Part shown: piece by piece, positions 1 through 64,000 of the stretch
Layout: each line of letters starts with the position of its first letter
Position numbering within the stretch: the first letter of the stretch is position 1
From: Nonlabens sp.
GTDB lineage: Bacteria; Bacteroidota; Bacteroidia; Flavobacteriales; Flavobacteriaceae
NCBI RefSeq assembly: GCF_965660805.1
Contig: NZ_CBFIBE010000003.1
Span: 37,030-101,029, forward strand
DNA length: 64,000 bases
Direction: 5' to 3'
Notes under the pieces: model-generated
What the model saw: only the letters and a program-made list of their open reading frames with translations
Database searches by the model: none
What the model was told of the DNA's origin: nothing
Position numbers and translations under genes: made by a program

Positions 1-661
1 TACTTTTAGAATAAGGAAGTGGAAAACCACCATCGGTCATTTTCCAGTCGTTCCATTCTGCTTTAATCCCATCAAAAGGGATGATGCTCACCCACATTTT
101 AAATGCAATGGGTTTATTATTTTCATCAACTTCCCATAAATAGACATCTCCTGGAGTGGTTCCTCCAGTGGTGTATCTCACGAGTAATTTATTTTTCCCT
201 TCTTCTTCAATGAGCTCTCGTTCAGTTCCTATATCCATTATTTTATGAGGTGCTACTACCCAGAAACTATCATTGTTAAAATTTTTACCAGCATACTCTA
301 TCGCCTTTTGTAATTCTTCACCTTTTAACTTTTTTCCATCCTTCCAGGCAAAACTAATTTGAGGATACGTAGTCACATATGCCACTTTATAATCATCCCA
401 AAAAACATCTACGGCATTTTGTTGCAACTTCCATACATAACGATTTACTCCTCTAAAGGTCCAGTGAATTTCTTTTACCTCAGTAAACTCTTTATGGTTG
501 ATTGCTTCTAGAATGGCATAGCCTAGTTCATCAGCTTTGGCGCCTTTTTCTCCTTGCGGTATATCTTCATTAAAAACTAACTTTAAAACTATAAAACCGA
601 TCAAAAGAAAGGCAAGAAGTCCTAGAACGATTTTTAATAAAAATTTAAATATTTTTTTCAA
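1..661 (-). CDS. Hypothetical membrane-anchored protein, 3' end runs off the window
   Basis: Hand translation from TTG at 661: MKKIFKFLLKIVLGLLAFLLIGFIVLKLVFNEDIPQGEKG... stays open to position 2. It has an N-terminal hydrophobic anchor and a TATCTTTG -7 box at 690-697 (minus). Not in the ORF track. Confidence 0.8.
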   Translation of the reverse strand, partial: MKKIFKFLLKIVLGLLAFLLIGFIVLKLVFNEDIPQGEKGAKADELGYAILEAINHKEFTEVKEIHWTFRGVNRYVWKLQQNAVDVFWDDYKVAYVTTYPQISFAWKDGKKLKGEELQKAIEYAGKNFNNDSFWVVAPHKIMDIGTERELIEEEGKNKLLVRYTTGGTTPGDVYLWEVDENNKPIAFKMWVSIIPFDGIKAEWNDWKMTDGGFPLPYSKS

Positions 662-689
662 AGCTCAATGTATTTATAGAAATTATGCT

Positions 690-697
690 CAAAGATA
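690..697 (-). promoter_or_regulatory. Bacteroidota -7 promoter box for the leftward gene starting at 661
   Basis: TATCTTTG on the minus strand matches TAnnTTTG. Confidence 0.55.
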
Positions 698-717
698 ATC
701 AAGCAAAAAAAGAATAC

Positions 718-1239
718 ATGAAAATATTAGGAATAGGCTCTAGAATTAATCATGCCACTTATGGTTTTGGAGTAGTGACCAATGTTACTGCAAAACATTA
801 CTGGGTAACCTTTCAAAAAGATGGCCTAGAAACCATAGATGTAGATGAAGAATTTGAAGTGATTGAAGCCTGCGAAGATGATGTCGATACCGTGAGTTTT
901 TATGAAGTAGAAAAAAGCCTGAGAGAAATCCTGCAACGCTTTTCTGATGTTTCTCAAATCGTGCCGATAGCCGATAAGTATAAAAATGGAACTTTAGTGC
1001 TCAAACCCGCAGACCCTAATCTCTCTGTAAAAGAAATACCTATTAATACATTCTGGCATAAAATAGTGATGTTGCGTGATAGACTGCGCGTTATGGAACA
1101 AAAAATCAACAGCTCTGATTTAGATGATCAATCAAAGGTAGATTTACAGCAATACATCACCAGGATTTATGGAAGTCTTACAACTTTTAATGTGCTTTTT
1201 GCCAGTAAGGACCAGCAGTTTAAAGGAAGTGGGAAATAG
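718..1239 (+). CDS. Conserved hypothetical protein
   Basis: The ORF track gives 685-1239. ATG at 718 (MKILGIGSRINH) is preferred because the 685 start overlaps the divergent promoter. Confidence 0.75.
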   Translation: MKILGIGSRINHATYGFGVVTNVTAKHYWVTFQKDGLETIDVDEEFEVIEACEDDVDTVSFYEVEKSLREILQRFSDVSQIVPIADKYKNGTLVLKPADPNLSVKEIPINTFWHKIVMLRDRLRVMEQKINSSDLDDQSKVDLQQYITRIYGSLTTFNVLFASKDQQFKGSGK

Positions 1240-1260
1240 TAGGTGTCAGGTAGTTGTAAC

Positions 1261-1298
1261 TATCCATAGATGCGGACTTAAGTCCGCATCTATGGATA
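1261..1298. repeat. 38-bp perfect palindrome, REP-like
   Basis: TATCCATAGATGCGGACTTAAGTCCGCATCTATGGATA equals its own reverse complement. Confidence 0.9.
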
Positions 1299-1315
1299 TG
1301 AATCAATAGGAAGCA

Positions 1316-1344
1316 AAAAATCCAGCTCACCGAGTTGGATTTTT
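1316..1344. terminator. Hairpin, terminator-like
   Basis: AAAAATCCAGCTC-acc-GAGTTGGATTTTT, one G.U pair, between convergent genes. Confidence 0.6.
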
Positions 1345-1369
1345 CAGAGTGATATTTTATTTGGCAAAA

Positions 1370-1401
1370 AAAAATCAGCTCTTTAAAAAGAGCTGATTTT
1401 T
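1370..1401. terminator. Bidirectional intrinsic terminator
   Basis: AAAAATCAGCTCTTT-aa-AAAGAGCTGATTTTT with A and T runs, between convergent genes. Confidence 0.75.
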
Positions 1402-1412
1402 ATATTTACATG

Positions 1413-1447
1413 AACTGATAACTAATAACAGTTAACTGATAACTAAT
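1413..1447. repeat. Five imperfect tandem heptamers
   Basis: AACTGAT AACTAAT AACAGTT AACTGAT AACTAAT, overlapping the ppa stop codon. Confidence 0.7.
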
Positions 1448-1982
1448 TCTTTGGAAACTTCTTCCTATAATCTACAATAGACTGTTTAACGATTTCCATA
1501 GCTTTTTCACGACCTTGGAACTCTTCAACTTCTACGGTTTTGTTTTCTAGTTTTTTATAATCTTGGAAGAAATTGCGCATTTCTTTTTTCCAGTATTCTG
1601 GTAACTCGCTCACATCATTAAAGTGCGCTACTGACATATCATTGGCAGCTACGGCTATGATTTTATCATCCATCTCACCACCATCCAGCATTTGCATCAC
1701 ACCTATAACTTTACAGTCCACTAGGCACATAGGTACGATCTCGATTTGAGAAAGCACAAGAATATCTAGTGGATCCTGATCATCACAATAAGTCTGCGGT
1801 ATAAAACCATAGTTAGTAGGGTAGTACATAGAGGAGTAAATAACACGATCTAGAATCAACATTCCAGAATCTTTATCCAGCTCATATTTTGCTCTTGTGT
1901 TCTTTGGGATCTCTATAATGCCCGTTACTTTCTCTGGCGCATTGTCGCCATAACTTACATCATGCCATGGATGTTGTCTCAT
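1443..1982 (-). CDS. ppa: Family I inorganic pyrophosphatase
   Basis: Motifs [41 protein letters not shown]. Confidence 0.97.
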
Positions 1983-2005
1983 AATTCCTTGTTTTTTAAG
2001 GATTG

Positions 2006-2013
2006 CAAAAATA
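2006..2013 (-). promoter_or_regulatory. -7 promoter box of ppa
   Basis: TATTTTTG on the minus strand, 23 nt upstream of the ATG. Confidence 0.65.
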
Positions 2014-2023
2014 GTATGGTTTA

Positions 2024-2039
2024 CGCTTTCGCGAAAGCG
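2024..2039. repeat. 16-bp palindrome copy 1, perfect, intergenic
   Basis: CGCTTTCGCGAAAGCG between divergent ppa and the VWA gene. Confidence 0.97.
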
Positions 2040-2174
2040 AATTCACAATAATCTCCATGATAAACATACTTAAACCGTTTATAAAGAACCTTAAAGCAAC
2101 TTTTATGTTTTAAAGCCATGTTAAATTGATGGTTCAAGGAAGGAATTATCATTTATCACGACTATCTTTAACCT

Positions 2175-3320
2175 ATGATGCAAGAAAGAGCTGGTTATAA
2201 ATTTGAATTCTTTAATCCTAAAGATGTTGATCCATTTGATAAGTTATTTGGGATATTTAAAGAATTAATTACGCATACATCAGGAGATTTTGACGAGGCT
2301 ATAGACTGGTTACGCGAGCTGGATAAAGAATATAAACTCACAACTCCAGAATACACTATTGATGATTTTATAAATGATTTACTAGAACGTGGTTATATTA
2401 AGCAGGAAATAGATCCTACTACTGGTGGCGATGGAACTGGTGATGAAGCAGGTTCAGGAGCTTTCTCAATTACTGCCAAAACTGAGCAACTCCTGCGGCA
2501 GCATGCCCTAGAACAAATCTTTGGTAACATGCGTAAAGGGAATAGCGGTAATCACAAAACAGGTAAATTAGGAACTGGAGATGAACATAGCGGTGATTAT
2601 AGATCTTATCGTTTTGGAGATGGGCTAGACCGTATTTCTATGACAGAGAGCTTGCGTAACGCACAGATTAATCATGGTATGGGAAACTTTAATCTTACTG
2701 AAGATGATCTGGTGGTAGAAGACACGCAGTTTAAGGCTCAAATGTCTACCGTACTAATGATTGATATCTCACACTCCATGATTCTCTATGGAGAAGATCG
2801 TATCACACCTGCTAAAAAGGTAGCTATGGCACTAGCAGAGTTGATCACGACTCGTTATCCTAAAGATACCTTAGACATTATCGTCTTCGGTAATGATTCC
2901 TGGCCCATTAAAATTGCTGATTTGCCATATTTAAAAGTAGGTCCATATCATACTAATACTGTAGCTGGTTTACAGCTTGCTATGGATATACTGCGTCGCA
3001 AGCGCAATACTAATAAGCAAATTTTTATGATTACTGACGGTAAACCTAGCTGTTTGCGATTAAAGGATGGTCGTTATTATAAAAATAGTAACGGTTTAGA
3101 CGAGTACATTGTTGATAAATGCTACACTATGGCAGCACAAGCACGCAGGTTACATATTCCCATTACTACCTTTATGATTGCAAATGACCCTTATTTACAA
3201 CGATTTGTAGATGAATTTACAGAGGCTAATCAGGGAAAAGCTTTCTTCACCGGTCTGCAAGGTCTAGGCGAAATGATTTTTACAGACTATGAAGCTAATA
3301 GAAAAAAAAGATTAAAGTGA
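2175..3320 (+). CDS. von Willebrand factor A (VWA) domain protein
   Basis: MIDAS motif DISHSM, plus T (HTNTVAGL) and ITDG elements. Confidence 0.85.
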   Translation: MMQERAGYKFEFFNPKDVDPFDKLFGIFKELITHTSGDFDEAIDWLRELDKEYKLTTPEYTIDDFINDLLERGYIKQEIDPTTGGDGTGDEAGSGAFSITAKTEQLLRQHALEQIFGNMRKGNSGNHKTGKLGTGDEHSGDYRSYRFGDGLDRISMTESLRNAQINHGMGNFNLTEDDLVVEDTQFKAQMSTVLMIDISHSMILYGEDRITPAKKVAMALAELITTRYPKDTLDIIVFGNDSWPIKIADLPYLKVGPYHTNTVAGLQLAMDILRRKRNTNKQIFMITDGKPSCLRLKDGRYYKNSNGLDEYIVDKCYTMAAQARRLHIPITTFMIANDPYLQRFVDEFTEANQGKAFFTGLQGLGEMIFTDYEANRKKRLK

Positions 3321-3400
3321 TAGTTAAAAGTATGATATTACGTTTAACGTTATATTGTTTGTTTTATTTATATACCCGACTAGGAATTTGAAATTCGGTA

Positions 3401-4060
3401 TTACTTCTTTAACTTTTTATAATATTCATCCAGCACTTTTTTTCTTCCTACAGTCTTAGTAATGATATCTTTTTCTAGATCCCAGCCACGTGCCGGACTG
3501 TATTCACGACCGTACCAGATGATTTGTAAATGTAAATCGTTCCACTTTTCTTCTGGAAACAAGCGTTTAGCATCTTTTTCTGTTTGAACTACGTTTTTAC
3601 CGGTAGTAAGGTTCCAGCGGTACATTAATCTGTGAATATGAGTGTCTACAGGAAATGCTGGAATGCCAAAAGCTTGTGACATTACCACCGCAGCCGTTTT
3701 ATGACCTACAGCAGGCATAGCCTCTAGTTCTGCATAGGTTTGTGGTACCTTTCCATCATGTAAGTCTAGAATCATTTGTGATAGACCGTGAATTCCTTTA
3801 GCTTTCATAGGTGATAGTCCTACTGGTTTAATAATTTCACGTATCTCATCTACAGACATGCGCACCATATCATAAGGGTTATCAGCACGTTTAAAGAGTA
3901 GAGGTGTGATTTGATTCACTCTTACATCAGTACTTTGAGCACTCATTAATACGGCTATTAATAAAGTGTATGGATCTTTATGATCTAGAGGTATCGGTAT
4001 TTCTGGATAGAGTTCTTCCAGTTTATTTATGATAAAATTTACTCTTTCCTCTTTATTCAT
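3401..4060 (-). CDS. nth: Endonuclease III, HhH-GPD glycosylase; no C-terminal 4Fe-4S cysteine cluster seen
   Basis: LIAVLMSAQSTD, HhH PAVGHKTA, FPVDTHIHR. Confidence 0.93.
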   Translation of the reverse strand: MNKEERVNFIINKLEELYPEIPIPLDHKDPYTLLIAVLMSAQSTDVRVNQITPLLFKRADNPYDMVRMSVDEIREIIKPVGLSPMKAKGIHGLSQMILDLHDGKVPQTYAELEAMPAVGHKTAAVVMSQAFGIPAFPVDTHIHRLMYRWNLTTGKNVVQTEKDAKRLFPEEKWNDLHLQIIWYGREYSPARGWDLEKDIITKTVGRKKVLDEYYKKLKK

Positions 4061-4081
4061 GTTATAAATTTATGCTTTCAA

Positions 4082-4089
4082 CAAAAATA
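4082..4089 (-). promoter_or_regulatory. -7 promoter box of nth
   Basis: TATTTTTG on the minus strand in the 34-bp divergent gap. Confidence 0.6.
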
Positions 4090-4094
4090 CAATT

Positions 4095-4544
4095 ATGACC
4101 ACATTAAAAGCAGGAGATCAAGCACCAGATTTTTCAGTAGTGAATCAAGATGGAAATGCCGTGTCTCTAGCCGATTTTAAAGGCAAAAAGTTAGTTTTAT
4201 TTTTCTATCCTAAAGCAAGTACTCCTGGCTGCACGGCCGAGGCTTGTAACCTGAGAGATAATGTAGATCGCTTTCGCGAAAGCGGATACGAGATTCTAGG
4301 TGCTAGTGCAGATAGTCCTAAAAGACAATTGAATTTTAAAAACAAGTATGAATTACCTTATGACCTGCTCGCTGATGAAGATCACAGGTTATTAAATGCT
4401 TATAAAGTTTGGGGTCCTAAGAAGTTTATGGGTAAAGAGTATGATGGTATTCATAGAACTACTTTTGTGATCGATGAAAATGGTGTTATTACTGATGTGA
4501 TTACTAAGGTAAAAACCAAAGATCATACTGCTCAAATTCTATAA
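4095..4544 (+). CDS. bcp: Thioredoxin-dependent thiol peroxidase (BCP/PrxQ)
   Basis: FFYPKASTPGCTAEAC, RTTFVIDENG. Confidence 0.95.
   Translation: MTTLKAGDQAPDFSVVNQDGNAVSLADFKGKKLVLFFYPKASTPGCTAEACNLRDNVDRFRESGYEILGASADSPKRQLNFKNKYELPYDLLADEDHRLLNAYKVWGPKKFMGKEYDGIHRTTFVIDENGVITDVITKVKTKDHTAQIL
4269..4284. repeat. 16-bp palindrome copy 2, perfect, in bcp, read as RFRES
   Basis: ...DNVD-RFRES-GYEILG... Confidence 0.97.
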
Positions 4545-4563
4545 AAGAGCAATTTATGAGATT

Positions 4564-4596
4564 AAAAAAGACCGCTATTATTGCGGTCTTTTTTTT
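4564..4596. terminator. Bidirectional intrinsic terminator
   Basis: AAAAAAGACCGC-tattatt-GCGGTCTTTTTTTT between convergent genes. Confidence 0.8.
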
Positions 4597-4617
4597 ATGC
4601 TTGATGAGCTTATTAAA

Positions 4618-6072
4618 TTAAGATGTCTCGATCAAACCATTAGTATTACAGCCAAATAGATTTTGCTCATCAATCAAATCAGCAATTCCAGCTGGCAACA
4701 TCTCGCGCCATCCTTCTTCACCTGCAGCAATCATGCGCAAAACTTCTCTAGAAAAAATATGCATGATTTCTTCATCATATTCTTCTATATCTATCACACG
4801 ACCATTGTACTTAAAGAACTTATAAAGTTCTTTCATACGAGGATGAACTTTAATGTTTTCACTTGTGATTAATTCACCTGTTTCTTTATCAAACATAGGG
4901 TAGAGATAGACTCTTAAGTCTTTAAAGAATAGTTTTCCGAAGGCTTCTAGAATCCCACCACTTAAATGAGTATAATACTTAGTATCAAATATATCTACCA
5001 GGTTATTCACACCCATAACTAATCCTATACGCTCCTTAGTATAGTTGTTAAAATACTCTACAAGTCTATAGTATTCTTTGAAATTAGAAATCATAACTGT
5101 TTGACCTAGAGAGCATAAAAGCTCTGCGCGGTGCATAAAATCTTCTTCGTCTATTTCTCCTTGAGCCTTTAAGTTAGAAAGTGTAATTTCAAAAATAGTC
5201 TCTAGTTTATCTTCTTGAACTTTACCAGACTTAATGAACATGGTTTTTGCCTTTTCATACATGTCCATGTTAACCTTAGTCACTGGCCTGAAACTACCTC
5301 TTAAGGCTAGTACATTTTTCTTGTAAAGGATACGCGCGCTTAAAATATTTTTTCCATCAGGACCGAACATAACAGCTTCAGTCATTTCATTGCGTAACAA
5401 CTGTAGAGACATGAGGCGATTATCAACTTGTTTAAATCGCGGACCGTCAAAGTTGATCATGTCTATCTCAATTTTATCCTTATCGATATGATCATAAAGG
5501 TATTTGAGTAGTTTTTTAGGCTGGTCATGTTTGTAAAAAGCACCATAAATTAAATTCACACCTAAAATTCCTAGGGTGATTTGCTGTAAACGAGCATCAG
5601 TTTCTTTGAATCTTACATGTAAGACTATTTCTGAATATTCTTCTAGTGGTGCAGCTTGGAATTTAATACCTACCCAACCGTGGCCTTTATATTTTTTTGC
5701 AAAATCAATAGTAGCAACTGTGTTTGCATAAGTAAAGAACATCTTTTCAGGATGTTTATCTCTAGCAATACGTTCTTCTATAAGATCAGACTCATATTTT
5801 AACATGCGGCGCAAGCGAGCCTCGGTCACATAACGTCCATCATCTTGAATACCATAAACAGCGTCTGAAAAATCTTTATCATAGGCACTCATAGCCTTTG
5901 CTATAGTACCAGATGCTCCACCTGCTCTAAAGAAATGACGTACCGTTTCTTGTCCAGCGCCTATCTCTGCAAACGTACCGTAGATATTACGGTTCAAGTT
6001 GATTCTTAAAGACTTATTTTTAATCGACGGGACAGATTCAAAATCTTTATCTCCAGGTAAGGTAACTCCCAT
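4618..6072 (-). CDS. Conserved Bacteroidota protein with a nucleotidyltransferase (NMN/NaMN adenylyltransferase)-like C-terminal part
   Basis: GSFRPVTKVN resembles a degenerate GSFNP-HxGH motif. Start moved from 6111 to 6072 because a TACCTTTG -7 box lies at 6100-6107. Confidence 0.6.
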   Translation of the reverse strand: MGVTLPGDKDFESVPSIKNKSLRINLNRNIYGTFAEIGAGQETVRHFFRAGGASGTIAKAMSAYDKDFSDAVYGIQDDGRYVTEARLRRMLKYESDLIEERIARDKHPEKMFFTYANTVATIDFAKKYKGHGWVGIKFQAAPLEEYSEIVLHVRFKETDARLQQITLGILGVNLIYGAFYKHDQPKKLLKYLYDHIDKDKIEIDMINFDGPRFKQVDNRLMSLQLLRNEMTEAVMFGPDGKNILSARILYKKNVLALRGSFRPVTKVNMDMYEKAKTMFIKSGKVQEDKLETIFEITLSNLKAQGEIDEEDFMHRAELLCSLGQTVMISNFKEYYRLVEYFNNYTKERIGLVMGVNNLVDIFDTKYYTHLSGGILEAFGKLFFKDLRVYLYPMFDKETGELITSENIKVHPRMKELYKFFKYNGRVIDIEEYDEEIMHIFSREVLRMIAAGEEGWREMLPAGIADLIDEQNLFGCNTNGLIETS

Positions 6073-6163
6073 TATGGTATGGCTATTAAAAGGTTTACAC
6101 AAAGGTAGCAAACCACAGCGTAGAACAAAAAATATTAAGTATTTTTAACCTAAATTCTACAAA

Positions 6164-6925
6164 GTGAAAATCACCATTTTAGGTACTGGTACCTCTCAAG
6201 GAATTCCCGTTATAGGTAGTGAACATCCTGTATGTTTAAGCGATGATTCTCGTGATAAAAGACTGAGAGTTAGTGCTATGATAGAGGTTGATGGGAAACG
6301 CCTCGTTATAGATTGTGGACCAGACTTTAGACAGCAAATGTTAAAGCATGATGTGAAAAAAATCGACGGTGTACTTTTTACTCATGAGCACGCAGACCAT
6401 ACTGCAGGTTTAGACGATTTGAGACCTTTTTTCTTTAGACAAGGTGAGATTAATTGCCACATGACCTCAAGAGTTCACCTTGCTTTACAAGAGCGTTTTA
6501 GTTATATGTTTGCCACAGAAAATAAGTATCCTGGTGTGGCAGACTTAACGGTGCATGAATTTAATACTGATAATTTCATGGCGGCTGGAATAGAAGTGAT
6601 TCCTGTGCTTGCAGATCATGGTTTTATTCCGGTACATGGATTCAGAATAGGTGATTTTGCATACATGACTGATGTTAAGACAATTGCAGTAAGGGAACAA
6701 TTAAAGCTTAAAAATTTAGAGGTGCTTGTTCTTAATATGTTAAGAGAAGAAGAGCATAAAACACATTTAAACCTAGATGAAGCGCTAGAATTAGTAAGGG
6801 AACTGAATCCTAAACGTACTTACTTCACACACATAAGTCATCATTTAGGTTTCCATGAAGATGTTGAAAAAAAATTACCAGAAGGAGTTTTTCTGGCTTA
6901 TGATAACTTAAAAATCCATATTTAA
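6164..6925 (+). CDS. MBL-fold metallohydrolase, PhnP-like
   Basis: LGTGTSQGIPVIG, THEHADHTAGLDDLR, THISH; GTG start. Confidence 0.9.
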   Translation: MKITILGTGTSQGIPVIGSEHPVCLSDDSRDKRLRVSAMIEVDGKRLVIDCGPDFRQQMLKHDVKKIDGVLFTHEHADHTAGLDDLRPFFFRQGEINCHMTSRVHLALQERFSYMFATENKYPGVADLTVHEFNTDNFMAAGIEVIPVLADHGFIPVHGFRIGDFAYMTDVKTIAVREQLKLKNLEVLVLNMLREEEHKTHLNLDEALELVRELNPKRTYFTHISHHLGFHEDVEKKLPEGVFLAYDNLKIHI

Positions 6926-6926
6926 T

Positions 6927-7418
6927 ATGAAACGTAACCTTTATTTATATTTATTCATTTTTGCTTCGTTAATAGCCTTAATCCTGTATGTAAATGCAAG
7001 AAAGATCCAGGAGTCACAAGATGCTGCTTACATTCAACTGGAAGATAAACTTAAAGCAGCCGAAGAAAAATTACAAGAAACTAACACGTTAGGTAGTTCT
7101 ACCAGTTTATTTACTTTAAAAAATAACGAAGAGGCTTATGACTATTTTGCAGCTAGTGGTCTAGATAGAGATCGTGTTGAGGCTTTGCTTATGGATTATC
7201 TTCTAGAAAAAAACCTTGTTAAAGGTGGAAATCCTTTAGTGGAATATATAGGAGAAGGTAGAGGTTATCAAATTAATGATATGCAGGTACTTAATCATAA
7301 GTGGTTAATCGCAAATTTTGCCGATGGAGAAAACTGGGGAGAAGTGCTAATTCAATATAATTTTAATGAAAATAATGAATTATCTATGGAGACTCTAAAG
7401 TCATTACTGTATAATTAG
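6927..7418 (+). CDS. Hypothetical protein with N-terminal membrane anchor and short coiled coil
   Basis: ORF track; hydrophobic residues about 5-23; begins 1 bp after the upstream stop. Confidence 0.75.
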   Translation: MKRNLYLYLFIFASLIALILYVNARKIQESQDAAYIQLEDKLKAAEEKLQETNTLGSSTSLFTLKNNEEAYDYFAASGLDRDRVEALLMDYLLEKNLVKGGNPLVEYIGEGRGYQINDMQVLNHKWLIANFADGENWGEVLIQYNFNENNELSMETLKSLLYN

Positions 7419-8089
7419 TTAGAGTTTTTTTCCAGCCAGGCTTTCATATCATAAAAATTATCCCTAGCCACGCCGTGACCTATAGGATAATCTTTAAAAA
7501 CATAATCGAGTTCTAGGTTTTTTAAGATGTCTGGAGCAAGTTTAGCCCATGCATAGGGTACTACTTGATCTACGGTCCCGTGTGAAATGAAATAGGATGG
7601 TTTTGTTACGCTTTCGCGAAAGCGTGCTTCTAACTCCTCCCGATTATAAATCATTTCTTCATTTAAATAACCACTCATACACACTACTTTATCAAATAAT
7701 TGTGGATAGGATAGACTTAATCCATATGATAAGATAGCTCCTTGACTAAAGCCTAGAATATTAATTTGCTCTTGAGAAATAGAGTAACTGTTTTTAAGTT
7801 CTTCTATAAATTTGAGAAGTAATGTCATGCTCTGTTTTGCTTGATTCACATCACTGAATTTACCGCCAGTAGCGTCAAAGTTAATCGCATACCATGCTGC
7901 TCCATAAGGAGGTAAATCATATGGAGCACGTGCAGAAACGATAAAGAATTCTTGTGATAATTCTGGTGTAAAAGAGAATAAATCCTCCTCATTACTGCCA
8001 TAACCATGAAGTAATAGGAGTAATGGAGCGTTTTCTTTAAGTGCAGGTCTTATAACATGCTTAAGGGATAGATCTGAACGAGCTTTCAT
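7415..8089 (-). CDS. Phospholipase/carboxylesterase, alpha/beta hydrolase
   Basis: LLLHGYGSNE, nucleophile GFSQG, HGTVDQVVP, GHGV. Confidence 0.92.
   Translation of the reverse strand: MKARSDLSLKHVIRPALKENAPLLLLLHGYGSNEEDLFSFTPELSQEFFIVSARAPYDLPPYGAAWYAINFDATGGKFSDVNQAKQSMTLLLKFIEELKNSYSISQEQINILGFSQGAILSYGLSLSYPQLFDKVVCMSGYLNEEMIYNREELEARFRESVTKPSYFISHGTVDQVVPYAWAKLAPDILKNLELDYVFKDYPIGHGVARDNFYDMKAWLEKNSN
7609..7624. repeat. 16-bp palindrome copy 3, perfect, in the esterase, read as RFRES
   Basis: ...ELEA-RFRES-VTKPSY... Confidence 0.97.
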
Positions 8090-8445
8090 TATTTAATAAA
8101 ATTGAACCATTTCTGGAAAAGTGGACCTACTAATGGAAGTGCATCTGTTTGATTTTTTAAAGTACTCACCAGTCCTAGTGCCGCAAGTACTACAAAAAAA
8201 CAGGTCATTAAAAGAGGGATGATTCCGGTAGGTAAATTATCTGCAAAAACACTGACTACGATTGCTGCGAGAAGGATACCAAACATTTGTCGCAAATGAA
8301 ATGCCGCAAAGGGTTGGTTCTTACCATTATTTAATATGAGTGCCATTCCAAAAATAGCAATACACACAACTAAATGAAAAAATAGAAAGAGAGCACTAGC
8401 ATATCCTATGAGCGCTAAGTTTTTTCCTGCTGGTTGCTTATCCAT
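8089..8445 (-). CDS. Small membrane protein, about 3 TM, DUF4870-like
   Basis: Hydrophobic segments, FHLRQ motif, C-terminal LPLVG. Confidence 0.7.
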   Translation of the reverse strand: MDKQPAGKNLALIGYASALFLFFHLVVCIAIFGMALILNNGKNQPFAAFHLRQMFGILLAAIVVSVFADNLPTGIIPLLMTCFFVVLAALGLVSTLKNQTDALPLVGPLFQKWFNFIK

Positions 8446-9688
8446 TCCACACTAATTTTTTGTTATTGATAATACCATAAGCTCTACCTACTAACTTTTT
8501 ACCTAATACCGCACTATTTTTAGAACTGGATATGATATGTTCTTTTTCAAAAGTATATTTTTCATCAGGTACAAAGAGGCTTAAATTAGCAATTTCGCCT
8601 ACTTTTATTTGTGGTTTTTCTTTCCCAAAAACTTCATAACTAGAAGTTAATGCTTGTATCGTTTTCTCTGTATGTAGTAAATTTTGTAAAACTCCATAGG
8701 TGCTTTCTAGTCCTATGCTACCGTAACTGGCCTGATCAAACTCCACAGCTTTGTGCTCTACATTAAGTGGTATGTGATCTGATGTTACAGTGTCTATAAC
8801 ACCATTTTTAAGGCCGCTAAGAAGAGCGTTTCTATTTTTCTCATCTCGCAAAGGCGGCTGTATTTTAGAATGTGTATTAAAATCAGTTAGGGAAGAGGTG
8901 TTTAGAAATAAATGATTTGTAGAAACACTACAAGTTATGTTTGAGTACTTCTTTTTAGCCTCTTTAATAAGTAAAACGCTCGCGGCTGTTGTTATGGTAG
9001 GAATGTGTAATCTCGCTCCTGTGTATGCTGCGACTTGAATATCTCGCGCTATTTGGACTTCCTCTGCTATAGCTGGTGAGGTTTTGAGGCCTAAGTGTAT
9101 GGTTGTATCATCTTCATTAACCATTCCTTTTCCAGCTAGATGATTATCTTGTGGATAGGACTGGATGATTCCTCCAAATGACTTTACATATTGCAATCCT
9201 ACTTTTAAAAGGTTTGTATTGTTGATGGATTTTTTAAAATCATAAAAAGAAATGGCACCAGCTTTTTGCATGTCATATAATTCTGCTAGATGTTCACCTT
9301 CTTGATTAATTGTGAAGTTCCCTACAGGCAGGACTGTGACAGCCTCATTACTTGCTTTTCCCTTTAAGTAATTGATGCCAGAGGCGTCTTGAGGATTAGG
9401 TTGATTATTAGGGTTGAGCATAATAGTCGTAAAACCACTTTTTGCTGCAGTATCTATTCCATTTTTTAAAGTTTGTCTTTCTTCAAATCCTGGCTCACCA
9501 AAACACACACTACTATCCATCCAGCCTATTGAAACGTGAAGATTTTCTTTAGAGATTACTTGCGCATCTTCATTTGTAAGGTTTGAGGCAATTTGATGAA
9601 TCTTACCGTTTTTTATTAGAAGATCTCTTTTTTTAAGGTGTAAACTCGAGCCTTCATTTACGATTGTAACGTTCTTTAATAATATCAT
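8438..9688 (-). CDS. Dihydroorotase-like amidohydrolase, probably non-catalytic
   Basis: EPGFEERQTL, AAKSGFTT, PPLR, SDH. The first metal motif reads DSSVCFG instead of DxHxHxR. Start 9688 forms an ATGA overlap with the upstream stop. Confidence 0.85.
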   Translation of the reverse strand: MILLKNVTIVNEGSSLHLKKRDLLIKNGKIHQIASNLTNEDAQVISKENLHVSIGWMDSSVCFGEPGFEERQTLKNGIDTAAKSGFTTIMLNPNNQPNPQDASGINYLKGKASNEAVTVLPVGNFTINQEGEHLAELYDMQKAGAISFYDFKKSINNTNLLKVGLQYVKSFGGIIQSYPQDNHLAGKGMVNEDDTTIHLGLKTSPAIAEEVQIARDIQVAAYTGARLHIPTITTAASVLLIKEAKKKYSNITCSVSTNHLFLNTSSLTDFNTHSKIQPPLRDEKNRNALLSGLKNGVIDTVTSDHIPLNVEHKAVEFDQASYGSIGLESTYGVLQNLLHTEKTIQALTSSYEVFGKEKPQIKVGEIANLSLFVPDEKYTFEKEHIISSSKNSAVLGKKLVGRAYGIINNKKLVWNG

Positions 9689-11589
9689 TTCAAAAACTTT
9701 AAAATCAATAATTCGCAAAATAAAAAGAACAAAGCACCTAGAACAAAGTATTTCCAGAGACTTAATATTCCTTCTTCTTCACTTAATTTATATACTAAGT
9801 CCTCGATGGAGTTATAAATGTTTTTATCTCCTAACTCTGCCGTAGTGAAATATTCTAGCTTATTTTCTATACGGTTTGCATTAAAACTAAGGTTAGTAAT
9901 AACTTCTTCTTTTTTAATAACTTGATAATTACCAGTGTGTTTTAACTCATCATTTACTTCGAGAAGTACGTAGGAGTTAAAAGCACGCTGTTGCGGTATT
10001 AATGATTGTGATGTGTGTTTAAGTTGTAGAATTTCATCACTTTTAATAGCAACCGGAACACTAACCTTGTTACTTACACCAGTGTAATAGTATAATTGTG
10101 AAATAGGTAAACTATTTCTAGCCATGTTATAAAGTACGGGAACTATTAAAGGTGAGTTCTTAAAATTTGAATTTTCATCATTTAATGGAGCTGTAAATTG
10201 GAATACCTTATCTTTTTGAAATAAAAAACTGGAGCCATCTTCATATTTAAGTATGGGATTTAAAGCTGTAATAGTATTTGTACGAGCGTTAACTTTAGGA
10301 TACTGAAAGTTAGAAACTCGCTCGTTAAAAACTCCTTTTAATATGGGGTGATTAAAGTTAATTTCAGTGATACGCTTTTTGTTTTCACTAATTTCTTGTG
10401 CGCCTTGAACATTGTTAATGAATTCGTATCCAGATTGTCCTAACGACGGGATTACTAACAGTGAGCCGCCATTTTTTAAATAATCGTTCAGCTCTTGAGC
10501 CAGATTAGTAGATATGTTTTGTACTTCATTTAGGATTATAAAATTCTGATTCTTTAGAAGGTTAAAGTTGAGATCTCTCGCTCTAACTGCGGTGAAATCA
10601 AATTCATTATTTTTATATATACGATGGAGAAAATCACCTTCAACATCATTAATGGCTAGAACTTTAATTTTGTGCTGGTTATTATTTGTAATAAAAAGTT
10701 CGTTATCAAAAGAAAGGCCGCTGTCATCTAGGTAGATACGTCCATTAAGAGTCTCTTCACTATTATAATTAAATATAGCACTACCGCTGCTAGAACTTAG
10801 GTCTACACTAGTCTTAGATACTAAAATCCCGTTATTTTCTAAACTTAATGTTACCGGATTAGTAATACTTTCATTACTAGATATATCAACGTTTATTTCT
10901 ATAGAGTTTGTATCCCGTGATTTAATAAACGCAGTGTCTATGGATATATTAATGTTTGTTTGAGGTTGAAGATTAACAAGCTTTCTTTTTAAACCATTAA
11001 TGGTGTCAGGAAATTCAGAAGTAGACTTTTGAAAATCTGATATTATAATGAGCTCTTTTCTTTTATTTTTATGAGTTAATAAGGAGTTTGCTTTAAGCTG
11101 TACTTGCTCATAACTCAGAGATTGAGCACTATAACCCGAGTTAAGAAGATCATTTGCGATCTCTTTTTTAGTGACGTTTTTATAAGTATTATCGTTTGTA
11201 AAAAGATTAATATTTTGTTCATTAGGCAAGCGCTCTAGCAGGTCTGTTATTGCCATTTTATAGAGTTCTCCTTGAGAACCTGTGCTTTGCATAGAATAAG
11301 AGTTATCTAGGTAAATAGCGGTCTCTTTTTCACGGATCGCAATGTCACTTCCCGGAACAAAAGGTTGGGTAAATGCTAGCACTATACATGCTATTGCGGC
11401 CATTCTAGCGATTAAGGTGAGCCACTTTTTAAGCTGGCGGCTTTTACGAGTTTGTGTAATAAGTGGTTTGAGAAAAGCTACGTTTGTAAAAGAAACTTTA
11501 GTAAAACGTCTTAACTGGAATAAATGAACAATAATAGGGACTATAAGAAATAGGAGTCCGTAAAGTAGTAATGGGTTTTTAAATATCAT
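9685..11589 (-). CDS. BatA-type N-terminal double-TM (TIGR02226-like) and VWA domain protein
   Basis: MIFKNPLLLYGLLFLIVPIIVHLF, AFTQPF, MIDAS DNSYS, C-terminal TM LWKYF. Confidence 0.85.
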   Translation of the reverse strand: MIFKNPLLLYGLLFLIVPIIVHLFQLRRFTKVSFTNVAFLKPLITQTRKSRQLKKWLTLIARMAAIACIVLAFTQPFVPGSDIAIREKETAIYLDNSYSMQSTGSQGELYKMAITDLLERLPNEQNINLFTNDNTYKNVTKKEIANDLLNSGYSAQSLSYEQVQLKANSLLTHKNKRKELIIISDFQKSTSEFPDTINGLKRKLVNLQPQTNINISIDTAFIKSRDTNSIEINVDISSNESITNPVTLSLENNGILVSKTSVDLSSSSGSAIFNYNSEETLNGRIYLDDSGLSFDNELFITNNNQHKIKVLAINDVEGDFLHRIYKNNEFDFTAVRARDLNFNLLKNQNFIILNEVQNISTNLAQELNDYLKNGGSLLVIPSLGQSGYEFINNVQGAQEISENKKRITEINFNHPILKGVFNERVSNFQYPKVNARTNTITALNPILKYEDGSSFLFQKDKVFQFTAPLNDENSNFKNSPLIVPVLYNMARNSLPISQLYYYTGVSNKVSVPVAIKSDEILQLKHTSQSLIPQQRAFNSYVLLEVNDELKHTGNYQVIKKEEVITNLSFNANRIENKLEYFTTAELGDKNIYNSIEDLVYKLSEEEGILSLWKYFVLGALFFLFCELLILKFLK

Positions 11590-11639
11590 TAATTCCTTAG
11601 ATTAGTCAAAGATAATATCTTATATCAGATTGACCTACT

Positions 11640-12842
11640 TTATTTTGATAGAGTCACGATGAATTCTGTTCCTTTACCTAATTCAGACTTGACATCTATA
11701 GATCCATTTAGTTTTTCTACTAGTTTTAAAACAGTATTAAGGCCTATTCCGTTTCCTTTTTTACCTAAACGATCAGAAATATTTAGTGTGCTGAACATTT
11801 TAAAAATTTCTTCTTTTTTGTCTTCGGGAATTCCCATACCGTTATCCCTTACACTTATTTTATATGAATCTAAACTCTCACCAGCACTAATACTGATCTT
11901 AATTTTTTCTTTATCATTATACTTTTGAGCATTACCTATAAGATTGATTAGAATTTGCTCCATTGCACTTTTATTAATATTTAATTCCATATTATCCTCT
12001 GGTAATATGAAATTAACTTCATCGGGTAAGGCAAGCATTTCTTGAATGTGTTCTAAAAGAGTATATATATCAAATACTTCTTTTTCTTCAATCATATAAG
12101 AATCACTTTCATAATGAGAAAGGATTTGGGTCACATAATCAGAAAGACCAAAGGCGGCGTCTTTAATATATTTGAGATAGTCTTTACCAGATTGATCTAT
12201 AGTATCTCCATATTTCTTTGCGACTAAATCTGTAGTAAGGACCATGTTTGCCAGTGGCATTTTCATGTCATGTGAAACCGTACGGGCAAACTCCTTGAGC
12301 AACTCGTTATTTTCTTTTAATCGTTCTTGAGACTCTTTAAGCTCTTCATTTACTTTGTAAAGCGTTAAATGTCTCATTACGAGATCTGCAATAAGTTCAA
12401 GGGCTTGCTGATCATCTTTAGTAAATTGATGAGGTTTATAATCCAGTACACAAATGGTTCCTAGTGGTAAGTTGTTTTTATCTTTAAGCGGCACTCCAGC
12501 ATAGGAACGAATAGGTTTTTCATCAATCACATAAGGGTGATTTTCAAAATCAGGATGCTCTAGCGTATCATTAATACTATAGAAACCCTTATCATGATTA
12601 ATGGCGTGTGCGCAAAATGACAACTCTCGTGGAGTATCATTTAATTCTATCCCATTTTGAGATTTAAACCATACAGTATTTACATCTACTATGGATATGA
12701 AGCTATTAGGAACATTAGTTAGTTTACATGCTAACTCTGTAAGTTCCTCTAAATCCTTGCGCCTGCGATCATCTGTTTTAAATGATTTAAGTAAGTCCAG
12801 TCTTTTTTGTTCATTAATGTGCAACGTCGCCTTTTTCATCAC
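11640..12842 (-). CDS. Cytoplasmic GAF-domain sensor histidine kinase
   Basis: GAF (RELSFCAHAI, YAGVPL), H-box SHDMKMPL, N-box NLIGNAQKY, DNGMGI, GNGIGL. Start is GTG 12842 or ATG 12839. Confidence 0.92.
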   Translation of the reverse strand: MMKKATLHINEQKRLDLLKSFKTDDRRRKDLEELTELACKLTNVPNSFISIVDVNTVWFKSQNGIELNDTPRELSFCAHAINHDKGFYSINDTLEHPDFENHPYVIDEKPIRSYAGVPLKDKNNLPLGTICVLDYKPHQFTKDDQQALELIADLVMRHLTLYKVNEELKESQERLKENNELLKEFARTVSHDMKMPLANMVLTTDLVAKKYGDTIDQSGKDYLKYIKDAAFGLSDYVTQILSHYESDSYMIEEKEVFDIYTLLEHIQEMLALPDEVNFILPEDNMELNINKSAMEQILINLIGNAQKYNDKEKIKISISAGESLDSYKISVRDNGMGIPEDKKEEIFKMFSTLNISDRLGKKGNGIGLNTVLKLVEKLNGSIDVKSELGKGTEFIVTLSK

Positions 12843-12876
12843 TTACAAAGGTAAAGTTAAAACTATGATATTTAAT

Positions 12877-13647
12877 TTACCCTAATTCTTTAAAAGCTCC
12901 TAAACCAAATAACGCAAAATCATATTTCACTGGATCGATGGGATCTAGTTTACGCAAAATAGTGTCTAGCTCAGTAACTGTTTTTGCATCATTCTGTTTG
13001 CGCTTGATCATTTTTAACTTGCGAGCTATAGTTCCAGTATGTACGTCAAGTGGAAGAGATAAGGCGCTCATAGGAATGGTATTCCAGATTCCAAAATCTA
13101 CACCAGCCTTATCATTGCGTACCATCCATCTTAAGTACATGTTGATTCTTTTGGCACTACTGTTTTTCATAGGGTCACTGACATGCTTTTGGGTACGTGG
13201 CATGTGTTCTATCTCAAAAAAGAGTTGTTTAAACATAGAGATAGCATGTTGAAGATGAGATGTTTCTTGATACGCTTTTGCAAAAGCGTGTTCTAAACCA
13301 CCATAACGCAGTTCTATATGTTTTAAAGAACGCATAAAGGTCTTGCAATCCTCATTATTAAAGGTACGATGCACAAAACCGTCAAATCGATCCAGGTCAG
13401 ACGCTGTATGATTCCTTATAAAATCTGCAGGTGCATGTTCCATTAATTCCATAAGTTTATGGGAATTATTAATAATGGATTTACGGTTTCCCCATGCTAT
13501 AGTAGCTACTAGAAAGCCCGCGATTTCTATATCTTTTTTATTTGTAAAAAGGTGCGGAATCTGAATAGGGTCATGAGGTATAAAGTCTGGAACGTTGTAT
13601 TGTTCCACTTTTGCATCAAGAAATTCTTTGAGCTGTGCCCTAGTCAT
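12877..13647 (-). CDS. TIGR02757/DUF2400 family protein
   Basis: [37 protein letters not shown]. Confidence 0.88.
13273..13288. repeat. 16-bp palindrome copy 4, two symmetric mismatches, still a perfect palindrome, read as AFAKA
   Basis: CGCTTTTGCAAAAGCG; protein ...[11 protein letters not shown]... Confidence 0.8.
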
Positions 13648-14308
13648 TACTTAAAAATCTACCATCTTGCATTACTAGTTTGCGGTCTGCAAGATTTGCA
13701 AGTTCTTCATTATGGGTAACGATAACAAAAGTCTGGTTAAACTCTTCTCGTAATTTAAAAATTAGTTCATGTAAGTCTTGTGCAGTCGCACTGTCTAGAT
13801 TCCCTGTAGGCTCGTCTGCATAGATCACTTTTGGGTTATTAATAAGTGCTCGAGCTACTGCTACTCTTTGTTGCTCACCACCGCTCAGTGCTCCAGGTTT
13901 GTGATTAAAACGATCTGATAATTTTAAGTAATCAAGTAATTCCTTTGCCCTTTTTATAGCTACTTCTTTAGGTGTGTTTTTAATAAAAGCAGGTAGGCAT
14001 ACATTTTCAAGAGCACTAAACTCTGGTAACAACTGGTGAAACTGAAAAATAAAGCCTAAGGATTCATTTCTAAATTTACTTAAAGCTTTAGCGTTTAATT
14101 GAGTAACATCAGTCCCATCTATGAGTAGAGAGGTTTCTGATTTTAAATCTGGTTGTTCTAAAGTTCCTAGAATATGTAAAAGAGTGGTTTTTCCGGCACC
14201 AGAACTTCCCACTACACTCACGATCTCACCAGCCTGTATGCTTAAATCTACACCTTTAAGTACCTGTAAATCGCCGAAGCTTTTATAAATATGTTGCGCT
14301 TGTATCAT
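13640..14308 (-). CDS. lolD: ABC transporter ATP-binding protein, LolD-like
   Basis: Walker [29 protein letters not shown]-loop VTH. Confidence 0.75.
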
Positions 14309-14355
14309 AGCTACAAATGTAGAAATTTTATCTAGGTGACTTTATGAATTTTCAA

Positions 14356-16812
14356 TTAAGTCTTAAACCATTGCGGTCCTTCATTAAAGTCTATAAAATA
14401 ATTAATGCGGATTGAGAAATTGTGCCTTACTGGTTGTTCAAAAAGAGTTCCTAAACTTTCTTCAAATCTTATCGTACCTTGATTATCAAAGTTGTTCATA
14501 CTATTGCGATAGAGTAGTGTCATTTCACTGCCAGGAGCAAAACGCCAGCGATAAGAGAGATCTAGATTCCATATATTAAAATTTGCATCAGGATTAAAAT
14601 CATCTTCTAATGTGTAATCACTATCAGCTACAGTTCCGTCTCTTTGTAGTTCTTTAAAATCCTTACTAAAGGTAGCTCTAGACCAGAAATTCCTAAAACT
14701 GATGCTTAAAGCATTGCGATTATTAAAGTTATAAGTTCCAGTAACTCTGTTTTCTACACTGTGAGTATCTCTTTCACTAAGGATAGAGGTAGTGTCATTA
14801 TTAGATAGAGTTACATAACTCATTCTATCATTGCTTTTTCTCCAATTGATACTGTGGATCAACAAGAACTGATCACTAAACCTATAACGCGGACTTATGC
14901 GATAATTATAATTATGTTCCTTTTCATTAAATCTCTTATATCTTCCAGCTCTAGCGTCAATAGCAAATCTTTTACGATAGTCACTTGAGATAAAGCCACC
15001 TGTAAAAAAGCCTGCACCATATCGCACAATAGCATCTTCAATACGAGATTCAAATTGATCTTTAAATTCAGTATTATAATTAATATCTAAACCAAATGCG
15101 AAACGCTCTTTTGTTATAAAAAACGGATTAAAACTTACTTCTGTACCCGTGTGAAAAGCAGGAGTAGCAGCTCTCCTATGTCTTACATTTAACCGGAGCT
15201 CATAACGATTAAAAATTCCTTGTTGTGTTAATTGTACATAATCTAGGTCAGCGACAAAGGTGTGACGGTTAGTTCTAAAATTGCGACCTAAATCATTAGG
15301 GTTGTAACCACGATCTACAAAAAAGTGACCCAAGCGTGGTCTCCATTTACCTGCGGTAACACGCCAGTCCAGCTCTGTCGCATAACCTGTTTCAGTTCCT
15401 GTAATTGTAAAACGGTTAGACATTTTTGCCTGAGCTCTTAAGTTCTGTGTTGCCCGTTTATTATTGTGATTTAAGGCCATAGCACTAACATTTGCATCTG
15501 TGAACGCTCCATTGCGCAGGACATTTGTATTTACCAGTGCTATAGAGCTGTTATTGCCATATTGTTGATCAAGTACGAGAACATTATAATTTGTAAGAGG
15601 TTCAGTAATTAGATTTCTTTTAGTTCCTGTATTATTATCTCTTATCACGGCTTCTGTTTTCTCAGTAATAGAATTAAGAAATCCTATTCCTAGGCCACTA
15701 TTTGTACGGCCTGTAATTTTTACAGCATTTAGTAATTGAGCACTAGAAGGGTTCTCTAGAATTTCCTCGCTTTCTAGTGTATCTATATCACTAGCGCCAG
15801 TAGGCGTTTGACCTATTCTTCTAGAGAAAAAAATATTACCTTTATTAAATAGGTCTACACCTTCAGTAAAAAAGGCTCGATTCTCTGCAAACAATTGTTC
15901 AAATGGGCCTAAATTTAAAACTACCTGATCAAAAGCTACCTGACCAAAATCAGGAATCAAGGTAGCATCTAGTGTAAAGGCATCACTTAAACCATATTTA
16001 ATATCTAGTCCTGCTGCAAAGTTTGTGGAGTTGTTTCCATCAAGTCTATCATGTATGGTAGTGAGATAAGGATATAAGTTTAATCTTAATGGCGGGTTTA
16101 TATCTTCAATACCAGTAAGTAAAGCGTCATACTGCGTGTTTACACCTTTTGTAATATCTATGTAGTTATAACTATATTCTTCATTTAAGTGACGTATTCT
16201 ACGGAACACTTGAAAGGACCAGTCTTGAACCTTCTTTTCAGGAAATCTTAATGTTCTATACGGAATGCGCATTTCCACATACCATCCTTTCTGATCAAAA
16301 CTTACTTCAGAAAGAAAAACGACATTAAAGGAAAAGTCCTGACGATTTCCTTCCACAACAGCGTCTCCTAAGGAATTACCAGCAGTTGCAAAAAAACGAG
16401 TCTGATTGATCTGGTTATTATAGGTATTAATATAAAGGCCAAAAAGGTCTGCTTGTGCATCTATGTCATCTCTTTGAGAGAACTGTCTTAAGACTTTTTC
16501 GGGTTCATTGTCATATAAATATGCAGCAACGTATATTGCATTATCATCATAAGCGATTTTAAACTCTGTAGGGTGTGTTTTTCTTTCAGCCTGACCATTT
16601 ATGGGTTCAGTCATAATAAAATCACCACCGGTAGGAATTTGATCCCAGATTTTTTCAAATGGTTTTCCATCTATTTGAGGCGGCGTGGAAATACGGGTTG
16701 CCTCATAAGATTTCCTCTTAATGATAGTTGTATCTTGTTGTATTGTCGTGGTATTCGCTTTCGCGAAAGCGTAACAACATAACATTATCAGTAAAATAGC
16801 AAGACGATTCAT
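14356..16812 (-). CDS. DUF5916 family outer-membrane protein (N-terminal CBM9/DOMON-like part plus beta-barrel)
   Basis: Signal peptide, PQIDGK..W, EMRIPYRTLRF, PDFGQV, ENRAFFTEG, FFSRRIG. Confidence 0.8.
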   Translation of the reverse strand: MNRLAILLIMLCCYAFAKANTTTIQQDTTIIKRKSYEATRISTPPQIDGKPFEKIWDQIPTGGDFIMTEPINGQAERKTHPTEFKIAYDDNAIYVAAYLYDNEPEKVLRQFSQRDDIDAQADLFGLYINTYNNQINQTRFFATAGNSLGDAVVEGNRQDFSFNVVFLSEVSFDQKGWYVEMRIPYRTLRFPEKKVQDWSFQVFRRIRHLNEEYSYNYIDITKGVNTQYDALLTGIEDINPPLRLNLYPYLTTIHDRLDGNNSTNFAAGLDIKYGLSDAFTLDATLIPDFGQVAFDQVVLNLGPFEQLFAENRAFFTEGVDLFNKGNIFFSRRIGQTPTGASDIDTLESEEILENPSSAQLLNAVKITGRTNSGLGIGFLNSITEKTEAVIRDNNTGTKRNLITEPLTNYNVLVLDQQYGNNSSIALVNTNVLRNGAFTDANVSAMALNHNNKRATQNLRAQAKMSNRFTITGTETGYATELDWRVTAGKWRPRLGHFFVDRGYNPNDLGRNFRTNRHTFVADLDYVQLTQQGIFNRYELRLNVRHRRAATPAFHTGTEVSFNPFFITKERFAFGLDINYNTEFKDQFESRIEDAIVRYGAGFFTGGFISSDYRKRFAIDARAGRYKRFNEKEHNYNYRISPRYRFSDQFLLIHSINWRKSNDRMSYVTLSNNDTTSILSERDTHSVENRVTGTYNFNNRNALSISFRNFWSRATFSKDFKELQRDGTVADSDYTLEDDFNPDANFNIWNLDLSYRWRFAPGSEMTLLYRNSMNNFDNQGTIRFEESLGTLFEQPVRHNFSIRINYFIDFNEGPQWFKT
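16756..16771. repeat. 16-bp palindrome copy 5, perfect, in the signal peptide, read as AFAKA
   Basis: MNRLAILLIMLCCY-AFAKA-NTTT. Confidence 0.97.
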
Positions 16813-16926
16813 AGATTATAATAGAATTTCAAAACTAAAAGCTATGTTTTCTATAATCTTTAAAGTGGTGTTAATTTAATACAGTTACTAAATGTAATAG
16901 TTACCAGTATGTTTTTAAACCAGTGA

Positions 16927-17226
16927 TTAAACCTCTTCTACATCTATAACCTGGGTAGGGTTTTCTTTTTTAATTAAGTATGTGTAAACCCACATTATTG
17001 TGAATGATGGGATGATATCTAATCCTGGTACTAATTCTTCAATTGTGGTAATAATACCAGCGGCAACACCAGCTTTTCCAGGATATAGTCTAGTCATTAA
17101 ATAACCAGCAACCGGTGCCCATCCTATATCTGTAAATTCACCTATTCCTGGAATAAGATAAGACGCAATTCCCACTAGATCAAAGATGATCCCGAAAAAT
17201 AGTTTTGAGCGTTTTGATTCAAACAT
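16927..17226 (-). CDS. Small hypothetical membrane protein
   Basis: ORF track; DxxWAP and EELxPGLDxIPSFT motifs; hydrophobic. Confidence 0.75.
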   Translation of the reverse strand: MFESKRSKLFFGIIFDLVGIASYLIPGIGEFTDIGWAPVAGYLMTRLYPGKAGVAAGIITTIEELVPGLDIIPSFTIMWVYTYLIKKENPTQVIDVEEV

Positions 17227-17280
17227 GTAATTGTAATTTTAACTAAATAAATATAGTCAAAAAACGTTCCATAAGTGATT

Positions 17281-17877
17281 TTAGTGCAATTTAGACGATA
17301 TCAGTTTAAGGAACTCGGCACGTGTTTCACCTTTTTCAAACTGTCCTCTGAAACCACTGGTTGTGGTGGAACTGTTTTGTTTTTGTACGCCACGCATCAT
17401 CATGCACATGTGAGACGCTTCTATGACTACTGCGACACCTTTAGGTTTAAGTGTTTCATCGATACATTCTAGGATATCATGTGTTAAACGCTCTTGTACT
17501 TGTAACCTGCGAGCAAAAACGTCTACGATACGAGGTATTTTAGAAAGTCCTACGATATGTCCATTAGGGATGTAAGCTATGTGTGCTTTACCAAAGAAAG
17601 GTAACATGTGGTGCTCACAAAGTGAATAAAGCTCAATATCTTTAATAATTACCATATCATTATAATCCTCAGCAAACATGGCTCCTTTGAGTATGGCTGC
17701 AGGATCTTGCTCATAACCAGAGGTAAGGAACTGCATTGCTTTGGCGGCACGTTCAGGAGTTTTTAATAACCCTTCTCTTTGAACATCTTCACCTATTTGT
17801 TCTATGACTCCTTTATATTGGTCTTTTATTTCTTCAGTAGTTTCAATATGGTACTCTTCAAAAACTCTATAAGACAT
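17281..17877 (-). CDS. folE: GTP cyclohydrolase I
   Basis: [36 protein letters not shown]. Confidence 0.97.
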
Positions 17878-18269
17878 TATTCTAATTTTTTAGTAAAATT
17901 ACACTTATTACGTTTAATAAAATAAATATTTTGTTAAACAATTTAAGATAGGTGTTCACATTATTAATGTAGCTTCTAACTTTAAGTAAAAAGGAAATAT
18001 AAAATAGTAGGAGTGTGGCTGGGCTTAACACTAGTTTATTTCCTCACTTTATACCTATAACCGATGTTTTTAAATAGTTACGTTTATCTTTTATGCACAG
18101 CTATTATTACCTGTAATAATGGACTAATTATATCGCTTAGACCTTATTATATATAGGAGTTATTGTCTACTGCTTTTTTTACATCTACTGATTTACAGAT
18201 GTCTATGCTTAAATACAATTATTTCTTCTCAAATTTTTAAATATTGTTTTTCTCAAAACAAAATAATGG

Positions 18270-18277
18270 TATATTTG
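18270..18277 (+). promoter_or_regulatory. -7 promoter box of tRNA-Arg
   Basis: TATATTTG 18 nt upstream of the tRNA. Confidence 0.7.
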
Positions 18278-18295
18278 CAACCGCTTTAAAAATTA

Positions 18296-18369
18296 GGTCG
18301 CGTAGCTCAGCTGGATAGAGCATCTGCCTTCTAAGCAGACGGTCACAGGTTCGAATCCTGTCGCGATCA
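18296..18369 (+). tRNA. tRNA-Arg(TCT); CCA not encoded
   Basis: Acceptor GGTCGCG/CGCGATC, anticodon arm TCTGC-CTTCTAA-GCAGA, T-loop TTCGAAT. Confidence 0.97.
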
Positions 18370-18378
18370 CAAGTAATT

Positions 18379-18410
18379 TAAAAAACCACTCTGTACAGAG
18401 TGGTTTTTTA
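18379..18410 (+). terminator. Intrinsic terminator after tRNA-Arg
   Basis: Perfect 32-bp palindrome TAAAAAACCACTCTGTACAGAGTGGTTTTTTA. Confidence 0.85.
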
Positions 18411-18624
18411 TTTTAGGTACAGTTTTACCAAAACAACAATTAAGTGTTCCGATATTTCTGTTTTAATTCCAGGTTGCTTCGTTAAAAAATATACACGACG
18501 TTTTTATTTCCTATGGTGTTCATCTGTTAGCTTTGCTCGAGTCTCTTCGTAGCTGCCTGATATGCCCGGTTTTTTTGCCTTTCACCTCTCTAAGATTTAA
18601 ATTAAAAATCTTTAGACTGTTTCA

Positions 18625-18673
18625 TTATACCAATTTGTGCTTATTAAGACTTTATAAATTCAATTTGGTATTA
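18625..18673. mobile_element. Inverted-repeat-bounded mini-element, copy A (49 bp), putative MITE or IS-end remnant
   Basis: TTATACCAATTTG...CAATTTGGTATTA, 11/13 inverted match; 18641-18673 is identical to 49373-49405. Confidence 0.6.
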
Positions 18674-18712
18674 TTCCTTTTGGTATGAGTTATGATGAAA
18701 CGCTTTTAAGTT

Positions 18713-19216
18713 TTACAGCTTTAAGCCAAATCGTGCCAGCATCTTTTTTTCAAACCACCAGAAAAATTTAAACTGTCCAAAGATCCATCCATTTACCACT
18801 AGCAATACTTGATAAATAGGGAAGATGATGAGTAAGCGTAGTGGCCAGAAAGTCCATGCCGACATAGAATCCTGATCAATTCCTAAAAATTCCAGTAGAG
18901 GTGAAGAGAGTCGTGCAGCCGCAGATCCTGTAATGGCAAACACTATAAATATGGCTATCATTTCCCAGCGCTGTTTAATATTCCATTTAGTGATCAAGCG
19001 TGGAAAAACCCACATACAAAACCTATAGAAAATGTAAGCTAGGAATACTGTCACTCCATAAATAAAGAGATATTCATAAGTTACATCTTCAAAATGAGAA
19101 GGCATTACTCGTGAAGCTATAAAATAACCACAAGCAAGTAAGCTTAATACACCTAATACAATGAATATAAGTTGCCAATTACTAGAAATGTCCCAGTTTT
19201 TTTTGATTTTTTGCAT
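18713..19216 (-). CDS. Membrane protein, DUF6787-like C-terminal half
   Basis: FIVFAITGS, YQVLL..GW.FGQFKFFW.FEKKM. ATG 19216 is preferred over the track start at 19231. Confidence 0.75.
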   Translation of the reverse strand: MQKIKKNWDISSNWQLIFIVLGVLSLLACGYFIASRVMPSHFEDVTYEYLFIYGVTVFLAYIFYRFCMWVFPRLITKWNIKQRWEMIAIFIVFAITGSAAARLSSPLLEFLGIDQDSMSAWTFWPLRLLIIFPIYQVLLVVNGWIFGQFKFFWWFEKKMLARFGLKL

Positions 19217-19230
19217 GGTGCAAAAATACA

Positions 19231-19641
19231 CTACCGCAGCCGTTGATTATATCGTTTTTCAAAGAAAAGAAAGTAATTATAGAGCAAGTAATTTACTTCA
19301 TAGCCATAATCTACGTCATTTTCATAATCTATGCGCCATTGATACAAACTAGGATCGTAACTTAAGGCATTATTTACACGCAAGTTGTATTCATTAACGT
19401 AGAGTTTGTTGCGCATCTCTAGAGTGCTTTGTGCATAATAACCTCTGGGCGGTTGAGTAACGAGCCAGGCATTAAAACCAGGTTCTATGACGATGAGTTC
19501 ATACTCTAAACTATCATTAGCAATACGCAAAGTGTCAGATTTAGTCTGTATAGCAAGTGAACCATTTCTAGTACTAGGCCTGTAACTATTACAACTCACG
19601 ATAAGGGCAAGAAGGGCTATAAAATAAAAGGTTGTTTTCAT
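19231..19641 (-). CDS. Lipoprotein, DUF6146-like
   Basis: Lipobox LLALIVSC, EYELIVIEPGF, DYGYEVNYLLYNYF. Start 19641 gives a canonical lipoprotein signal (track start 19725). Confidence 0.78.
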   Translation of the reverse strand: MKTTFYFIALLALIVSCNSYRPSTRNGSLAIQTKSDTLRIANDSLEYELIVIEPGFNAWLVTQPPRGYYAQSTLEMRNKLYVNEYNLRVNNALSYDPSLYQWRIDYENDVDYGYEVNYLLYNYFLFFEKRYNQRLR

Positions 19642-19733
19642 GGGGTAAATATAACGCCACAAAAACAACCTTACACGCCATAACTCGTATATACTATATA
19701 TGAACGAGTAAAAGGCGGTTTTCATTGAGTTAT

Positions 19734-20372
19734 TTACTTTCCAAAAAGCCCACCTAGTAATCCTCCTAGACCACCTTTTTTCTTGTCGCCACCTAGTACC
19801 ATTCCTGCTACATTATCAACGATGCTACCATCACCGTCTGCATCGAGGATTTGTTCGATAAATGATTGATCTTTTGCTCCAGACTGTCCTAGGACAGATC
19901 CTAAAAGATCTCCTATTCCGTTTTGGTCTACATTTTCAGCCTGTTTTTGTTTTCCTAGCATACCCATAAGAATAGGAGCAGCCATTTTAATAATTTCACT
20001 CACGTTACTAGCATCCATACCACTAGATTGAGAAAGAGCACTTTCTACTTGCGGTTGTTTAGCTCCTAGTACATGACCTAAAATACCAGCACCATCATTA
20101 ACTAAATCATCCGGGCTACCTGCGCCATCGCCAAAAAGCCCGCCTAACATATCCAGTACTCCACCGCCGTGACGCTGATCGCTTAAGGCACTGTTTAAAG
20201 CACTCGCACCTTCTGGTGTAGCTGCATTACGTTGCATAGCTCCTAGTATTAAAGGCATAGCCTGTGATAATACATTTGCTGTTTTATCTGCTGGTTGACC
20301 TGTCTTTTGAGCAGCACCATTGATAAGTGTCTGTCCTAAATCTGATTGTAAAAGGTTTAATATAGAATCCAT
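19734..20372 (-). CDS. DUF937 family protein
   Basis: Gly/Leu-rich helical repeats, LGHVLG, DADGDGS, GLGGLLGGLFG tail. Confidence 0.82.
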   Translation of the reverse strand: MDSILNLLQSDLGQTLINGAAQKTGQPADKTANVLSQAMPLILGAMQRNAATPEGASALNSALSDQRHGGGVLDMLGGLFGDGAGSPDDLVNDGAGILGHVLGAKQPQVESALSQSSGMDASNVSEIIKMAAPILMGMLGKQKQAENVDQNGIGDLLGSVLGQSGAKDQSFIEQILDADGDGSIVDNVAGMVLGGDKKKGGLGGLLGGLFGK

Positions 20373-20454
20373 TGTGATACATTATAATGTTTAATGAATT
20401 GTAAATTAAAGTATCCTAAGGTTTAATTATCCTTTTAGATTTCTCTTTTAAGTT

Positions 20455-20470
20455 CGCTTTCGCGAAAGCG
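20455..20470. repeat. 16-bp palindrome copy 6, perfect, intergenic
   Basis: CGCTTTCGCGAAAGCG upstream of the DUF937 gene. Confidence 0.97.
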
Positions 20471-20609
20471 TAATTTTAAACGATAAAATACCATAATCCA
20501 GCATGATCATGCTTCATAAAGAAGTGCCCTTTATTCTTAAAAATGGCTACGTATTTTTTATTTACAGTTTTTGAAGTCCAGTGAGCTAACTAGACTTGTA
20601 GCTCAGGGC

Positions 20610-20630
20610 TATAAACGCAATTTGGTATAA
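20610..20630 (-). mobile_element. Mini-element single end, copy D
   Basis: Minus strand TTATACCAAATTGCGTTTATA is 18/21 identical to 34957-34977. Confidence 0.5.
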
Positions 20631-20667
20631 AGTTATTTTAGCTTGTTTTTTAGTAATTTATGTAAAG

Positions 20668-20692
20668 AAAAAGCGCCCTGAAAAGGGCGCTT
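20668..20692 (-). terminator. Intrinsic terminator of the sigma factor gene
   Basis: AAGCGCCCT-gaaa-AGGGCGCTT with a U-run on the minus strand. Confidence 0.75.
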
Positions 20693-20715
20693 GAATAAAA
20701 AAATGTAGGGACTGA

Positions 20716-21579
20716 TTACCCTAAATATGACTTAAGGATTTTACTTCTTGAGTTTTGACGCAATCTTTTGATTCCTTTTTCTTTAATCTGGCGCACGCGC
20801 TCACGAGTTAAATCAAAGGTTTCACCGATCTCTTCTAAGCTCATAGGTTGTTGATTCCCTATACCGAAGTAAAGAGAAATAACGTCTGCCTCTTTTTGTG
20901 ATAAAGTCTCAAGTGCGCGAGTGATCTCAAGTGTAAGTGACTCATGCAATAATTCTCTATCTGGATTAGGAGACTCACCACTACGCACTACGTCATAGAG
21001 GTTAGAGGTTTCTCCTTCTTTAAGAGGTGCGTCCATCGATACGTGACGACCTGCGTTTTTAAGAGACTGCTTAACGTCGCTTACCGTCATGTCTAGCTCT
21101 TTTGCTAGCTCTTCTGGTGATGGTGGGCGCTCGTGTAATTGCTCAAGGTGTGAAAATGCCTTATTAATCTTGTTTATAGATCCGATTTTGTTCAAAGGTA
21201 AACGCACGATACGGGACTGCTCTGCTAGTGCTTGAAGAATCGACTGGCGTATCCACCATACTGCGTATGAGATGAATTTAAATCCACGAGTTTCATCAAA
21301 TCTTTTGGCAGCCTTTACAAGACCTGCATTACCTTCATTAATAAGATCTGGAAGTTTAAGCCCTTGATTCTGATACTGTTTTGCAACAGAAACCACAAAA
21401 CGTAAGTTTGCAGTAGTCAGTTTCTCTAGAGCTCTCTGATCACCCTTTTTAATACGCTGTGCCAGTTCCACTTCTTCCTCTGCCGTGATTAGATCAATTT
21501 TAGAGATGTCCTGTAGGTACTTATCCAGCGATTTAGACTCACGGTTGGTAACCTGCTTGGTGATTTTGAGTTGTCTCAT
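20716..21579 (-). CDS. RNA polymerase sigma-70 factor, RpoD/SigA family, Bacteroidota type without region 1.1; may be a second paralogue
   Basis: [47 protein letters not shown]. Confidence 0.93.
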
Positions 21580-21763
21580 TTAATGTATAAAGATTAAAAA
21601 GTTTATAGTACCTGACAGCTTTTGTCAGGCTTTGTTATATTAGCAAAAATCATACCAAAACAGTTGTTTATGACACTTATTCAGACCAGTAATAGTGCGA
21701 GATGTGCTACTATTTATGAGTCGTAAGATGATGCTTTTTGTTACAGATATGGTTTTGGTTTTA

Positions 21764-21779
21764 CGCTTTCGCGAAAGCG
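21764..21779. repeat. 16-bp palindrome copy 7, perfect, intergenic
   Basis: CGCTTTCGCGAAAGCG upstream of the sigma factor gene. Confidence 0.97.
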
Positions 21780-21886
21780 TATTCTTTACAACCATAACGT
21801 TAATAGGCCTTTATTTGAATCCTTATCTTTAATTTTATTTTTAAACTAATGAACAAAACCTGAATAAGAGGACCATTTAAGTCTTG

Positions 21887-22300
21887 TTAAAAAATTAAGA
21901 AAAAATCTAGAATTACTATTGCGGTCCATAATATGACACGTAACCAGTTGTATTGTGTCAGTTTGTGAAGATTTTGTTCAGTTGGGTTTTTATCTATGGC
22001 GGCATGCATGGGAATAAATATAAATACTGTTGATATCCATGTAAGTGCTACCAAAATAGCATAAACAAGATTAGGCGCAAACATTAAGTGATAATACAAC
22101 CAGAAATAAATTACTAACCCTATTTGTAGAAACATTAACGGTGCTACGATAAATGTAATGTTTCTCGTATAGATTTTGTGCCATCTACTCAACCCATCTT
22201 TTCCAAAGTACTTAAAACCTGGATAAATTAACAATTGTACCATCCATATTAATACCATAAGACCAAAGTCTATAGCGAGTCTAAATATTTCTATTTTCAT
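21887..22300 (-). CDS. Hypothetical 4-TM membrane protein
   Basis: ORF track; QLLIYP, PMH and NWLRVILW motifs; hydrophobic. Confidence 0.78.
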   Translation of the reverse strand: MKIEIFRLAIDFGLMVLIWMVQLLIYPGFKYFGKDGLSRWHKIYTRNITFIVAPLMFLQIGLVIYFWLYYHLMFAPNLVYAILVALTWISTVFIFIPMHAAIDKNPTEQNLHKLTQYNWLRVILWTAIVILDFFLIF

Positions 22301-22336
22301 ATAATTGATTTTCTAGGTTGGAGTAAGGTCTATCTG

Positions 22337-22717
22337 TTATGCTTTTCTAATTTTCCATGCCCACCAAATTAATAATGGATGAATAACTATTAATCGTATC
22401 CAAGCTATCCATTCAGGGATACAAAAATCTCCAGCACAACTGCCCATTTGTATAAAATAGATATGTGAAATGGTAAAGGCTAGTAGCATAGCTATGGTTA
22501 TATAACTAGTTAACTGTTGCGAGAGTTTAAAACACGCCATTACCGCTACTAATAGTTCTACAAATCCTGCTGTGTAATTGATTAATGATTTATAACACAT
22601 CCAGTCAGGAATCACTTCCAGATAAACATCTGGCTGGATGAAGTGCATGATGCCGGCAACGGTATAAAAAACTACAAAAGAGTAGCGTAGCAGGTTGCGT
22701 TTCATGTGAGTTTCCAA
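22337..22717 (-). CDS. DoxX-like membrane protein
   Basis: FY.VAGIMHF..P..Y, C-terminal W.RL...PLLI.WAW. Confidence 0.72.
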   Translation of the reverse strand: METHMKRNLLRYSFVVFYTVAGIMHFIQPDVYLEVIPDWMCYKSLINYTAGFVELLVAVMACFKLSQQLTSYITIAMLLAFTISHIYFIQMGSCAGDFCIPEWIAWIRLIVIHPLLIWWAWKIRKA

Positions 22718-23085
22718 TTATGATCTGTATGAACCTTCTTGAGAATTAAAAAAAACGGTATCCACCAAATGAAGTCGTTTGTGATTAAGGTATAGATGAA
22801 TTCCAATGGAACAACGTCTTGTAAATAATTAAAAATAAATCCTAATGGTCCAAAAATCTTACCCAAAAAGCCGACTGCGACGATAGGCCAGTGGCGCATG
22901 GGATCATTACTTGCCCACCAATAACCGAGACCATAAACGCCTATAACCATTCCCATGCCTTGCCATACCATAGGGTGATTTAAGGGTTCCATACCTACTA
23001 ATTCAAAGAAATGATTAGGGAATAACACCACCCAAGCGCCCCAAATCAAATTATATATTGCAGCAAGTTGAAGTGTAAGTTTCAT
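22702..23085 (-). CDS. Hypothetical 4-TM membrane protein
   Basis: AAIYNLIWGAWVV, WQGMGMVIGVYG, NDFIWWIPF. Confidence 0.75.
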   Translation of the reverse strand: MKLTLQLAAIYNLIWGAWVVLFPNHFFELVGMEPLNHPMVWQGMGMVIGVYGLGYWWASNDPMRHWPIVAVGFLGKIFGPLGFIFNYLQDVVPLEFIYTLITNDFIWWIPFFLILKKVHTDHNWKLT

Positions 23086-23135
23086 AAAATGTTTTAAGCT
23101 TAGGTCTAGGTGAGCTTGTTTAAATTACAACCATA

Positions 23136-24260
23136 CTAAGATTTTATATCTTTTCTGTAAGTACGTCTTCTTTTGTGAAGTATAGGGTCATAGTTTTTCC
23201 AAGAGGCCTGAACGGCTAAGTTATCTTCAAGTTCTGGATTAGTTTCACACAGTGTAACGCCGTAATTCATAAAGTTTTGCGTGACGTTTCTAAACATCAT
23301 TGCGGTAACTCCTTTTCCCTGATATTCTGGATCTATTCCTATAAGGTAGAAAGCTGCTCTATCGTTTTTCTTTTTGGCTTTTAATAAATGCATAAAACCA
23401 AGCGGCCATAATTTACCTTTTGCTTTTTGTAAGGCACGAGAAAATGAAGGCATGGTTATGGCAAAACCTATTAGTTTTTCATGCTCATCAACCACGAGTT
23501 CTAAAAAATCTGGATTTATAAAAGGAAGATATTTTTCTTTGTAAAGATCAATCTGGTATTGCTGGATAGGAACAAAGGTTACTAAGTTGCTATATGTCTT
23601 ATTTAGAAGATCAAACATATCATCTACGTAAGGCAGTATTTCTTTGGTAGACTTGAACTTGAGAGTTTTAAGCTTGTATCTTTTTCCTATTATATCTGCA
23701 AATTTGTTGATCTTTTCAGGAATAGGATTAGGTGGTTCAAATTTGAATTCTACCCATTCTGCGGCTTTTTCATAGCCTAATTGCTCTAAATGTTGTTTAT
23801 AATATGGAGCGTTATACCATGTAATCATGGTACTTAATTCTTCAAAACCTTTTATGAGTAAGCCTGCCTTATCCATGTTTGAAAACCCTACAGGACCTTC
23901 CACATATTCTAGGTTCTTGTCTTTTCCTATTTGGTGAACTTCTTTAAGAAGTGCTTTAGTGACCTCTATGTCATCAATCATGTCTAGCCATCCGAAACGC
24001 ATTTTAGGTTTCTTTTGTTCATTAACCTCGATATAATTAATAATAGCAGCAATACGTCCTACTATTTTTTTATCTCGATAAGCTAGAAACATCCAGCAGT
24101 CTGCATTTTTAAATACTTGATTCTTCTCAGGATCAAAATTTGCCATCTCATCTTTTATGATGGGTGGCACGTAGTATTTATTATCTTTATATAGTTCTTG
24201 CTGGAAGGCTACAAACTTCTTCACATCAGCCTTAGAACTTATTTGCTTGATTTCAATCAT
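23136..24260 (-). CDS. YghO-like protein with a C-terminal GNAT-like fold
   Basis: YVPP...E, GRIAAIIN, N.PYY..H.E.LGY, ELEDN, K.RRTY.K. Confidence 0.7.
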   Translation of the reverse strand: MIEIKQISSKADVKKFVAFQQELYKDNKYYVPPIIKDEMANFDPEKNQVFKNADCWMFLAYRDKKIVGRIAAIINYIEVNEQKKPKMRFGWLDMIDDIEVTKALLKEVHQIGKDKNLEYVEGPVGFSNMDKAGLLIKGFEELSTMITWYNAPYYKQHLEQLGYEKAAEWVEFKFEPPNPIPEKINKFADIIGKRYKLKTLKFKSTKEILPYVDDMFDLLNKTYSNLVTFVPIQQYQIDLYKEKYLPFINPDFLELVVDEHEKLIGFAITMPSFSRALQKAKGKLWPLGFMHLLKAKKKNDRAAFYLIGIDPEYQGKGVTAMMFRNVTQNFMNYGVTLCETNPELEDNLAVQASWKNYDPILHKRRRTYRKDIKS

Positions 24261-24269
24261 AGGAGATTC

Positions 24270-25232
24270 TTAGAAATCTATTTTTTTCTTTTTCTTGTTT
24301 TTCTTTCCTTTATCATCGCCAGTACCTTTTAGGTTTTTTTTCTGACTGATGGCTTCATCATCTTTATGAAAATCAAAACGGTAAGACATCCCTACATTTG
24401 CTTGAAAAACACTAGGTGTATCTTTAAAGTTTATAGTAGCACTAGCATCAACCTGCCAGTCTTTACTAATTAAGTATGCAATACCACCACGACCTAAATC
24501 ATCACTATAAAAGTCTGATTTGAATCCTTGATACTCGCCAAAAACAGCCCATTTTCTATTAATACTATGTGTCATGGTAAGAATCCATTCATAAGAAGGG
24601 TAATCTGTAGAAATACGGTCTACAATAAAGTTAGTCACAAAAACCCATTGTCCCCAGTTGTTTTGCGTGATTAATTCAAATCGAGGAGAAAATGAAGGGT
24701 CATTAGGAGGCGTGAGAGAATTAGTCTCAGATAAATCTATGTTTGCTCCAGCATAAATGGAAACCGCAGGAACTAAATCTTTCCAGTTCAATCTTCTATT
24801 TGCTTTCCAGCTTAACAGATTTACCTTTTTCTCACCCCAAAATTTCAAAGGATCAAATACTAAATATTTAGCACCGATCGTACTACGTGAAAAATTTGAA
24901 AATTTACTGTCCACATTACCGAAACCACGATTATCTGATTGTTTCACACTAGCAAATGTCCCTATGTATGAGAATTCTAAACGTTCCATAAATGCTCCAT
25001 AGCGCAGTTGCATACTTAATCCTGTATAGTCGCGTTCATAGCGCTGTAAATGATGCTCTTCTGTGCGATAAAATAAATTTCCCTCAACTTGAGCAACACC
25101 TTTCCCTACAGCAAAGGCACCTTGAGATAGCCCAGGATTGTTAGTATTAACGGTTTCTGTATACTGAGCAGCGGTAGACATGCTGATGAAACACACTATA
25201 GCAAATAATATTTTTTGAGTCCAAGCCTTCAT
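24270..25232 (-). CDS. Outer-membrane beta-barrel transporter, Phenol_MetA-like
   Basis: Signal peptide, NTNNPG.S.GAFAVGKG..QVE, amphipathic strands, C-terminal G.SYRFD. Confidence 0.7.
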   Translation of the reverse strand: MKAWTQKILFAIVCFISMSTAAQYTETVNTNNPGLSQGAFAVGKGVAQVEGNLFYRTEEHHLQRYERDYTGLSMQLRYGAFMERLEFSYIGTFASVKQSDNRGFGNVDSKFSNFSRSTIGAKYLVFDPLKFWGEKKVNLLSWKANRRLNWKDLVPAVSIYAGANIDLSETNSLTPPNDPSFSPRFELITQNNWGQWVFVTNFIVDRISTDYPSYEWILTMTHSINRKWAVFGEYQGFKSDFYSDDLGRGGIAYLISKDWQVDASATINFKDTPSVFQANVGMSYRFDFHKDDEAISQKKNLKGTGDDKGKKNKKKKKIDF

Positions 25233-25321
25233 AAAATGATATTCTATAAGGCTTCAAATTTAAGATATATTAAAGAGTAATGATTAAATGAGTTTTTAAT
25301 TTTACCTAAAATTATAATCTA

Positions 25322-25588
25322 TTGAAATTTTTACAAGCTTTACTTATAGTTCTCGTGGTTTATGTAACCTTACGTTTAATATTTAAGTATTATGGAAAGA
25401 GTATTTTGGCATGGTTAGGAAAAAAGGCGATGCAGCGCATGGCTCGTAGTTTTGAAAAACGCAGCGGTATGAATATGTCAGATATTAAAAACTCTCAAAC
25501 TAATAGAACTTCTAACCATAAAAAAGTTAACAAACCTACCGAAAAGAAAGTAGTAGGTGAGTACGTGGACTTTGAGGAAATTGATTAA
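25322..25588 (+). CDS. DUF4834 family small membrane protein
   Basis: N-terminal TM, C-terminal GEYVDFEEID; TTG start. Confidence 0.78.
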   Translation: MKFLQALLIVLVVYVTLRLIFKYYGKSILAWLGKKAMQRMARSFEKRSGMNMSDIKNSQTNRTSNHKKVNKPTEKKVVGEYVDFEEID

Positions 25589-25618
25589 TTTTCAACCTTA
25601 ATAGATTGCCTTTAATTC

Positions 25619-28087
25619 ATGACTTTTAATTTTAAGAAAATCCTTCCGCATCTCGCAGTTATTGCAGTATTTATTATTGCTGCATTAGCTTACTTTAATC
25701 CAGTATTAAGCGGTAAAAAACTATACCAAAATGATATTGTTCAGTATAAAGGTAATGCGAGACAGTTAATAGAACACCGCGCTGCCACAGGAGAAGAACT
25801 CTACTGGACAGATTCTGTTTTTGGAGGTATGCCCACATATCAACTCGGTGCGCGCTATCCTTATGATTTTATAGATGGACTTGATAGAGTGCTGAGATTC
25901 CTGCCACGTCCTGCAGACTATCTTTTCCTTTATTTCTTTTCCTTTTACATGCTCATGCTGGTGATGCGTGTCAACTGGAAAATAGGTTTACTAGGAGCAC
26001 TGGCTTTTGGGTTTTCTACCTATTTGATTATCATTCTAGGAGTAGGGCACAATGCCAAAGCTCATGCCATAGCTTACTTTCCTCTTGTACTTAGTGGCAT
26101 ATTATTAGTGTTTCAAAAACGATATTTACTAGGTTTTATAGTTACAGCGGTTGCCATGGCACTAGAGCTGCAGGCTAACCATCCTCAAATGACTTATTAT
26201 TTATTGCTGGCTGTGATTATTTTAGGCGTCGCTTATCTGGTAGATGCTGCTCGTAAAAAAGTTTTACCGCACTACTTTAAATCTATAGGTATTATGACCG
26301 CTGCAGTATTACTGGCACTAGGAACTAATGCCGGTAATTTACTAGCAACTAGTGAGTACTCTCAAGAAAGTACCCGTGGTAAATCTTCTCTAACTATTAA
26401 CGCTCAAGGCGAAAAAATAGTTCCTCAAACAGGTCTCGACTATGACTACATCACGCAGTATTCTTATGGATTAAGTGAAAGTTTAAATTTGTTAGTTCCT
26501 AGATTTGCCGGTGGTGGAAGTGCTGCCAGACCTGACGAAGATTCAAATGCTGTACAATTCCTTACGGATCAAGGTTTGCCTAAAAGAGAAGTTTTAGGAT
26601 TTATTAATGAAAGTGTACCGCTTTATTGGGGTGATCAAATTATTGTAGAAGCACCACCATACCTAGGAATAGGAGTTGTGTTTCTGGCGATTCTTGCATT
26701 ATTTTTAATAAAAGGAAGGCTGCGCTGGTGGACTAGTGCTGTTATTATTTTAGCTTTATTACTGTCCTACGGTAAAAATGCAGACTGGCTCACAAGTTTC
26801 TTTATAGATGTGGTACCGTTGTACAATAAATTCCGTGCAGTGACATCTATTCAGGTACTAATAGAGCTATGTGTTCCTATTCTTGCTGTTATAGGGTTAT
26901 GGCAGTTTTTTAACGAAAAGAATACACAGGAAACAAAAGCCAAAGCACTCAAATATGCCGGTATTACTTTGGGTGGTTTGCTAGTTATACTGGTAGCATT
27001 TGGTGGTCAATTATTTGATTTTGCCAGTCCTATGGATCGGTATTACTTAGAAAGTGAACAATTAGGAGTAGGTTTTGTGGACGCTTTAAGAGATGATCGT
27101 TTTGAAGTCATGCGAGCAGATGTTTTTAGAGCACTGTTAATAGTTGGGATTATTTCGGCAGCATTATTTTTATTACTCAAAAAGAAGGTTTCAGAGAACC
27201 TGGTTTTACTAGTCGCTGGAGTGGTTATCTTATTTGACTTAGTAAGTTTCAACCTGAACTATGTAAACAGCGATGATTATGTAAAAGCCAGTGAGTATGA
27301 TAACGCACACACTAAGACTCAAGCAGATGAAATCGCTATGCAAGATGCTAAGAATGGCGATCATTACAGAGTTTATGATAAATTAGTGAATCCATTTAAT
27401 TCAGGTCGTGCGCCTTACTTCCATAAATCTATAGGTGGTTATCATGGTGCAAAGCCTAGACGTATTCAAGAGATATCAGAATTTTATCTTTATGATGAAA
27501 ACGGAATAGCTCCTGTGAATAGAGAAAATATAGAAATCTTGAGCATGTTTAATGTGAGATACATTATAGATGTTGAAGAAACCGGTTATGTAGCTCAAAA
27601 AAATCCTATGACCTTAGGAAATGGCTGGTTTGTAAACGAACTTAAGGTGGTAGAAAATGATAATGAAGAGATAATGAGTCTAGCTGAACTTAACGGAACA
27701 CAACGCGCCATTATCCAGAAGAATCAAAAAGATCTTCTCCAGCTCAAAACTACCCATGCAGATTCCACTTCAAGCATTCAACTAGTAGATTATGACACTC
27801 AAAGACTGGTTTATAAAAGTAATAACATTCAAGAAGGTCTAGCAGTTTTCTCTGAAATGTATTATCCGCATGGATGGAAAGCTACTGTTGATGGGCAGGA
27901 AACTCCTATAGCTAGAGTAAACTATGCGTTAAGAGGAATTAAGGTTCCAGCAGGTTCTCATGAAATAGTCATGAGTTTTGAACCTCAAGTAGTAAAAACA
28001 GGTAGTTCTATAATGCTAGGAAGTAATATCCTTTTATTTTTAATCATTATAGGTGGAGCGTTTTACAGGTTTAAGAATAAGTCTTAA
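25619..28087 (+). CDS. YfhO family polytopic membrane protein, GT-C-like
   Basis: Many TM helices, WT.S.FGGMPTY, YNKFRA, SIGGYHGAK, FSEMYYP.GWKA, NYALRG. Confidence 0.85.
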   Translation: MTFNFKKILPHLAVIAVFIIAALAYFNPVLSGKKLYQNDIVQYKGNARQLIEHRAATGEELYWTDSVFGGMPTYQLGARYPYDFIDGLDRVLRFLPRPADYLFLYFFSFYMLMLVMRVNWKIGLLGALAFGFSTYLIIILGVGHNAKAHAIAYFPLVLSGILLVFQKRYLLGFIVTAVAMALELQANHPQMTYYLLLAVIILGVAYLVDAARKKVLPHYFKSIGIMTAAVLLALGTNAGNLLATSEYSQESTRGKSSLTINAQGEKIVPQTGLDYDYITQYSYGLSESLNLLVPRFAGGGSAARPDEDSNAVQFLTDQGLPKREVLGFINESVPLYWGDQIIVEAPPYLGIGVVFLAILALFLIKGRLRWWTSAVIILALLLSYGKNADWLTSFFIDVVPLYNKFRAVTSIQVLIELCVPILAVIGLWQFFNEKNTQETKAKALKYAGITLGGLLVILVAFGGQLFDFASPMDRYYLESEQLGVGFVDALRDDRFEVMRADVFRALLIVGIISAALFLLLKKKVSENLVLLVAGVVILFDLVSFNLNYVNSDDYVKASEYDNAHTKTQADEIAMQDAKNGDHYRVYDKLVNPFNSGRAPYFHKSIGGYHGAKPRRIQEISEFYLYDENGIAPVNRENIEILSMFNVRYIIDVEETGYVAQKNPMTLGNGWFVNELKVVENDNEEIMSLAELNGTQRAIIQKNQKDLLQLKTTHADSTSSIQLVDYDTQRLVYKSNNIQEGLAVFSEMYYPHGWKATVDGQETPIARVNYALRGIKVPAGSHEIVMSFEPQVVKTGSSIMLGSNILLFLIIIGGAFYRFKNKS

Positions 28088-29383
28088 ATGAAGAAGCCAG
28101 TTCTTATCATTGCTTATTACTGGCCGCCAGCAGGTGGACCTGGTGTGCAACGATGGTTAAAATTTGCTACTTATTTACCGCAGCACGGCTTTGAGGTGAC
28201 CGTTGTAGTTCCAGAAAACCCAGATTATCCTGTAATTGATGAATCACTCCTAGAACAAGTTCCTGAAGATGTTTCTATCATTAAGGTGCCTATAAATGAA
28301 CCTAGTAGATGGTCTAGTGCGCTTTCGCGAAAGCGAACTAAAAATCTTCAAAAAGGAATACTGCCTAAAAATGCAGGTATGTTACAACGCGCCATGATAT
28401 GGATGCGCGGTAACTTATTTGTTCCTGATGCACGAGTAGGATGGAAGTCTCGAGTTTTAAAAGCTATACATCCCTATTTGCTAGAGCATAAAAATCCTAC
28501 TGTAATAACCACAGGACCACCGCATTCTATTCATTTAATAGGCTTAGAATTAAAGAAAAAATACAAGGGTTTTAAGTGGCTTGCAGATTTTAGAGACCCG
28601 TGGACTACTATAGGTTATCATAAACATTTGAAAATAGGAGCTAGTGCTCAAAAAAAGCACGAGCGTTTAGAACAAGAGGTTTTAGATCATGCAGATTTAA
28701 TAATCGTTACTAGTCCACATACAGGAAAGGAGTTTGCTAGCAAGACTACAACACCTCTTCAGGTTATTACAAATGGGTATGATATTGAAGCGGCACAAAC
28801 TACCCGTCAACCAGATAGTGTTTTTACACTGGCTCATGTAGGAACCTTATTATCAGATCGTGATCCGGTTATTTTATGGGAATGTCTATCTGAGCTTTGT
28901 AAGGAAAGGGAAGATTTTAATACAGATTTTAAATTACAACTGGCCGGTAGCATAAGTGATGAAGTCATTGCCTCTATAAAAAAATCTGGATTAGAAAATA
29001 AGTCAGAATTGCTAGGTTATGTAGATCATCAACAAGCTGTTGAGCTCATGTTTAAGGCGCAATGCTTATTACTCATAGAGGTAGATAGTAAAGATACACA
29101 GGCCATTATACCAGGAAAGATTTTTGAATATCTCGCCAGCCGCAGACCTATTATAGCCATAGGACCTTCTCAGGCAGATATCGAGCAATTCATCAAGCAT
29201 ACTCATTCTGGTCACTATTTTAATTATCAAGAAAAAATAGCTCTTAAAAAACACATTCTTGAAAAATATGAGCTTTTTAAAAATAGCAATAATGAAGGGA
29301 ACAGTCACCCGAGTATCTCAAGTTATAAGAGAGAATTATTAACAGGAACACTTGCTAAAACCATTGCCTACACATGGGAATAG
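28088..29383 (+). CDS. Glycosyltransferase family 4 (GT-B)
   Basis: YYWPPAGGPGVQRW, TTGPPHS, DFRDPW, PGKIFEYLA. Confidence 0.88.
   Translation: MKKPVLIIAYYWPPAGGPGVQRWLKFATYLPQHGFEVTVVVPENPDYPVIDESLLEQVPEDVSIIKVPINEPSRWSSALSRKRTKNLQKGILPKNAGMLQRAMIWMRGNLFVPDARVGWKSRVLKAIHPYLLEHKNPTVITTGPPHSIHLIGLELKKKYKGFKWLADFRDPWTTIGYHKHLKIGASAQKKHERLEQEVLDHADLIIVTSPHTGKEFASKTTTPLQVITNGYDIEAAQTTRQPDSVFTLAHVGTLLSDRDPVILWECLSELCKEREDFNTDFKLQLAGSISDEVIASIKKSGLENKSELLGYVDHQQAVELMFKAQCLLLIEVDSKDTQAIIPGKIFEYLASRRPIIAIGPSQADIEQFIKHTHSGHYFNYQEKIALKKHILEKYELFKNSNNEGNSHPSISSYKRELLTGTLAKTIAYTWE
28320..28335. repeat. 16-bp palindrome copy 8, perfect, in the GT4 gene, read as LSRKR
   Basis: ...WSSA-LSRKR-TKNL... Confidence 0.97.
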
Positions 29384-30825
29384 TGATCAAACAATCGGGA
29401 TGGAATATAGGTGTTACTGTACTGGGTTTCATATTTGGTGCAGTTAATACGGTTTTACTAGGGCCTACTTTCCTGGGCGATGACTATTTTGGGTTAATGG
29501 GCTATGTGCTTTCGGCAGCGTTTTTATTCTTTCCTTTAATGAGTTTTGGGATTAATAACACGCTGGTTAAGTTTTACTCTAAGTATGATGATAAAAATGA
29601 ACGTGATGCCTTTTTAACACAAATGTTATTGTGGCCACTTATCATTATTATTCCGGCTTTTTTAATCATTTATGCTTTTTATGACCCCATTAGATTGTAC
29701 ATAGCAAATACGAATGAGATTACGAGAGACTTTGTGTGGCACATAGCAATCATCGCTGTTTTTCAAGCTTATTTTGAGATTTTTTATGCATGGACTAAGG
29801 TTCACATGAAAACCGTAGGAGGAAACTTTTTAAAAGAGGTATTCTACAGAGCAAGTTCTACAGTTATGTTGCTCCTGGTCATGATAGAAGTGATAACACC
29901 TGTTCAGTTTATACACAGTCTAGTTATTATTTATGCACTGCGTGTTTTTATCATGAAAATAGTAGCACTTAAAACTTATACACCGCGATGGCAACTGGGA
30001 AAAATAAAGGCAAGTGGTGACCTACTTCATTATTCTTTTTTAATGATCCTTGCCGGATCAGTAGGCACAGCATTGCTAGATCTTGATAAATTTATGATTA
30101 ACGATCTTATGATCATAGATAATATAGCATGGTATAATGTAGGTGTTTTTATAGCCACAGTTATAGCTGTTCCTGCACGCGGAATGGCTCAAATCATGCA
30201 TCCCTTAACAGCAGGGCATTTTAATAGAGGTGAAATGGTAGAGGTAGAGCGACTGTATAAACGCAGCTCACTCAATTTAAGTATTATAGCTGGTTTTTTA
30301 GTCTTGATCATCGTTTGTAATGTAAATGAGTTTTATGAACTCATGCGTCCAGAATATCGAGTAGGTGTTCCAGTGGTTATACTCATAGCTGTTGTAAAAT
30401 ATTCAGAAAGTCTTCTGGGTAGTAATAATGCTATTTTATATAATTCTGACTTGTATCGGGTAACACTCTGGTTAGGATTATTGCTCGCTGTTGTAGCGAT
30501 CCTTCTTAATATGTGGCTCATTCCTATATATGGTTTAATGGGCGCGGCTATTTCTACTTGTGTGGCTTATGTGATGTACGCTTTCGCGAAAGCGTACTAT
30601 GTGTATCATAAATTAAAAATCCATCCATGGACTTCACAAACGACACTGTCGGTAGGTTTAATTCTGATTTTTATAGTGGTGTTTTATTTTTGGGATTTTA
30701 ACTGGCATCCAGTAGTTAACATAGCGCTTAAAAGCTTGATTCTCTCGCTTACTTATTTATATGTGGTAAGAAATCTAAGGCTCTCAAAAGAGATCAACAC
30801 TTTGCTTAAAAAGTATCTCCCATAA
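29374..30825 (+). CDS. Polysaccharide/oligosaccharide flippase, Wzx/MOP family
   Basis: About 12-14 TM helices, DKFMI, IP.YG.MGAA.ST. Confidence 0.85.
   Translation: MGIVIKQSGWNIGVTVLGFIFGAVNTVLLGPTFLGDDYFGLMGYVLSAAFLFFPLMSFGINNTLVKFYSKYDDKNERDAFLTQMLLWPLIIIIPAFLIIYAFYDPIRLYIANTNEITRDFVWHIAIIAVFQAYFEIFYAWTKVHMKTVGGNFLKEVFYRASSTVMLLLVMIEVITPVQFIHSLVIIYALRVFIMKIVALKTYTPRWQLGKIKASGDLLHYSFLMILAGSVGTALLDLDKFMINDLMIIDNIAWYNVGVFIATVIAVPARGMAQIMHPLTAGHFNRGEMVEVERLYKRSSLNLSIIAGFLVLIIVCNVNEFYELMRPEYRVGVPVVILIAVVKYSESLLGSNNAILYNSDLYRVTLWLGLLLAVVAILLNMWLIPIYGLMGAAISTCVAYVMYAFAKAYYVYHKLKIHPWTSQTTLSVGLILIFIVVFYFWDFNWHPVVNIALKSLILSLTYLYVVRNLRLSKEINTLLKKYLP
30579..30594. repeat. 16-bp palindrome copy 9, perfect, extends to 22 bp, in the flippase, read as AFAKA
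   Basis: GTA-CGCTTTCGCGAAAGCG-TAC; ...VMY-AFAKA-YYV... Confidence 0.97.
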
Positions 30826-30856
30826 AAAAGCCGACTCAGTTAAGAATCGGCTTTTT
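30825..30856. terminator. Bidirectional terminator
   Basis: AAAAAGCCGACTC...GAATCGGCTTTTT between convergent genes. Confidence 0.7.
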
Positions 30857-30880
30857 AGGGCTATTTCAATGTAATCTAAA

Positions 30881-32044
30881 TTACCTTCTTTTTGCACTTC
30901 TTGAAGATTTGGAGCGCTTAATACTTACAGAAGTATTACGACTCTTAGAGCTCGTACTTATGGCTCTACTATTACTACGGCTTCTAGAAGGTGCTGTAGT
31001 AGCAGTTGACCTTCTACTTGTTCTAGAATTACTTACTGCTGGTGCAGTCCTTCTCGTGTTTGCGCGGTTTGAAATCGCTGGAGTAATATTTCTGTTACTA
31101 CTAGATGTCGTAGCGCTGTTATTTCTATTTCTAGAAGTTCTAGTGTTACTCACCGCACGAGGAGCTCTTGTTGTTCTTTGAGTAGCGACCGTATTTCTCC
31201 TTGTTGAACGAGAATTTACATTATTATCACTACGTCTACTAGTCGTTACACGACTATCATTTCTAGATAACGTTCTATGACCTGTTGCGATGGCATTACG
31301 GTCTCTTCTTGCTGCTCTAGTTGCGATAGCGCGTCCATTGCTATCTCTACGACCTCTTTCAAAACTGCGGTAGTTTACTCGATCTGATGGTCTATAGAAA
31401 TTACGTCTCACATTTGCTCTTAAGAATCTACCATTATAATAGTTAGGTCTGTTCCAGTGAACTCTGTGGTAATCCCACCCAAAACGGAATGGATTGTAAT
31501 TCAATCTATATGGATTGTTCCATACTATGCAGTGGTTTGCTAATGGAACTCCATAGAATCTATGCCATGGCTGGTAAACATAATATCTATTAAAGCTATT
31601 AATAAATCCAGTGGTTCTGAATATTACTCCAGGTCTATTGTAGAAAACATTTAAGTTTCCTATTCTGTTTACATATCCATTACGGTAGTTTATGAAAATA
31701 TTTCCAGCTTGTATAATACGACCATAACCGTCATAAAATATAGGAGTGTTTTCTATTTGAATTACAGCACCATAAGAATCATACTGAACAAAAGGGTCAT
31801 AATTAAATCCTGTATTAAAGGATACATTTACATTAGAATTATGGAATCCTGCACTAAATTGTGGTCCAGCGTTTAAAAAGTTAAAGTCAAACTGTCCGTC
31901 TGGAAAGATCGCAAACTCGATTCCGCCCTCTGTGAAGATGAAATTATTATTGTTTCCTCTAAAACGGTCCTCTTCAGTAACGTTTGCATAGCTCATCCCG
32001 ATTCCCATCAGGAAAACTAAAAGTAGGGTAGGTAGCTTTTTCAT
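30881..32044 (-). CDS. Secreted hypothetical protein with a long Arg/Ser/Thr/Asn-rich basic tail
   Basis: Signal peptide ending SYA, YD.YG repeats, low-complexity last ~150 aa. Confidence 0.8.
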   Translation of the reverse strand: MKKLPTLLLVFLMGIGMSYANVTEEDRFRGNNNNFIFTEGGIEFAIFPDGQFDFNFLNAGPQFSAGFHNSNVNVSFNTGFNYDPFVQYDSYGAVIQIENTPIFYDGYGRIIQAGNIFINYRNGYVNRIGNLNVFYNRPGVIFRTTGFINSFNRYYVYQPWHRFYGVPLANHCIVWNNPYRLNYNPFRFGWDYHRVHWNRPNYYNGRFLRANVRRNFYRPSDRVNYRSFERGRRDSNGRAIATRAARRDRNAIATGHRTLSRNDSRVTTSRRSDNNVNSRSTRRNTVATQRTTRAPRAVSNTRTSRNRNNSATTSSSNRNITPAISNRANTRRTAPAVSNSRTSRRSTATTAPSRSRSNSRAISTSSKSRNTSVSIKRSKSSRSAKRR

Positions 32045-32165
32045 AATTACTAAATTTAATGAGATGACTTCATTGTCATTCTCATAATATTAGTAACAAC
32101 CAGCGTGCCAAAGTGTGAAAAGGTTTGTATAAGGATTTAAAGGTGTTGATTATCAATGGAATAAA

Positions 32166-32191
32166 AAAAGCCGCTATTTCTAGTGGCTTTT
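32166..32191 (-). terminator. Terminator after the LytTR regulator
   Basis: AAAAGCCGCTA-tttc-TAGTGGCTTTT with an A-run on the plus strand. Confidence 0.7.
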
Positions 32192-32214
32192 CTATATATA
32201 TTATGTGTTAGCAT

Positions 32215-32919
32215 TTAGGATTGCGATAATGCCTCTACTAAGTCTGTTTTTCTATTTCTACTTAATGGAAGTACTTCTGAATTTAGCTCCACAGTTTTGG
32301 AATTGAATTTTTCTATTTTGTGTAAGTTGACGATATAAGATTTGTGAATACGTAAAAAGTCTGACTTAGGTAGTTCTTGCTCAAAACTCTTCATAGTAGA
32401 AAGTACGACAAAACTATCTTCTTCAGTGATAAGTTTTACATAATCACCTAGGGCTTGAATATATTTTAATTCTTTTAAGTAAACTTTACGTTTTTTGAGA
32501 TTACTCTTTACAAAAATGAACTCACCACGATCTTCAGTTAATTCTGTACGTAGTTTGTGAGCCTGTAAAGCACGTTTAATTGCAGTCAAAAAGCGCTCCT
32601 TATTAATAGGTTTTTGGAGGTAATCAATTGCTCCGTACTCAAATGCTTTAAAAGCGTATGTAGTTTGGGCAGCAACAAATATAACTCCTGGATCTGCTGA
32701 AATATCATCTAAAAGGTCAAAACCAGTCAATATGGGCATTTCTACATCTAGAAAGATTAAATCTACTTCTTGATCCTTAATTGCTGCTTTAGTTTCTATT
32801 GCATTGCTGAACTCACCTAATAGATTCAAGTTAGGATGATTCTCGATCATCTTAACAATAGCAAGTCGTTGAATACTTGAGTCATCTACAACGTAGCAAT
32901 TTAAAACAGTCTTATTCAT
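32215..32919 (-). CDS. LytR/AlgR family response regulator (REC plus LytTR)
   Basis: VVDD, FLDVEMP, YLQKP, FLRIHKSYIVN. Confidence 0.93.
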   Translation of the reverse strand: MNKTVLNCYVVDDSSIQRLAIVKMIENHPNLNLLGEFSNAIETKAAIKDQEVDLIFLDVEMPILTGFDLLDDISADPGVIFVAAQTTYAFKAFEYGAIDYLQKPINKERFLTAIKRALQAHKLRTELTEDRGEFIFVKSNLKKRKVYLKELKYIQALGDYVKLITEEDSFVVLSTMKSFEQELPKSDFLRIHKSYIVNLHKIEKFNSKTVELNSEVLPLSRNRKTDLVEALSQS

Positions 32920-33093
32920 CGTTTAAGAGTTATTTTTACGTGACAATGTTAGATTATTATCTGTTGTAATGCAAATAAATCTGTTGTTTAAACGATATTT
33001 TATTGTTTTTAGTCGAATGATTACTAAAGGTTAATTTATGTAAATATTTTTTTTAGTGCCTATATAAGTATTGCAGGAACTAAAGAAAAGGAC

Positions 33094-33101
33094 TATTTTT
33101 G
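33094..33101 (+). promoter_or_regulatory. -7 promoter box of rpsF-rpsR-rplI
   Basis: TATTTTTG 22 nt upstream of the rpsF ATG. Confidence 0.7.
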
Positions 33102-33123
33102 CAAACGTTTTAAACAATATATT

Positions 33124-33468
33124 ATGAATCAATACGAAACTGTTTTCATTTTGAATCCCGTTTTATCTGATGATCAGGTAAAGGAAGCAGTAAAGAAGTT
33201 TGAAGATTTCCTTACTGGCCGTGGTGCAAAAATGGTAGCCAAAGAAGATTGGGGCTTGAAAAAACTAGCCTACACAATCGAAAACAAAAAAAGTGGTTTT
33301 TATACCCTTTTTCAATTTGAAGTTCCTGGTGAGGTAATTAACGACTTTGAAGTAGAATTCCGTCGTGATGAACGTGTAATGCGTTACCTTACTGTAAAGC
33401 TTGATAAATATGCTATCGAGTGGGCAGAGAAGAGAAGAAAAAAATTGTCTAACAAAGCTAAAGCGTAA
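33124..33468 (+). CDS. rpsF: 30S ribosomal protein S6
   Basis: YETVFILNP, WGLKKLAY, RRDERVMRYL. Confidence 0.98.
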   Translation: MNQYETVFILNPVLSDDQVKEAVKKFEDFLTGRGAKMVAKEDWGLKKLAYTIENKKSGFYTLFQFEVPGEVINDFEVEFRRDERVMRYLTVKLDKYAIEWAEKRRKKLSNKAKA

Positions 33469-33471
33469 CAC

Positions 33472-33768
33472 ATGGCATCTTTACAACAACAAGCTAAAGG
33501 AAAAAAAGATGGTGACATCCGTTACTTATCTCCTTTAAAAATTGAAACTCAACAAAGAAAAAAGTACTGCCGTTTTAAACGTAGTGGTATTAAATATATA
33601 GACTATAAAGATCCTGATTTTTTAATGGGCTTTGTAAACGAGCAAGGTAAATTGTTACCACGTCGTCTTACAGGAACATCATTAAAGTATCAACGTAAAG
33701 TGGCTGTCGCTGTAAAAAGAGGACGTCACATCGCTATCATGCCTTACGTAGGTGATTTATTAAAATAA
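33472..33768 (+). CDS. rpsR: 30S ribosomal protein S18
   Basis: [26 protein letters not shown]. Confidence 0.98.
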
Positions 33769-33783
33769 AACCAGACTAACGAT

Positions 33784-34236
33784 ATGGAACTTATATTAAA
33801 GAAAGACGTAGAACACTTAGGTTTTACTGATGACATAGTAACTGTTAAGCCTGGATATGGTCGTAATTTCTTAATTCCTAATGGTGCTGCTATAATGGCT
33901 ACTCCAGGTGCTAAGAAAGATCTAGCAGAAACGATTAAGCAACGTGCTCACAAAGAGGCAAATAACATTAAACTTGCTCAAGAGCAAGCTGATAAGTTAA
34001 ATGGTCTAGAAGTTAAAATCGCTGCCAAAACTGGTGATGGTGATAAACTTTTTGGGTCTATAACTACTCAAGATGTTGCAGATGCTCTTGCTAAGCAAGG
34101 TGTTGAACTAGAAAAGAAATTTATTTCTGTTGCTGGTGGTAACATTAAGCGTTTAGGTCAGTATGAGGCAACGTTACGTTTCCACAGAGAGGTGACAACT
34201 GCACTTAACTTTGACGTAGTTGCTGCAAAGAACTAA
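33784..34236 (+). CDS. rplI: 50S ribosomal protein L9
   Basis: VKPGYGRNFLIP.G.A, KLFGSIT. Confidence 0.98.
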   Translation: MELILKKDVEHLGFTDDIVTVKPGYGRNFLIPNGAAIMATPGAKKDLAETIKQRAHKEANNIKLAQEQADKLNGLEVKIAAKTGDGDKLFGSITTQDVADALAKQGVELEKKFISVAGGNIKRLGQYEATLRFHREVTTALNFDVVAAKN

Positions 34237-34260
34237 GCAATTCAAATAAGAATACTAACT

Positions 34261-34290
34261 AAGCCGTTCCTTTACTGGAACGGCTTTTTT
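34261..34290 (+). terminator. Terminator of rpsF-rpsR-rplI
   Basis: AAGCCGTTCC-tttact-GGAACGGCTT followed by a T-run. Confidence 0.85.
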
Positions 34291-34300
34291 ACATTAGATT

Positions 34301-34795
34301 ATGAAGTATAGAAGATTAACAAAAGAACAACTAGAAGAATTACATCCAGAATTCATCAACTTTCTAGCTACTCAAACTATTACTGCCGCAGAGTGGGAAG
34401 ATATAAAAGCTAGCAAGCCAGAAGTTGCTGAGCAGGAACTCGATGTTTTCTCTGATTTAGTATGGGAAGGTGTGTTAACTCAAGCAGCATATCTAGAGCA
34501 CATTTCTCCACAAACCATGAACCTTTTTCACCTCGAAGAGGAACAAATGAACCTTATATCGGTAATGATAGGTGATGAGCTAATCGATATAACCACTAAG
34601 GAAGGTTATGCCTGGTTACAAAAGAATTTAATGGATGATACTGTAAAATTATTTACAGCTACTAAGAAATATAGTGATGACCCTAACGGCGATAAATTTA
34701 AGCTTATAGAACAAGGTGCTGTGATCACAAAAGGTAATCTGTATAATTATTTTGAAGACTTAATGGAGCTAGGAAAAGAGAAAAACGGTTTTTAA
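34301..34795 (+). CDS. DUF6495-like conserved hypothetical protein
   Basis: MKYRRLTKEQLEELHPEFINFLA, LDVFSDLVWE. Confidence 0.8.
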   Translation: MKYRRLTKEQLEELHPEFINFLATQTITAAEWEDIKASKPEVAEQELDVFSDLVWEGVLTQAAYLEHISPQTMNLFHLEEEQMNLISVMIGDELIDITTKEGYAWLQKNLMDDTVKLFTATKKYSDDPNGDKFKLIEQGAVITKGNLYNYFEDLMELGKEKNGF

Positions 34796-34819
34796 AATAG
34801 CTCATATTAATTTTTATGT

Positions 34820-34850
34820 AAAGCTCCTTCATTTTGTTGGAGCTTTTTTT
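34820..34850 (+). terminator. Intrinsic terminator
   Basis: AAAGCTCC...GGAGCTTT followed by a T-run. Confidence 0.7.
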
Positions 34851-34956
34851 TATTGCTAATCTGCCAGTATAATGAGTTGAATCAAATAATAATTTGAGGC
34901 AATAACTCCATGTTTTGTACGAGCTATAGATGTGAAATTTATTTCATTTTTACTTG

Positions 34957-35094
34957 TTATACCCATTTGGGTTTATAATGTCGTTAAAATAATTTGAATT
35001 ATTCTTTGCATAGCTGTAGCCAAGGAAATAATTTTAAGTGAAAGGTAAGTAGAAAAGAAACTATTTATTAAGACTTAAAGTCAATTTGGTATTA
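34957..35094. mobile_element. Inverted-repeat-bounded mini-element, copy B (138 bp), putative MITE
   Basis: Left end TTATACCCATTTG; right end TTATTAAGACTT-aaag-TCAATTTGGTATTA shared with copies A and C. Confidence 0.55.
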
Positions 35095-35121
35095 CTGCAC
35101 GAAACTCTTTTTTCATTGTTC

Positions 35122-35137
35122 AGCTTTCGCGAAATCG
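35122..35137. repeat. 16-bp palindrome copy 10, two mismatches, intergenic
   Basis: AGCTTTCGCGAAATCG. Confidence 0.8.
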
Positions 35138-35288
35138 TGATATAACTAACTATTTAATAATACGGATCTCCTAGTAACGCTAGGATAAACTGTGTAAGAT
35201 TAATGGTGATTTGTACTGATTGCGATACCGGCATTCCAGTAAACATGATTGATTTTTACAACCATATTATTCATAACAAAGGGCTATG

Positions 35289-36530
35289 TTACTCATAGCG
35301 CAGTGCCTCGATAGGATCTAATTTTGCAGCCTTAATTGCGGGAATAACACCAGAGAATATGGCGATGATGATGGAAATGATGGTGGCTAGAATAACGGGC
35401 ATCCACGGCATGCTAAATTCTACTTCAAGAACATTTGACACTATATAGCCTATTAAAAGACCTAAAAGAATACCTAGAATACTACCATACTGACTGATGA
35501 GTACTGTTTCTATAAAGAATTGCCATGATATGGTGGAACGTTTTGCGCCTAGTGCTTTTCGCACGCCTATTTCGCGAGTACGTTCTGTAACAGAAACAAG
35601 CATGATATTCATAAGTGCTATGGAGCTACCAAAAATGGTGATACCACTTATTATAAAAGCTGCTATATATAGTATTCCTTTAATTTCATTTGCGGTGCCT
35701 AAAAGTTGATCACTTTGAATAAGACCAAAATTATCACTTTCTACAGGACTTAGACCTCTTATGTTTCTAAATAATACGGTTGCTCGATCTTTTGCACCGT
35801 CCATAAACTGTTCATCTTTTACCTTAACGCTTAAATCATAATTGATATAAGGACTTGTGTAAATACTGCGTGCAACATCTATAGGGATAAGAACTCTTAA
35901 ATCTATGTTATTACCAAAGGTTGAGCCTTTTTCTTCTAGTAAACCTATCACCGTAAATTTACTGCCTCTTATGCTTAACGTTTGACCTATAGGGTTGAGG
36001 CCTTGAAATAACTCATCTTCCATATCACTACCTATGATACATACACGAGCATTATTCTTAATATCAAAACTAGAAAAACCTCTACCTTCACCTATGTTTA
36101 AACCTGCATTTTCTGTATAATTTGCATTTACACCTGCTATGATAACCTTAGGTTTAGTCTTGCGATCTTCACTTTTAACTTCTGCCTGTGACGTAGCTTG
36201 AAATGAAACACCTACTTGCGTGAAAGGAAAATCCCATTGCTCTTCAAACTCCTTCACCTCGCGATAACTTATTACAGGATTAACTTTATTACGCTCGCCA
36301 CCACCACGGCGTTTCATGGTAAAAGCATAACGCTGTATGTTAAAGGTATTTGCGCCTATTCCAGAAAGCCCACCACCTATGGTGCCTTCAAGTGCTTTTA
36401 CAGAACTTAAAATACCTACTAGAGCAGTGATTCCTATTGCGATAATCACTACGGTGAGAGCGGTTCTTAAGAACTGACCTTTAATGCTCTGTTGAGCGAT
36501 ATTAATGTTTTGACTTAGTAAACCTGCCAT
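35289..36530 (-). CDS. ABC transporter permease, MacB/FtsX family
   Basis: RTALT..IIAIGI, NIMLVSVTERTREIGVRKALGA, PA.KAAKLDPIEALRYE. Confidence 0.93.
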   Translation of the reverse strand: MAGLLSQNINIAQQSIKGQFLRTALTVVIIAIGITALVGILSSVKALEGTIGGGLSGIGANTFNIQRYAFTMKRRGGGERNKVNPVISYREVKEFEEQWDFPFTQVGVSFQATSQAEVKSEDRKTKPKVIIAGVNANYTENAGLNIGEGRGFSSFDIKNNARVCIIGSDMEDELFQGLNPIGQTLSIRGSKFTVIGLLEEKGSTFGNNIDLRVLIPIDVARSIYTSPYINYDLSVKVKDEQFMDGAKDRATVLFRNIRGLSPVESDNFGLIQSDQLLGTANEIKGILYIAAFIISGITIFGSSIALMNIMLVSVTERTREIGVRKALGAKRSTISWQFFIETVLISQYGSILGILLGLLIGYIVSNVLEVEFSMPWMPVILATIISIIIAIFSGVIPAIKAAKLDPIEALRYE

Positions 36531-36630
36531 GTAGTATAAGACTAAAAATAGATTACAATGTTACAAGTTCTAGTAAGTTTTTCCAGTTACTTTAATTTTT
36601 AATTATGAAGCATAGCCTTAATGATGTCAT

Positions 36631-36638
36631 TATATTTG
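36631..36638 (+). promoter_or_regulatory. -7 promoter box of hisS
   Basis: TATATTTG; places the start at ATG 36656. Confidence 0.7.
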
Positions 36639-36655
36639 CAGTAATAAACAAAGTT

Positions 36656-38026
36656 ATGGCACAAAAACCTTCTATACCTAAAGGAACTAGAGATTTCAGT
36701 CCTGTTGAAGTACAGCGACGTCAGTTTATAATGAATACTATCAAGCATCATTTTGAGCACTATGGTTTCATGCCTATAGAAACACCTAGCTTTGAAAACA
36801 GCGATACCTTATTAGGAAAATATGGAGAAGAAGGCGACCGATTAATTTTTAAGATATTGAATAATGGTCAGTACTTAAAAAAAGTAAATGAGACAGACTT
36901 AGGTGCTAAAAATGAGTCTAAAGTATCTCCTCAAATCAGTAAAAGAGCCTTGCGTTATGACTTAACAGTACCATTTGCTCGTTATGTAGTACAACACCAG
37001 AATGATATTACTTTCCCTTTTAAGCGTTATCAGATTCAGCCGGTATGGAGAGCAGACCGACCGCAGCATGGACGTTTTCAAGAATTCTATCAGTGCGATG
37101 CAGATGTGGTGGGAAGTGATTCCCTATTACAAGAAGTAGAGCTGGTAAAGTTATATGATGCTGTTTTTACAGATTTAAAATTAGAAAATTGTACTATAAA
37201 AATTAATAATAGAAAGATTCTTGCTGGTATAGCTCAAATGATAGGAGCACAAGATCAGCTTATAGACTTTACGGTAGCACTTGATAAACTGGATAAAATA
37301 GGAGTCGATAAGGTAAAGGAAGAAATGATCCTAAAAGGAATCAGTCCTATTGCTATAGAAAAACTCAATCCTGTTTTTAGTCTTCAAGGCGACTTTACTG
37401 AAAAACTAGAGGTTATGAAAGACTTACTTTCTGATTCTGAAATAGGGCAGAAGGGAATCCAGGAGTTAACCTTTATTAATAATGCTATCAAGAAACTAGG
37501 CTTAAAGAGCGCTTTATTAGACTTAGATATCACACTTGCTCGTGGCTTAAATTATTACACAGGATGTATTTTTGAGGTTGCAGCACCAGCAGGAGTAAAG
37601 ATGGGAAGTATAGGTGGCGGTGGTCGTTATGATGACCTGACCAGCATGTTTGGTTTAAAAGCTGTAAGTGGAGTAGGAATCAGTTTTGGACTTGATCGCA
37701 TTTATCTTGTCATTGAAGAATTAGGTTTGTTTCCAGATTCTGTAAGAGCAGGAGTAGATGTGCTGTTTGTTAATTTTGGTGATAAAGAGAGTGAATATGC
37801 GATGGATTTGGTATTTCGCTTTCGCGAAAGCGGAATAAAATCTGAACTCTACCCAGAACAGGTAAAGACTCAAAAGCAAATGAAATATGCAGACCGAAAT
37901 GAAATACCTTATGTTATTTTAATAGGTGAGGATGAAATGAAACTCGGGTCTATTTTACTTAAAAATATGGTGAGTGGTGAACAAGAACTGCTTAAACCAG
38001 AAGAAGTAATTACACGATTAAAATAA
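36656..38026 (+). CDS. hisS: Histidine--tRNA ligase
   Basis: PKGTRDF, LRYDLTVPFAR, GRFQEFYQCDAD, ARGLNYYTG, GGGRYD. Confidence 0.98.
   Translation: MAQKPSIPKGTRDFSPVEVQRRQFIMNTIKHHFEHYGFMPIETPSFENSDTLLGKYGEEGDRLIFKILNNGQYLKKVNETDLGAKNESKVSPQISKRALRYDLTVPFARYVVQHQNDITFPFKRYQIQPVWRADRPQHGRFQEFYQCDADVVGSDSLLQEVELVKLYDAVFTDLKLENCTIKINNRKILAGIAQMIGAQDQLIDFTVALDKLDKIGVDKVKEEMILKGISPIAIEKLNPVFSLQGDFTEKLEVMKDLLSDSEIGQKGIQELTFINNAIKKLGLKSALLDLDITLARGLNYYTGCIFEVAAPAGVKMGSIGGGGRYDDLTSMFGLKAVSGVGISFGLDRIYLVIEELGLFPDSVRAGVDVLFVNFGDKESEYAMDLVFRFRESGIKSELYPEQVKTQKQMKYADRNEIPYVILIGEDEMKLGSILLKNMVSGEQELLKPEEVITRLK
37817..37832. repeat. 16-bp palindrome copy 11, perfect, in hisS, read as RFRES
   Basis: ...MDLVF-RFRES-GIKSELYP... 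in the anticodon-binding domain. Confidence 0.97.
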
Positions 38027-38262
38027 GTAGATTCTATTTATAGAGTAGCAATTTCACTGATTTCCATTTTTAATATTTTTGGACGTTCACTTCTTTTAGA
38101 AGTTTTATGAATTTGCATATTAGTGCGATACATCATTGTATATTTTTTTTAGAATTATTTTAATACGTCTAGTGAATGTTATAGTTTGACAGGTTTTTGT
38201 GCAAGCGAAATATTTAATAATCCTTAACTAAAAGCTATATTTACCTCATAGAAAGATAAAAG

Positions 38263-39276
38263 ATGAATCCAAAGCCTACTTTAAAACAACTCGCCGAAAA
38301 ACTTCAACTGTCTACTTCTACCGTTTCCAAAGCACTTAAGGATAGTTCTGAAATAAGTGAAGACACTAAAACTAGAGTGAAGGAGCTGGCAAAGTTAATG
38401 GGTTATAGGCCTAATATTGCCGCTGCGTCTCTTAGAAATAGAGAAACTAGAACTATAGCTGTAGTGTTACCAGAGATTGTAAATGACTTCTTTGGCCAGG
38501 TTTTAATGGGGATAGAAGAAGAGGCTTCTTTACACAATTATAAAATTGTGATTTGTATTTCAAATGAGTCCTATAAAAAAGAAAGGGAATACATGGAAAT
38601 GTTTTCAAATGGTGCGGTAGATGGTTTTATTATCGCCGCTGCTATGGAGACTCAAGAACTAGGAGAATCAGATCATTATAATGATATTTTAAATTCTGGC
38701 TTAAAGCTAGTAATGTTTGACAGAGTTATAGAATCTGTAGATTGTGATAAAATTATAGTAGATGATGCCGCTTCAGGTGCTCGACTTGTAGATTTTTTAA
38801 AATATAGAGGCGATCGACATATATGTATAGCAACTACCATAGATAAATTAAGTGTAGGTAAATTAAGAGCGCAAGGGATAAATGAGCGCATAAAAAAGTT
38901 TGAAGAATTACAATCAACTATTGTTTCTCAAGAGGAAGATGCTGATTTCTCAAAGAATATAGAAGAGGTTTTAAAAAAGAAAACCATACAATCTGTCATA
39001 GCATTAGATCAGCGTGCTGGAATTATGACTTTAAACAAAGCACATGAGTTAGGGATTCAAGTTCCTAAAGAGCTACAAATTATATCATATTCTAATAGTA
39101 CTCTTGCAAAATACTCTTTCCCTCAATTAACTATAGTAGATCAGCACTCACGTGATCTAGGTAAAAAAACATTTACTAGAATACTGAATCTTTTAAAAAA
39201 TAAAGATGAAGTTCAGGTAACACGAGTACACACTTTAAAAACATCACTCGTGGAGCGAGGAACTACTAGAAAATAA
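38263..39276 (+). CDS. LacI family transcriptional regulator
   Basis: TLKQLAEKLQLSTSTVSKAL HTH, YRPN, VMFDR, LTIVDQ. Confidence 0.93.
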   Translation: MNPKPTLKQLAEKLQLSTSTVSKALKDSSEISEDTKTRVKELAKLMGYRPNIAAASLRNRETRTIAVVLPEIVNDFFGQVLMGIEEEASLHNYKIVICISNESYKKEREYMEMFSNGAVDGFIIAAAMETQELGESDHYNDILNSGLKLVMFDRVIESVDCDKIIVDDAASGARLVDFLKYRGDRHICIATTIDKLSVGKLRAQGINERIKKFEELQSTIVSQEEDADFSKNIEEVLKKKTIQSVIALDQRAGIMTLNKAHELGIQVPKELQIISYSNSTLAKYSFPQLTIVDQHSRDLGKKTFTRILNLLKNKDEVQVTRVHTLKTSLVERGTTRK

Positions 39277-39306
39277 AAAAGTCTCCTAGAAAACTAAGAG
39301 ACTTTT
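39277..39306. terminator. Bidirectional terminator between lacI and tRNA-Met
   Basis: AAAAGTCTC-ctagaaaactaa-GAGACTTTT. Confidence 0.7.
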
Positions 39307-39308
39307 AG

Positions 39309-39382
39309 TAGCGTGGGGCGGGCACGATCCGCCGACCTCAGCATTATGAATGCTGCGCTCTAACCAGCTGAGCTACCACGCC
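39309..39382 (-). tRNA. tRNA-Met(CAT), elongator type (Ile2 not excluded), non-canonical T-loop; CCA not encoded
   Basis: GGCGTGG/CCACGCT acceptor, CAGCA-TTCATAA-TGCTG anticodon arm, GGCGG-ATCGTGC-CCGCC T-arm. It lacks the initiator C1:A72 and GGG/CCC features. Confidence 0.9.
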
Positions 39383-39411
39383 GTTTTTAAGCACATATAC
39401 TTAAGCGGCTG

Positions 39412-39419
39412 CAAATATA
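39412..39419 (-). promoter_or_regulatory. -7 promoter box of tRNA-Met
   Basis: TATATTTG on the minus strand. Confidence 0.7.
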
Positions 39420-39526
39420 TACTTATTTCTAGATTTAAACCAAATGAATTTCTCTTAATATTTTTATCTTTTTCATTTTTCCTTTTAACAATTAATCTAC
39501 TATATTGCCATCAAAGTTAATTTACC

Positions 39527-39916
39527 ATGCAAGAACCTATTAAATTTAACCTGGAGTTTCCTATTCACGTATCACCAGCTTTACTGTATCAATACATAGC
39601 AACTCCTTCTGGAATGTCTGAGTGGTTTGCAGAAAACGTAAATAGTAGAGGTGAATACTTTAGATTTATCTGGGATGGTTCAGAAGAAAAAGCAAAAATA
39701 GTGAAGCGAGTTAGTGGCGAGCGTGCGCGTTTTCAATGGGATTATGATGAGGACACTAAAAAGTTTTTTGAAATGAATATCCAGGTAGATGAAATTACTA
39801 AAGATGTTTCTTTAATCATTACAGATTTTGGTGATGATGATGATGAAGTAGAGGATCAAAAAATGTTTTGGGAAAACCAAATTAGTGAGTTAAAAAAAGT
39901 ACTAGGTTCTAGTTAA
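39527..39916 (+). CDS. START-like (SRPBCC) domain protein
   Basis: TPSGMSEWFAENV, F.FIWDGSEE.A, L.ITDF, W..QI..LKK.LG. Confidence 0.85.
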   Translation: MQEPIKFNLEFPIHVSPALLYQYIATPSGMSEWFAENVNSRGEYFRFIWDGSEEKAKIVKRVSGERARFQWDYDEDTKKFFEMNIQVDEITKDVSLIITDFGDDDDEVEDQKMFWENQISELKKVLGSS

Positions 39917-39940
39917 ACCTAATTTCTATACCTAATTTTG

Positions 39941-39967
39941 AGCCCTGAACTAAACAGGGCTTTTTTT
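39941..39967 (+). terminator. Terminator-like hairpin directly before the aminotransferase start
   Basis: AGCCCTG-aactaaa-CAGGGCT followed by a T-run. Confidence 0.6.
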
Positions 39968-40804
39968 ATGGTAAATATTGATGGAGTTTTAAAAAAAAGT
40001 GATCATGCTGTTATCGCTTATGATAACAGAGGAACTTTTTATGGAGATGGTATTTTTGAAACATTGAGATGTTTTAATGGAAAACCGCTGCTATTTGAAG
40101 CGCATTACTTCAGACTCATGGCAGGAATGCGCATTTTAAGAATGAATATTCCTGATTCTTTTACTCCTGAGTTCATAGAGCAATCTATGATAGATTTACT
40201 CGCTCAAAATAATTTAGATCACCACCATGCTAGAATAAGATTTACGGTATGGCGCAGTTCTGGTGGTTTTTATTCACCATTAGATAATAATGTTCATTAT
40301 AGTATTCAGGCTACTAAGGTGGAGGACCATTTCATAAATGAAAACATAAGAGAAGCAGAATTATTCAAAGATCATTATGTTTTATCTGGTTTATTAAGTA
40401 TTATTAAGTCTAATAATAAAATCGTTAATGTTCTTGCCGGTAGGTTTGCGCTAGATAATGGCTACCAAGAAATGTTTTTGATAAATGAAAATAAAATGAT
40501 AGCCGAAGGTATTTCTGGCAACCTTTTTATAAGAACTGGAGATAAAGTAAAAACGCCACCTGTACTTGATGGGTGTCTTAATGGTATCATGAGGGAACAA
40601 GTTATCCAGCAATTAAAACGTATGCTTAATTATGAAATTGTAGAAGAGACCGTTACTCCTTTTGAATTACAGCGTGCTGATGAAATCTTTACCACTAACG
40701 TAATTAAAGGAATTCAAAGTATTTCTAAATATAGAAAAAAGGAATTTACAAAAGAACTAGCTACTGAATTACTAGAAATATTTAATGATAAATTTTTCAA
40801 CTAA
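39968..40804 (+). CDS. Class IV aminotransferase, aminodeoxychorismate lyase-like
   Basis: NRG..YGDGIFETLR, HYFRL, EG.SGNLF, GCLNGIMR. ATG 39968 is preferred over the track start at 39938. Confidence 0.88.
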   Translation: MVNIDGVLKKSDHAVIAYDNRGTFYGDGIFETLRCFNGKPLLFEAHYFRLMAGMRILRMNIPDSFTPEFIEQSMIDLLAQNNLDHHHARIRFTVWRSSGGFYSPLDNNVHYSIQATKVEDHFINENIREAELFKDHYVLSGLLSIIKSNNKIVNVLAGRFALDNGYQEMFLINENKMIAEGISGNLFIRTGDKVKTPPVLDGCLNGIMREQVIQQLKRMLNYEIVEETVTPFELQRADEIFTTNVIKGIQSISKYRKKEFTKELATELLEIFNDKFFN

Positions 40805-41361
40805 TTATCAGATGGGTTTTCGGGAGCGTTAGACCATAGTTTATAATTTCCGCCTAGTTTTATCATTTCATTTTTCCACAAGTCTTTAATTTTTTCAGTT
40901 AACACAAATTCAGGACTTGGGCTCTTCTTAATTACCCATGAATTTTCTTTAATTTCCTGACTTAGCTGATTTTTGTGCCATCCAGAATACCCTAAAAAGA
41001 ATTTTATGCCTTTACCAGTGATGATTTCCTTTTGTATCAATTCATGAACTGTATAAAAATCACCGCCCCAATAAATATCATTTACAATTAAATGAGAGTC
41101 TGGAATTAAATCAGGAATGGAGTGCAGGAAGTAAAGGTTATCCATATCTACAGGACCACCTTGATAAATAGGTATTTCTAGTTCTATTTCTGGAATGAGG
41201 TCTTTAAGTGTGTATTCTAAAGGTTTGTTTAAAATAAACCCTACAACACCATCTTCATTATATTCTGTGAGTAATACAACAGATCTAGAGAACGATTGAT
41301 CTCCTATAATATTAGGTTCTGAGATTAATAAGTCTCCTTTATGTATATCAAGAGATTTCAT
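40801..41361 (-). CDS. YqgE/AlgH family protein
   Basis: F.RSVVLL, GFILNKP, YQGGPV, FFLGYSGW...QL..E. Confidence 0.92.
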   Translation of the reverse strand: MKSLDIHKGDLLISEPNIIGDQSFSRSVVLLTEYNEDGVVGFILNKPLEYTLKDLIPEIELEIPIYQGGPVDMDNLYFLHSIPDLIPDSHLIVNDIYWGGDFYTVHELIQKEIITGKGIKFFLGYSGWHKNQLSQEIKENSWVIKKSPSPEFVLTEKIKDLWKNEMIKLGGNYKLWSNAPENPSDN

Positions 41362-41466
41362 GTATTTAATTAACTCATTAAACTTATAAAATTTAATTTA
41401 TTAATTACTGAATTTGTTGAAATAAACCTACAAAATATTAGTATTCCTAAAATAGGAGTAATAAAA

Positions 41467-41492
41467 AACCCGATTCTTTAAAGAATCGGGTT
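41467..41492 (-). terminator. Terminator of the HU gene
   Basis: Perfect 26-bp palindrome AACCCGATTCTTTAAAGAATCGGGTT with a U-run on the minus strand. Confidence 0.82.
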
Positions 41493-41516
41493 CAATACTT
41501 TACTTAAATACAGTAA

Positions 41517-41789
41517 TTAGTTTACAGCTTTTTGTAAATCACTACCTGCTTTAAATTTCACTACATTTTTAGCAGCGATTTTGATAGTTTTACCAGTCTG
41601 TGGGTTTCTACCTTCACGAGCAGCTCTTTTAGATACTGAGAAAGATCCAAATCCTACAAGAGAAATTCTATCTCCTTTTTTAAGACTACCTTCTACGTTA
41701 CCTAAGAAAGATTCTAGCGCTTTTTTTGCTGCTGCTTTTGAAATACCAGCATGCTCTGCCATTCCTTCGATTAAATCTGTTTTGTTCAT
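41517..41789 (-). CDS. hup: DNA-binding protein HU
   Basis: MNKTDLI, LVGFGSF, AAREGRNPQTG, KFKAG. Confidence 0.97.
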   Translation of the reverse strand: MNKTDLIEGMAEHAGISKAAAKKALESFLGNVEGSLKKGDRISLVGFGSFSVSKRAAREGRNPQTGKTIKIAAKNVVKFKAGSDLQKAVN

Positions 41790-41942
41790 AATTGAAATTA
41801 AATTAATGTTGGTTAAACTAAAACGTTGAACAAATTTATAAGGAATATGCTACCACGCAAGGATTAGAGCCATAAATGAAGAAATTTGTTTATAACAATA
41901 CAGGATTGTTAATAACTTGATCTGTTTCGATTCATTTTTGCC

Positions 41943-42896
41943 TTATCCTTTGTCAAATCTGGCGTTGTCATGGAATTTAAAACCGTTCAAAAGACTTTTT
42001 GCCTCCATACGTTTTTTATTGGGTAACTGTAATTCTATAATTTGTATAAAACCGTTAAGGCCGGCTACTTTTATAGTATCATCTTCTATAATAATGGAAC
42101 CAGGTTGCATAGTGTGTTTTTTTATCTCTATGGCAGTTTTATAGATTTTAATAGTTTCAGGTTGCTCTTGAATCAGTACCGCTTTTGCCACGGGATAAGG
42201 ATATAAGCCTCTTACTAGTGCGTCTATATGTTCTACTTTATTGTTCCACTTAATGGTCGTATTAGAACTATTTAGTTTAGGAGCTTCTTTTAATGTAGAG
42301 CTATGGGGTTGTTTTTTTGTACTTATTATCCCTGCGGCAATGTCATTTACCGTTTTTAATGATAACTCGCTACCTAGTAACATGAGCTTACCATATAAAC
42401 TACCCACGTTTTCATCCTTGTCTATAGGACAATTCAGTTGGTCTATAATTGCGCCTGTGTCAATTTTATCATCTATAAAAAAAGTAGTTACTCCTGTTTG
42501 TGTTTCTCTATTAATAATAGCCCAATTAATAGGAGCTGCACCTCTATATTCTGGCAGTAAGCTTGCATGTAAATTAAACGTTCCTAGTTCAGGCATGTTC
42601 CATACTACTTTAGGTAACATTCTGAATGCCACGATTACCTGTAAGTCTGCTCCATAGCTTTTTAATTCTTCAAGAAACTCTGGAGCTTTTAAATTAGGTG
42701 GTTGTAAAACAGGAATATTTTGTGCTAGCGCATATTTCTTTACGTGACTTTCATTAATTTTTCTACCACGTCCAGCTGGTTTATCAACTGCTGTAACTAC
42801 AGCTACTACCTCATGTTGAGAATGATGTAATTTTTCTAATACACCTGTTGCAAACTCAGGTGTGCCAAAGAATATGATTTTTAATATTCTATTCAT
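41943..42896 (-). CDS. fmt: Methionyl-tRNA formyltransferase
   Basis: FFGTPEFA, DKPAGRG, NLHASLLPEYRGAAPINWA. Confidence 0.97.
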   Translation of the reverse strand: MNRILKIIFFGTPEFATGVLEKLHHSQHEVVAVVTAVDKPAGRGRKINESHVKKYALAQNIPVLQPPNLKAPEFLEELKSYGADLQVIVAFRMLPKVVWNMPELGTFNLHASLLPEYRGAAPINWAIINRETQTGVTTFFIDDKIDTGAIIDQLNCPIDKDENVGSLYGKLMLLGSELSLKTVNDIAAGIISTKKQPHSSTLKEAPKLNSSNTTIKWNNKVEHIDALVRGLYPYPVAKAVLIQEQPETIKIYKTAIEIKKHTMQPGSIIIEDDTIKVAGLNGFIQIIELQLPNKKRMEAKSLLNGFKFHDNARFDKG

Positions 42897-44775
42897 TCCA
42901 TGTATATTTTTGATTAGGCATTAATCTCACTAGTCCACGGTCTAGTAAATCTTTAAGAGTATTAATGACTTGTGATTGTTCCTTTTCAGGATGTAAAGAT
43001 GCAATTTCCTTAACGCTTAAGTCTGAATCCTGTAGTGCATTTTTTATTATTAAACTTAAGTTTCCTCTCTTTGTTGTTTTATTGCAATGTGTACATTTCC
43101 CGCAAGGATTAGATTCCTCTCCAAAGTATTTTAAAATCAGCACGTTAATACACTCTTCTTTTTGAGAGATAAGATCGCATATCAACTTGAGCTTCTCTTT
43201 TTTTACTTGATTTTGTTGTTTTAATGTTTTAGCAAAACGGTTGATTGTTCGATCATCATCACGCGGTTCGAGAAAAGTAATTTGAGTATCAGCATTAACG
43301 ATCTGTGCGTCTATAAGTTCCTTTTCTTCAAGGAATTTAAGAGTCTCCAGTACTTCGTTTTCTGTGGTATTACTGCGCAAAGCGATGATAGAACTATTAA
43401 TCTCTAAGTTTTGGTATGTACTACTGCCATAGGTGCGCAGTATAGATTGTATGATGGAGTTCATAGCAGGACGATTGTGTATGAACTCGAGAATTTTTTT
43501 TCCGCTTTCGCGAAAGCGTATACTTGATTTCCTGTGGTAATTTTGCGATAAGCTTATGATACTAAATCGGTCTAGCGTGAGTAGCACATTATAACAAAGA
43601 ACACCATTAATAGAGTAGGTGCTGGCAAAACTGGCAAAACTCAACTGATGGCTTGTGTTTTCTCCTTCACCCATTGCTATGCGTAAATAATTATTCAATT
43701 TACGGTACACATATTTAACTTGCTCAGTAGTGGCAAGAGATTTAATAAACTGATTTTGAGCATGTATAATATCGTTTATGTTATAGAAAAACTGAGCAAT
43801 ACTTTCTTTACCATCTCTACCAGCACGGCCTGTTTCTTGATAATAACTCTCTATACTGTCGGGCAGTTGTAAATGAGTAACTGTGCGCACATCAGGTTTA
43901 TCTATTCCCATACCAAATGCGTTTGTAGCTACCATCACCTGAGTATCATTTTCCATCCATGATTGAGCGGCTTTTACTTTAGTCTTGTGAGGTAAGCCTC
44001 CATGGTAAAAGTTAGAGGAAATACCATTTACCGTTAGTAACCTTGAATAGTTAACAGCATTCTTACGACTTCTTACATACGTGATTGAACTGCCTGTATG
44101 TTTTTTATAGAACTCTGTATAACTGCTGTTTTTATCTTCTGTATCTGTGATGTAATAGCTTATATTAGGTCTCAAATAACTGTTTTTAAAAACTTGATGA
44201 TTTACCAGCTCCAGATTTTCTATCATATCTTTTTGAACATCAAGTGTTGCAGTAGCAGTAACTGCAATTATAGGTGTAGCTTTATGAATTTTGCGTAGTA
44301 CTTTAATATCTCTGTATGCCGGTCTGAAATCATGTCCCCACTGGCTCACACAGTGTGCCTCATCTACAGCTATTAAGGACACCTTCATTCTAGCGATACG
44401 TTCTTGAACAAGACTTTGTTGTAGTCGTTCTGGACTTAGGTATAAGAATTGATACTGACCATAAATACAATTATCCAGTATATCATCGAGTTCTTGATAA
44501 GTGATACCACCAGTGATGCCTGTTGCTTTTATTCCTTTAGATTTTAAAGTGTTTACTTGATCTTTTATAAGCGCAACTAGTGGAGAAACAACAACGCAAA
44601 TTCCTTCTCGTACTAAACCTGGAATTTGATAACACAAGGATTTACCACCACCTGTAGGTAATAGAGCAAGAACATCATTACCTTCTATAACAGCATCTAT
44701 AATGGCTTCTTGCTGCGGTCTAAACGCGTTATAGCCAAAGGTGTTTTGTAATATATGTTTTGCTCCTGGATTCAA
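42889..44775 (-). CDS. recQ: RecQ family ATP-dependent DNA helicase
   Basis: PTGGGKSLCYQ, DEAHCVSQWGHDFRP, ATNAFGMGIDK, YYQETGRAGRDG, C-terminal Zn-binding cysteines. Confidence 0.92.
   Translation of the reverse strand: MNPGAKHILQNTFGYNAFRPQQEAIIDAVIEGNDVLALLPTGGGKSLCYQIPGLVREGICVVVSPLVALIKDQVNTLKSKGIKATGITGGITYQELDDILDNCIYGQYQFLYLSPERLQQSLVQERIARMKVSLIAVDEAHCVSQWGHDFRPAYRDIKVLRKIHKATPIIAVTATATLDVQKDMIENLELVNHQVFKNSYLRPNISYYITDTEDKNSSYTEFYKKHTGSSITYVRSRKNAVNYSRLLTVNGISSNFYHGGLPHKTKVKAAQSWMENDTQVMVATNAFGMGIDKPDVRTVTHLQLPDSIESYYQETGRAGRDGKESIAQFFYNINDIIHAQNQFIKSLATTEQVKYVYRKLNNYLRIAMGEGENTSHQLSFASFASTYSINGVLCYNVLLTLDRFSIISLSQNYHRKSSIRFRESGKKILEFIHNRPAMNSIIQSILRTYGSSTYQNLEINSSIIALRSNTTENEVLETLKFLEEKELIDAQIVNADTQITFLEPRDDDRTINRFAKTLKQQNQVKKEKLKLICDLISQKEECINVLILKYFGEESNPCGKCTHCNKTTKRGNLSLIIKNALQDSDLSVKEIASLHPEKEQSQVINTLKDLLDRGLVRLMPNQKYTWNE
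43503..43518. repeat. 16-bp palindrome copy 12, perfect, in recQ, read as RFRES
   Basis: ...RKSSI-RFRES-GKKIL... Confidence 0.97.
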
Positions 44776-45305
44776 TCTTTTATTTGATTATTTAAAAAAG
44801 TAAATCGCTCTTCTATGGCGCCTACTGGTATTTCAATAGGGTTGTAATTAAATTTACGATAGTAGTTAATAAGAATATCACTTATTTGAACAGCCTGCTC
44901 AAAAGTTTCATACCGTTCATTATCAGATTCATATATTTCCTTCCATGGTGGTAAATAAAATACCATATCATATTCATGTTCCTGGCAAGCAGTGATATAT
45001 TCAGCAGGGATAGGGTCACCCGTAAATAAGTGATATGCCGGTACATCTGGAATACCACGATCATAAAAATTCAAGCCGTTAATGGCATTTTTAAACTGTG
45101 CTATTCTTCCAGCAAGTAAATTATTGCTAAACGCCATAGGGTCTGTAAGGAATAGTTGATCGATTCCTTTTTCTTGAGCCTCTTTAATAACCTCTCTTGA
45201 GATTTCATGATGAACTAGTAATCCTTGTGATTCTATATATTTGATAAGGGTAGTTTTACCTGATCCAGGTCCACCTATTAATAAAATTCTTTTTATACCT
45301 TTCAT
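44772..45305 (-). CDS. AAA_28 (NadR/Ttd14-like) P-loop NTPase/kinase
   Basis: GGPGSGKTT, YDRGIPD, PW.EIY..D.ER.E. Confidence 0.82.
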   Translation of the reverse strand: MKGIKRILLIGGPGSGKTTLIKYIESQGLLVHHEISREVIKEAQEKGIDQLFLTDPMAFSNNLLAGRIAQFKNAINGLNFYDRGIPDVPAYHLFTGDPIPAEYITACQEHEYDMVFYLPPWKEIYESDNERYETFEQAVQISDILINYYRKFNYNPIEIPVGAIEERFTFLNNQIKD

Positions 45306-45357
45306 AACAGTTACAAAATAACTAAAATCAAATGTAGTTCAAGCTTAATTCATGACT

Positions 45358-45365
45358 TATATTTG
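45358..45365 (+). promoter_or_regulatory. -7 promoter box of the DUF493 gene
   Basis: TATATTTG 14 nt upstream of the ATG. Confidence 0.6.
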
Positions 45366-45379
45366 TATTCTTTTATTTT

Positions 45380-45667
45380 ATGGATCCAAAAAAATCTCAG
45401 GACTTTTATAAAAAGCTTAAATCACAGCTGGAGGAAACTAGTACGTGGCCTAGTAAGTATTTATATAAATTTATAGTACCATCACAGCCACAAAAAATAG
45501 CACAAATAGAGACTATATTTAATGGTTTAGGTGCTGTTATTGTTACTAAGGAATCAAGTAAAGGTACATATACTAGTGTTTCTATAACGGTAATTATGAA
45601 ATCACCAGATGCCGTTATTGAAAAGTATAAAGAGGTAGGTACTATAGAAGGAGTGATCTCGCTATAA
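45380..45667 (+). CDS. DUF493 (YbeD-like) protein
   Basis: WPSKYLYKFIVP, SSKGTYTSVS. Confidence 0.85.
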   Translation: MDPKKSQDFYKKLKSQLEETSTWPSKYLYKFIVPSQPQKIAQIETIFNGLGAVIVTKESSKGTYTSVSITVIMKSPDAVIEKYKEVGTIEGVISL

Positions 45668-45904
45668 ACGTTACCTAGATGGGCTTACTAAAATTAATGA
45701 TTCTATATGAAAAAAGATGTCAGTGAGTTAGTATAAATACTGCTCTTTTAACGAGATGTCACATTAAAGCGTCGATAAACTCTCGATTATTATAAGGAAA
45801 AAATAGGTGCAAAGAAATAACACTTATACAAGTAAAATTTAAAATAGATTGTTTGCTGTAAATTGTTTAATTTGCAGCTCTTCACAAGTAATTAAAAAAT
45901 CATA

Positions 45905-46573
45905 TTGGTACCATCATTAGAATATAACACAGAGCGTAATCATCTCAACATTCCTGAATATGGAAGGCATATTCAAAAATTAGTAGAGCACTGTAAAGAA
46001 CTCAAAACTAAAGAAGAACGTAATCGCATGGCCACTGCTATAGTAGGAGTTATGGGAAACCTTAATCCACACTTACGTGATGTGGCAGATTTCCAGCACA
46101 AGCTATGGGATCAGTTGTTTATCATTGCAGATTTTGACCTAGATGTAGATTCTCCTTATCCTATGCCAGATAAGGAACTACTTGCAGCAGCGCCAGAACG
46201 CATGCCTTACCCACAAAAACGACCTAAATACCGTTTTTATGGAAATAATATTCAAAATATGATTAATGTGGCATTGAGCTGGGAAAAAGGCGAGAAACGA
46301 GAAGCTCTTACTTTTATCATAGCAAATCACATGAAAAAATCCTTCCTCAATTGGAACAAAGATTCAGTAGATGATAATGTGATTTTTAAGCACCTGTTTG
46401 AGATGAGTGGTGGAGAGATTAATCTCGCTGCAAAAGATGAGGACTTACTAGATTCAAAATCATTAATCCATAGAACAATAGGTCGTCGAGATCATAGTAC
46501 AAACCCTAGACGTAATAATAATAATAAGCGCCATTATAAATCTAATAATCGCAACCATAAACGCTCTAGGTAG
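45905..46573 (+). CDS. DUF4290 family protein
   Basis: LEYNTER..L.IPEYGR.IQ, KLWD.LFI, ANHMKK; TTG start. Confidence 0.85.
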   Translation: MVPSLEYNTERNHLNIPEYGRHIQKLVEHCKELKTKEERNRMATAIVGVMGNLNPHLRDVADFQHKLWDQLFIIADFDLDVDSPYPMPDKELLAAAPERMPYPQKRPKYRFYGNNIQNMINVALSWEKGEKREALTFIIANHMKKSFLNWNKDSVDDNVIFKHLFEMSGGEINLAAKDEDLLDSKSLIHRTIGRRDHSTNPRRNNNNKRHYKSNNRNHKRSR

Positions 46574-46589
46574 TGATTACTTTACTAAG

Positions 46590-46620
46590 AAAAAAAGCAG
46601 TCTTTCAGGCTGCTTTTTTT
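46590..46620 (+). terminator. Intrinsic terminator
   Basis: AAAAAAAGCAGTCT-ttc-AGGCTGCTTTTTTT. Confidence 0.8.
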
Positions 46621-46722
46621 AGTTAACAGTTTTTGTTAATTAATTATGAATAGATATTTAGATAATATTATAATGGCTGCGTTCTTAACTCTTACTTTTA
46701 GAGTTGTAATTATTATTTAGAA

Positions 46723-48033
46723 ATGGGAACATTTATTATAGAAGGTGGACATCAATTAAAAGGTGAAATTCAACCACAAGGAGCTAAGAATGAGGCATTA
46801 CAAATATTGTGTGCCGTATTATTAACAGAGGAACCTGTTACCATTAATAACGTTCCAGACATTATAGACGTTAATAAACTTATAGCTTTATTAAACAATC
46901 TAGGTGTAAAGGTCACAAAAAATGGTCCAGAGTCCTATACTTTTCAGGCAGACCAAGTAGATCTTGATTTTCTTCAATCCGAAGATTATAAAGTACAAGG
47001 TCGTGGTTTAAGAGGATCTATTATGTTAGTAGGACCATTATTAGCCCGGTTTGGTAAAGGTTATATCCCACGTCCTGGTGGAGATAAAATAGGTCGTAGA
47101 AGATTAGATACACACTTTGAAGGATTTATTAAACTAGGAGCAAATTTTAGATATAACAAAGAAGAGTATTTCTATGGTGTTGAAGCAGATGAACTCCATG
47201 GAACTTACATGTTACTGGATGAGGCATCTGTTACTGGAACGGCAAACATAGTTATGGCTGCGGTCATGGCTACTGGAGAAACCACCATTTATAATGCCGC
47301 CTGTGAACCTTATTTACAGCAATTATGTAAAATGCTCGTGCGCATGGGAGCTGACATTAAAGGAATAGGTTCTAATATGTTAACCATTAATGGAGTAAAA
47401 AAATTAGGTGGAACAACTCATACCATCTTACCAGATATGATTGAGATAGGTAGCTGGATAGGTCTTGCTGCCATGACTAAAAGTGAGGTGACTATTAAAA
47501 ATGTAGCTTATGATGAGCTAGGAGTTATACCAGATACTTTTAGAAAATTAGGAATTTCCATAGAACGTAAAGGAGATGATATTTTCATTCCTGCCCATAA
47601 AGATGGGTACGAGATTCAAAACTATATAGACGGTTCCATACTCACCATTGCCGATGCGCCATGGCCTGGATTCACTCCTGATTTATTAAGTATTATTCTA
47701 GTAGTAGCTACTCAAGCTAGAGGTAGTGTGCTTATTCATCAAAAAATGTTTGAAAGCCGCCTTTTCTTTGTAGATAAACTTATCGATATGGGAGCAAAAA
47801 TTATACTTTGTGATCCTCATAGAGCAAGTGTCATAGGTCACGATTTCCAGTCTATTTTAAAAGCTACTACCATGACTTCTCCAGACATACGTGCTGGGAT
47901 CTCATTATTAATCGCTGCTTTAAGTGCCAAAGGAACTAGCACAATACACAATATAGAACAGATCGATCGTGGTTACCAAAATATAGACACACGATTAAAA
48001 AAAATAGGGGCAAAGATCGAGCGACTGGCTTAA
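46723..48033 (+). CDS. murA: UDP-N-acetylglucosamine 1-carboxyvinyltransferase, Asp-type active site
   Basis: GAKNE, PGGDKIGRRRLDTH (Cys replaced by Asp), ASVTGTAN, SPDIRAG, IDRGY. Confidence 0.97.
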   Translation: MGTFIIEGGHQLKGEIQPQGAKNEALQILCAVLLTEEPVTINNVPDIIDVNKLIALLNNLGVKVTKNGPESYTFQADQVDLDFLQSEDYKVQGRGLRGSIMLVGPLLARFGKGYIPRPGGDKIGRRRLDTHFEGFIKLGANFRYNKEEYFYGVEADELHGTYMLLDEASVTGTANIVMAAVMATGETTIYNAACEPYLQQLCKMLVRMGADIKGIGSNMLTINGVKKLGGTTHTILPDMIEIGSWIGLAAMTKSEVTIKNVAYDELGVIPDTFRKLGISIERKGDDIFIPAHKDGYEIQNYIDGSILTIADAPWPGFTPDLLSIILVVATQARGSVLIHQKMFESRLFFVDKLIDMGAKIILCDPHRASVIGHDFQSILKATTMTSPDIRAGISLLIAALSAKGTSTIHNIEQIDRGYQNIDTRLKKIGAKIERLA

Positions 48034-48054
48034 ATTTGTTGGTCTGTTAAAACT

Positions 48055-48097
48055 GGTTTAATTACGCTTTCGCATAAGCATAATTAAACCTTTTTTT
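48055..48097 (+). terminator. murA terminator hairpin containing a degenerate palindrome copy
   Basis: GGTTTAATTACGCTT-tcgcat-AAGCATAATTAAACC followed by T7. Confidence 0.7.
48065..48080. repeat. 16-bp palindrome copy 13, three mismatches, intergenic
   Basis: CGCTTTCGCATAAGCA. Confidence 0.6.
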
Positions 48098-48163
48098 ATG
48101 AATAAAGTCTTAATTAAGTCTAAAAACCATTGATTTAGGCAAGACTTTTGCTAGTTTTAAACT

Positions 48164-48775
48164 ATGAACAAGATTTTATTAACTCTTACTTTATCATTAT
48201 TATATGGTATTGCTACTGCTCAGGATATCCCTAGAAGCAGTAATCGTACTTTAGAACCAGTGTCATCTGGTAATAATATAAAAGGTTCTGTATTATTCCC
48301 TAGAACTAACGAGACTAAAAAGTATGTAAGACCTAGTGAAAAACCTACCATAGATCTCACTCAAAAAACAGATTTACTTGATCCAGGAATACGTTTTCAA
48401 GGGCAAAAGTTTAAAAGTGACACTCCTGCAATCGATTTTGTAAATGACACCTACCTAGGCGAGTACAGGACAGGAAAGGATATTTTAAAAATGACTTTAT
48501 GGGATCCTAGATTAGAAGATGGAGATCGTGTGCGTATATGGCTTAATGATGAGATACTAATTACAGACATGACCCTTTTAAATGCTGCGCAAGGATTTCC
48601 ACTTGCTCTGCAACAAGGTTTTAATAAAATAGAGATTGAGGCTTTAAATCAGGGATACTCTGCACCTAATACTTCTGGAATAGTTATAAGAGATGATGAA
48701 GGAGCCGTTATGGAACAAAAAATATGTATGATTAATGCAGGCGTGAAGTCACTCCTTATTGTCATTAAGGAGTAG
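48164..48775 (+). CDS. Secreted hypothetical protein
   Basis: Signal peptide ending ATA-Q; C-terminal DGDRV.I.LN and GFN.I...ALN.G...PNT. Confidence 0.75.
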   Translation: MNKILLTLTLSLLYGIATAQDIPRSSNRTLEPVSSGNNIKGSVLFPRTNETKKYVRPSEKPTIDLTQKTDLLDPGIRFQGQKFKSDTPAIDFVNDTYLGEYRTGKDILKMTLWDPRLEDGDRVRIWLNDEILITDMTLLNAAQGFPLALQQGFNKIEIEALNQGYSAPNTSGIVIRDDEGAVMEQKICMINAGVKSLLIVIKE

Positions 48776-49354
48776 CGCTCTAATGTCTTGATCCATGATC
48801 TCAATTACCGTTTTATTTTGCATAGTCGCTATAGAGTATGGACCTATTCTGATACGAGCCAGTCGCAAAGTAGGAAAACCTACAGCGCTGGTCATTTTGC
48901 GTACTTGTCTAAACTTACCTTCGTTTAAAGTAACGCTTACCCAAGAAGTCGGGCCGTGACGGTCATCTCTTATCCTTTGAGTAGTTTCTGGCAAGTCGGG
49001 TTGATGCTCTAGCAACTTCACTTTACAAGGCTTAGTCTGGTAATAAGAGCCATTAATACTTATTCTTATACCATCTTGTAGTTTATGAACCACTTGACTG
49101 GTCATGATTCCATCCACTAGTGCCGCATATTCTTTATCTACTTTACCAGATTTGTTAATGTGGTGACTCAACGTACCGTCTGTTGTAATTAATAATAGAC
49201 CTTCTGATAGTTCATCTAATCTACCTACTGCCATTGCATTTTCTGGAAAATCATAAAGCTCACCTAGAAATCTTTTGTTTTTTTGGTGTCTATCATTAGT
49301 CATAAACTGACTTAACATGCGGTAAGGTTTATAAATAAGAAAATGTCTATGCAT
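48749..49354 (-). CDS. rRNA pseudouridine synthase, RsuA/RluE family
   Basis: YKPY..LSQF, GRLD..SEGLLL.T, EGKFRQVRKMT.AVG.PTLRL.R. Confidence 0.92.
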   Translation of the reverse strand: MHRHFLIYKPYRMLSQFMTNDRHQKNKRFLGELYDFPENAMAVGRLDELSEGLLLITTDGTLSHHINKSGKVDKEYAALVDGIMTSQVVHKLQDGIRISINGSYYQTKPCKVKLLEHQPDLPETTQRIRDDRHGPTSWVSVTLNEGKFRQVRKMTSAVGFPTLRLARIRIGPYSIATMQNKTVIEIMDQDIRALLLNDNKE

Positions 49355-49366
49355 GTTGCAAAAATG

Positions 49367-49405
49367 ACCAATTTATTAAGACTTTATAAATTCAATTTGG
49401 TATTA
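49367..49405. mobile_element. Mini-element copy C, left end eroded
   Basis: ACCAATTT-ATTAAGACTTTATAAATTCAATTTGGTATTA equals copy A without GTGCTT. Confidence 0.6.
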
Positions 49406-49617
49406 AATTTTTAGAGCCAGTTTTTTATCTTTTTCACTTGTCTATGATTCAACCATCGGGATCTTAAATATTTTAATTGTTTCAAGGTTCCCTTTATGTA
49501 AGTCTCCATTTCGGTGTTTTTAAACTTCTTCTTTTTCATAGTGTGATCTTTTATCCAAAATTATAATGATTATCACATATGTATCTGTGTATTTTAATAA
49601 AGTAGTATCTTTATTTT

Positions 49618-50589
49618 GTGAAAATCACAAACTATATGGAAGTACAAGAATTAATTATTGCACGCTTTCGCGAAAGCGTTTCTCACACGAACTCCTTCAT
49701 CCAGTACTTTGCAGATGTTCTAGATCTGAGTTACGATGCCGCTTATCGTAGGATTCAAGGAAAAGCTAAACTAGAAATACATGAAGCCATGAAGCTTGCT
49801 AGATTAGGTGAGTTTTCTCTAGATCATATTATGACTGCGCATCAAGACCTAACGGCGCTAGGTACTGCCACTAAGAAGATTCATTCTATGGAATCACTTG
49901 AGTTCTATTTTAAGGAAATGGAAAATAACCTTAAAGCTGCTGGCAAGAAAGGAGTAGAGTGGATTTATAGCGCTAAGGATATTCCTGTTTTTCATCATTT
50001 TAATGATACGCATTTAGCTCGTTTTAAGATTTATGTCTGGATGCAATTACTGGATGATTCTATGGAAGGAAAACGTTTTTCAGATTTTCACTTGCCGCTG
50101 TCCATGAAAGAACAAATTAAAAAGAATAAGGCACTTTTTGAACAGTATAATAGGGTGGAGATCTGGAATGATACGACTATCTCTAGTAGTTTACAGCAAA
50201 TTCATTTTTATCATGAGGCTGGTTATATAGATCAAGATATGGCTGTTATTTTATGTGAGGATTTAAGGAGTCTTCTTAAAAAAACCGCTGCAGATTTGCT
50301 TACAACCTCATATAATATTTATTACCACGAGCTCTTATTAATGAGTAATAACGCTATCGTTAAAAAAAATGGAAAGGCTATTGCTGGTTTTGTAACCATG
50401 ACTTTGCTAGGTTATATAAGATTTAGTGGTAGTAATATTTTAAACCGAATGGATGATTTTTTCAAGTATCAAATAAGGCAAGCCACATCTATAAAAGATT
50501 GCTCTTTAAAAGAACGCTCCATATTTTTTAATAAAATGGAACAAAAAATTAACGCTCTAGAAAAATCTCTAGAGCGTTTTAGTCTGTAA
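49618..50589 (+). CDS. Hypothetical protein with an N-terminal HTH-like domain
   Basis: FADVLDLSYDAAYRRIQGK resembles an XRE/BetR-type HTH. Start may be ATG 49636. Confidence 0.7.
   Translation: MKITNYMEVQELIIARFRESVSHTNSFIQYFADVLDLSYDAAYRRIQGKAKLEIHEAMKLARLGEFSLDHIMTAHQDLTALGTATKKIHSMESLEFYFKEMENNLKAAGKKGVEWIYSAKDIPVFHHFNDTHLARFKIYVWMQLLDDSMEGKRFSDFHLPLSMKEQIKKNKALFEQYNRVEIWNDTTISSSLQQIHFYHEAGYIDQDMAVILCEDLRSLLKKTAADLLTTSYNIYYHELLLMSNNAIVKKNGKAIAGFVTMTLLGYIRFSGSNILNRMDDFFKYQIRQATSIKDCSLKERSIFFNKMEQKINALEKSLERFSL
49663..49678. repeat. 16-bp palindrome copy 14, perfect, read as RFRES
   Basis: ...LIIA-RFRES-VSHT... Confidence 0.97.
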
Positions 50590-50665
50590 TGTGTTTATAG
50601 TACAAGTACACTAGCTAAAGTTCAAGGACTTTTTATTTGTAGTGCTTTAGTATTAATTGCTATAA

Positions 50666-50989
50666 TTAATCTTTGTTTTTAGAATCATCCATGTCTTGTG
50701 GTAGATTAGGATCCATCTCTGGAAGTGCATCTGGATCATTCATTTCTCCTGCATCATAATCATCTTCATCAAAGGCTTCCATTTGCATGGAAAGACGTTT
50801 AGATATCTTTACTAGATACTTTGTGTCTTCAGTGGTTACCTCTACAGCTTCAATAAGTTCATTTTTATGATTTCTAAACGAGATGATATCATCATCACCA
50901 TAACCATCTGGATAGCGCTCTACGAGCATGGATAACACATCAGGTGTTAGCTTTTTATAATCTACAATTACATTTTTCATAAACCTCAT
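50666..50989 (-). CDS. Small acidic conserved hypothetical protein
   Basis: VIVDYKKLTP, YPDGY, YLVKIS, Asp-rich tail. Confidence 0.78.
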   Translation of the reverse strand: MRFMKNVIVDYKKLTPDVLSMLVERYPDGYGDDDIISFRNHKNELIEAVEVTTEDTKYLVKISKRLSMQMEAFDEDDYDAGEMNDPDALPEMDPNLPQDMDDSKNKD

Positions 50990-51052
50990 TTAGGGTAAAA
51001 CTAAAGTATATAAAAAACTTAATGTAGCAAATACCTTGAGATAAACTATGCT

Positions 51053-52120
51053 TTAATTTATTAATTCTTGAAAAGCTTCCATAATCATTTCATTACTAAC
51101 TTCTTGATTAGTAACAAATGAGCCTATGGTTTCAAGCAGGACAAATTTTATAGCACCGTTAGTGTTTTTCTTATCATATTTCATTAACTCGATCATTTCT
51201 AGTACTTCTTTATCTGTAAAGGAAAGATTTAATTGTAGTGTATTGTACCATTCTTTAATCTCTTTATAAGAATCTAGAGCAAGATCAGCATACTGAACAC
51301 TTAAATAGGACTCTACAACTATTCCTGCAGCAATAGCTTCTCCATGTAGTACAGCAGCTCGATCTGGATGTTCCATTAAATAGGACTCTATGGCATGACC
51401 AGCAGTGTGTCCATAGTTTAAAGCCTTGCGAGCACCTTTTTCAAATGGATCCATAGTGACTATATCACTTTTAATAAGGGCGCTTTGATAAATTAAAGAG
51501 TTAAAATGGTCTGAATGAAAATTATGTGATGCCTTCATGTCGTTCCAGTAAACACGATCACTTATTAATCCGTGTTTAAACATTTCTATGCTACCATTTA
51601 CTAGGTGCTGCTGTGGTAAAGTTTTTAAAAATTCTGGATCTATAATGGTCATTACCGGCCCATTTATAACACCTATCTGGTTTTTGAGGTTCCCTAGATC
51701 TACTCCGTTTTTTCCACCTATTGCAGCGTCTACCATACCTAGTAAACTGGTAGGGATGTGCATAAAAGGAATGCCTCTTTTAATAGTAGATGCTATAAAA
51801 CCACCCAAATCTGTAATCACGCCACCACCTAAATTAATCATTAAGCTATTACGATCACAGCCCAGTTCTACCATCGCACTCCAAACACCACCACAGGTGT
51901 CTATATTTTTAAATTCTTCACCATGATCTATTTCTATGACTTCAATTCTTGCGGTTGTTTCTATTTTAGGCATCAAGTAAGGATAGCAGTTTTCCATCGT
52001 CTTATCATCGACTAGAATAAATATGGTTCCTGGCTGGTGTTCCTTGATCCATTTATTCAGGGTTTTAAATCCTTGATTTTCAAAGTAAATAGTAAAGTTG
52101 TTTATAGTAATAGGTTCCAT
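51053..52120 (-). CDS. aroB: 3-dehydroquinate synthase
   Basis: GE..K, LGGGVITDLGGF, PTSLLGMVDAAIGGKNG, LNYGHT.GHAIE, HGEAIA.G. Confidence 0.96.
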   Translation of the reverse strand: MEPITINNFTIYFENQGFKTLNKWIKEHQPGTIFILVDDKTMENCYPYLMPKIETTARIEVIEIDHGEEFKNIDTCGGVWSAMVELGCDRNSLMINLGGGVITDLGGFIASTIKRGIPFMHIPTSLLGMVDAAIGGKNGVDLGNLKNQIGVINGPVMTIIDPEFLKTLPQQHLVNGSIEMFKHGLISDRVYWNDMKASHNFHSDHFNSLIYQSALIKSDIVTMDPFEKGARKALNYGHTAGHAIESYLMEHPDRAAVLHGEAIAAGIVVESYLSVQYADLALDSYKEIKEWYNTLQLNLSFTDKEVLEMIELMKYDKKNTNGAIKFVLLETIGSFVTNQEVSNEMIMEAFQELIN

Positions 52121-52128
52121 GTGTAGTA

Positions 52129-52144
52129 AGCTTTCGCGAAAGCG
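52129..52144. repeat. 16-bp palindrome copy 15, one mismatch, intergenic
   Basis: AGCTTTCGCGAAAGCG, 8 nt upstream of the aroB ATG. Confidence 0.92.
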
Positions 52145-52187
52145 TTAAAAGTACAATCTATACCGCTATTAATAATAGCTTTGCTAC

Positions 52188-52195
52188 TATATTTG
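52188..52195 (+). promoter_or_regulatory. -7 promoter box of the proline dehydrogenase gene
   Basis: TATATTTG 4 nt before ATG 52200. Confidence 0.65.
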
Positions 52196-52199
52196 TAAC

Positions 52200-53372
52200 A
52201 TGAATATGGAAAATCCTTTTAATAATACTGAGGTCGCTTTTTCACTTAAAAGCAATCGTGAGTTGCGTAAAGCACATTTTCTTTTTAAGATGATGGGCTA
52301 TCCTTTTTTTGTGAACTTCGGTTCTAAGGTGATGATGAAGTCCTTAACATGGGGACTGCCCGTAAAGGGAATTATTAAAAATACTGTTTTTGAACATTTT
52401 TGTGGTGGTACAACGTCAGAAGAGTGCCAGCCAGTGGTTCAAAAAATGTATGATAAAGGTGTGAGCAGCATACTGGATTACTCTGTAGAAGGTAAAGAAG
52501 ATGAGGCTGATTTTAACGCGGTGGTAAGTAAGAAAATAAAGCTCATTAAACACGCTAACACTATAGATGCTTTACCATTTGAAGTGGTAAAACCTACTGG
52601 TATAGGAAGATTTTACATCTGGCAAAAGGTTACAGAAAAGCAAGAGCTTTCTATTGCTGAGCAAGAGGAATGGCAGCGCATAAAGGATCGTGTAGTGTTA
52701 TTATCGCAAACGGCTTATGATTATGATGTGGCGCTACTATTTGATGGAGAAGAAACCTGGATGCAGGATGCCGCAGATGAGCTAGTAAGAGATATGATGG
52801 CTCAGTTTAATAAGGAAAAGGCCGTTATTTATAATACCATACAATGTTATAGAAATGATCGCTTAGATTATATTCAAGAACTCTATAAAGATGCTCGAGA
52901 AAATGGTTTTATAGTAGGTGCAAAAATTGTGCGTGGTGCGTATATGGAAAAAGAACGTGATCGAGCTGTAAAATATGGTTATCCTTCTCCTATTTGTAAT
53001 TCTAAAACGGCAACTGATGATATGTTTAACAGTGTTATGCGGTTTATACTTGATCGTCTAGATGTAATTAAATTATGTGTAGGTACTCATAACGAGTATA
53101 GCACATTACTAGCAATGGAGATACTCAGTGAAAAGGGAATTGCTACAAATCATAAAGATGTATGGTTCGGGCAACTTTATGGTATGAGTGATAATCTAAC
53201 TTTCAACTTAGCGGAGTTGAATTATAATACGTTTAAGATATTACCCTTCGGACCTATAAAAGATGTGATGCCATACTTGATACGTAGAGCACAGGAAAAC
53301 ACCTCTGTCGCAGGTCAAATGGGTAGAGAACTGCTACTTATTAAACAAGAATTGAAACGTAGGAAATTTTAA
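52200..53372 (+). CDS. Monofunctional proline dehydrogenase
   Basis: HFCGG, LDYSVEG, D.EETW, K.VRGAY, GTHN, GQLYGMSD, YLIRRAQEN. Confidence 0.93.
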   Translation: MNMENPFNNTEVAFSLKSNRELRKAHFLFKMMGYPFFVNFGSKVMMKSLTWGLPVKGIIKNTVFEHFCGGTTSEECQPVVQKMYDKGVSSILDYSVEGKEDEADFNAVVSKKIKLIKHANTIDALPFEVVKPTGIGRFYIWQKVTEKQELSIAEQEEWQRIKDRVVLLSQTAYDYDVALLFDGEETWMQDAADELVRDMMAQFNKEKAVIYNTIQCYRNDRLDYIQELYKDARENGFIVGAKIVRGAYMEKERDRAVKYGYPSPICNSKTATDDMFNSVMRFILDRLDVIKLCVGTHNEYSTLLAMEILSEKGIATNHKDVWFGQLYGMSDNLTFNLAELNYNTFKILPFGPIKDVMPYLIRRAQENTSVAGQMGRELLLIKQELKRRKF

Positions 53373-53749
53373 TCGTTATCATTATAGATAACTTTTTCTA
53401 CCACGGCATAGCGCTCACAATTCTTTACCCAAAGGGTCGTATTTGCTAATTCCTCACGTCCTGAAATATGGTAAAACCTACATGGGTTTGAGTCTGTAAG
53501 TGATTTAGAAAAGTTTACATCACCATATTTTAATATAAGTTGAATACTTAAGGTGTCTATTTCTTTAGATTCTAGATTTTCACGTATTTCAGGAGATAGT
53601 CTAATAGATTTTTTTCCTATATCTGCAAGAACTCTAGATTCTGGAAACCAGGTACATTGCGTGCGCTTACCTGTTAAGAAAAATACTAGAAATATAAGTC
53701 CTATAGAAACACCGCCTAGATAAAAACTTAATCGTTGAATAAACTTCAT
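53369..53749 (-). CDS. DUF4258-like membrane-anchored protein
   Basis: RL.FYLGG..IG, C.WFPE.RVL, GDVNFSKS. Confidence 0.7.
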   Translation of the reverse strand: MKFIQRLSFYLGGVSIGLIFLVFFLTGKRTQCTWFPESRVLADIGKKSIRLSPEIRENLESKEIDTLSIQLILKYGDVNFSKSLTDSNPCRFYHISGREELANTTLWVKNCERYAVVEKVIYNDND

Positions 53750-53758
53750 GTGAGACCT

Positions 53759-54958
53759 TTAAAAGATGAGCAAATTTACATCGCTACTAGGTAAGTCATA
53801 CCATGATCCTACAGATTTATTTGTAATAATACCATGATACATGTAGATACCACATTTTAACCCTTTATCCATACGTATAGCATGTTCTATGCCGCCATCA
53901 TCGGCTATATTAAGTAAGTAAGGTGTAAAAATATTACTTAATGATATGGATGCCGTTTTTGAATATCGTGATGGAATATTAGGAACGCAATAGTGAGTGA
54001 CACCATATTTAACAAAAGTAGGTTTATCGTGAGTAGTTACTTCACTTGTTTCAAAACAGCCGCCCATGTCTATACTTACATCCATAACTACAGATCCTTG
54101 TTTCATATTCTCCACCATGGTTTGAGTAACCACAACTGGTGTGCGATTATTACCTGCTAGAGCTCCTACTACAACGTCACATCTTCTTAGAGCTTTTAAT
54201 AAATATTTAGGTTGTAGGGTAGAGGTGTACACTTGCTGTCCTACTTTATCTTGAAGGTTACGTAATTTAGTTATAGAGTTATCAAATACTTTAACGTTTG
54301 CCCCTAATCCTAGTGCGGTTCTGGCAGCAAATTCACCTACCACACCAGCACCCATAATTACTACATCTACTGGAGGAACACCTGTTATATTCCCAAATAA
54401 CTGACCTGTTCTATTAGCACCACTGCTTAATAACTCACTCGCAATTAACACTGAAGCAACTCCAGAGATTTCACTTAGTGCGCTTACTACAGGATAGTTT
54501 CTAGAATCATCTTGTATAAACTCATAGGCTAGAGCTGTGATTTTTTTGGCGGTAAGTTTTTCAAAATATTCTTTATCACGTGTTTTTATTTGTAGAGCAG
54601 ATATTAAAACCGTTTGTGGTTTGAGAAGTTCAATTTCTTCTTTAGATGGTGGCGCAATTTTTAAAATGGTAGGACAGGAGTATACTTTGTTTTTATCGGC
54701 TGTTAACTCTGCACCGGCATCATTATATTGAGAATCTGTAAAGTTAGAGCCATTACCAGCACCTTTTTCCATGATTATGCGGTGACCATGTGCTGTAATT
54801 GCAGCAACAGCATCAGGTGTAAGAACGATACGTTTTTCTTGCTGTTGATTTTCCTTAGGAATCCCTATAAGTAACTCCTGTTTTGAACGTTGAATTTCTA
54901 AACGCTCTTCCTGTGGTAGTAATTGTTCTTTAGTAAAAGGAGATAGTTGCTGGCTCAT
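53759..54958 (-). CDS. ald: Alanine dehydrogenase family protein
   Basis: GIPKE, E.R.VLTP, GAGVVG Rossmann motif, DVSIDMGGCFETS, HYCVPNIP. Confidence 0.88.
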   Translation of the reverse strand: MSQQLSPFTKEQLLPQEERLEIQRSKQELLIGIPKENQQQEKRIVLTPDAVAAITAHGHRIIMEKGAGNGSNFTDSQYNDAGAELTADKNKVYSCPTILKIAPPSKEEIELLKPQTVLISALQIKTRDKEYFEKLTAKKITALAYEFIQDDSRNYPVVSALSEISGVASVLIASELLSSGANRTGQLFGNITGVPPVDVVIMGAGVVGEFAARTALGLGANVKVFDNSITKLRNLQDKVGQQVYTSTLQPKYLLKALRRCDVVVGALAGNNRTPVVVTQTMVENMKQGSVVMDVSIDMGGCFETSEVTTHDKPTFVKYGVTHYCVPNIPSRYSKTASISLSNIFTPYLLNIADDGGIEHAIRMDKGLKCGIYMYHGIITNKSVGSWYDLPSSDVNLLIF

Positions 54959-55129
54959 GAAAAAACATTAATTACTCTAAAATTAAACATTTTATTTTAA
55001 GTAATGATCATTAGTTTTCTTATTCCTAGCCCTATTTTAAAATTGCCTATTCTTAGCAATTGTATTCTTTAGAGAATTTTTTAAAATGTACACTATGCTA
55101 GATGTTAGGTTTTAAAGGGTTAGTAGCTT

Positions 55130-55531
55130 TTAGATCAATTCTATAGTTCTTGTAGAGTGATCGATAATACTAATTTTTAATCTGGTAAAATTTTCTAGAT
55201 ATGGCATTACTAGGTCAGGCCATTCTATAAAAAATATGGCATTACGGCTCAAGTAATCTTCTATCCCTATGTTAAATAATTCTTCCTCTTGTTCTATTCT
55301 GTATAAATCAAAGTGTAATACAGTTTTATGATTAGCTTTATATTCATTAACGATTGAAAAGGTAGGAGAGGAAATAGATTCTTGAACACCTAACTCTTTG
55401 CAGATAGCGGTAATTAAAGTCGTTTTACCAGCTCCCATAGGAGCATCAAGTATAAAAATATTTGACTGAGTATAGGCTAGAATTTGTTTTGCTACTTTCT
55501 CTATGTCATCTATATGATAGGTAATATTCAT
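55130..55531 (-). CDS. tsaE: tRNA threonylcarbamoyladenosine biosynthesis ATPase
   Basis: MGAGKTT, SSPTFSIVNEY, HFDLYR, FIEWP. Confidence 0.95.
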   Translation of the reverse strand: MNITYHIDDIEKVAKQILAYTQSNIFILDAPMGAGKTTLITAICKELGVQESISSPTFSIVNEYKANHKTVLHFDLYRIEQEEELFNIGIEDYLSRNAIFFIEWPDLVMPYLENFTRLKISIIDHSTRTIELI

Positions 55532-57082
55532 TTATCTAGGATTAAAAACAGCAAAAGGAATTAACATTTCTTCTAGTGAAACTCCACCATGTTGATAAGT
55601 GTTTCTATAATAACTTACATAATGATTATAATTGTTAGGATATGCAAAGAATAAGTCTCCTTTAGCAAAAATAAAGCTGCTGCTCATATTTATTTTGGGC
55701 AGCTTGATGGTGCTAGGATCTTTTGCAGCTAGAACGTCTTTATCTTCATAAGATAAACTTCTACCTGTTTTATATCTTAAATTAAGACTAGTATCGCGAT
55801 CGCCTATTACCTTACTAGGATTAGTGACATTAATAGTCCCATGATCAGTAGTTAGAATTAATTTCATACCTAAGTCCTGCGCACGATGAATCATTTCTAG
55901 TAAAGGTGAGTTTTTAAACCAGCTTAAAGTTAGCGATCGATAAGACTTATCATTACTTGCTAGATCCTTAATAACCTTCATTTCAGTTTTAGAATGTGAT
56001 AACATATCTACAAAATTGTAGACTACGACAGTTAAGTCGTTATCTTTTTGGGATTTAAAATTCTCTGCCAGTTTTCTACCTTGTTGTTCGCTAGTTATTT
56101 TATGATATTGATGGGTAAGTCCTAATCCTAGTCTTTTAAGTTGAGCGGTTAGGAAAGCGTCTTCATGCATATTTTTTCCACCTTCATCAGTATCATTAAG
56201 CCACAAATCAGGATGTCTTTTTTCCATATCATCAGGCATTAATCCTGAGAATAATGAATTACGTGCATACTGAGTAGCGGTAGGTAAGATGGAACAGTAG
56301 GTTTCTTCAACTTCCTTTTTAAAGTGAAGATTAATTATGTTTTCAAATACTTTAAATTGATCGTAGCGCAAATTATCTACAACTACTAGAAGCACCGGTT
56401 GATCTTTTTTTAAATGAGGAGCTATGCGCATTTTAAAAAGATTATGAGACATGATAGGCGCATCATCTGGATTCTTAAACCACTCTGGATAGTTGCGATC
56501 TATGAATTTACAGAATTGATTATTAGCCTCATTTTTTTGAGTAGTTAGAATTTCTAGCATTCCACTATCGTCTATGTTTTCTAGCTCTAGTTCCCAGTAA
56601 ATGAGTTTTTGATATAATTGAACCCATTCTTCATAAGAGTTGACCATAGAAAGGTCCATAGAAATTTTTCTAAACTCTCGCTGGTAGTCAGAGGTTGTTT
56701 TATTAGAAATTAATCTGGAGTGGTCTAAGTTTTTTTTAAGTGATAAAAGAATTTGATTAGGGTTAACGGGTTTAATAAGGTAATCAGCAATCTTAGAGCC
56801 TATTGCTTCTTCCATAATGTACTCTTCCTCGCTCTTAGTAATCATTATTACAGGTAGTTGTGCCTGTTTTTCCTTAATTTCATTAAGAGTTTCGAGTCCT
56901 GTAAGGCCAGGCATGTTCTCATCCAGAAAAACGATATCATAATGAACCTCTTCAATCGCTTCAAGTGCCTCAGTACCACTTATTCTTGTGTCCACTTTAT
57001 ATCCTTTATTCTCCAGAAAAATAATGTGAGGTTTTAATAAATCTACTTCATCATCTACCCAAAGGATTTTTATGTCGGTCAT
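55532..57082 (-). CDS. porX: T9SS response regulator PorX (REC plus PglZ)
   Basis: ILWVDDE, FLDENMPG, MITKSEEE, LPTATQYARN, TTDHG, YQHGG; adjacent to tsaE as in other Bacteroidota. Confidence 0.93.
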   Translation of the reverse strand: MTDIKILWVDDEVDLLKPHIIFLENKGYKVDTRISGTEALEAIEEVHYDIVFLDENMPGLTGLETLNEIKEKQAQLPVIMITKSEEEYIMEEAIGSKIADYLIKPVNPNQILLSLKKNLDHSRLISNKTTSDYQREFRKISMDLSMVNSYEEWVQLYQKLIYWELELENIDDSGMLEILTTQKNEANNQFCKFIDRNYPEWFKNPDDAPIMSHNLFKMRIAPHLKKDQPVLLVVVDNLRYDQFKVFENIINLHFKKEVEETYCSILPTATQYARNSLFSGLMPDDMEKRHPDLWLNDTDEGGKNMHEDAFLTAQLKRLGLGLTHQYHKITSEQQGRKLAENFKSQKDNDLTVVVYNFVDMLSHSKTEMKVIKDLASNDKSYRSLTLSWFKNSPLLEMIHRAQDLGMKLILTTDHGTINVTNPSKVIGDRDTSLNLRYKTGRSLSYEDKDVLAAKDPSTIKLPKINMSSSFIFAKGDLFFAYPNNYNHYVSYYRNTYQHGGVSLEEMLIPFAVFNPR

Positions 57083-57087
57083 ATCAG

Positions 57088-57095
57088 TATCTTTG
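57088..57095 (+). promoter_or_regulatory. -7 promoter box of the HD gene
   Basis: TATCTTTG 5 nt from the porX start codon. Confidence 0.6.
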
Positions 57096-57103
57096 TAATT
57101 AAA

Positions 57104-58339
57104 TTGTTCCTTTTGAATCTACAGAACAAACATAAAATATTAAACGATCCCATTTATGGTTTTATTACCATTCCTAATGAGGACTTATTTACAATTATAG
57201 AACATCCATACTTTCAGAGGTTGCGGCGTGTTACACAAATGGGCTTGAGTTATCTAGTATATCCTGGAGCACATCATACCAGATTTCACCACGCACTAGG
57301 TTGTTTGCATTTAATGCAAAAAGCAGTACAAGTACTTCGTTCTAAGAATGTTGACATCTCTTATGAAGAAGAAGATGCTCTTTATAAAGCTATTCTATTA
57401 CATGATATAGGTCATGGACCTTTTTCTCATGCTATGGAGCATAGTATCATTAATAATGTAAGTCACGAGGATATTTCTATCCTTTTTATGGAATCTTTGA
57501 ATAAGGAGTTTAACGGTAGTTTAACGCTTGCAATTCAAATTTTCAAAGGAGCATATCACCGACCTTTTATGATGCAATTGATCTCAAGCCAGCTGGATAT
57601 GGATCGATTAGATTACTTGAAACGAGATAGTTTTTATACAGGTGTTGCAGAAGGGAACATTAATAGCCAGCGATTAATCGCTATGCTTAATGTTAAAAAT
57701 GATGAACTCGTTATCGAGGAAAAAGGGATTTACTCTGTAGAGCATTTTCTAAGCAGCCGCAGGCTCATGTATTGGCAAGTCTATTTGCACAAAACAGGTA
57801 TAGGTGCTGAGCATTTACTACAATCTGTTTTTGTACGCATTAAGGAGCTTATAGGTAAAGGGATAGAAGTGGATTTACCATCAGACTTAAAATATTTTTT
57901 AACACATGGTATTACTTTAGCTCATTTTACTCAAGAAAACTTAAACAGATTTGCTAGGTTAGATGACACTGACTTAATCACCACGCTTAAATTAGGATCA
58001 CAGCATGAGGACTTTGTGTTACAGGAACTATGTAATATGATTTTAAATAGGCAATTACTTAAAATCAAATTTTCAAAAGAGCCTATCAGTGATAAAAAAC
58101 TTCAGAAAAAAAAGCATCAATTAATAAAAGCGAGGAGTTTATCTGATCATGAAGCGCAATATTTTGTGTTCTCTGGAGCTGTTCATAATCTCGCTTACGC
58201 GAAAGCGAAACCTATAAAAATATTATTAAAAAATGGTAAACTTGTAGAACTCATAAAGGCTGGCGAGGAAGCAAGTTTTAAGGCACTGACCAAAAAGGTG
58301 ACAAAATATTACTATTGCTATCCAAAGATTCAGGATTAA
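57104..58339 (+). CDS. HD-domain phosphohydrolase, dNTP triphosphohydrolase-like
   Basis: DPIYG, FQRLRR, YPGAHHTRFHH, LLHDIGHGPFSH, D.DRLDYL.RD, MYWQVY.HK. Start is TTG 57104 or 57113. Confidence 0.9.
   Translation: MFLLNLQNKHKILNDPIYGFITIPNEDLFTIIEHPYFQRLRRVTQMGLSYLVYPGAHHTRFHHALGCLHLMQKAVQVLRSKNVDISYEEEDALYKAILLHDIGHGPFSHAMEHSIINNVSHEDISILFMESLNKEFNGSLTLAIQIFKGAYHRPFMMQLISSQLDMDRLDYLKRDSFYTGVAEGNINSQRLIAMLNVKNDELVIEEKGIYSVEHFLSSRRLMYWQVYLHKTGIGAEHLLQSVFVRIKELIGKGIEVDLPSDLKYFLTHGITLAHFTQENLNRFARLDDTDLITTLKLGSQHEDFVLQELCNMILNRQLLKIKFSKEPISDKKLQKKKHQLIKARSLSDHEAQYFVFSGAVHNLAYAKAKPIKILLKNGKLVELIKAGEEASFKALTKKVTKYYYCYPKIQD
57127..57134 (-). promoter_or_regulatory. Candidate -7 box of porX inside the HD coding sequence
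   Basis: TATGTTTG on the minus strand. Confidence 0.5.
58192..58207. repeat. 16-bp palindrome copy 16, one mismatch, in the HD gene, read as AYAKA
   Basis: CGCTTACGCGAAAGCG; ...HNL-AYAKA-KPI... Confidence 0.9.
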
Positions 58340-58349
58340 CTAAAATTAC

Positions 58350-58357
58350 TATTTTTG
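58350..58357 (+). promoter_or_regulatory. -7 promoter box of the lpx operon
   Basis: TATTTTTG 5 nt before ATG 58363. Confidence 0.65.
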
Positions 58358-58362
58358 CGAGA

Positions 58363-59382
58363 ATGAAATTTACGATCCAACAAATTGCTGATATTTTAGA
58401 AGGAACCATTGAAGGAGACTCTACTATTGAAGTATCTAAATTATCTAAAATTGAAGAAGGCGAGACAGGAAGTGTTAGTTTCTTATCTAATGTGAAGTAC
58501 ACTCCTTATGTCTATTCTACTAAAGCAAGTGCGGTTATCGTAAATGCTGACTTTATTCCAGAGCAAGAGGTTACCACTACATTAATTAAAGTAGAAGACT
58601 CTTATAGTGCATTTACTAAACTACTTGAGTATTACCAGATGGTAAAACTTAATAAGAATGGAATAGAACAACCTAGTTTTATCCACGATTCAGCTATAAT
58701 AGGAAATGGTTTCTATCTAGCTGCATTTGGATATATTTCACAAAATGTGAAAATAGGTGAGAACGTAAAGATTTTTTCCCAAGTTCACATTGCAGATAAT
58801 GTTACCATAGGTGATAATTGTGTGATACACTCAGGTGCAAAAATAATGTCAGATTCTATCATAGGAAATAATGTAACCATACACGCAGGAGCCATAGTAG
58901 GAGCAGACGGGTTTGGTTTTGCACCTAATGCTGATGGCAGCTATAGTAAAATACCACAAACAGGAATTGTTATTATAGAAGATCATGTAGATATAGGAGC
59001 CTTAACTACTATAGATAGAGCAACTTTAGGAGCAACCATTATTAAAAAAGGTGCTAAATTAGATAACCAGATTCAAATAGGGCATAATGCTGAGGTAGGT
59101 GAAAATACCGTTATAGCAGCTCAAACAGGAATAGCAGGATCTGCCAAAATAGGAAAGAATTGTAGAATAGGTGGACAAGTAGGTGTGGCAGGACATATTA
59201 CTATAGGTGATAATGTAGGTATTCAAGCGCAAAGTGGTGTAGCTAGGGATATAAAAAATGGCGAGACCATTCAAGGCTCGCCAGCATTTAATTATGCAGA
59301 CTGGAGTCGTTCTTATGTGTATTTTAAAAATTTAAAAAAATTAAACAGCAGAGTTGCTGACTTAGAAAAAAAGAAACTATAA
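58363..59382 (+). CDS. lpxD: UDP-3-O-(3-hydroxyacyl)glucosamine N-acyltransferase
   Basis: LpxD N-terminal domain, hexapeptide repeats, GADGFGF, DRAT, LDNQIQIGHN. Confidence 0.95.
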   Translation: MKFTIQQIADILEGTIEGDSTIEVSKLSKIEEGETGSVSFLSNVKYTPYVYSTKASAVIVNADFIPEQEVTTTLIKVEDSYSAFTKLLEYYQMVKLNKNGIEQPSFIHDSAIIGNGFYLAAFGYISQNVKIGENVKIFSQVHIADNVTIGDNCVIHSGAKIMSDSIIGNNVTIHAGAIVGADGFGFAPNADGSYSKIPQTGIVIIEDHVDIGALTTIDRATLGATIIKKGAKLDNQIQIGHNAEVGENTVIAAQTGIAGSAKIGKNCRIGGQVGVAGHITIGDNVGIQAQSGVARDIKNGETIQGSPAFNYADWSRSYVYFKNLKKLNSRVADLEKKKL

Positions 59383-60783
59383 ATGACAATTACAGATTTT
59401 AAGCAAACCACTATTGCTCAAGACAGTTCACTATCAGGCGTAGGGCTTCATACAGGTAATGAGGTGACCATCGTATTTAAGCCAGCACCAGCAAACCATG
59501 GCTATAAATTCCAGCGCGTGGATTTAGAAGGACAGCCCATCATCGAGGCAGATGCTAATTACGTAACTGATACCCAACGTGGAACTACCCTTGATAAAAA
59601 CGGTGTTCATATTAATACCTGTGAACACGTACTTGCTGCTCTTGTAGGTCTAGAGATAGATAACTGTTTAATAGAAATGGACAGTAGTGAACCACCTATT
59701 ATGGATGGTTCCTCAAAATATTTTATAGAAGCCTTAGAGAAAGCGGGAATTAAAACTTTAGACGTAGATCGTAAAGAGTATGTCGTTAAAGATGTCATCT
59801 CATATCGTGATGAAGAAACGGGTAGTGAAATTATTCTTATGCCTGCAGACTCTTATCAAGTAACGACGATGGTTGATTTTGGCACTAAGGTATTAGGAAC
59901 TCAAAATGCTACTTTAGAAAATCTAGCTGACTTTAAAGATGAAATCTCGAACTGTAGGACATTCAGTTTTTTACACGAGATTGAAATGTTACTTGAACAT
60001 GGATTAATTAAAGGAGGCGATTTAAATAACGCTATTGTTTATGTAGATAAAGAACTATCTCCTAAAACAATGGAAAACCTTAAAAAAGCCTTTAATAAAG
60101 ATTTAGTATCTGTTAAACCTAATGGTATTCTAGATAACCTAAACTTGCATTACCCTAACGAAGCTGCTAGACATAAATTGCTAGACGTCATAGGTGACCT
60201 TGCACTAGTAGGAACTAGAATAAGAGGTAAAATAATAGCAAACAAGCCAGGTCACTTTGTAAACACTCAGTTTGCAAAAAAGCTCTCTAAGCTCATTAAA
60301 CTAGAAGCACGTAACAATGTTCCTAAAATAGATATTAATCAAGAGCCATTAATGGATACGGTTAAGATCATGGAAGTATTACCTCATAGACCTCCATTTT
60401 TACTCGTTGATAAAATTTTTGAACTATCATCCAGTCATGTTATAGGGTTAAAAAACGTGACTATGAATGAGGAGTTCTTTAATGGTCACTTTCCGGGCGC
60501 ACCAGTAATGCCTGGCGTTCTCATAGTAGAAGCAATGGCGCAAACTGGTGGTATTCTAGTATTAAGTACTGTTCCAGATCCAGAAAACTATCTTACATTT
60601 TTCATGAAAATGGACAATGTTAAATTTAAACGCAAAGTCTCTCCAGGAGATACGCTTATTTTTAAATGTGATTTAATAAGTCCTATAAGAAGAGGAATTT
60701 GTCACATGCAGGCTTATGCTTATGCAAATGGTGTACTTTGCGCCGAAGCTGAGTTAATGGCTCAAATCTCAAAAGTTAAATAA
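59383..60783 (+). CDS. lpxC: Bifunctional LpxC deacetylase / FabZ dehydratase
   Basis: GVGLHTG, EH.LAAL, HKLLD..GDL; FabZ LPHRPPFLLVD, FNGHFP..PVMPGVL.VEAMAQ. Confidence 0.97.
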   Translation: MTITDFKQTTIAQDSSLSGVGLHTGNEVTIVFKPAPANHGYKFQRVDLEGQPIIEADANYVTDTQRGTTLDKNGVHINTCEHVLAALVGLEIDNCLIEMDSSEPPIMDGSSKYFIEALEKAGIKTLDVDRKEYVVKDVISYRDEETGSEIILMPADSYQVTTMVDFGTKVLGTQNATLENLADFKDEISNCRTFSFLHEIEMLLEHGLIKGGDLNNAIVYVDKELSPKTMENLKKAFNKDLVSVKPNGILDNLNLHYPNEAARHKLLDVIGDLALVGTRIRGKIIANKPGHFVNTQFAKKLSKLIKLEARNNVPKIDINQEPLMDTVKIMEVLPHRPPFLLVDKIFELSSSHVIGLKNVTMNEEFFNGHFPGAPVMPGVLIVEAMAQTGGILVLSTVPDPENYLTFFMKMDNVKFKRKVSPGDTLIFKCDLISPIRRGICHMQAYAYANGVLCAEAELMAQISKVK

Positions 60784-61568
60784 TGAATCAACCACTAGCA
60801 TACGTACATCCAGGAGCAAAAATCGCTAAGAATGTCGTTATAGAACCGTTTACAACCATCCATAATGATGTAATCATAGGTGAAGGAACCTGGATAGGTT
60901 CTAATGTCACGATTATGGAAGGTGCACGCATAGGGAAGAACGTGAGTATCTTTCCCGGTGCAGTAATAAGTGCAATTCCACAAGATAAAAAATTTGAAGA
61001 TGAGGATACAACTACCGTAATAGGTGATAACACAACTATTAGGGAATGTGTAACTATTAATAGAGGTACCTCTGATCGCATGAAAACTGTTATAGGTAAG
61101 AACTGTTGGATCATGGCTTACTGCCATATCGCACATGACTGTATAGTAGGTGATAATTGTATTTTTTCAAATAACAGCACACTTGCAGGTCACATTACAG
61201 TAGGTGATCATGTAGTACTAGCAGGAATGGCTGCGGTACAACAGTTTTGTCAAATAGGTAGTCACTCCTTTGTAACAGGAGGATCACTGGTTAGAAAAGA
61301 TGTTCCACCTTTTGTAAAAGCAGGACGTGAACCGTTAAGCTATGTAGGGATCAATTCTGTAGGATTAAGAAGAAGAGGTTTTGAATTAGAGAAAATAAGA
61401 GAAATTCAAGATATTTACAGAATACTTTATCAAAAAAATTATAACGTATCTCAAGCCGTTCAAATTATTGAAGCAGAAATGAGTGCGACTAATGAAAGGG
61501 ATGAAATTATAGAATTTATAAAAAACTCAAAACGAGGTATCATGAGAGGATACGTCGGTAGTAACTAA
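60783..61568 (+). CDS. lpxA: Acyl-ACP--UDP-N-acetylglucosamine O-acyltransferase
   Basis: Hexapeptide repeats, PQD.KF, IRECVTINRGT, HIAHDC, GINSVGLRRRG. Confidence 0.97.
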   Translation: MNQPLAYVHPGAKIAKNVVIEPFTTIHNDVIIGEGTWIGSNVTIMEGARIGKNVSIFPGAVISAIPQDKKFEDEDTTTVIGDNTTIRECVTINRGTSDRMKTVIGKNCWIMAYCHIAHDCIVGDNCIFSNNSTLAGHITVGDHVVLAGMAAVQQFCQIGSHSFVTGGSLVRKDVPPFVKAGREPLSYVGINSVGLRRRGFELEKIREIQDIYRILYQKNYNVSQAVQIIEAEMSATNERDEIIEFIKNSKRGIMRGYVGSN

Positions 61569-61574
61569 AATATT

Positions 61575-62141
61575 ATGGCAAGTACAAGCGACATTAGAAA
61601 AGGATTGTGTATAAGATACAATCATGACATTTATAAAATTGTTGAATTCTTACACGTTAAACCTGGTAAAGGTCCAGCATTTGTAAGAACTAAACTAAAA
61701 AGTGTCACAAACGGTAAGGTGATAGATAATACCTTCTCTGCAGGACATAAGATCGAGGATATACGTGTAGAAACACAATCATTCCAGTTCCTTTATCAAG
61801 ATCCAGAAGGTTATCATTTTATGAATACAGAGACCTACGAGCAAATCCTTTTGCAAGAAACTGTTCTTGATGCTCCAGGACTTTTAAAAGAAGGTGAAAT
61901 TGTTAAAATACAGATCAATACTGAGGACGACTCACCATTATCTGTAGACATGCCACAATATGTAGTACTAGAAGTTACTGCCACAGAGCCAGGACTTAAA
62001 GGAAATACAGCTACTAACGCGACTAAACCTGCAACTGTAGAAACAGGCGCACAGGTTAATGTGCCTTTATTTATTAATGAAGGCGATAAAATACGAATCG
62101 ATACAGAAAAAGGTGCTTATCACGAGCGCATGAAAGAGTAA
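61575..62141 (+). CDS. efp: Elongation factor P
   Basis: HVKPGKGPAFVRTKLK, PG.KGNTA, KPATVETG, VPLFI. Confidence 0.98.
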   Translation: MASTSDIRKGLCIRYNHDIYKIVEFLHVKPGKGPAFVRTKLKSVTNGKVIDNTFSAGHKIEDIRVETQSFQFLYQDPEGYHFMNTETYEQILLQETVLDAPGLLKEGEIVKIQINTEDDSPLSVDMPQYVVLEVTATEPGLKGNTATNATKPATVETGAQVNVPLFINEGDKIRIDTEKGAYHERMKE

Positions 62142-63068
62142 ATGAAATTCTCTCAAACACATCGTTTAAAAGATATTGCTGCGCTCATTAATTGTGAGTA
62201 TGTAGGCGATGATCTGTTTCCAGTGACCGGTATGAATGAAATCCATGTGGTAACACCTGGAGATATAGTGTTTGTAGATCATCCTAAGTATTATGATAAA
62301 GCATTACATAGTGATGCTACCGTTGTACTTATTAATAAAAAAGTAGAAGCACCGGCAGGGAAAGCACTACTCATATCAGATGATCCTTTTAGGGACTTTA
62401 ATAAATTAACCCAGCATTTTGCTCCTTTTCACGCTTTCGCGGAAGCGAATACAACACCACCACAAGTAGGTGAAGGAACCGTTGTGCAACCTAATGTATT
62501 TTTAGGGAATGATGTTGTGGTAGGATCAAATTGTGTGATCCATAGTAATGTGTCCATTAATGATAGGTGCATTTTAGGTGATAACGTCATTATACATTCT
62601 GGAACCGTTCTAGGAGCCGATGCTTTTTATTACAAACGTAGACCTGAAGGTTACGATAAGTTATTAAGTAATGGTCGCGTTGTTATTGAAGATCATGTAG
62701 AGATAGGTAGTTTATGTACCATAGATCGTGGCGTGAGTGGTGATACAACTATAGGTCATGGAAGTAAACTCGATAATCAAGTCCATATAGGACATGATAC
62801 CACTTTAGGAAAACATGTTCTTATTGCTAGTCAAACAGGAATTTCTGGCTGTGTCGTTATAGAAGACGAAGTGAAAATATGGGGACAGGTAGGAATACGT
62901 AGTGATGTACGACTAGGTAAAGGATGTGAAATTATGGCACAAAGTGGTGTCTCAAAAGATGTAAAACCAGGAGATGTACTCTTCGGTTCACCGGCTTCAA
63001 ATGCTAAAGAAAAGTTTAGAGAGCTTGCAGCTATAAGAATGTTACCTAACTTTATAAAAAATAAATAA
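62142..63068 (+). CDS. Second LpxD-family acyltransferase (paralogue)
   Basis: LpxD-like N-terminus, hexapeptide repeats, LGADAF, IDRG, LDNQVHIGHD. Confidence 0.85.
   Translation: MKFSQTHRLKDIAALINCEYVGDDLFPVTGMNEIHVVTPGDIVFVDHPKYYDKALHSDATVVLINKKVEAPAGKALLISDDPFRDFNKLTQHFAPFHAFAEANTTPPQVGEGTVVQPNVFLGNDVVVGSNCVIHSNVSINDRCILGDNVIIHSGTVLGADAFYYKRRPEGYDKLLSNGRVVIEDHVEIGSLCTIDRGVSGDTTIGHGSKLDNQVHIGHDTTLGKHVLIASQTGISGCVVIEDEVKIWGQVGIRSDVRLGKGCEIMAQSGVSKDVKPGDVLFGSPASNAKEKFRELAAIRMLPNFIKNK
62432..62447. repeat. 16-bp palindrome copy 17, one mismatch, in the LpxD paralogue, read as AFAEA
   Basis: CGCTTTCGCGGAAGCG; ...APFH-AFAEA-NTT... Confidence 0.9.
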
Positions 63069-63443
63069 ATGTCAGCAGCGGCAAAAAAAGTAGTAAGAAA
63101 TTTTCTAGATTCAGATGTGTTTGTAGACCCAGAAGATTTTAGCTCACATTTTCATAAAGATTTTAAAATGCACTGGCATGCGAGTTCAGGCTATAGAGAA
63201 TTTAACTATGAAGATTATGAACGATTTACTCAAGCCATATCTGTTGCTTATGAGAGTATGCGTAGTGAGATTACTCACATGATAAGCGATAAAGATGAAG
63301 TAGCTGCTCGTTTCACAGTGTTTGTAAGAACGGTAGAAAATCCTCGAGAAGAAGTTCCTGTAGGATATTTTATTTCTATCTTTAAGGTTTCAGAAAATAA
63401 AATTATAGAGGTGCATCAAACCAGTCACCCAAGTGAAGGATAA
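63069..63443 (+). CDS. SnoaL/NTF2-like protein
   Basis: About 124 aa, H.DF..HW, strands ending KI. Confidence 0.72.
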   Translation: MSAAAKKVVRNFLDSDVFVDPEDFSSHFHKDFKMHWHASSGYREFNYEDYERFTQAISVAYESMRSEITHMISDKDEVAARFTVFVRTVENPREEVPVGYFISIFKVSENKIIEVHQTSHPSEG

Positions 63444-63473
63444 ATTGTAAAAACTCAACTTAAATATATATAA

Positions 63474-64000
63474 ATGAGCGTTTTAGTAAACAAAGATTCT
63501 AATATTATAGTACAAGGTTTCACAGGTAGTGAGGGAACATTCCACGCTAGCCAGATGATTGAATATGGTACAAATGTAGTAGGTGGAGTAACTCCAGGTA
63601 AAGGAGGACAGACTCATCTAGATAAACCTGTTTTTAACACAGTTTCTGAGGCTGTAGAAAAAGTAGGTGCAAACGTAACCATTATTTTTGTGCCACCAGC
63701 ATTTGCTGCCGATGCTATTATGGAAGCTGCAGATGCAGGAATAGAAGTAATTATCACAATTACAGAAGGTATTCCAGTTGCAGATATGGTAAAAGCCGCA
63801 GATTATATTAAAAATAAAAACTGCCGTCTTGTGGGACCTAACTGTCCAGGTGTTATTACACCAGGTGAAGCAAAAGTGGGAATCATGCCAGGTTTTGTAT
63901 TCAAAAAAGGTAAAGTAGGAATCGTTTCTAAATCAGGAACGCTTACCTATGAAGCCTCTGATCAAGTGGTGAAACAAGGTTATGGTATTTCTACCGCTAT
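63474..64000 (+). CDS. sucD: Succinyl-CoA synthetase alpha subunit, truncated by the window end
   Basis: Hand translation: [24 protein letters not shown]...GGVTPGKGG...[10 protein letters not shown]...ITEGIPV...GPNCPG...SKSGTLTYE. Confidence 0.97.

Follow-up and report, generated by a model that had tools for sequence, protein, structure and literature searches.

In two marine flavobacterial genera and their prophages, the 16-base palindrome CGCTTTCGCGAAAGCG recurs about every 4 kb, lies both within and between genes, and is letter-perfect amid diverged DNA. It therefore resembles DNA-uptake sequences and the cyanobacterial HIP1 element, and is apparently a genome-wide signal not described before. 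It acts in cis as a DNA signal held in place by selection or drive, being neither an encoded peptide nor an RNA family, and neither a terminator nor an inserted mobile element. A preliminary description of this DNA had placed the motif in the class of genome-wide DUS-, USS- or HIP1-like signals. This assignment is upheld by clade-wide occurrence and conservation at the DNA level, and the searchable literature gave no description of the motif, in keeping with the undescribed status proposed for it. What that interpretation lacked is the 14-bp core, the GT/AC-skewed flanks of ~18 nt, the regularity of the spacing and the fact that prophages carry the motif.

Copies of the palindrome in the window

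The window, i.e., the whole stretch of 64,000 nt that was analysed, contains 11 perfect copies of CGCTTTCGCGAAAGCG and six near copies with one to three mismatches, all of which were recovered at exactly the coordinates first reported. In dinucleotide-preserving shuffles of the window, perfect copies numbered 0.00, and those with at most three mismatches 0.07. The initial chance expectation of ~2e-6 perfect copies is arithmetically sound, since the motif is 10/16 G+C and the GC content of the window is 0.33-0.37. CGCTTTCGCGAAAGCG is the sole long word repeated within the window, and its half-sites are never seen there in isolation. As had been claimed, the copies are never clustered, since the smallest gap between them is 1309 bp; their spacing is more even than random (CV 0.42, P=0.0003). 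The ORF table supports the original division into six intergenic sites (2024, 20455, 21764, 35122, 48065 and 52129) and 11 sites within ORFs. Pfam scans of 30 window ORFs returned only ordinary housekeeping genes, with no transposase, no RAYT and no obvious cognate gene, as had also been stated.

Three of the perfect copies are intergenic. The copy at 2024..2039 separates a divergent pair, an inorganic pyrophosphatase-like ORF (1443-1982, minus strand) and a VWA-domain ORF (2175-3320, plus strand); that at 20455..20470 has the next gene start (20372) on one side and a separate canonical terminator hairpin (20671-20692) on the other; and that at 21764..21779 forms the complete TA...TA palindrome of 20 bp. 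Within genes, the motif reads RFRESG in an AhpC/TSA peroxiredoxin (4269..4284; gene 4095-4544, plus), histidyl-tRNA synthetase (HisRS; 37817..37832; gene 36605-38026, plus) and a RecQ-type helicase (43503..43518; gene 42889-44775, minus), and RFRESV in a carboxylesterase/alpha-beta hydrolase (7609..7624; gene 7415-8089, minus). It reads YAFAKA in a Polysacc_synt polysaccharide-biosynthesis membrane protein (30579..30594; gene 29374-30825, plus) and at residues 14-19 of a DUF5916/CBM9 protein (16756..16771; gene 14356-16812, minus), in which the preceding hydrophobic N-terminal stretch is probably a signal peptide. The remaining perfect copies read LSRKR in a glycosyltransferase (28320..28335; gene 28088-29383, plus) or lie at the extreme 5′ end of an ORF (49663..49678; ORF 49618-50589, plus).

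Three near copies differ by one base. The copy at 52129..52144, between divergent aroB-like and proline dehydrogenase genes, is AGCTTTCGCGAAAGCG, in which an outer base is changed and the core is intact, while CGCTTACGCGAAAGCG (58192..58207) reads LAYAKA in an HD-domain gene and CGCTTTCGCGGAAGCG (62432..62447) reads HAFAEA in an LpxD-like gene. The two-mismatch variant CGCTTTTGCAAAAGCG (13273..13288) carries symmetric CpG-to-TpG/CpA changes and reads HAFAKA in a DUF2400 gene; it occupies the otherwise long gap from 7609 to 16756. The other, AGCTTTCGCGAAATCG (35122..35137), lies in a non-coding stretch of 490 bp, at a locus where all relatives carry an ogt/MGMT gene with AGCTTTCGCGAAAGCG. The three-mismatch variant CGCTTTCGCATAAGCA (48065..48080) follows an EPSP-synthase-family (PF00275) gene, and the matching intergenic region of the relative L032 contains a perfect copy.

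Core, flanks, conservation and range

The strictly invariant part of the motif is the inner 14-mer palindrome GCTTTCGCGAAAGC, mostly extended outward to C...G and then to TA...TA. On either side of this core, the strand reading 5′ to 3′ into it is rich in GT and poor in C over ~18 nt, so the skew is strand-symmetric and switches at the dyad. The preference next to the core is graded and position-specific (T-R-A-T-T-A), T maxima recur at 3-nt intervals out to -12, and C is avoided strand-specifically over 17 flank positions. Judged from sequence, the functional footprint exceeds 16 bp and extends to ~50 bp overall. On each strand, positions 8-15 spell GCGAAAGC exactly, with one more C-G pair extending it.

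Gene tables from several loci place ~73% of copies within genes, in either orientation, and ~27% between genes, a roughly 3-fold intergenic enrichment. Genic copies occupy all three reading frames, with a frame bias, and were born by substitution and not by insertion, with no indels or target-site duplications. At orthologous positions in genomes that are 70-77% identical, 7 of 9 comparisons show an identical motif, while the background rate for aligned 14-mers is 4.0%, and the motif is letter-perfect where the adjoining DNA has diverged. The ortholog position is perfect for the glycosyltransferase site in L120, the Polysacc_synt site in L120 and L170, and the RecQ site in L122 (~69% DNA identity). 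The HisRS site, which employs rare CGC codons, is identical in DNA in six genomes (the window and L122, L124, L125, L126 and L171) and lost in L120 and L170. What is conserved is DNA and not peptide, because L170 retains RFRESG in HisRS while four synonymous changes have reduced the motif to CGTTTCCGTGAAAGTG. In Dokdonia GcvP, the change from AVFAKA to SAFAKA shows a motif gained at a pre-adapted peptide, which can be likened to the placement of USS at tolerant protein positions, reportedly described by Findlay and Redfield in 2009.

The exact motif was found in at least 119 stretches, nearly all from Dokdonia, Nonlabens or uncultured Flavobacteriaceae. Density was estimated at loci picked without reference to the motif ("motif-blind" loci), where the core occurs 6, 4, 6, 5 and 6 times per 21 kb in the five Nonlabens-type genomes sampled and 6 times per 16.5 kb in Dokdonia, i.e., ~1 per 3-5 kb in both genera; comparable loci of Olleya, Patiriisocius and Rasiella contain none in 67 kb. 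The motif is not restricted to the window but recurs throughout Nonlabens and Dokdonia loci, and these densities are consistent with the several hundred to ~1000 copies per genome extrapolated from the window. The motif is thus too numerous to be parS, matS, NBS or SBS, or to mark a regulon. The temperate phages and prophages of the clade carry it at host-like density and spacing.

Possible functions of the motif

Our preferred reading, held tentatively, is that the motif may be a protein-read self-DNA tag serving uptake or recombination. A symmetric (dimeric) DNA-binding protein would recognise the motif on double-stranded DNA as a mark of 'self' when DNA is taken up and recombined homologously, much as happens with Pasteurellaceae USS and Neisseria DUS. 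Tagged fragments would be taken up and recombined preferentially, generating new copies at tolerant sites and repairing mutated ones. The very high copy number, stable positions, even spacing, excess between genes and frame bias would then follow with no need for strong selection at each site. Among Flavobacteriales, natural competence favouring own DNA occurs in Riemerella columbina (PMC7965970). No receptor or competence gene for a candidate uptake system was identified. Against uptake, the strand-specific GT/AC skew better suits a single-strand or RecA-related step. Moreover, the scarcity of one-mismatch core variants (~6 against 39 intact copies in the motif-blind sample) implies a steeper specificity than that of USS. 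Any function that requires one site per few kb would fit these observations equally well.

A bidirectional Chi-like recombination signal is conceivable, if unlikely. Whichever side of the palindrome a break lies on, a resecting helicase-nuclease would arrive at the motif on the 3′-ended strand, where the 3′ half, GCGAAAGC, would form a nuclease-resistant mini-hairpin or be recognised; degradation would stop and RecA would then load onto the GT-rich ~18 nt immediately 5′ of the signal. The GT-rich, C-poor flank 5′ of the core on both strands is arranged as one would expect if a 3′ tail ended at the signal; RecA has a preference for GT-rich DNA, and Tracy and Kowalczykowski are said to have placed E. 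coli Chi within GT-rich islands (1996-97). The ~18-nt footprint with its T peak every 3 nt to -12, the Chi-like density and even spacing, and the presence in temperate phages at host density point the same way, although the 3-nt period may come partly from coding copies. GCGAAAGC is indeed an extraordinarily stable, exonuclease-resistant DNA mini-hairpin (PMC13037366). However, the Chi sites known so far measure 5-8 nt, lack symmetry and are co-oriented with replication; no palindrome and no site with 14 specified bases is among them, and the weak selection on a single such site fits poorly with near-perfect conservation at ~70% identity and with a cost in protein sequence. Rather unlikely, too, is a lattice of sites bound by a nucleoid-associated or chromosome-organising protein specific to the clade; as a symmetric dimer, this protein would occupy ~50 bp every ~4 kb and structure, segregate or topologically partition the chromosome. 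A perfect dyad whose flanks show graded preferences position by position is what a dimeric dsDNA binder typically has, the spacing is regular, positional conservation is strong, and a function in chromosome structure has been argued for HIP1 (PMC5861425). Host-density sites in prophages are nonetheless hard to motivate, a strand-specific absence of C over the flanks is an odd readout for duplex DNA, and no candidate protein was found. Known organisers (ParB-parS, Noc-NBS, SlmA-SBS and MatP-matS) use tens of sites each rather than ~1000.

It is doubtful that the motif is HIP1-like in stemming from biased repair or gene conversion, either linked to methylation or specific for mismatches, whereby a palindrome-recognising enzyme pair would mend mismatches toward the motif, protecting existing copies and converting heteroduplexes. 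Such mending would explain the scarcity of one-mismatch variants, and the CpG-rich centre TCGCGA, the commonest internal decay (C7-to-T at a CpG, also seen in the 13273 variant and the L170 HisRS site) and the methyltransferase targets within HIP1 (PMC4390886) are in line with it; horizontal movement of the genes involved could explain the patchy genus distribution. On the other hand, positional conservation over deep divergence, as read from the alignments, argues against pure continual replenishment and favours site maintenance, as Xu et al. argued for HIP1 too. Biased repair accounts for neither the flank skew nor the even spacing, and TCGCGA and CGCG are neither avoided nor enriched away from the motif. 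Very improbable is an RNA-level or transcriptional element, whether it were to terminate transcription, to stabilise or process mRNA as a hairpin, or to be a small mobile repeat (REP/MITE). The 16-mer can fold into a stem of 6 bp closed by a 4-nt loop (-4.3 kcal/mol as DNA), and two intergenic copies satisfy a lax terminator pattern on the plus strand, opposite to the minus-strand ORFs beside them. Most copies are genic and in either orientation, the flanks are T-rich upstream and A-rich downstream, which is the reverse of terminators, and the gene flanking the 20455 copy already has its own canonical terminator. Covariation does not lengthen the stem, Rfam gave no family match, and neither the insertion-free genic copies nor the lack of a transposase or RAYT in the window suits a mobile repeat.

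Comparison with known systems

The motif shares a dyad-symmetric site of 14-16 bp with parS, NBS, SBS and matS, and its half-sites TTTC...GAAA are reminiscent of parS and NBS, in whose consensus these blocks lie 4 bp apart, against 2 bp here. Those sites occur ~5-100 times in a genome and only within particular regions, whereas the copy number of the motif is ~10-100 times higher. REP/BIME elements, linked to RAYT transposases, are likewise short, dispersed palindromic repeats with hundreds of copies, but they are extragenic, imperfect and often clustered, and the motif is largely genic, perfect, unclustered and substitution-born. Chi resembles it in density (~1 per 4-5 kb), GT-rich 5′ context, taxon-specific sequence and occurrence in core genes and phages, yet it is short, asymmetric, replication-oriented and only few-fold over-represented, as against a palindrome of 14 fixed bases over-represented more than a million-fold. 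The d(GCGAAAGC) mini-hairpin (Hirao et al.; review PMC13037366), whose sequence is contained exactly in each motif strand, is a physico-chemical motif at some phage and plasmid origins, for which a genome-wide array such as the present one is undescribed.

The likeness to USS and DUS is broad. It extends to hundreds to thousands of copies that are genic and denser between genes, a reading-frame bias with tolerant protein positions, homologous positions kept over deep divergence, fairly even spacing, weaker preferences reaching into the flanks, genus- or family-level specificity, and presence in the temperate phages of the host, where USS also occurs. USS and DUS are, however, asymmetric 9-12-mers of Proteobacteria, for which a pilin receptor is known or proposed and uptake bias has been demonstrated, while the motif is a perfect 14-16-bp palindrome of Bacteroidota. 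They often form terminator pairs, whereas the motif forms none and its flank polarity is reversed; its strand-symmetric skewed flanks have no counterpart in either. The nearest palindromic analogue is HIP1 (GCGATCGC), which is GC-rich, hyperabundant, and both genic and intergenic. HIP1 is conserved between genomes above background (PMC5861425), and its function, long obscure, is now tied to transformation. It embeds the known methyltransferase sites CGATCG and GATC, as opposed to a ~50-bp footprint with no known methylase, and it is an 8-bp, phylum-wide element occurring ~1 per kb, whereas the present motif is twice as long, occurs ~1 per 4 kb and belongs to one or two genera.

Copies in the window and across genomes

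A pattern search of the window for the 16-bp palindrome CGCTTTCGCGAAAGCG returned 11 perfect copies and six copies with one to three mismatches, which exactly reproduces the 17 copies and coordinates of the preliminary description; dinucleotide-preserving shuffles of the window gave expectations of 0.00 perfect copies and 0.07 copies with up to three mismatches. The GC content of the window is 33-37% throughout, and a k-mer census identified the palindrome as its sole long repeated word, with no free half-sites, such as CGCGAAAGCG, outside the full palindrome. The spacing of the 17 sites is more regular than expected at random (coefficient of variation 0.42, P=0.0003), with intervals of 1.3-6.6 kb; the largest gaps between perfect copies hold degenerate copies, and clusters are never seen in the window. 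Pfam scans of 30 ORFs show that the window is made up of ordinary core genes, encoding a peroxiredoxin, the histidyl-tRNA synthetase HisRS, a RecQ-type helicase, LpxC/LpxD/LpxA-type lipid A proteins, an EPSP-synthase-family protein and 3-dehydroquinate synthase, with ribosomal proteins nearby. In agreement with the first reading of the sequence, these scans detected neither a transposase nor an evident cognate gene in the window, including a surface receptor (e.g., a ComP minor pilin) or competence machinery. Sequencing-run look-ups trace the window to a marine plankton metagenome, and a search for RNA-seq data that would show transcript ends found no run with the organism. The nearest named genus among HisRS homologues is Nonlabens, at ~75% identity. 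The HisRS ORF is called at 473 aa in the window (start region 36605-36655) and its closest relatives versus 456 aa in most homologues, and the 17 extra N-terminal codons may reflect a start-codon miscall rather than a true extension.

Two further elements were observed in the window. A second, unrelated repeat of ~33 nt, ttattaagacttTAtaaaTCAATTTGGTATTA, is present in three copies of the same orientation, all outside long ORFs (18641-18673, 35062-35094 and 49373-49405), one of which precedes the degenerate motif copy at 35122 by 40 nt; it could be a promoter, an operator or a small-RNA element. A 36-bp perfect palindrome, ATCCATAGATGCGGACTTAAGTCCGCATCTATGGAT, sits at 1262-1297, where the genes 685-1239 (+) and 1443-1982 (-) converge, and probably represents a hairpin of the bidirectional terminator type.

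A scan of 185,579 species genomes found the motif in at least 119 stretches; among the matches listed, nearly all belong to Dokdonia, Nonlabens or other Flavobacteriaceae, and the singletons in unrelated high-GC taxa match the chance prediction. To guard against ascertainment bias, a motif-blind sample was drawn from loci anchored on HisRS or GcvP homologues. In this sample, ~21.4 kb per genome contain 6 core copies in CP138994.1, 4 in Nonlabens MAG-97, 6 in N. dokdonensis DSW-6, 5 in N. ponticola and 6 in N. marinus, and for a Dokdonia MED134-type contig the count is 6 core copies and one near copy in 16.5 kb. Neither a core copy nor any other repeated word occurs in 67 kb of motif-blind loci from Olleya marilimosa, Patiriisocius marinus and Rasiella rasia. 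The motif-blind density of ~1 per 4 kb extrapolates to roughly 600-1200 copies per genome, in line with the several hundred to about a thousand anticipated from the window. The motif is found in Nonlabens-type and Dokdonia genomes and is therefore not confined to the window, as the preliminary description had allowed it might be, and its occurrence in independent complete genomes rules out an assembly artefact. According to our reading of the gene tables, ~27% of the copies in the motif-blind sample are intergenic, about three-fold above the expectation from the non-coding fraction. When copies are pooled, 86 of 155 are genic and another 15 lie at the 5′ edges of ORFs.

Several individual settings deserve mention. 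The giant Por_Secre_tail/Laminin_G surface-protein gene (5.3 kb) adjoining HisRS carries no copy in any genome, and the corresponding stretches (11.4-16.7 kb in the related loci L125 and L126, 4979-10432 in the relative L171) form the longest motif-free intervals observed; rapidly evolving or newly acquired genes may therefore be devoid of it. A perfect copy is located inside parB, adjoining parA, at 2677-2692 of the Nonlabens MAG-97 locus L122, in a region syntenic with the HisRS neighbourhood of the window. In the N. dokdonensis DSW-6 locus L124, the motif stands 34 nt after the start codon in two of three tandem paralogues (17945 and 18690), and PF19578 (DUF6090) is found in two of the three genes; these copies were either duplicated together with the gene or kept at a fixed N-terminal position.

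The motif is also found in only 42 stretches of 2.9 million viral contigs, several of which are real tailed phages: one 37-kb contig encodes terminase, portal, sheath and baseplate proteins, a siphovirus-like family carries tape-measure, major head and portal genes, and another contig (L137) has an integrase match. Motif-bearing temperate phages or prophages of the clade include L149, L166 and L169 (IMGVR_UViG_3300040781_000495), as well as L142, L146, L147, L156, L159 and others. Their copies lie at gene junctions and within genes for structural proteins such as terminase and portal, ~4.5-5 kb apart, a spacing that matches that of the host, and the motif could mark host assignment for these phages.

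An invariant core within mirrored flanks

The anatomy of the motif was examined on 152-155 perfect copies pooled from the window and related loci. Flanking TA dinucleotides extend the 16-mer to a palindrome of 20 bp (TA-core-TA); 74% of the copies have T at -2 and 44% have A at -1. In copies with up to two mismatches, the outermost base pair takes 53 of the 79 mismatches, so the invariant core is the inner 14-mer GCTTTCGCGAAAGC. On each side of this core, a compositional skew reaches ~17-18 nt, the 3′ side mirroring the 5′ side. On the strand running 5′ to 3′ into the core, C is depleted to 0-12% at most positions (8% overall at -20 to -3 versus 19% background, and 0 of 152 copies at -3), while T (39%) and G (25%) are enriched, with T maxima at -3, -6, -9 and -12. 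The words TGT, GTT, GTG and GGT are over-represented without forming one consensus, and the downstream flank is A/C-rich and T-poor. The same skew is seen in intergenic copies, in genic copies on either strand, coding or template, and in phage copies, where it matches that of the host. The motif is a symmetric DNA-level signal of ~50 bp.

The skew leaves its mark on proteins. Over the eight residues upstream of the motif, Cys is enriched 2.6-fold and Val is also enriched, while Pro, His, Gln, Asn and Thr are depleted; the eight downstream residues show the reverse pattern (His, Pro and Gln enriched). Only genomes that carry the motif have W/C/M/G/V/F-rich residues before its position in HisRS. 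The signal is sufficiently strong to change the proteins that contain it.

Positions 8-15 of each strand read GCGAAAGC, the sequence of an extraordinarily stable, nuclease-resistant DNA mini-hairpin (PMC13037366), and the nearest-neighbour folding energy of the whole 16-mer is -4.3 kcal/mol. A longer hairpin or structured element is ruled out, as the stem is not extended and, among pooled copies, flank pairing within a copy does not rise above the between-copy level except at position ±1. An intrinsic terminator, in which a GC-rich hairpin is followed by a U/T tract at the gene end, is rejected because the flanks are reversed (T-rich upstream, A-rich downstream), most copies lie inside genes and a flanking gene has its own separate terminator. 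Rfam families matched only two tRNAs in the window and none at the motif, which rules out a known RNA family. A restriction-modification trace is likewise rejected, as avoidance is not seen: CGCG occurs 51 times versus ~60 expected, and TCGCGA 4 times outside the motif versus ~6 expected.

Gain, persistence and loss of individual sites

Genic copies replace 16 nt without changing gene length, and orthologues without the motif are equally long. This excludes a MITE or other mobile insertion, which would leave an indel and a target-site duplication, as well as a frame-preserving insertion of 16+2 bp with TA duplication. RNA-level and mobile-element readings are close to excluded. In HisRS, the peptide xLRxxG of outgroups is RFRESG in the clade, with no indel, and in the related locus L101 the motif occupies the position of 16 unrelated bases in the window, with no difference in length. 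A change from AVFAKA/GVFAEA, the ancestral state in GcvP, to SAFAKA is limited to the D. donghaensis group and is a gain at a pre-adapted peptide. An intergenic case, in the related locus L067, involves a 63-bp spacer compared at just 68-70% identity.

Once present, copies persist. Sites 28320 (glycosyltransferase gene) and 30579 (Polysacc_synt gene) are perfect in the relative L120 (~77% DNA identity), site 43503 (RecQ-type helicase gene) is perfect in L122 (~69%), the HisRS site at 37817 is identical in L122, L124, L125, L126 and L171, and a site in the ogt gene is common to all relatives. Seven of nine orthologous comparisons are identical versus 4.0% of 49,215 aligned 14-mers (binomial P=5e-9, ignoring non-independence, five of the nine coming from the HisRS site). 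Losses are also seen. The HisRS copy has disappeared from the lineage of L120 and the further relative L170; L170 still encodes RFRESG, but four synonymous changes, including three C-to-T changes at third codon positions, have turned the DNA into CGTTTCCGTGAAAGTG, which places the constraint on DNA rather than on the peptide. Between L120 and L170 (86% identity), two more copies are decaying through single changes. Selection on the peptide (AFAKA/RFRES) is ruled out by this case, by the intergenic copies and by the use of three reading frames (AFAKA 55, RFRES 20 and LSRK 11). The motif is kept in place by selection or drive, at about one copy per few kb.

Among 58 x 70 genic copies, no orthologous site is common to Dokdonia and Nonlabens, and one gene holds the motif in both genera, 42 residues apart. 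This implies either complete turnover or independent accumulation, between which a sample of this size is too small to separate. Per-gene identities to Patiriisocius and Rasiella, which both lack the motif, are of similar magnitude and do not establish a sister relationship of the two genera.

At the ogt locus, an ogt/MGMT-type gene (PF01035) lies between DUF6495 and FtsX-like permease genes in L120, L122, L124, L125, L126, L170 and L171. The corresponding stretch of the window (34796-35288, ~490 bp) has no ORF of at least 100 aa and only a degenerate motif copy, and cannot be aligned with L171, to which identity elsewhere is 86-93%. The gene appears to have been lost or replaced in the window lineage.

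Possible functions and relation to known systems

Among the functions considered, that of a self-DNA tag for uptake or recombination is tentatively placed first, as a possible rather than a probable reading, because uptake-biased transformation of the USS/DUS type is the sole well-understood route to a hyperabundant word that also keeps its positions, is enriched between genes, favours certain frames, is evenly spaced and has preferred flanks. Within the Flavobacteriales, Riemerella columbina is competent and prefers its own DNA (PMC7965970). A bidirectional Chi-like signal for end processing and RecA loading is unlikely. It fits the GT-rich 5′ flanks with their strand specificity, a 3′ half that contains the mini-hairpin, a density close to that of Chi and the presence of copies in phages, but known Chi sites are short and asymmetric. 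As a speculative and rather unlikely proposal, the motif might be a new recombination signal, a palindromic, hairpin-capable and bidirectional equivalent of Chi. The 3′ half of either strand would fold into the nuclease-resistant mini-hairpin and cap the resected 3′ tail, the GT-rich 5′ flank of ~18 nt would provide a built-in nucleation zone for RecA (or DprA-RecA), and the presence of the motif on host chromosomes and temperate phages would mark DNA as 'self' for the end-processing machinery.

The remaining readings rank lower. A nucleoid-protein lattice would account for the dyad and the spacing but fits neither the copy number of known systems nor the phage copies, and is accordingly doubtful. 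Less probable still is methylation-linked or mismatch-biased repair, which would explain why the motif is palindromic and why one-off variants are scarce but does not fit the flanks, the spacing or the stability of individual sites.

To our knowledge, few short words saturate bacterial genomes under selection or drive, namely USS, DUS, HIP1 and Chi. Each of them opened work on transformation, recombination or chromosome structure. As far as could be found, the motif would be the first such word in Bacteroidota, and the longest and most specific, with 14 invariant bases and a footprint of ~50 bp. Its carriers include marine model bacteria that can be cultivated (Dokdonia sp. MED134-type strains, Nonlabens dokdonensis DSW-6 and N. 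marinus), which makes its function directly testable, and the motif-free neighbours Patiriisocius, Rasiella and Olleya offer a clean phyletic screen for a cognate protein. The motif may be key to genetic tractability in both genera, through transformation efficiency or linear-DNA protection, and as a taxonomic marker it is sharp enough to serve metagenomic binning and phage-to-host assignment. Literature searches of partial coverage, whose silence is not proof of absence, returned nothing relevant besides CRISPR for the motif string or for Dokdonia/Nonlabens palindromes or repeats, and nothing relevant for HIP- or DUS-like elements in Flavobacteria/Bacteroidetes, consistent with the earlier statement that no description was known in Flavobacteriaceae; a paper on HIPs (Elhai 2015) mentions neither Flavobacteria nor Bacteroidetes.

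The motif resembles USS and DUS in that a single short word is hyperabundant genome-wide on both strands and clade-specific, persists at homologous positions across diverged species, and arises through substitutions at coding or intergenic positions that tolerate them. Like HIP1, which is now tied to transformation, it is a short perfect palindrome, strongly over-represented in and between genes and conserved between genomes. However, HIP1 differs in sequence (GCGATCGC or a closely similar word) and in phylum, being cyanobacterial, and it embeds sites on which orphan methyltransferases act. Chi is an asymmetric word of 5-8 nt, strand-biased with respect to replication, whereas the motif is perfectly palindromic and its invariant core spans 14 nt. 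REP/BIME-RAYT elements are extragenic, imperfect, often clustered and associated with a RAYT gene, whereas the motif is genic, perfect and unclustered, with no transposase in the window. Sites such as parS, NBS, SBS and matS number tens per chromosome, in contrast to ~600-1200 copies at ~1 per 4 kb, and the motif differs from their consensus sequences; the preliminary description was thus right to set them aside. Against all these systems, the 14-bp invariant palindrome, the dyad-flipped GT/AC skew and the embedded mini-hairpin are unprecedented.

What the first reader, a model, noticed from the sequence alone, without database searches (positions are those of the whole stretch)
2024..62447. 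Palindrome spacing is more regular than random, and degenerate copies fill the gaps
Hand-computed gaps for all 17 copies run from 1309 to 6556 bp, with mean about 3.8 kb and coefficient of variation about 0.43. For the 11 perfect copies alone the CV is about 0.54, and random placement predicts about 1. Imperfect copies sit in three of the longest perfect-copy gaps (13273 in the 9.1-kb gap, 35122 in the 7.2-kb gap, 48065 in the 6.2-kb gap) and three more lie in the 14-kb tail with no perfect copy. Inference: selection for one site per few kb, as expected for uptake-fragment tagging or chromosome looping. Caveats: the sample is small and degenerate copies were chosen after the fact.
Basis: partly seen in the sequence, partly recalled or inferred. 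Interest (0 to 1): 0.7.

Follow-up and report, generated by a model that had tools for sequence, protein, structure and literature searches.

The report
Evenly spaced genome-wide palindrome tag
A 14-16 base palindrome (core GCTTTCGCGAAAGC) is written about once every 4-5 kb through genes and spacers of the marine bacteria Nonlabens and Dokdonia, is conserved where surrounding DNA has diverged, and avoids other copies within about 2 kb, so it looks like an apparently undescribed counterpart of DNA-uptake sequences or cyanobacterial HIP1.

Summary
The window (a Nonlabens chromosome, nearest named relative N. ulvanivorans) holds 11 exact and 6 degenerate copies of CGCTTTCGCGAAAGCG at the stated coordinates. 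Gap CV is 0.51 for the 11 copies and 0.42 for all 17 (P=0.025 and 0.0003 against random placement). The regularity generalises. In 106 independent 8-kb blocks from many Dokdonia and Nonlabens assemblies, and in a pre-declared replicate on metagenome contigs, gaps under 1 kb are almost absent. The gap distribution is gamma-like (shape 2.3-3.7, CV 0.5-0.65), not exponential. An exclusion zone of about 1.6-2 kb explains the window's regularity; I found no lattice beyond it. Copies arise by substitution, not insertion. They are kept exactly at orthologous positions where flanks are only 64-80% identical, and one survives inside a decayed pseudogene. Where a copy has decayed, another copy usually lies 0.3-1.6 kb away. 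Half-sites never occur alone, and flanks carry a mirrored composition signature without covariation, which points to a dimeric duplex-binding reader. The function is inferred, not shown: most likely a self-DNA segment tag of the uptake-sequence/HIP1 type, with chromosome-organising binding sites as the main rival. No paper searched mentions the motif.

The parts
2024..2039 (.). Exact copy. Intergenic, between divergent genes: inorganic pyrophosphatase (1443-1982, -) and ORF 2175-3320 (+).
4269..4284 (.). Exact copy inside the thiol peroxidase gene bcp (4095-4544, +), read as RFRES. The protein aligns to the family profile end to end.
7609..7624 (.). Exact copy inside an esterase-like gene (7415-8089, -), read as RFRES.
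13273..13288 (.). Degenerate copy CGCTTTTGCAAAAGCG with two mirror-image changes (C7T and G10A), so it is still a perfect palindrome. It lies inside a TIGR02757-family gene (12877-13647, -), AFAKA frame. In Dokdonia locus L067 this position is decayed and an exact copy lies 409 bp away.
16756..16771 (.). Exact copy 41 nt inside the longest ORF of a DUF5916 gene (14356-16812, -). It may lie upstream of the true start codon.
20455..20470 (.). Exact copy. Intergenic, between a DUF937 gene (19734-20372, -) and a sigma-70 gene (20716-21579, -).
21764..21779 (.). Exact copy. Intergenic, 185 bp upstream of the sigma-70 gene (20716-21579, -).
28320..28335 (.). Exact copy inside ORF 28088-29383 (+) of a polysaccharide cluster, read as LSRKR. 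Kept exactly in N. ulvanivorans (L121:1590); the flanking alignment is 77-80% identical.
30579..30594 (.). Exact copy inside a Polysacc_synt flippase gene (29374-30825, +), read as AFAKA. Kept exactly in L121:3849.
35122..35137 (.). Degenerate copy AGCTTTCGCGAAATCG (2 mismatches) inside the decayed remnant of the ogt/MGMT gene (about 34796-35288, many stop codons). The orthologous copy in the intact ogt of relatives has an intact 14-mer core (L121:8352, L123:8353; exact in L245:5117).
37817..37832 (.). Exact copy inside hisS (36605-38026, +), read as RFRES. RFRES is present in 59 of the 67 Nonlabens-clade HisS homologues listed; outgroup genera have xLRxN with no indel.
38192..38207 (.). Relic or proto-copy GGTTTTTGTGCAAGCG (11 of 16) in the hisS-lacI spacer. 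It lies at the position where locus L245, whose hisS copy has decayed, carries an exact copy.
43503..43518 (.). Exact copy inside recQ (42889-44775, -), read as RFRES. Kept exactly in L123:16688, where the flanking alignment is only 66-69% identical.
48065..48080 (.). Degenerate copy (3 mismatches) after aroA (46723-48033, +). It sits at the centre of a longer hairpin followed by a T run, which looks like a terminator.
49663..49678 (.). Exact copy 45 nt inside ORF 49618-50589 (+, GTG start). It is possibly upstream of the true start, in a divergent spacer.
52129..52144 (.). Copy with one mismatch at position 1, so the 14-mer core is intact. Intergenic, between divergent aroB (51053-52120, -) and proline dehydrogenase (52200-53372, +).
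58192..58207 (.). Copy with one mismatch (T6A) inside an HD-domain gene (57104-58339, +), read as AYAKA.
62432..62447 (.). Copy with one mismatch (A11G) inside an lpxD paralogue (62142-63068, +), read as AFAEA. Twenty-three Nonlabens homologues read AFAKA (the exact palindrome); outgroups have unrelated residues.

Best explanation
Shown. The element is a clade-specific, hyper-abundant duplex palindrome. Its core is GCTTTCGCGAAAGC, usually flanked by C and G to make the 16-mer. About 30 bp on each side carry a mirrored composition signature: the 5' flank is C-poor and T-rich, and the 3' flank is G-poor and A-rich. It occurs about once per 4-5 kb in Nonlabens, Dokdonia and related uncultured Flavobacteriaceae. 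Copies are made by point substitution in all three reading frames and in spacers, not by insertion. Once made, they are held unchanged at orthologous positions while neighbouring DNA diverges. The holding force acts per neighbourhood, not per copy. Two copies are almost never both kept within about 1.5-2 kb, and where one copy decays another usually lies nearby. This exclusion produces the regular spacing.

Inferred. Half-sites never occur alone and the two flanks do not covary. It is probably not an RNA or DNA hairpin, a short methylase site, or a monomer scanning single-stranded DNA.

Inferred, with the least certainty. The motif serves as a tag of self DNA whose benefit or drive is counted per DNA segment of a few kb. 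The most likely setting is uptake or recombination of DNA from relatives, as with Pasteurellaceae USS, Neisseria DUS and, as recently proposed, cyanobacterial HIP1. Under that reading a fragment needs one tag, a second tag on the same fragment adds nothing, and even spacing follows.
For: Abundance and range. There are 11 exact copies in 64 kb against 0 expected. Of 119 genome blocks returned for the 16-mer, 106 were kept as Dokdonia, Nonlabens or allied Flavobacteriaceae.

Spacing. In genome blocks with the exact 14-mer, 1 event fell in 145 kb of exposure below 1 kb, against 44 in 166 kb beyond 2 kb (P=2e-11). The gamma shape is 3.7, and the likelihood-ratio test against an exponential gives P=2e-12. 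In the pre-declared metagenome replicate the counts were 4 in 98 kb against 25 in 128 kb (P=7e-4).

Substitution, not insertion. HisS reads RFRES in 59 of the 67 Nonlabens-clade homologues listed, where other genera read xLRxN, with no indel. LpxD reads AFAKA or AFAEA where outgroups have unrelated residues. Bcp aligns end to end to its family profile.

Maintenance. Exact 16-mers are shared across pairs whose flanking alignments are 64-80% identical. One copy is kept at 14 of 16 inside a decayed ogt pseudogene.

Neighbourhood rule. The hisS copy has decayed in L121 and L246, which carry an exact copy 1504 and 1559 bp away, and in L245, which carries one 320 bp away. It is intact in the window and in L123, where no copy lies within 2.7 kb. 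The window has an 11-of-16 relic at the alternative position. L091 and L106 show reciprocal strong and weak copies.

Whole palindrome as the unit. GCGAAAGCG is counted 386 times, never outside a full site. TTCGCGAA is counted 224 times, never outside one. CGCG and TCGCGA are near expectation elsewhere. Mismatches concentrate at positions 1 and 16. The flanks are biased on both sides but do not covary. The single-strand hairpin is weak, at -5 to -7 kcal/mol.

Resident DNA only. A prophage-like region (L178) has three core sites 3.1-3.6 kb apart. The isolated Nonlabens phage P12024S (35.7 kb) has none at <=3 mismatches.

Literature. USS are relatively evenly distributed, and this is described as an expected consequence of uptake-driven molecular drive (PMC7811141; PMC1939737). 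HIP1 is conserved and quasi-periodic and is now proposed as an uptake signal (PMC5861425; bioRxiv 10.64898/2026.06.24.733823).
Against: Nothing here shows that Nonlabens or Dokdonia take up DNA at all, let alone with sequence bias. No receptor or binding protein was identified. Known uptake sequences are asymmetric 9-12-mers at about one per kb. This motif is a strict palindrome at one per 4-5 kb, which is closer in form to operator-like sites of intracellular dimeric proteins. Spacing, conservation and absence from a lytic phage are all equally expected for a chromosome-organising site. The turnover evidence rests on two to four independent events. The mirrored, strand-specific flank composition is not explained by the uptake idea. 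The whole-genome distribution (ori/ter, islands) could not be examined because only blocks of 8-20 kb were available.
Confidence: 0.42

Rival explanations
1. The copies are binding or loading sites for an intracellular dimeric DNA-binding protein that organises or maintains the chromosome. Candidates are a ParB/Noc/SlmA-like protein or a nucleoid-associated protein that spreads, slides or bridges over a couple of kb from each site. Sites inside one another's range would be redundant, so one per neighbourhood is kept.
For: The element is a strict 14-16 bp palindrome that is never found as a half-site. The flanks are biased independently on each side, with T-rich and A-rich tracts typical of bent protein-bound DNA. 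The exclusion zone of 1.5-2 kb is followed by a flat hazard. The motif is present in a resident prophage and absent from a lytic phage. HIP1 periodicity has been interpreted in the same way (PMC5861425). One copy lies inside parB in L123, as one Bacillus parS does (my own knowledge).
Against: From my own knowledge, known site sets of this type (parS, NBS, SBS, matS, ram) number from a few to about 100 per genome, are not scattered through coding regions at hundreds of copies, and are regionally biased. The match to parS is only 6 of 16 by my own position-by-position comparison, with a different half-site spacing. No candidate protein was identified.
Confidence: 0.3
2. The copies are Chi-like control sites for a helicase-nuclease or another self/non-self discriminator. 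Degradation of broken or linear DNA would stop at the next site, so selection would limit the distance between sites.
For: The density of one per 4-5 kb resembles that of Chi in E. coli (my own knowledge). The flank composition is strand-specific and mirrored, so each strand looks alike when approached from its own 3' side. A lytic phage of the host genus lacks the motif.
Against: From my own knowledge, known Chi sites are asymmetric 5-8-mers read on one strand. Here isolated half-sites are absent, so a monomeric single-strand reader is unlikely. Fourteen to sixteen specified bases is far more than any known Chi.
Confidence: 0.08
3. The motif is a functionless by-product of biased repair linked to DNA methylation, as in Elhai's model for HIP1. 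A methyltransferase site plus very-short-patch repair would convert near-matches into matches.
For: It is a GC-rich palindrome with a CGCG/TCGCGA centre. One-base deviations concentrate at the outermost positions, as reported for HIP1 (PMC4390886).
Against: The inner sub-palindromes are not enriched on their own: TTCGCGAA occurs 0 times outside full sites, and CGCG and TCGCGA are at 0.78 and 0.93 of expectation. A 14-bp specificity is beyond any methylase or Vsr-type site. A local repair bias does not predict a 1.5-2 kb exclusion zone or neighbour-dependent decay.
Confidence: 0.05
4. The copies are a mobile or structural repeat: a miniature transposable element, a REP element moved by a RAYT transposase, or a transcription terminator hairpin.
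For: The motif is palindromic, and 43% of copies lie outside long ORFs against 20% of random positions. One degenerate copy (48065) sits in a terminator-like hairpin.
Against: Host proteins show no insertion relative to outgroups. Fifty-seven percent of copies lie inside long ORFs, in all three frames. There are no clusters, no conserved flanks and no flank covariation. The T-rich tract lies 5' of the palindrome, not 3'. The hairpin is weak. Rfam finds nothing at the sites.
Confidence: 0.02

Closest known systems
DNA uptake signal sequences (USS of Pasteurellaceae, DUS of Neisseriaceae)
   Same: Both are short exact motifs over-represented by orders of magnitude. Both are shared by related genera, placed in coding regions by substitution in tolerant frames, and enriched in spacers. 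Both are conserved at orthologous positions, and USS also have AT-rich flanks. Both are more evenly spaced than random, which the USS literature describes as an expected result of fragment-level molecular drive (PMC7811141, PMC1939737).
   Different: Known uptake sequences are asymmetric 9-12-mers at about one per kb in Proteobacteria with demonstrated biased uptake. This motif is a strict 14-16 bp palindrome that never occurs as a half-site, at about one per 4-5 kb, in Bacteroidota, where no sequence-biased uptake is known. Uptake was not tested.
HIP1 (GCGATCGC) of cyanobacteria
   Same: Both are GC-rich palindromes, hyper-abundant inside and between genes. Both are conserved beyond codon constraint. 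In both, single-base variants are biased to the outer positions and the distribution is non-random. Function was long unknown for HIP1, which is now proposed to act in chromosome structure or transformation (PMC5861425, PMC4390886, bioRxiv 10.64898/2026.06.24.733823).
   Different: HIP1 is an 8-mer, in some genomes more than one per gene, with cognate methyltransferases for its inner sub-sites and a reported periodicity of 10-90 kb. Here the unit is a 14-mer whose sub-palindromes are not enriched alone. Density is far lower. The spacing feature is a 1.5-2 kb exclusion zone.
16-bp palindromic sites of the ParB/Noc family (parS, NBS), and SlmA or MatP sites
   Same: These are also two-fold symmetric duplex sites of 13-16 bp read by dimers, with proteins that spread or slide for kilobases. 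That behaviour would make close sites redundant.
   Different: From my own knowledge, those sets number from a few to about 100 sites and are regionally confined, and they are not written through hundreds of coding sequences. Sequence similarity to parS is 6 of 16 by my own comparison, with a different half-site spacing. No cognate protein was identified here.
Chi sites
   Same: Density is similar (one per 4-5 kb), both are over-represented in the chromosome, and both are absent from a lytic phage.
   Different: Chi is an asymmetric 5-8-mer read on one strand, with an orientation bias. Here only the complete palindrome exists.

Membership tests
DNA uptake sequences (USS/DUS) | Strong genomic over-representation of one exact short motif shared by related species. 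| tested here: met
   11 exact copies against 0 expected in the window. Of 119 genome blocks returned, 106 were kept as Dokdonia, Nonlabens or allied Flavobacteriaceae.
DNA uptake sequences (USS/DUS) | The host is naturally competent and takes up DNA carrying the motif preferentially. | not testable with these tools
   This needs uptake or transformation assays. The literature search found competence reported only in Riemerella and Elizabethkingia among relatives, with nothing for Nonlabens or Dokdonia.
DNA uptake sequences (USS/DUS) | Copies lie in coding regions by substitution, are conserved at orthologous positions, and are spaced more evenly than random. | tested here: met
   substitution and conservation; spacing.
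DNA uptake sequences (USS/DUS) | An asymmetric motif that is functional as a single copy in one orientation. | tested here: not met
   The motif is a perfect palindrome, and half-sites are absent outside full sites.
HIP1-type highly iterated palindromes | A GC-rich palindrome that is hyper-abundant in and between genes and conserved beyond coding constraint. | tested here: met
   One copy is also retained in a pseudogene.
HIP1-type highly iterated palindromes | The sequence GCGATCGC, with cognate methyltransferases that recognise inner sub-sites. | tested here: not met
   The sequence is different. The inner sub-palindromes CGCG, TCGCGA and TTCGCGAA are not enriched on their own. Methylation itself could not be tested.
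REP elements / RAYT-mobilised repeats | Extragenic imperfect palindromes, often clustered, with a conserved flanking tetranucleotide. | tested here: not met
   57% of copies lie inside long ORFs in all three frames. Copies are isolated rather than clustered. The flanks carry a composition bias only.
Miniature transposable elements | Presence or absence as an insertion, with terminal repeats or target duplication. | tested here: not met
   There is no indel relative to outgroup HisS and LpxD. The pentapeptide replaces existing residues.
Intrinsic terminators | A stable GC-rich hairpin followed by a T run, located at gene ends. | tested here: not met
   The hairpin is only -5 to -7 kcal/mol. The T-rich tract lies on the 5' side. 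Most copies are intragenic. Only copy 48065 fits this description.
parS / NBS (ParB-Noc family sites) | A 16-bp palindrome bound by a ParB-family dimer, with few copies and a regional distribution. | tested here: inconclusive
   The form matches: a 16-bp palindrome that acts only as a whole site. Copy number (about one per 4-5 kb) and sequence (6 of 16 to parS, by my own comparison from memory) do not match. Binding and whole-genome distribution could not be tested.
Chi sites | An asymmetric 5-8-mer that acts in one orientation and is co-oriented with replication. | tested here: not met
   The motif is palindromic, and half-sites are absent as independent units.

The most novel reading that the evidence does not exclude
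The roughly 700 copies per genome (extrapolated from density) would form a chromosome-wide array of loading or anchoring sites for an unknown dimeric DNA-binding protein of marine Flavobacteriaceae. An example would be a sliding clamp or bridging protein with a reach of about 2 kb. The whole chromosome, including resident prophages, would then be covered from evenly spaced entry points. That organisation has no described counterpart at this site density. If the tag is instead read outside the cell, it would be the first sequence-specific DNA uptake signal in Bacteroidota and the first palindromic one.
Probability: 0.2. Interest if true: 0.85.

Novelty: new variant of a known kind. Interest (0 to 1): 0.72.

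Why it matters
Hyper-abundant exact motifs are rare. The best understood (USS, DUS, Chi) each revealed a core mechanism of DNA exchange or repair, and HIP1 has resisted explanation for thirty years. This motif is long enough that chance copies are negligible, so every copy carries information. It occurs in culturable, widely studied marine bacteria such as Dokdonia and Nonlabens. It also shows a clean, measurable rule: one copy per neighbourhood of about 2 kb, with neighbour-dependent decay. That makes several questions directly testable. Do such tags spread by molecular drive or by selection? Do Bacteroidota have sequence-biased DNA uptake? Or does a so far unknown chromosome-coating protein exist? 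In practice the motif could serve as a marker for binning this clade and for spotting recently acquired DNA, and it might improve genetic tools if it promotes transformation.

Tried and rejected
1. RNA or structural element. Rfam at gathering thresholds finds only two tRNAs in the window. The hairpin is weak. The flanks do not covary.

2. Second fixed motif in the flanks. K-mer and positional scans show only an A/C-rich, G-poor zone with no positioned motif.

3. Restriction or methylase site. The sub-palindromes are at expectation outside the motif.

4. One site per gene or per operon. Intergenic copies occur in divergent, tandem and convergent contexts, coding copies occur anywhere within genes, and there are 17 sites among the 67 ORFs of at least 100 aa.

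5. Lattice or periodicity beyond exclusion. The window CV is reproduced by a hard-core model with a 1.6-2 kb zone.

6. Finding the window's own genome. Its proteins occur only on short metagenome contigs, and its DNA only in marine plankton metagenome runs kept as contigs. No read-level or RNA data could therefore be used.

7. LpxD orthologues among the fetched loci. None were found, so a protein search was used instead.

8. Literature. Full-text searches for the 16-mer, for TTTCGCGAAA, and for Nonlabens or Dokdonia together with 'palindrom' returned nothing relevant.

9. Viral collection scan. Most 14-mer hits are single hits, many on high-GC contigs, and I treated them as chance matches from unrelated viruses. 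Only a few low-GC contigs carry several full sites.

Full report
**What is there.** The palindrome is CGCTTTCGCGAAAGCG. Dinucleotide-preserving shuffles give 0, 0.01 and 0.07 matches. The set of 17 is therefore what a fixed threshold of <=3 mismatches returns, not a post-hoc selection. The window is ordinary core chromosome. It carries genes for pyrophosphatase, Bcp, a sigma-70 factor, FolE, ribosomal proteins, HisS, RecQ, Fmt, AroA, AroB and LpxD/LpxC. Its proteins are closest to Nonlabens ulvanivorans: HisS 87% and LpxD 92% identical. Its DNA was found only in marine plankton metagenome runs.

**Is the spacing more regular than chance?** The gaps and CVs are as stated: CV 0.51 for the 11 exact copies and 0.42 for all 17. 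Uniform placement in a 64-kb window gives mean CV 0.87-0.92. P(CV <= observed) is 0.025 for 11 copies, 0.0055 for 14, 0.0002 for 16 and 0.0003 for 17. P(minimum gap >= 1309) is 0.001. Holding the exact copies fixed, six random extra copies reach CV <= 0.42 with P=0.0012.

- **First independent sample.** A scan of one genome per species for the 16-mer returned 119 fixed 8-kb blocks. I kept 106 as Dokdonia, Nonlabens or allied uncultured Flavobacteriaceae. Blocks were chosen for holding a copy, so I measured only forward gaps from the first exact copy and treated the block end as censoring. Mixing genomes of different density can only flatten an increasing hazard, which makes the test conservative.
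- **Result.** The hazard of meeting the next copy is 0.01-0.04 per kb below 1 kb and rises to about 0.3 per kb beyond 2 kb. For the exact 14-mer core, 1 event fell in 145 kb of exposure below 1 kb, against 44 in 166 kb beyond 2 kb (P=2e-11). The censored gamma fit has shape 3.7, mean 4.8 kb and CV 0.52, and rejects the exponential at P=2e-12.
- **Second sample, with the test fixed in advance.** I fixed the threshold (exact 14-mer) and the comparison (<1 kb against >=2 kb) before scanning metagenome contigs. The counts were 4 in 98 kb against 25 in 128 kb (P=7e-4), with gamma shape 2.3 and P=6e-5 against the exponential.
- **Limit.** A simple exclusion zone of 1.6-2 kb reproduces the window's CV (P=0.16-0.5), and the hazard is flat beyond 2 kb. 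The regularity is therefore short-range avoidance at high packing, not a lattice.

**Anatomy.**
- Among 74 degenerate copies, 62 of 114 mismatches fall at positions 1 and 16. Positions 4, 5 and 8 and their mirror positions almost never vary. The core is the 14-mer GCTTTCGCGAAAGC.
- The flanks carry a mirrored composition signature out to about 30 bp. The 5' flank has 1-10% C against 18% genome-wide and is T-rich. The 3' flank has 2-9% G and is A/C-rich. The base two positions outside the 16-mer is T on the 5' side and A on the 3' side in about 75% of copies.
- The bias holds in both coding and non-coding copies.
- Left and right flanks of the same copy do not covary beyond the first two bases, and there is no second positioned motif.
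- As single-stranded DNA the hairpin is worth only -5 to -7 kcal/mol.
- Half-sites never stand alone. GCGAAAGCG is counted 386 times in 887 kb and never outside a full site. TTCGCGAA is counted 224 times, never outside one. CGCG and TCGCGA outside the motif are at 0.78 and 0.93 of expectation.
- I infer that the complete duplex palindrome with two independently read half-sites is the unit. That is the signature of a homodimeric DNA-binding protein rather than an RNA or DNA hairpin, a short methylase site, or a monomer scanning one strand.

**How copies arise and persist.**
- In the window, 9-11 copies lie in ORFs, in all three frames (RFRES, LSRKR, AFAKA), and 6-8 lie in spacers of every gene arrangement.
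- Over 205 copies, 57% lie in long ORFs against 80% of random positions. Frame counts are AFAKA 65, RFRES 27 and LSRKR 25.
- In HisS the pentapeptide RFRES is present in 59 of the 67 Nonlabens-clade homologues among the 120 listed, while the residues just upstream vary freely. Olleya, Winogradskyella, Oceanihabitans and Cellulophaga have xLRxN at the same place, with no indel.
- In LpxD, 23 Nonlabens homologues read AFAKA and 8, including the window, read AFAEA. Other genera have unrelated residues.
- Copies are therefore made by substitution, and the window's degenerate LpxD copy is a mutated descendant of an exact one.
- At the DNA level, exact 16-mers are shared between genomes whose flanking alignments are 64-80% identical.
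- In the window the ogt gene has decayed to stop-ridden fragments, yet its copy is kept at 14 of 16. The force therefore acts on the DNA motif itself, not on the protein.

**Why the spacing is even: neighbouring copies exclude each other.**
- The hisS copy is intact in the window and in Nonlabens MAG-97 (L123). In both, no other copy lies within 2.7 kb upstream or 5.5 kb downstream.
- It has decayed by 5 mismatches in N. ulvanivorans (L121) and by 3 in L246. In both, a rearrangement places an exact copy 1504 or 1559 bp downstream.
- It has decayed by 3 mismatches in L245, where an exact copy lies 320 bp away in the hisS-lacI spacer.
- At that spacer position the window has an 11-of-16 relic. 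Only five matches with 4-5 mismatches exist in the whole window.
- L091 and L106 show reciprocal strong and weak copies 1.8-1.9 kb apart. The window's weak copy at 13273 corresponds to a decayed position in Dokdonia L067, which has an exact copy 409 bp away.
- These are few events, two to four of them independent, but all point the same way. A copy is maintained only while it is the sole copy in its neighbourhood.
- Instability of close repeats is a weaker alternative. By my own rough estimate, deletion between 16-bp repeats is too rare to overcome a force strong enough to hold copies across genera.

**Other DNA in the same hosts.** A prophage-like region in IMG/VR (L178) encodes a head maturation protease related to those of Cellulophaga and Flavobacterium phages, and an endolysin. 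It carries three core sites 3.6 and 3.1 kb apart, one of them inside the protease gene. The isolated Nonlabens phage P12024S (35.7 kb) has none even at three mismatches, where host density would predict about 7-9. The motif thus accumulates in DNA that resides in the chromosome over evolutionary time, not in any DNA that merely replicates in these cells.

**What it most likely does.** Three known kinds of system have a one-per-segment logic.
- **Uptake or transfer tag.** The closest match in genomic behaviour is the uptake-sequence class. The shared features are huge over-representation, placement in genes by substitution, orthologous conservation, AT-rich flanks and even spacing. The USS literature attributes the even spacing to uptake-biased molecular drive (PMC7811141; PMC1939737). 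HIP1, the one known hyper-abundant palindrome, is conserved and quasi-periodic and is now proposed as an uptake signal. I rank this reading first, at about 0.4. Uptake is untested, and the strict dimer-type palindrome and the lower density are atypical.
- **Intracellular binding sites.** An array of sites for a spreading or bridging chromosome protein fits the palindrome and the exclusion zone equally well. It would be unprecedented in copy number. I put it at about 0.3.
- **Other readings.** Chi-like control is disfavoured by the absence of half-sites. Methylation-linked biased repair is disfavoured by the lack of sub-site enrichment and of any distance dependence. Mobile-element and terminator readings are rejected: there is no indel, copies are intragenic, and the T tract is on the wrong side.
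- **Unexplained.** The mirrored, strand-specific flank composition is not accounted for by any of these readings.

**Novelty.** Full-text searches for the motif, for its core, and for the genus names together with 'palindrom' found no description of it. Subscription-only literature was not searched. I class it as a new variant of a known kind: a USS/HIP1-like genomic tag that is palindromic, 14-16 bp long, found in Bacteroidota, and governed by a measurable exclusion rule.

Noticed in passing
window 34796-35288: The ogt (O6-methylguanine-DNA methyltransferase) gene is intact in N. ulvanivorans and other relatives. In this genome it is a decayed pseudogene: 14 stop codons in one reading frame across the region, and only scattered tblastn similarity split over three frames.
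   Followed up: yes
flanks of all copies (window and loci L001-L124), about 30 bp on each side: There is a mirrored strand-specific composition. The 5' flank is C-poor and T/G-rich; the 3' flank is G-poor and A/C-rich. It is present in coding and non-coding copies, and the two sides do not covary. No explanation was found. Possibilities are protein contacts or DNA bending, insulation of a hairpin from competing pairings, or a local strand-specific mutation bias.
   Followed up: partly
L178 (IMGVR_UViG_2617271332_000001) 4210, 7851, 10955: A prophage-like region with a head maturation protease and an endolysin carries three core sites at host-like spacing, one of them inside the protease gene. 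Several other low-GC IMG/VR contigs (L147, L161, L203, L215, L240) also carry 2-3 full sites.
   Followed up: partly
L368 (Nonlabens phage P12024S, JQ823122.1): This isolated phage of a Nonlabens host has no copy of the palindrome even at three mismatches. It encodes its own DNA methyltransferase (32699-33376).
   Followed up: partly
L123:2677-2692: An exact copy lies inside the parB gene (2505-3407, -) of Nonlabens MAG-97, next to parA. From my own memory, Bacillus subtilis has a parS site inside spo0J. This may be coincidence.
   Followed up: no
window 38027-38262 versus L121:11423-12762: Synteny breaks directly after hisS. The window and L123 continue with a LacI-type regulator, whereas N. 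ulvanivorans (L121, L246) has peptidyl-prolyl isomerase genes. Upstream of the response-regulator gene, L123 has parAB where the window and L121 have polysaccharide biosynthesis genes.
   Followed up: partly
window 13273-13288: This degenerate copy carries two mirror-image substitutions (C7T and G10A), so it remains a perfect palindrome. This may hint that symmetry itself matters, or it may be chance.
   Followed up: no
window 48050-48095: The 3-mismatch copy is the centre of a stem of about 14 bp (-9.3 kcal/mol as DNA) followed by TTTTT, just after aroA. It is the only copy that looks like an intrinsic terminator.
   Followed up: partly
window 58315-59382 and 62142-63068: Two lpxD paralogues flank a fused lpxC-fabZ gene (59383-60783). 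Only the second paralogue carries a palindrome copy.
   Followed up: no
window 55532-57082: This gene encodes a response-regulator receiver domain fused to a PglZ domain.
   Followed up: no
L087:7815 and 7882; L098:5295 and 5383: These are rare very close pairs of copies, 67 and 88 bp apart, and are exceptions to the exclusion rule. In L087 both members carry the same two-mismatch variant, which suggests a local duplication.
   Followed up: no
L045, L069, L095, L102, L055, L093, L118: Single or double exact 16-mers also occur in blocks labelled Aquimarina, Leeuwenhoekiella, Flavobacterium phragmitis and Saprospiraceae. I did not determine whether these are chance hits, mislabelled bins or a wider range of the motif.
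   Followed up: no

Follow-up and report, generated by a model that had tools for sequence, protein, structure and literature searches.

A 16-bp palindrome recurring about once every 5 kb in Nonlabens and related Flavobacteriaceae is conserved at the DNA level

Introduction

Few lineages are known to maintain hyper-abundant genomic words at the level of DNA; the examples are Chi, the uptake sequences and HIP1. HIP1 is conserved in open reading frames (ORFs) and is periodic (PMC5861425). After 30 years, its role is still debated. The palindrome described here adds a second, independent case from another phylum, and one far richer in information. New in this case are the short-range avoidance between copies with recurrence at 4 to 6 kb, a 3-fold enrichment in intergenic DNA, an all-or-none mismatch spectrum and carriage by phages.

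Results

Sequence and copies of the motif

The 14-mer GCTTTCGCGAAAGC is present in 12 exact copies in the window (the whole 64-kb stretch of Nonlabens sp. DNA that was analyzed), against 0 expected (100 shuffles). The conserved unit is the 16-mer CGCTTTCGCGAAAGCG, with C at position -1 in 11 of the 12 exact copies and G at +1 in all 12. This 16-mer is a perfect palindrome with a strictly invariant core, the invariance amounting to thirty-two bits across hundreds of sites; because 16 bases are invariant, every copy is unambiguous. Eight of the exact copies are genic, in all three frames, and four are intergenic. The window also holds 5 degenerate copies, 3 with one mismatch and 2 with two mismatches (13274 and 48066). 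All are listed below with the peptide that they encode.

2024..2039: exact 16-mer; intergenic, with the ATG of pyrophosphatase (1982, - strand) 43 nt downstream and a VWA gene in divergent orientation
4269..4284: exact 16-mer, RFRES; bcp, + strand gene at 4095-4544; conserved in L246
7609..7624: exact 16-mer, RFRES; esterase gene, - strand, 7415-8089, in a loop 5 aa longer than that of Flavobacterium
13274..13287: decayed GCTTTTGCAAAAGC (two CpG transitions), AFAKA; DUF2400/TIGR02757 gene, - strand; exact motif in L246 and L247
16756..16771: exact 16-mer, AFAKA; signal peptide of a DUF5916 protein, - strand, 14356-16812; a homologue of 34.5% identity (L195) carries it at this position too
20455..20470: exact 16-mer; intergenic, flanked by the DUF937 and RpoD-like sigma factor genes
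21764..21779: exact 16-mer; intergenic, with the RpoD-like sigma factor gene (20716-21579, - strand) downstream
28320..28335: exact 16-mer, LSRKR; GT4 glycosyltransferase, + strand, 28088-29383
30579..30594: exact 16-mer within the 22-bp perfect palindrome GTACGCTTTCGCGAAAGCGTAC, AFAKA; flippase, + strand, 29374-30825
35123..35136: one-mismatch GCTTTCGCGAAATC; intergenic, in what is left of an ogt/MGMT-like gene; L001, L002, L004 and L005 have this gene with the exact motif in it
37817..37832: exact 16-mer, RFRES; hisS, + strand, 36605-38026
43503..43518: exact 16-mer, RFRES; RecQ-family helicase, - strand, 42889-44775; unchanged in L006, whose protein is 52% identical
48066..48079: GCTTTCGCATAAGC, probably a decayed copy; intergenic, three mismatches to the 16-mer
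49663..49678: exact 16-mer, RFRES; + strand gene for an unannotated protein of 323 aa (residues 10-14, counted from the likely start codon at 49637)
52129..52144: exact 14-mer, A for C at -1; intergenic, with the ATG of aroB (52120, - strand) 10 nt downstream and proline dehydrogenase in divergent orientation
58193..58206: one-mismatch GCTTACGCGAAAGC, AYAKA; HD phosphohydrolase, + strand
62433..62446: one-mismatch GCTTTCGCGGAAGC, AFAEA; LpxD2, + strand, variable linker

The gene and frame assignments of a preliminary description of this DNA (RFRES, AFAKA with its variants, and LSRKR) were reproduced, and direct reading of the sequence agrees with it that the motif holds no stop codon in any frame. 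That description did not list the intergenic copies (exact at 2025, 20456, 21765 and 52130, degenerate at 35123 and 48066). Its statement that no gene carries more than one copy is correct for the genes of the window but fails elsewhere, as two copies lie in one 1004-aa ORF of L212.

The 16-mer is flanked by degenerate, mirror-symmetric arms of ~13 to 20 bp, the 5' arm being G/T-rich and C-poor and the 3' arm A/C-rich. The bias in composition extends over approximately -25 to -2, is seen in both arms and in all frames and is strongest in non-coding copies; no sequence conservation was found past ~25 bp from the motif. As an internal control, the arms are missing around 28 chance matches in high-GC unrelated contigs. 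The mismatch spectrum is all-or-none, with a ratio of exact to one-off copies of ~10:1, no excess of half-sites, and neither proto-sites nor intermediates with 3 to 5 mismatches. The core contains the nested CpG-rich palindromes CGCG and TCGCGA, both of which occur at the expected frequency away from the motif, and a restriction-site logic was rejected on these grounds. The 14-mer was not found in the papers searched; literature matches to a 10-mer and an 8-mer proved to be primers or engineered sites, and a lead to plasmid RA3 was discarded because the match was an introduced mutation.

Distribution across genomes

The carriers of the motif make up one exclusive clade, consisting of Nonlabens and some related marine Flavobacteriaceae, and the motif has a single origin, in the common ancestor of this group. 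The L003 lineage seems to be losing it. The density is 1 per 5.4 kb, or ~190 per Mb, in 226 kb of loci that were found through a gene and not through the motif; the genome-wide distribution is extrapolated from ~0.3 Mb of such anchored loci together with motif-ascertained contigs. In metagenome contigs, the motif appears in many different genomic contexts. Overall, 72% of the copies are coding and 28% non-coding, intergenic DNA being enriched 3.0-fold per base (p = 6e-13).

Copies avoid each other at short range, are present at ~1 per 5 kb and recur every 4 to 6 kb. Within the window, the coefficient of variation of the spacing is 0.42 to 0.53 (p = 0.0003 to 0.025). In the independent loci, the hazard of meeting the next copy is 0.008/kb at distances below 0.5 kb but climbs to 0.31-0.38/kb at 4 to 6 kb, and gaps of <1 kb number 7, against ~31 expected. 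Temperate phage contigs carry the motif at the density of the host; a search for motif-free relatives of the motif-bearing phage genes, aimed at dating the gains, returned self matches only.

Conservation at the nucleotide level

Individual sites have been kept unchanged at the nucleotide level since their origin. For example, 9 of 10 clade lineages share the hisS motif without a change, even where the proteins are only 66% identical, and its synonymous positions were held while the remainder of the gene diverged. Among hisS codon columns in which the amino acid is invariant, the codon is also invariant in 5/5 within the motif versus 12/234 outside. This codon-column test is partly circular, and a per-lineage retention test was added beside it: 8 of 9 lineages retained the motif, compared with a neutral retention of 0.003 to 0.13 per lineage. 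Each of the four genes tested has its longest run of identical nucleotides at the motif. Clade orthologues of coding sites always carry either the exact motif or one decayed by 1 to 5 mismatches, indicating low turnover. These results on positional conservation concern coding sites, the intergenic blastn rows having been discarded since the motif aligns to any other copy.

The encoded peptides depend almost entirely on the DNA word: RFRES is encoded by the exact motif in 64 of 65 occurrences, AFAKA in 87 of 96 and LSRKR in 38 of 39, and all three are absent or near-absent in relatives that lack the motif. Conservation of the peptides in such relatives, which would have spoken against a force at the DNA level, was thus not observed; together with the hisS codon columns and the retention across lineages, this dependence supports such a force, be it selection or drive. 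The suggestion that the choice of frame matches the protein context did not hold up, as the flanks of AFAKA are no more hydrophobic than random positions (83 pooled copies).

Origin by substitution

The copies in hisS, bcp, the RecQ-family gene and the GT4 gene were made by base substitution in pre-existing sequence, since their motif-free orthologues align without gaps. HisS is gap-free against 70 motif-free Flavobacteriia loci, with xLRxxG replaced by RFRESG, and Bcp is gap-free against 3 PDB homologues and F. arcticum DNA, with RFQEK replaced by RFRES; both alignments had been outlined in the preliminary description and are confirmed here. RecQ aligns without gaps to 13 motif-free loci (IQIIIGN to IRFRESG), ~12 of the 16 bases at this site differing from the outgroup sequences with no change in length, and GT4 to 3 Kordia loci, which have FSKKK at the LSRKR site. 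In the HD protein, the difference is just one residue, adjoining the site. The preference for substitution over insertion is therefore borne out in four genes, the esterase and LpxD2 sites lying in variable loops. The accompanying phrase, that the site arises where the protein tolerates it, is too gentle for a change such as that in RecQ.

Search for partner genes

A full Pfam/NCBIfam pass over the window detected only housekeeping genes and no methyltransferase, nuclease or ParB-like gene; the putative reader protein is not encoded there. Among 17 close pairs of copies, a limited sample of DNA, no transposase-like gene was bracketed, and no family recurred that could represent a REP/RAYT-like partner. 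A regulon was likewise rejected, the genes adjoining intergenic copies (ppa, rpoD-like, aroB and putA-like) being unrelated.

Discussion

We favor, with a probability of about 0.62, the reading that the motif is a selectively maintained recognition site of a putative dimeric DNA-binding factor, similar in kind to HIP1 or an uptake sequence. The element would be a clade-specific, genome-wide DNA signal, neither a mobile insertion nor a protein motif, and may serve as a mark that tags or organizes the cell's own DNA in the manner of HIP1 or the uptake sequences. The strict dyad symmetry and the ~45- to 55-bp footprint suggest that a dimeric, sequence-specific factor recognizes double-stranded DNA at the motif. 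Even spacing and site conservation point to selection, or saturating drive, for ~1 site per ~5-kb segment; these two features fit selection and saturating drive alike. As for the role, self-DNA recognition in uptake or recombination and nucleoid organization are equally plausible but individually tentative candidates, a methylation-linked function appears about half as probable as either, and the rest falls to other roles. Some observations sit uneasily with this reading: no candidate reader was found among the genes of the window or between close pairs of copies, an invariance of 32 bits over hundreds of sites exceeds what is usual in protein-DNA recognition, intermediates with 3 to 5 mismatches are missing, and the known uptake sequences are asymmetric.

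An unlikely but by no means negligible alternative is an uptake or self-recognition sequence that spread by molecular drive alone, through preferential uptake and recombination, with no benefit to the cell. The substitution origin, use of all frames, intergenic enrichment, flank consensus, even spacing (a USS trait) and clade specificity all match USS/DUS. Some Flavobacteriaceae are naturally competent, and Riemerella columbina favors its own DNA; the k-mers searched in that species were <10 bp (the table lists 7 to 10 bp), so that a 16-mer would have been missed (PMC7965970). HIP1, too, has been proposed as an uptake signal (bioRxiv 10.64898/2026.06.24.733823). However, the known uptake sequences are asymmetric 9- to 12-mers at ~1 per kb with many one-off variants, whereas here a palindrome is found at 1 per 5.4 kb and an exact-to-one-off ratio of ~10:1. 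Moreover, recently acquired DNA usually holds few uptake sequences, whereas the density of the motif in temperate phage contigs is that of the host.

It is quite unlikely that the sites are functionless by-products of a repair bias linked to methylation (a ratchet of the very-short-patch or methyl-directed type), a process of the kind reportedly proposed by Elhai for HIP1. The CpG-rich palindromes nested in the core would suit such a process, as would the CpG transitions that account for 11 of 19 one-off variants and for both changes at 13274, which fit cytosine methylation, and the presence of the motif in prophage DNA, which a process blind to gene content predicts. Yet CpG transitions also result from plain GC-to-AT mutation pressure at 35% GC, recognition of 16 bp plus arms is without precedent, and even spacing with short-range avoidance is not expected of a mutational process. 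Nor does a repair bias accord with the lack of proto-sites and half-sites, with the expected frequency of TCGCGA and CGCG elsewhere or with sites that are old and positionally conserved instead of continually replenished.

A separate matter is how the palindrome came to be written. The missing intermediates with 3 to 5 mismatches are hard to reconcile with point mutations that accumulate gradually under graded selection for binding. Templated, length-neutral conversion in place of stepwise point mutation is rather improbable; for example, a defined single-stranded DNA of ~50 nt, built as arm-core-arm, could pair with sites of loose similarity and, on being copied in, replace at least 16 bases at once. 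Such conversion would explain the core invariance, the missing intermediates and the ~12 of 16 changes in RecQ at unaltered length, as well as arms in the form of a faded consensus, clearest where protein constraint is lacking, and the host-like density in phages. If true, this would be a new route by which a genomic signal is propagated.

Landing of a small mobile palindromic element in genes, of the REP, MITE or Rickettsia-palindromic-element type, is largely refuted and very unlikely. The esterase loop is 5 aa longer clade-wide than in Flavobacterium, a few residues from the motif, one LpxD homologue has a 5-aa gap at the site, and the extended consensus is clearest in non-coding copies, all of which would suit an insertion. 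Against this, L246 has the long esterase loop with the motif absent there, the four genes with motif-free orthologues show no change in length, conservation ends at ~25 bp, no transposase-like gene is bracketed, and 72% of the copies are coding. An equally slim chance attaches to an element acting as RNA or as a single-strand hairpin, that is, a stability, processing or termination signal. The core can form a 6-bp stem with a 4-nt loop, stems in some copies are lengthened to 9 to 11 bp, and positions +-2 and +-4 pair weakly in a copy-specific manner, although this outer covariation may reflect lineage-specific preferences. Nevertheless, the hairpin is too weak for its stability to be the cause (-4.3 kcal/mol, z ~-0.9), any palindrome folds equally well, the invariant core shows no compensatory changes, and Rfam gave no match; an intrinsic terminator is ruled out by the 3' flank, which is A/C-rich and not U-rich. 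Selection on the encoded peptides, with nothing but their recurrence in its favor, is refuted by the derivation of three unrelated peptides from one DNA word, by the 28% of copies that are non-coding and by the finding that other codons almost never encode these peptides, which are absent or near-absent in motif-free relatives.

Returning to the motif as a maintained recognition site, it overrode the protein sequence in essential genes, such as hisS, and the RFRES, AFAKA and LSRKR peptides that recur are a side effect of the DNA, which calls for caution in annotation. The motif is also of practical use as a marker of the clade, both in binning metagenomes and in assigning phages to their hosts. 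Cultured Nonlabens isolates exist, and single sites are editable because the motif is sparse and evenly spaced; together with the unambiguous copies, the override in genes such as hisS and the apparent loss in L003, this makes the reader protein and the function directly testable.

Comparison with known systems

The likeness to USS/DUS and HIP1, and not to the inserted Rickettsia elements, that had been proposed at the outset held in every test run (substitution origin and DNA-level constraint). HIP1 of cyanobacteria, GCGATCGC, is, like the motif, a vastly over-represented perfect palindrome found between ORFs and within them in all frames, and its function has likewise long been a puzzle (PMC4390886, PMC5861425). 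Copies of both are retained at orthologous sites to an extent that coding does not explain, and both are non-randomly spaced, sometimes extended into the flanks and restricted to one lineage. The two sequences are unrelated and belong to Cyanobacteria and Bacteroidota, respectively; HIP1 has 8 bp, whereas the motif has 16 invariant bp plus arms and is ~10-fold sparser (~190 versus 300 to 2700 per Mb). One-off variants are common and conserved for HIP1 but rare here. HIP1 shows a 10- to 90-kb periodicity and the motif a short-range spacing of ~5 kb, seen in a 64-kb window that is too short for the scale of HIP1. Finally, HIP1 has cognate orphan methyltransferases for an internal sub-site, whereas the window holds no methyltransferase gene.

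With the USS of Pasteurellaceae and the DUS of Neisseriaceae, the motif shares its creation by substitution within genes, intergenic enrichment, a weaker flank consensus and lineage specificity. It differs in being a 16-bp palindrome at 1 per 5.4 kb where these are asymmetric 9- to 12-mers at ~1 per kb with many imperfect copies; their uptake bias has been shown experimentally. Within the Flavobacteriaceae, competence is known only for Riemerella (PMC7965970).

The parS and Noc sites, perfect 16- and 14-bp palindromes of the ParB family, are of the same length class, often genic and retained at the DNA level; they are read by a dimeric HTH protein and have in common with the motif a TTTC...GAAA flavor. 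However, only 3 of 8 half-site positions match in dyad alignment with the parS/NBS consensus sequences. These sites number ~4 to 70 per genome and are regional, whereas the motif is estimated at several hundred, evenly spread. The Rickettsia palindromic elements (RPEs), REP/BIME and MITEs are also repeated palindromic DNA, and RPEs also occur in genes, but all are longer, imperfect insertions that add length, whereas no length change accompanies the motif in the four genes tested. REPs are extragenic and have an associated RAYT, whereas 72% of the motif copies are coding and bracket no partner gene.

Chi is alike in density, at ~1 per 5 kb (the E. coli value), and the 5' flank of the motif is G/T-rich, as is the DNA favored by RecA. 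Chi, however, is an asymmetric word of 5 to 8 nt, strand-biased with respect to replication and read on single-stranded DNA, whereas the motif, as a 16-bp palindrome, has no orientation. Carriage by temperate phages would make sense if a Chi-like signal protects DNA as self.

Palindrome copies in the window and the conserved unit

The palindrome GCTTTCGCGAAAGC is present in the window, which has a GC content of 35%, as 12 exact and 3 one-mismatch copies and is absent from dinucleotide-preserving shuffles; two-mismatch copies are found at 13274 and 48066. The copies recognized in the preliminary description are real, but the 14-mer proposed there as the unit is too short, the conserved sequence being the 16-mer CGCTTTCGCGAAAGCG, with C preceding the 14-mer in 11 of the 12 exact copies and G following it in all 12. 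Compared with the 16-mer, 11, 3, 2, and 1 sites carry 0, 1, 2, and 3 mismatches, respectively, and beyond that the counts are at the chance level, so that the mismatch spectrum is all-or-none. In the same count, half-sites of the motif show no excess over expectation, and TCGCGA and CGCG occur outside the motif as frequently as expected.

Eight of the exact copies are genic and four are intergenic (2025, 20456, 21765, and 52130). The gene names given earlier were all correct, namely, Bcp, an Abhydrolase_2 esterase, HisS, a RecQ-family helicase, a GT4 glycosyltransferase, a Polysacc_synt flippase, DUF5916, DUF2400/TIGR02757, an HD phosphohydrolase, and LpxD. The copy at 49664 lies within its gene, at residues 10 to 14 when the ATG at 49637 is taken as the start. 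Rfam matches in the window are limited to two tRNA genes, at 18296-18369 (plus strand) and 39309-39382 (minus strand), neither of which overlaps a motif copy; the reading of the palindrome as a known RNA is thereby contradicted.

Evidence for an origin by substitution

The proposal that the sites arose by substitution rather than insertion is borne out in all four genes for which motif-free orthologues are available (HisS, Bcp, RecQ, and GT4), none of which shows a gap at the site. In HisS, 70 motif-free loci have x-L-R-x-x-G where the carriers have R-F-R-E-S-G. Bcp aligns without gaps with three solved homologues, and its Flavobacterium arcticum counterpart reads R-F-Q-E-K (CGT TTT CAG GAA AAG), a partial pre-site that differs from the motif by five substitutions. 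In RecQ, I-Q-I-I-I-G-N or a similar sequence in 13 motif-free loci corresponds to I-R-F-R-E-S-G, with about 12 of the 16 bases differing from the outgroup sequences by our count and the length unchanged, and in GT4, three Kordia loci have F-S-K-K-K in place of L-S-R-K-R. These gap-free alignments contradict an origin of these sites as inserted elements. The HD protein differs by one residue, beside the site, from its close solved homologue 2q14. For the esterase and LpxD2 sites, either origin may apply. The esterase loop is five residues longer in the whole clade of motif-bearing Flavobacteriaceae than in Flavobacterium; the gap lies only a few residues from the motif, at a position that depends on the aligner. 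In L246, whose genome carries the motif elsewhere, the esterase loop is long as well and lacks the motif. The LpxD2 site is located in a variable linker.

The RecQ-family helicase (42889-44775, minus strand) has a zinc-binding domain match at residues 509 to 565, about 110 residues later than expected past the helicase C domain, and the motif falls in the poorly conserved insert that precedes this domain. The hisS ORF as listed begins 17 codons upstream (36605-36655) of the M-A-Q-K-P start common to all orthologues, an extension that is probably untranslated.

Constraint at the DNA level

Selection or drive on the DNA of hisS, as suggested in the preliminary description, is supported by the comparison of nine motif-bearing hisS genes (66 to 97% protein identity), where amino-acid-invariant columns are also codon-invariant in 5 of 5 cases inside the motif versus 12 of 234 outside it. 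The motif is also the longest run of nucleotides common to all sequences in hisS, GT4, flippase, and recQ. Because such codon-column and run tests select on the motif, a retention test per lineage was added: given the codon divergence of each lineage from the window, the chance of keeping CGC-TTT-CGC-GAA-AGC is 0.003 to 0.13, and the sequence is exact in 8 of 9 lineages. The hisS gene of N. ulvanivorans keeps R-F-R with five bases altered.

The peptides themselves are by-products of the DNA. Within the clade, RFRES, AFAKA, and LSRKR are encoded by the exact motif in 64 of 65, 87 of 96, and 38 of 39 cases, respectively, and mostly by one- to two-base variants in the rest. In relatives that lack the motif, 445,000 residues contain RFRES 0, AFAKA 2, and LSRKR 0 times, and selection on the peptides is contradicted.

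In clade orthologues of the motif-bearing genes, the site is either exact or decayed by 1 to 5 bases, and never an unrelated sequence; therefore, the sites are old and their turnover is low. The copy at 13274, for example, is a decayed orthologue with two CpG transitions. An ogt/MGMT-like gene with an I-P-C-H active-site motif (minus strand; about 8220-8520 in L001) carries an exact copy in the relatives' loci L001 to L005; it has been lost from the window, where a remnant (34796-35288) retains a one-mismatch copy at 35123. In L003, from a Nonlabens MAG (JALZUY010000313), 4 of 5 coding copies (2964, 7485, 16123, and the GT4 site) are decayed by 1 to 3 bases and hisS alone is exact, as if the constraint had recently been relaxed.

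Distribution in the clade and in phages

Among HisS-anchored loci, one genome per species, those nearest to the window belong to Nonlabens (87 to 89% HisS identity), the genus in which the window is placed. The motif is present in 10 of 80 Flavobacteriia loci, the window included, and the carriers, which comprise Nonlabens loci and two higher-GC uncultured Flavobacteriaceae, form an exclusive clade in the HisS neighbor-joining tree. The esterase site reads RFRES in nine named Nonlabens taxa (eight species and strain Hel1_33_55) and RFRKS in Nonlabens sp. Ci31, apparently a decayed copy. Two more syntenic genomes contain 4 to 6 copies per 20 kb, and Flavobacterium arcticum contains none. In 226 kb of loci located by gene, independently of the motif, the density is one copy per 5.4 kb; by extrapolation, a genome would contain several hundred.

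Pooling of the window with genome, metagenome, and viral loci gave about 280 distinct copies, most of them located via the motif itself; 28% are non-coding, versus 9.5% of positions drawn at random from these loci. The coding copies in this pool use all three frames, albeit unevenly (84 AFAKA, 71 RFRES, and 47 LSRKR; p 0.005).

Genes for a baseplate hub, tape-measure protein, and integrase identify a few viral contigs, with 3 to 6 copies each, as temperate phages that carry the motif. In such contigs (L087, L102, L119, and L122; IMG/VR 3300036669_000050 and 3300040781_000495), the density is host-like, with 4 copies in 24 kb and 6 in 37 kb. A search for close motif-free relatives of these phages found none.

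No gene is consistently bracketed by motif copies among the close pairs examined. A specific regulon is contradicted. No gene for a protein that would recognize the palindrome is encoded in the 64-kb window. A PglZ-domain response regulator (55532-57082) adjoins a lipid A cluster (58315-63068) of two LpxD paralogues, LpxA, and an LpxC-FabZ-type fusion, which is probably usual in this phylum; two degenerate motif copies lie in or beside this cluster, in the HD gene and LpxD2.

Spacing of the copies

Gaps between copies in the window are more even than under random placement (CV 0.42 to 0.53; p 0.0003 to 0.025). In a censored gap analysis of independent loci, the hazard of the next copy is 0.008 per kb at distances under 0.5 kb and rises to 0.31 to 0.38 per kb at 4 to 6 kb, and 7 gaps are shorter than 1 kb versus about 31 expected at constant hazard. 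The earlier statement that no gene has more than one copy does not hold as a rule: a 1004-aa ORF in the comparison locus L212 contains two exact copies (972 and 1696), 724 bp apart, and one copy per gene is therefore a consequence of spacing.

Flanking arms and hairpin potential

Between about -25 and -2, the 5' arm is poor in C and rich in G and T, with T most frequent at -3, -4, -7, -10, and -13; the 3' arm is its mirror image. Non-coding copies show this bias most strongly, and both arms have it in every frame; therefore, it is not a codon effect. A control is provided by 28 contigs of high GC content with a single hit each, matches that arose by chance in unrelated organisms, where the bias is absent. 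Arm-to-arm pairing in individual pooled copies does not exceed the shuffled-partner control, except weakly at ±2 (z 4.6 in non-coding copies) and ±4 (z 4.4 in coding copies). Perfect 22-bp palindromes are ∼3.5-fold enriched among non-coding copies, and copies on one contig tend to have the same outer bases; the ±2 and ±4 pairing may reflect a lineage-specific outer preference. The core hairpin is weak, at -4.3 kcal/mol, which contradicts a plain hairpin. Each strand of the 16-mer (window core) contains GCGAAAGC, a DNA mini-hairpin sequence of unusual stability; for the 16-mer, no special stability is seen in standard nearest-neighbor folding.

Interpretation and comparison with known systems

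Beyond the explanations contradicted above (insertion, peptide selection, a regulon, a known RNA, and simple hairpin formation), a purely mutational or repair bias predicts neither the even spacing nor the absence of proto-sites. Templated conversion of the motif, which has a low probability, is retained because the extreme invariance, the absence of intermediates, and sites of the RecQ type, with about 12 of 16 bases changed at the same length, are otherwise unexplained. The main reading left is that of a double-stranded DNA signal of specific sequence, with about one copy per 5 kb presumably kept by selection or saturating drive; its reader would be a symmetric factor that has a large footprint. 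Candidate roles, which sequence alone does not separate, are self-recognition in uptake or recombination, nucleoid organization, and a methylation-linked function.

In a comparison with parS on the dyad, 3 of 8 half-site positions agree, and Chi differs from the palindrome in being asymmetric. The 14-mer appears in no paper found in the literature searched, and a search for Nonlabens or Flavobacteria together with palindromes returned nothing relevant. Natural competence occurs in some Flavobacteriaceae, and R. columbina favors its own DNA (PMC7965970). The palindrome overlaps features described for the uptake sequences USS and DUS, and the argument for it closely parallels the published case for HIP1 (PMC5861425; PMC4390886).
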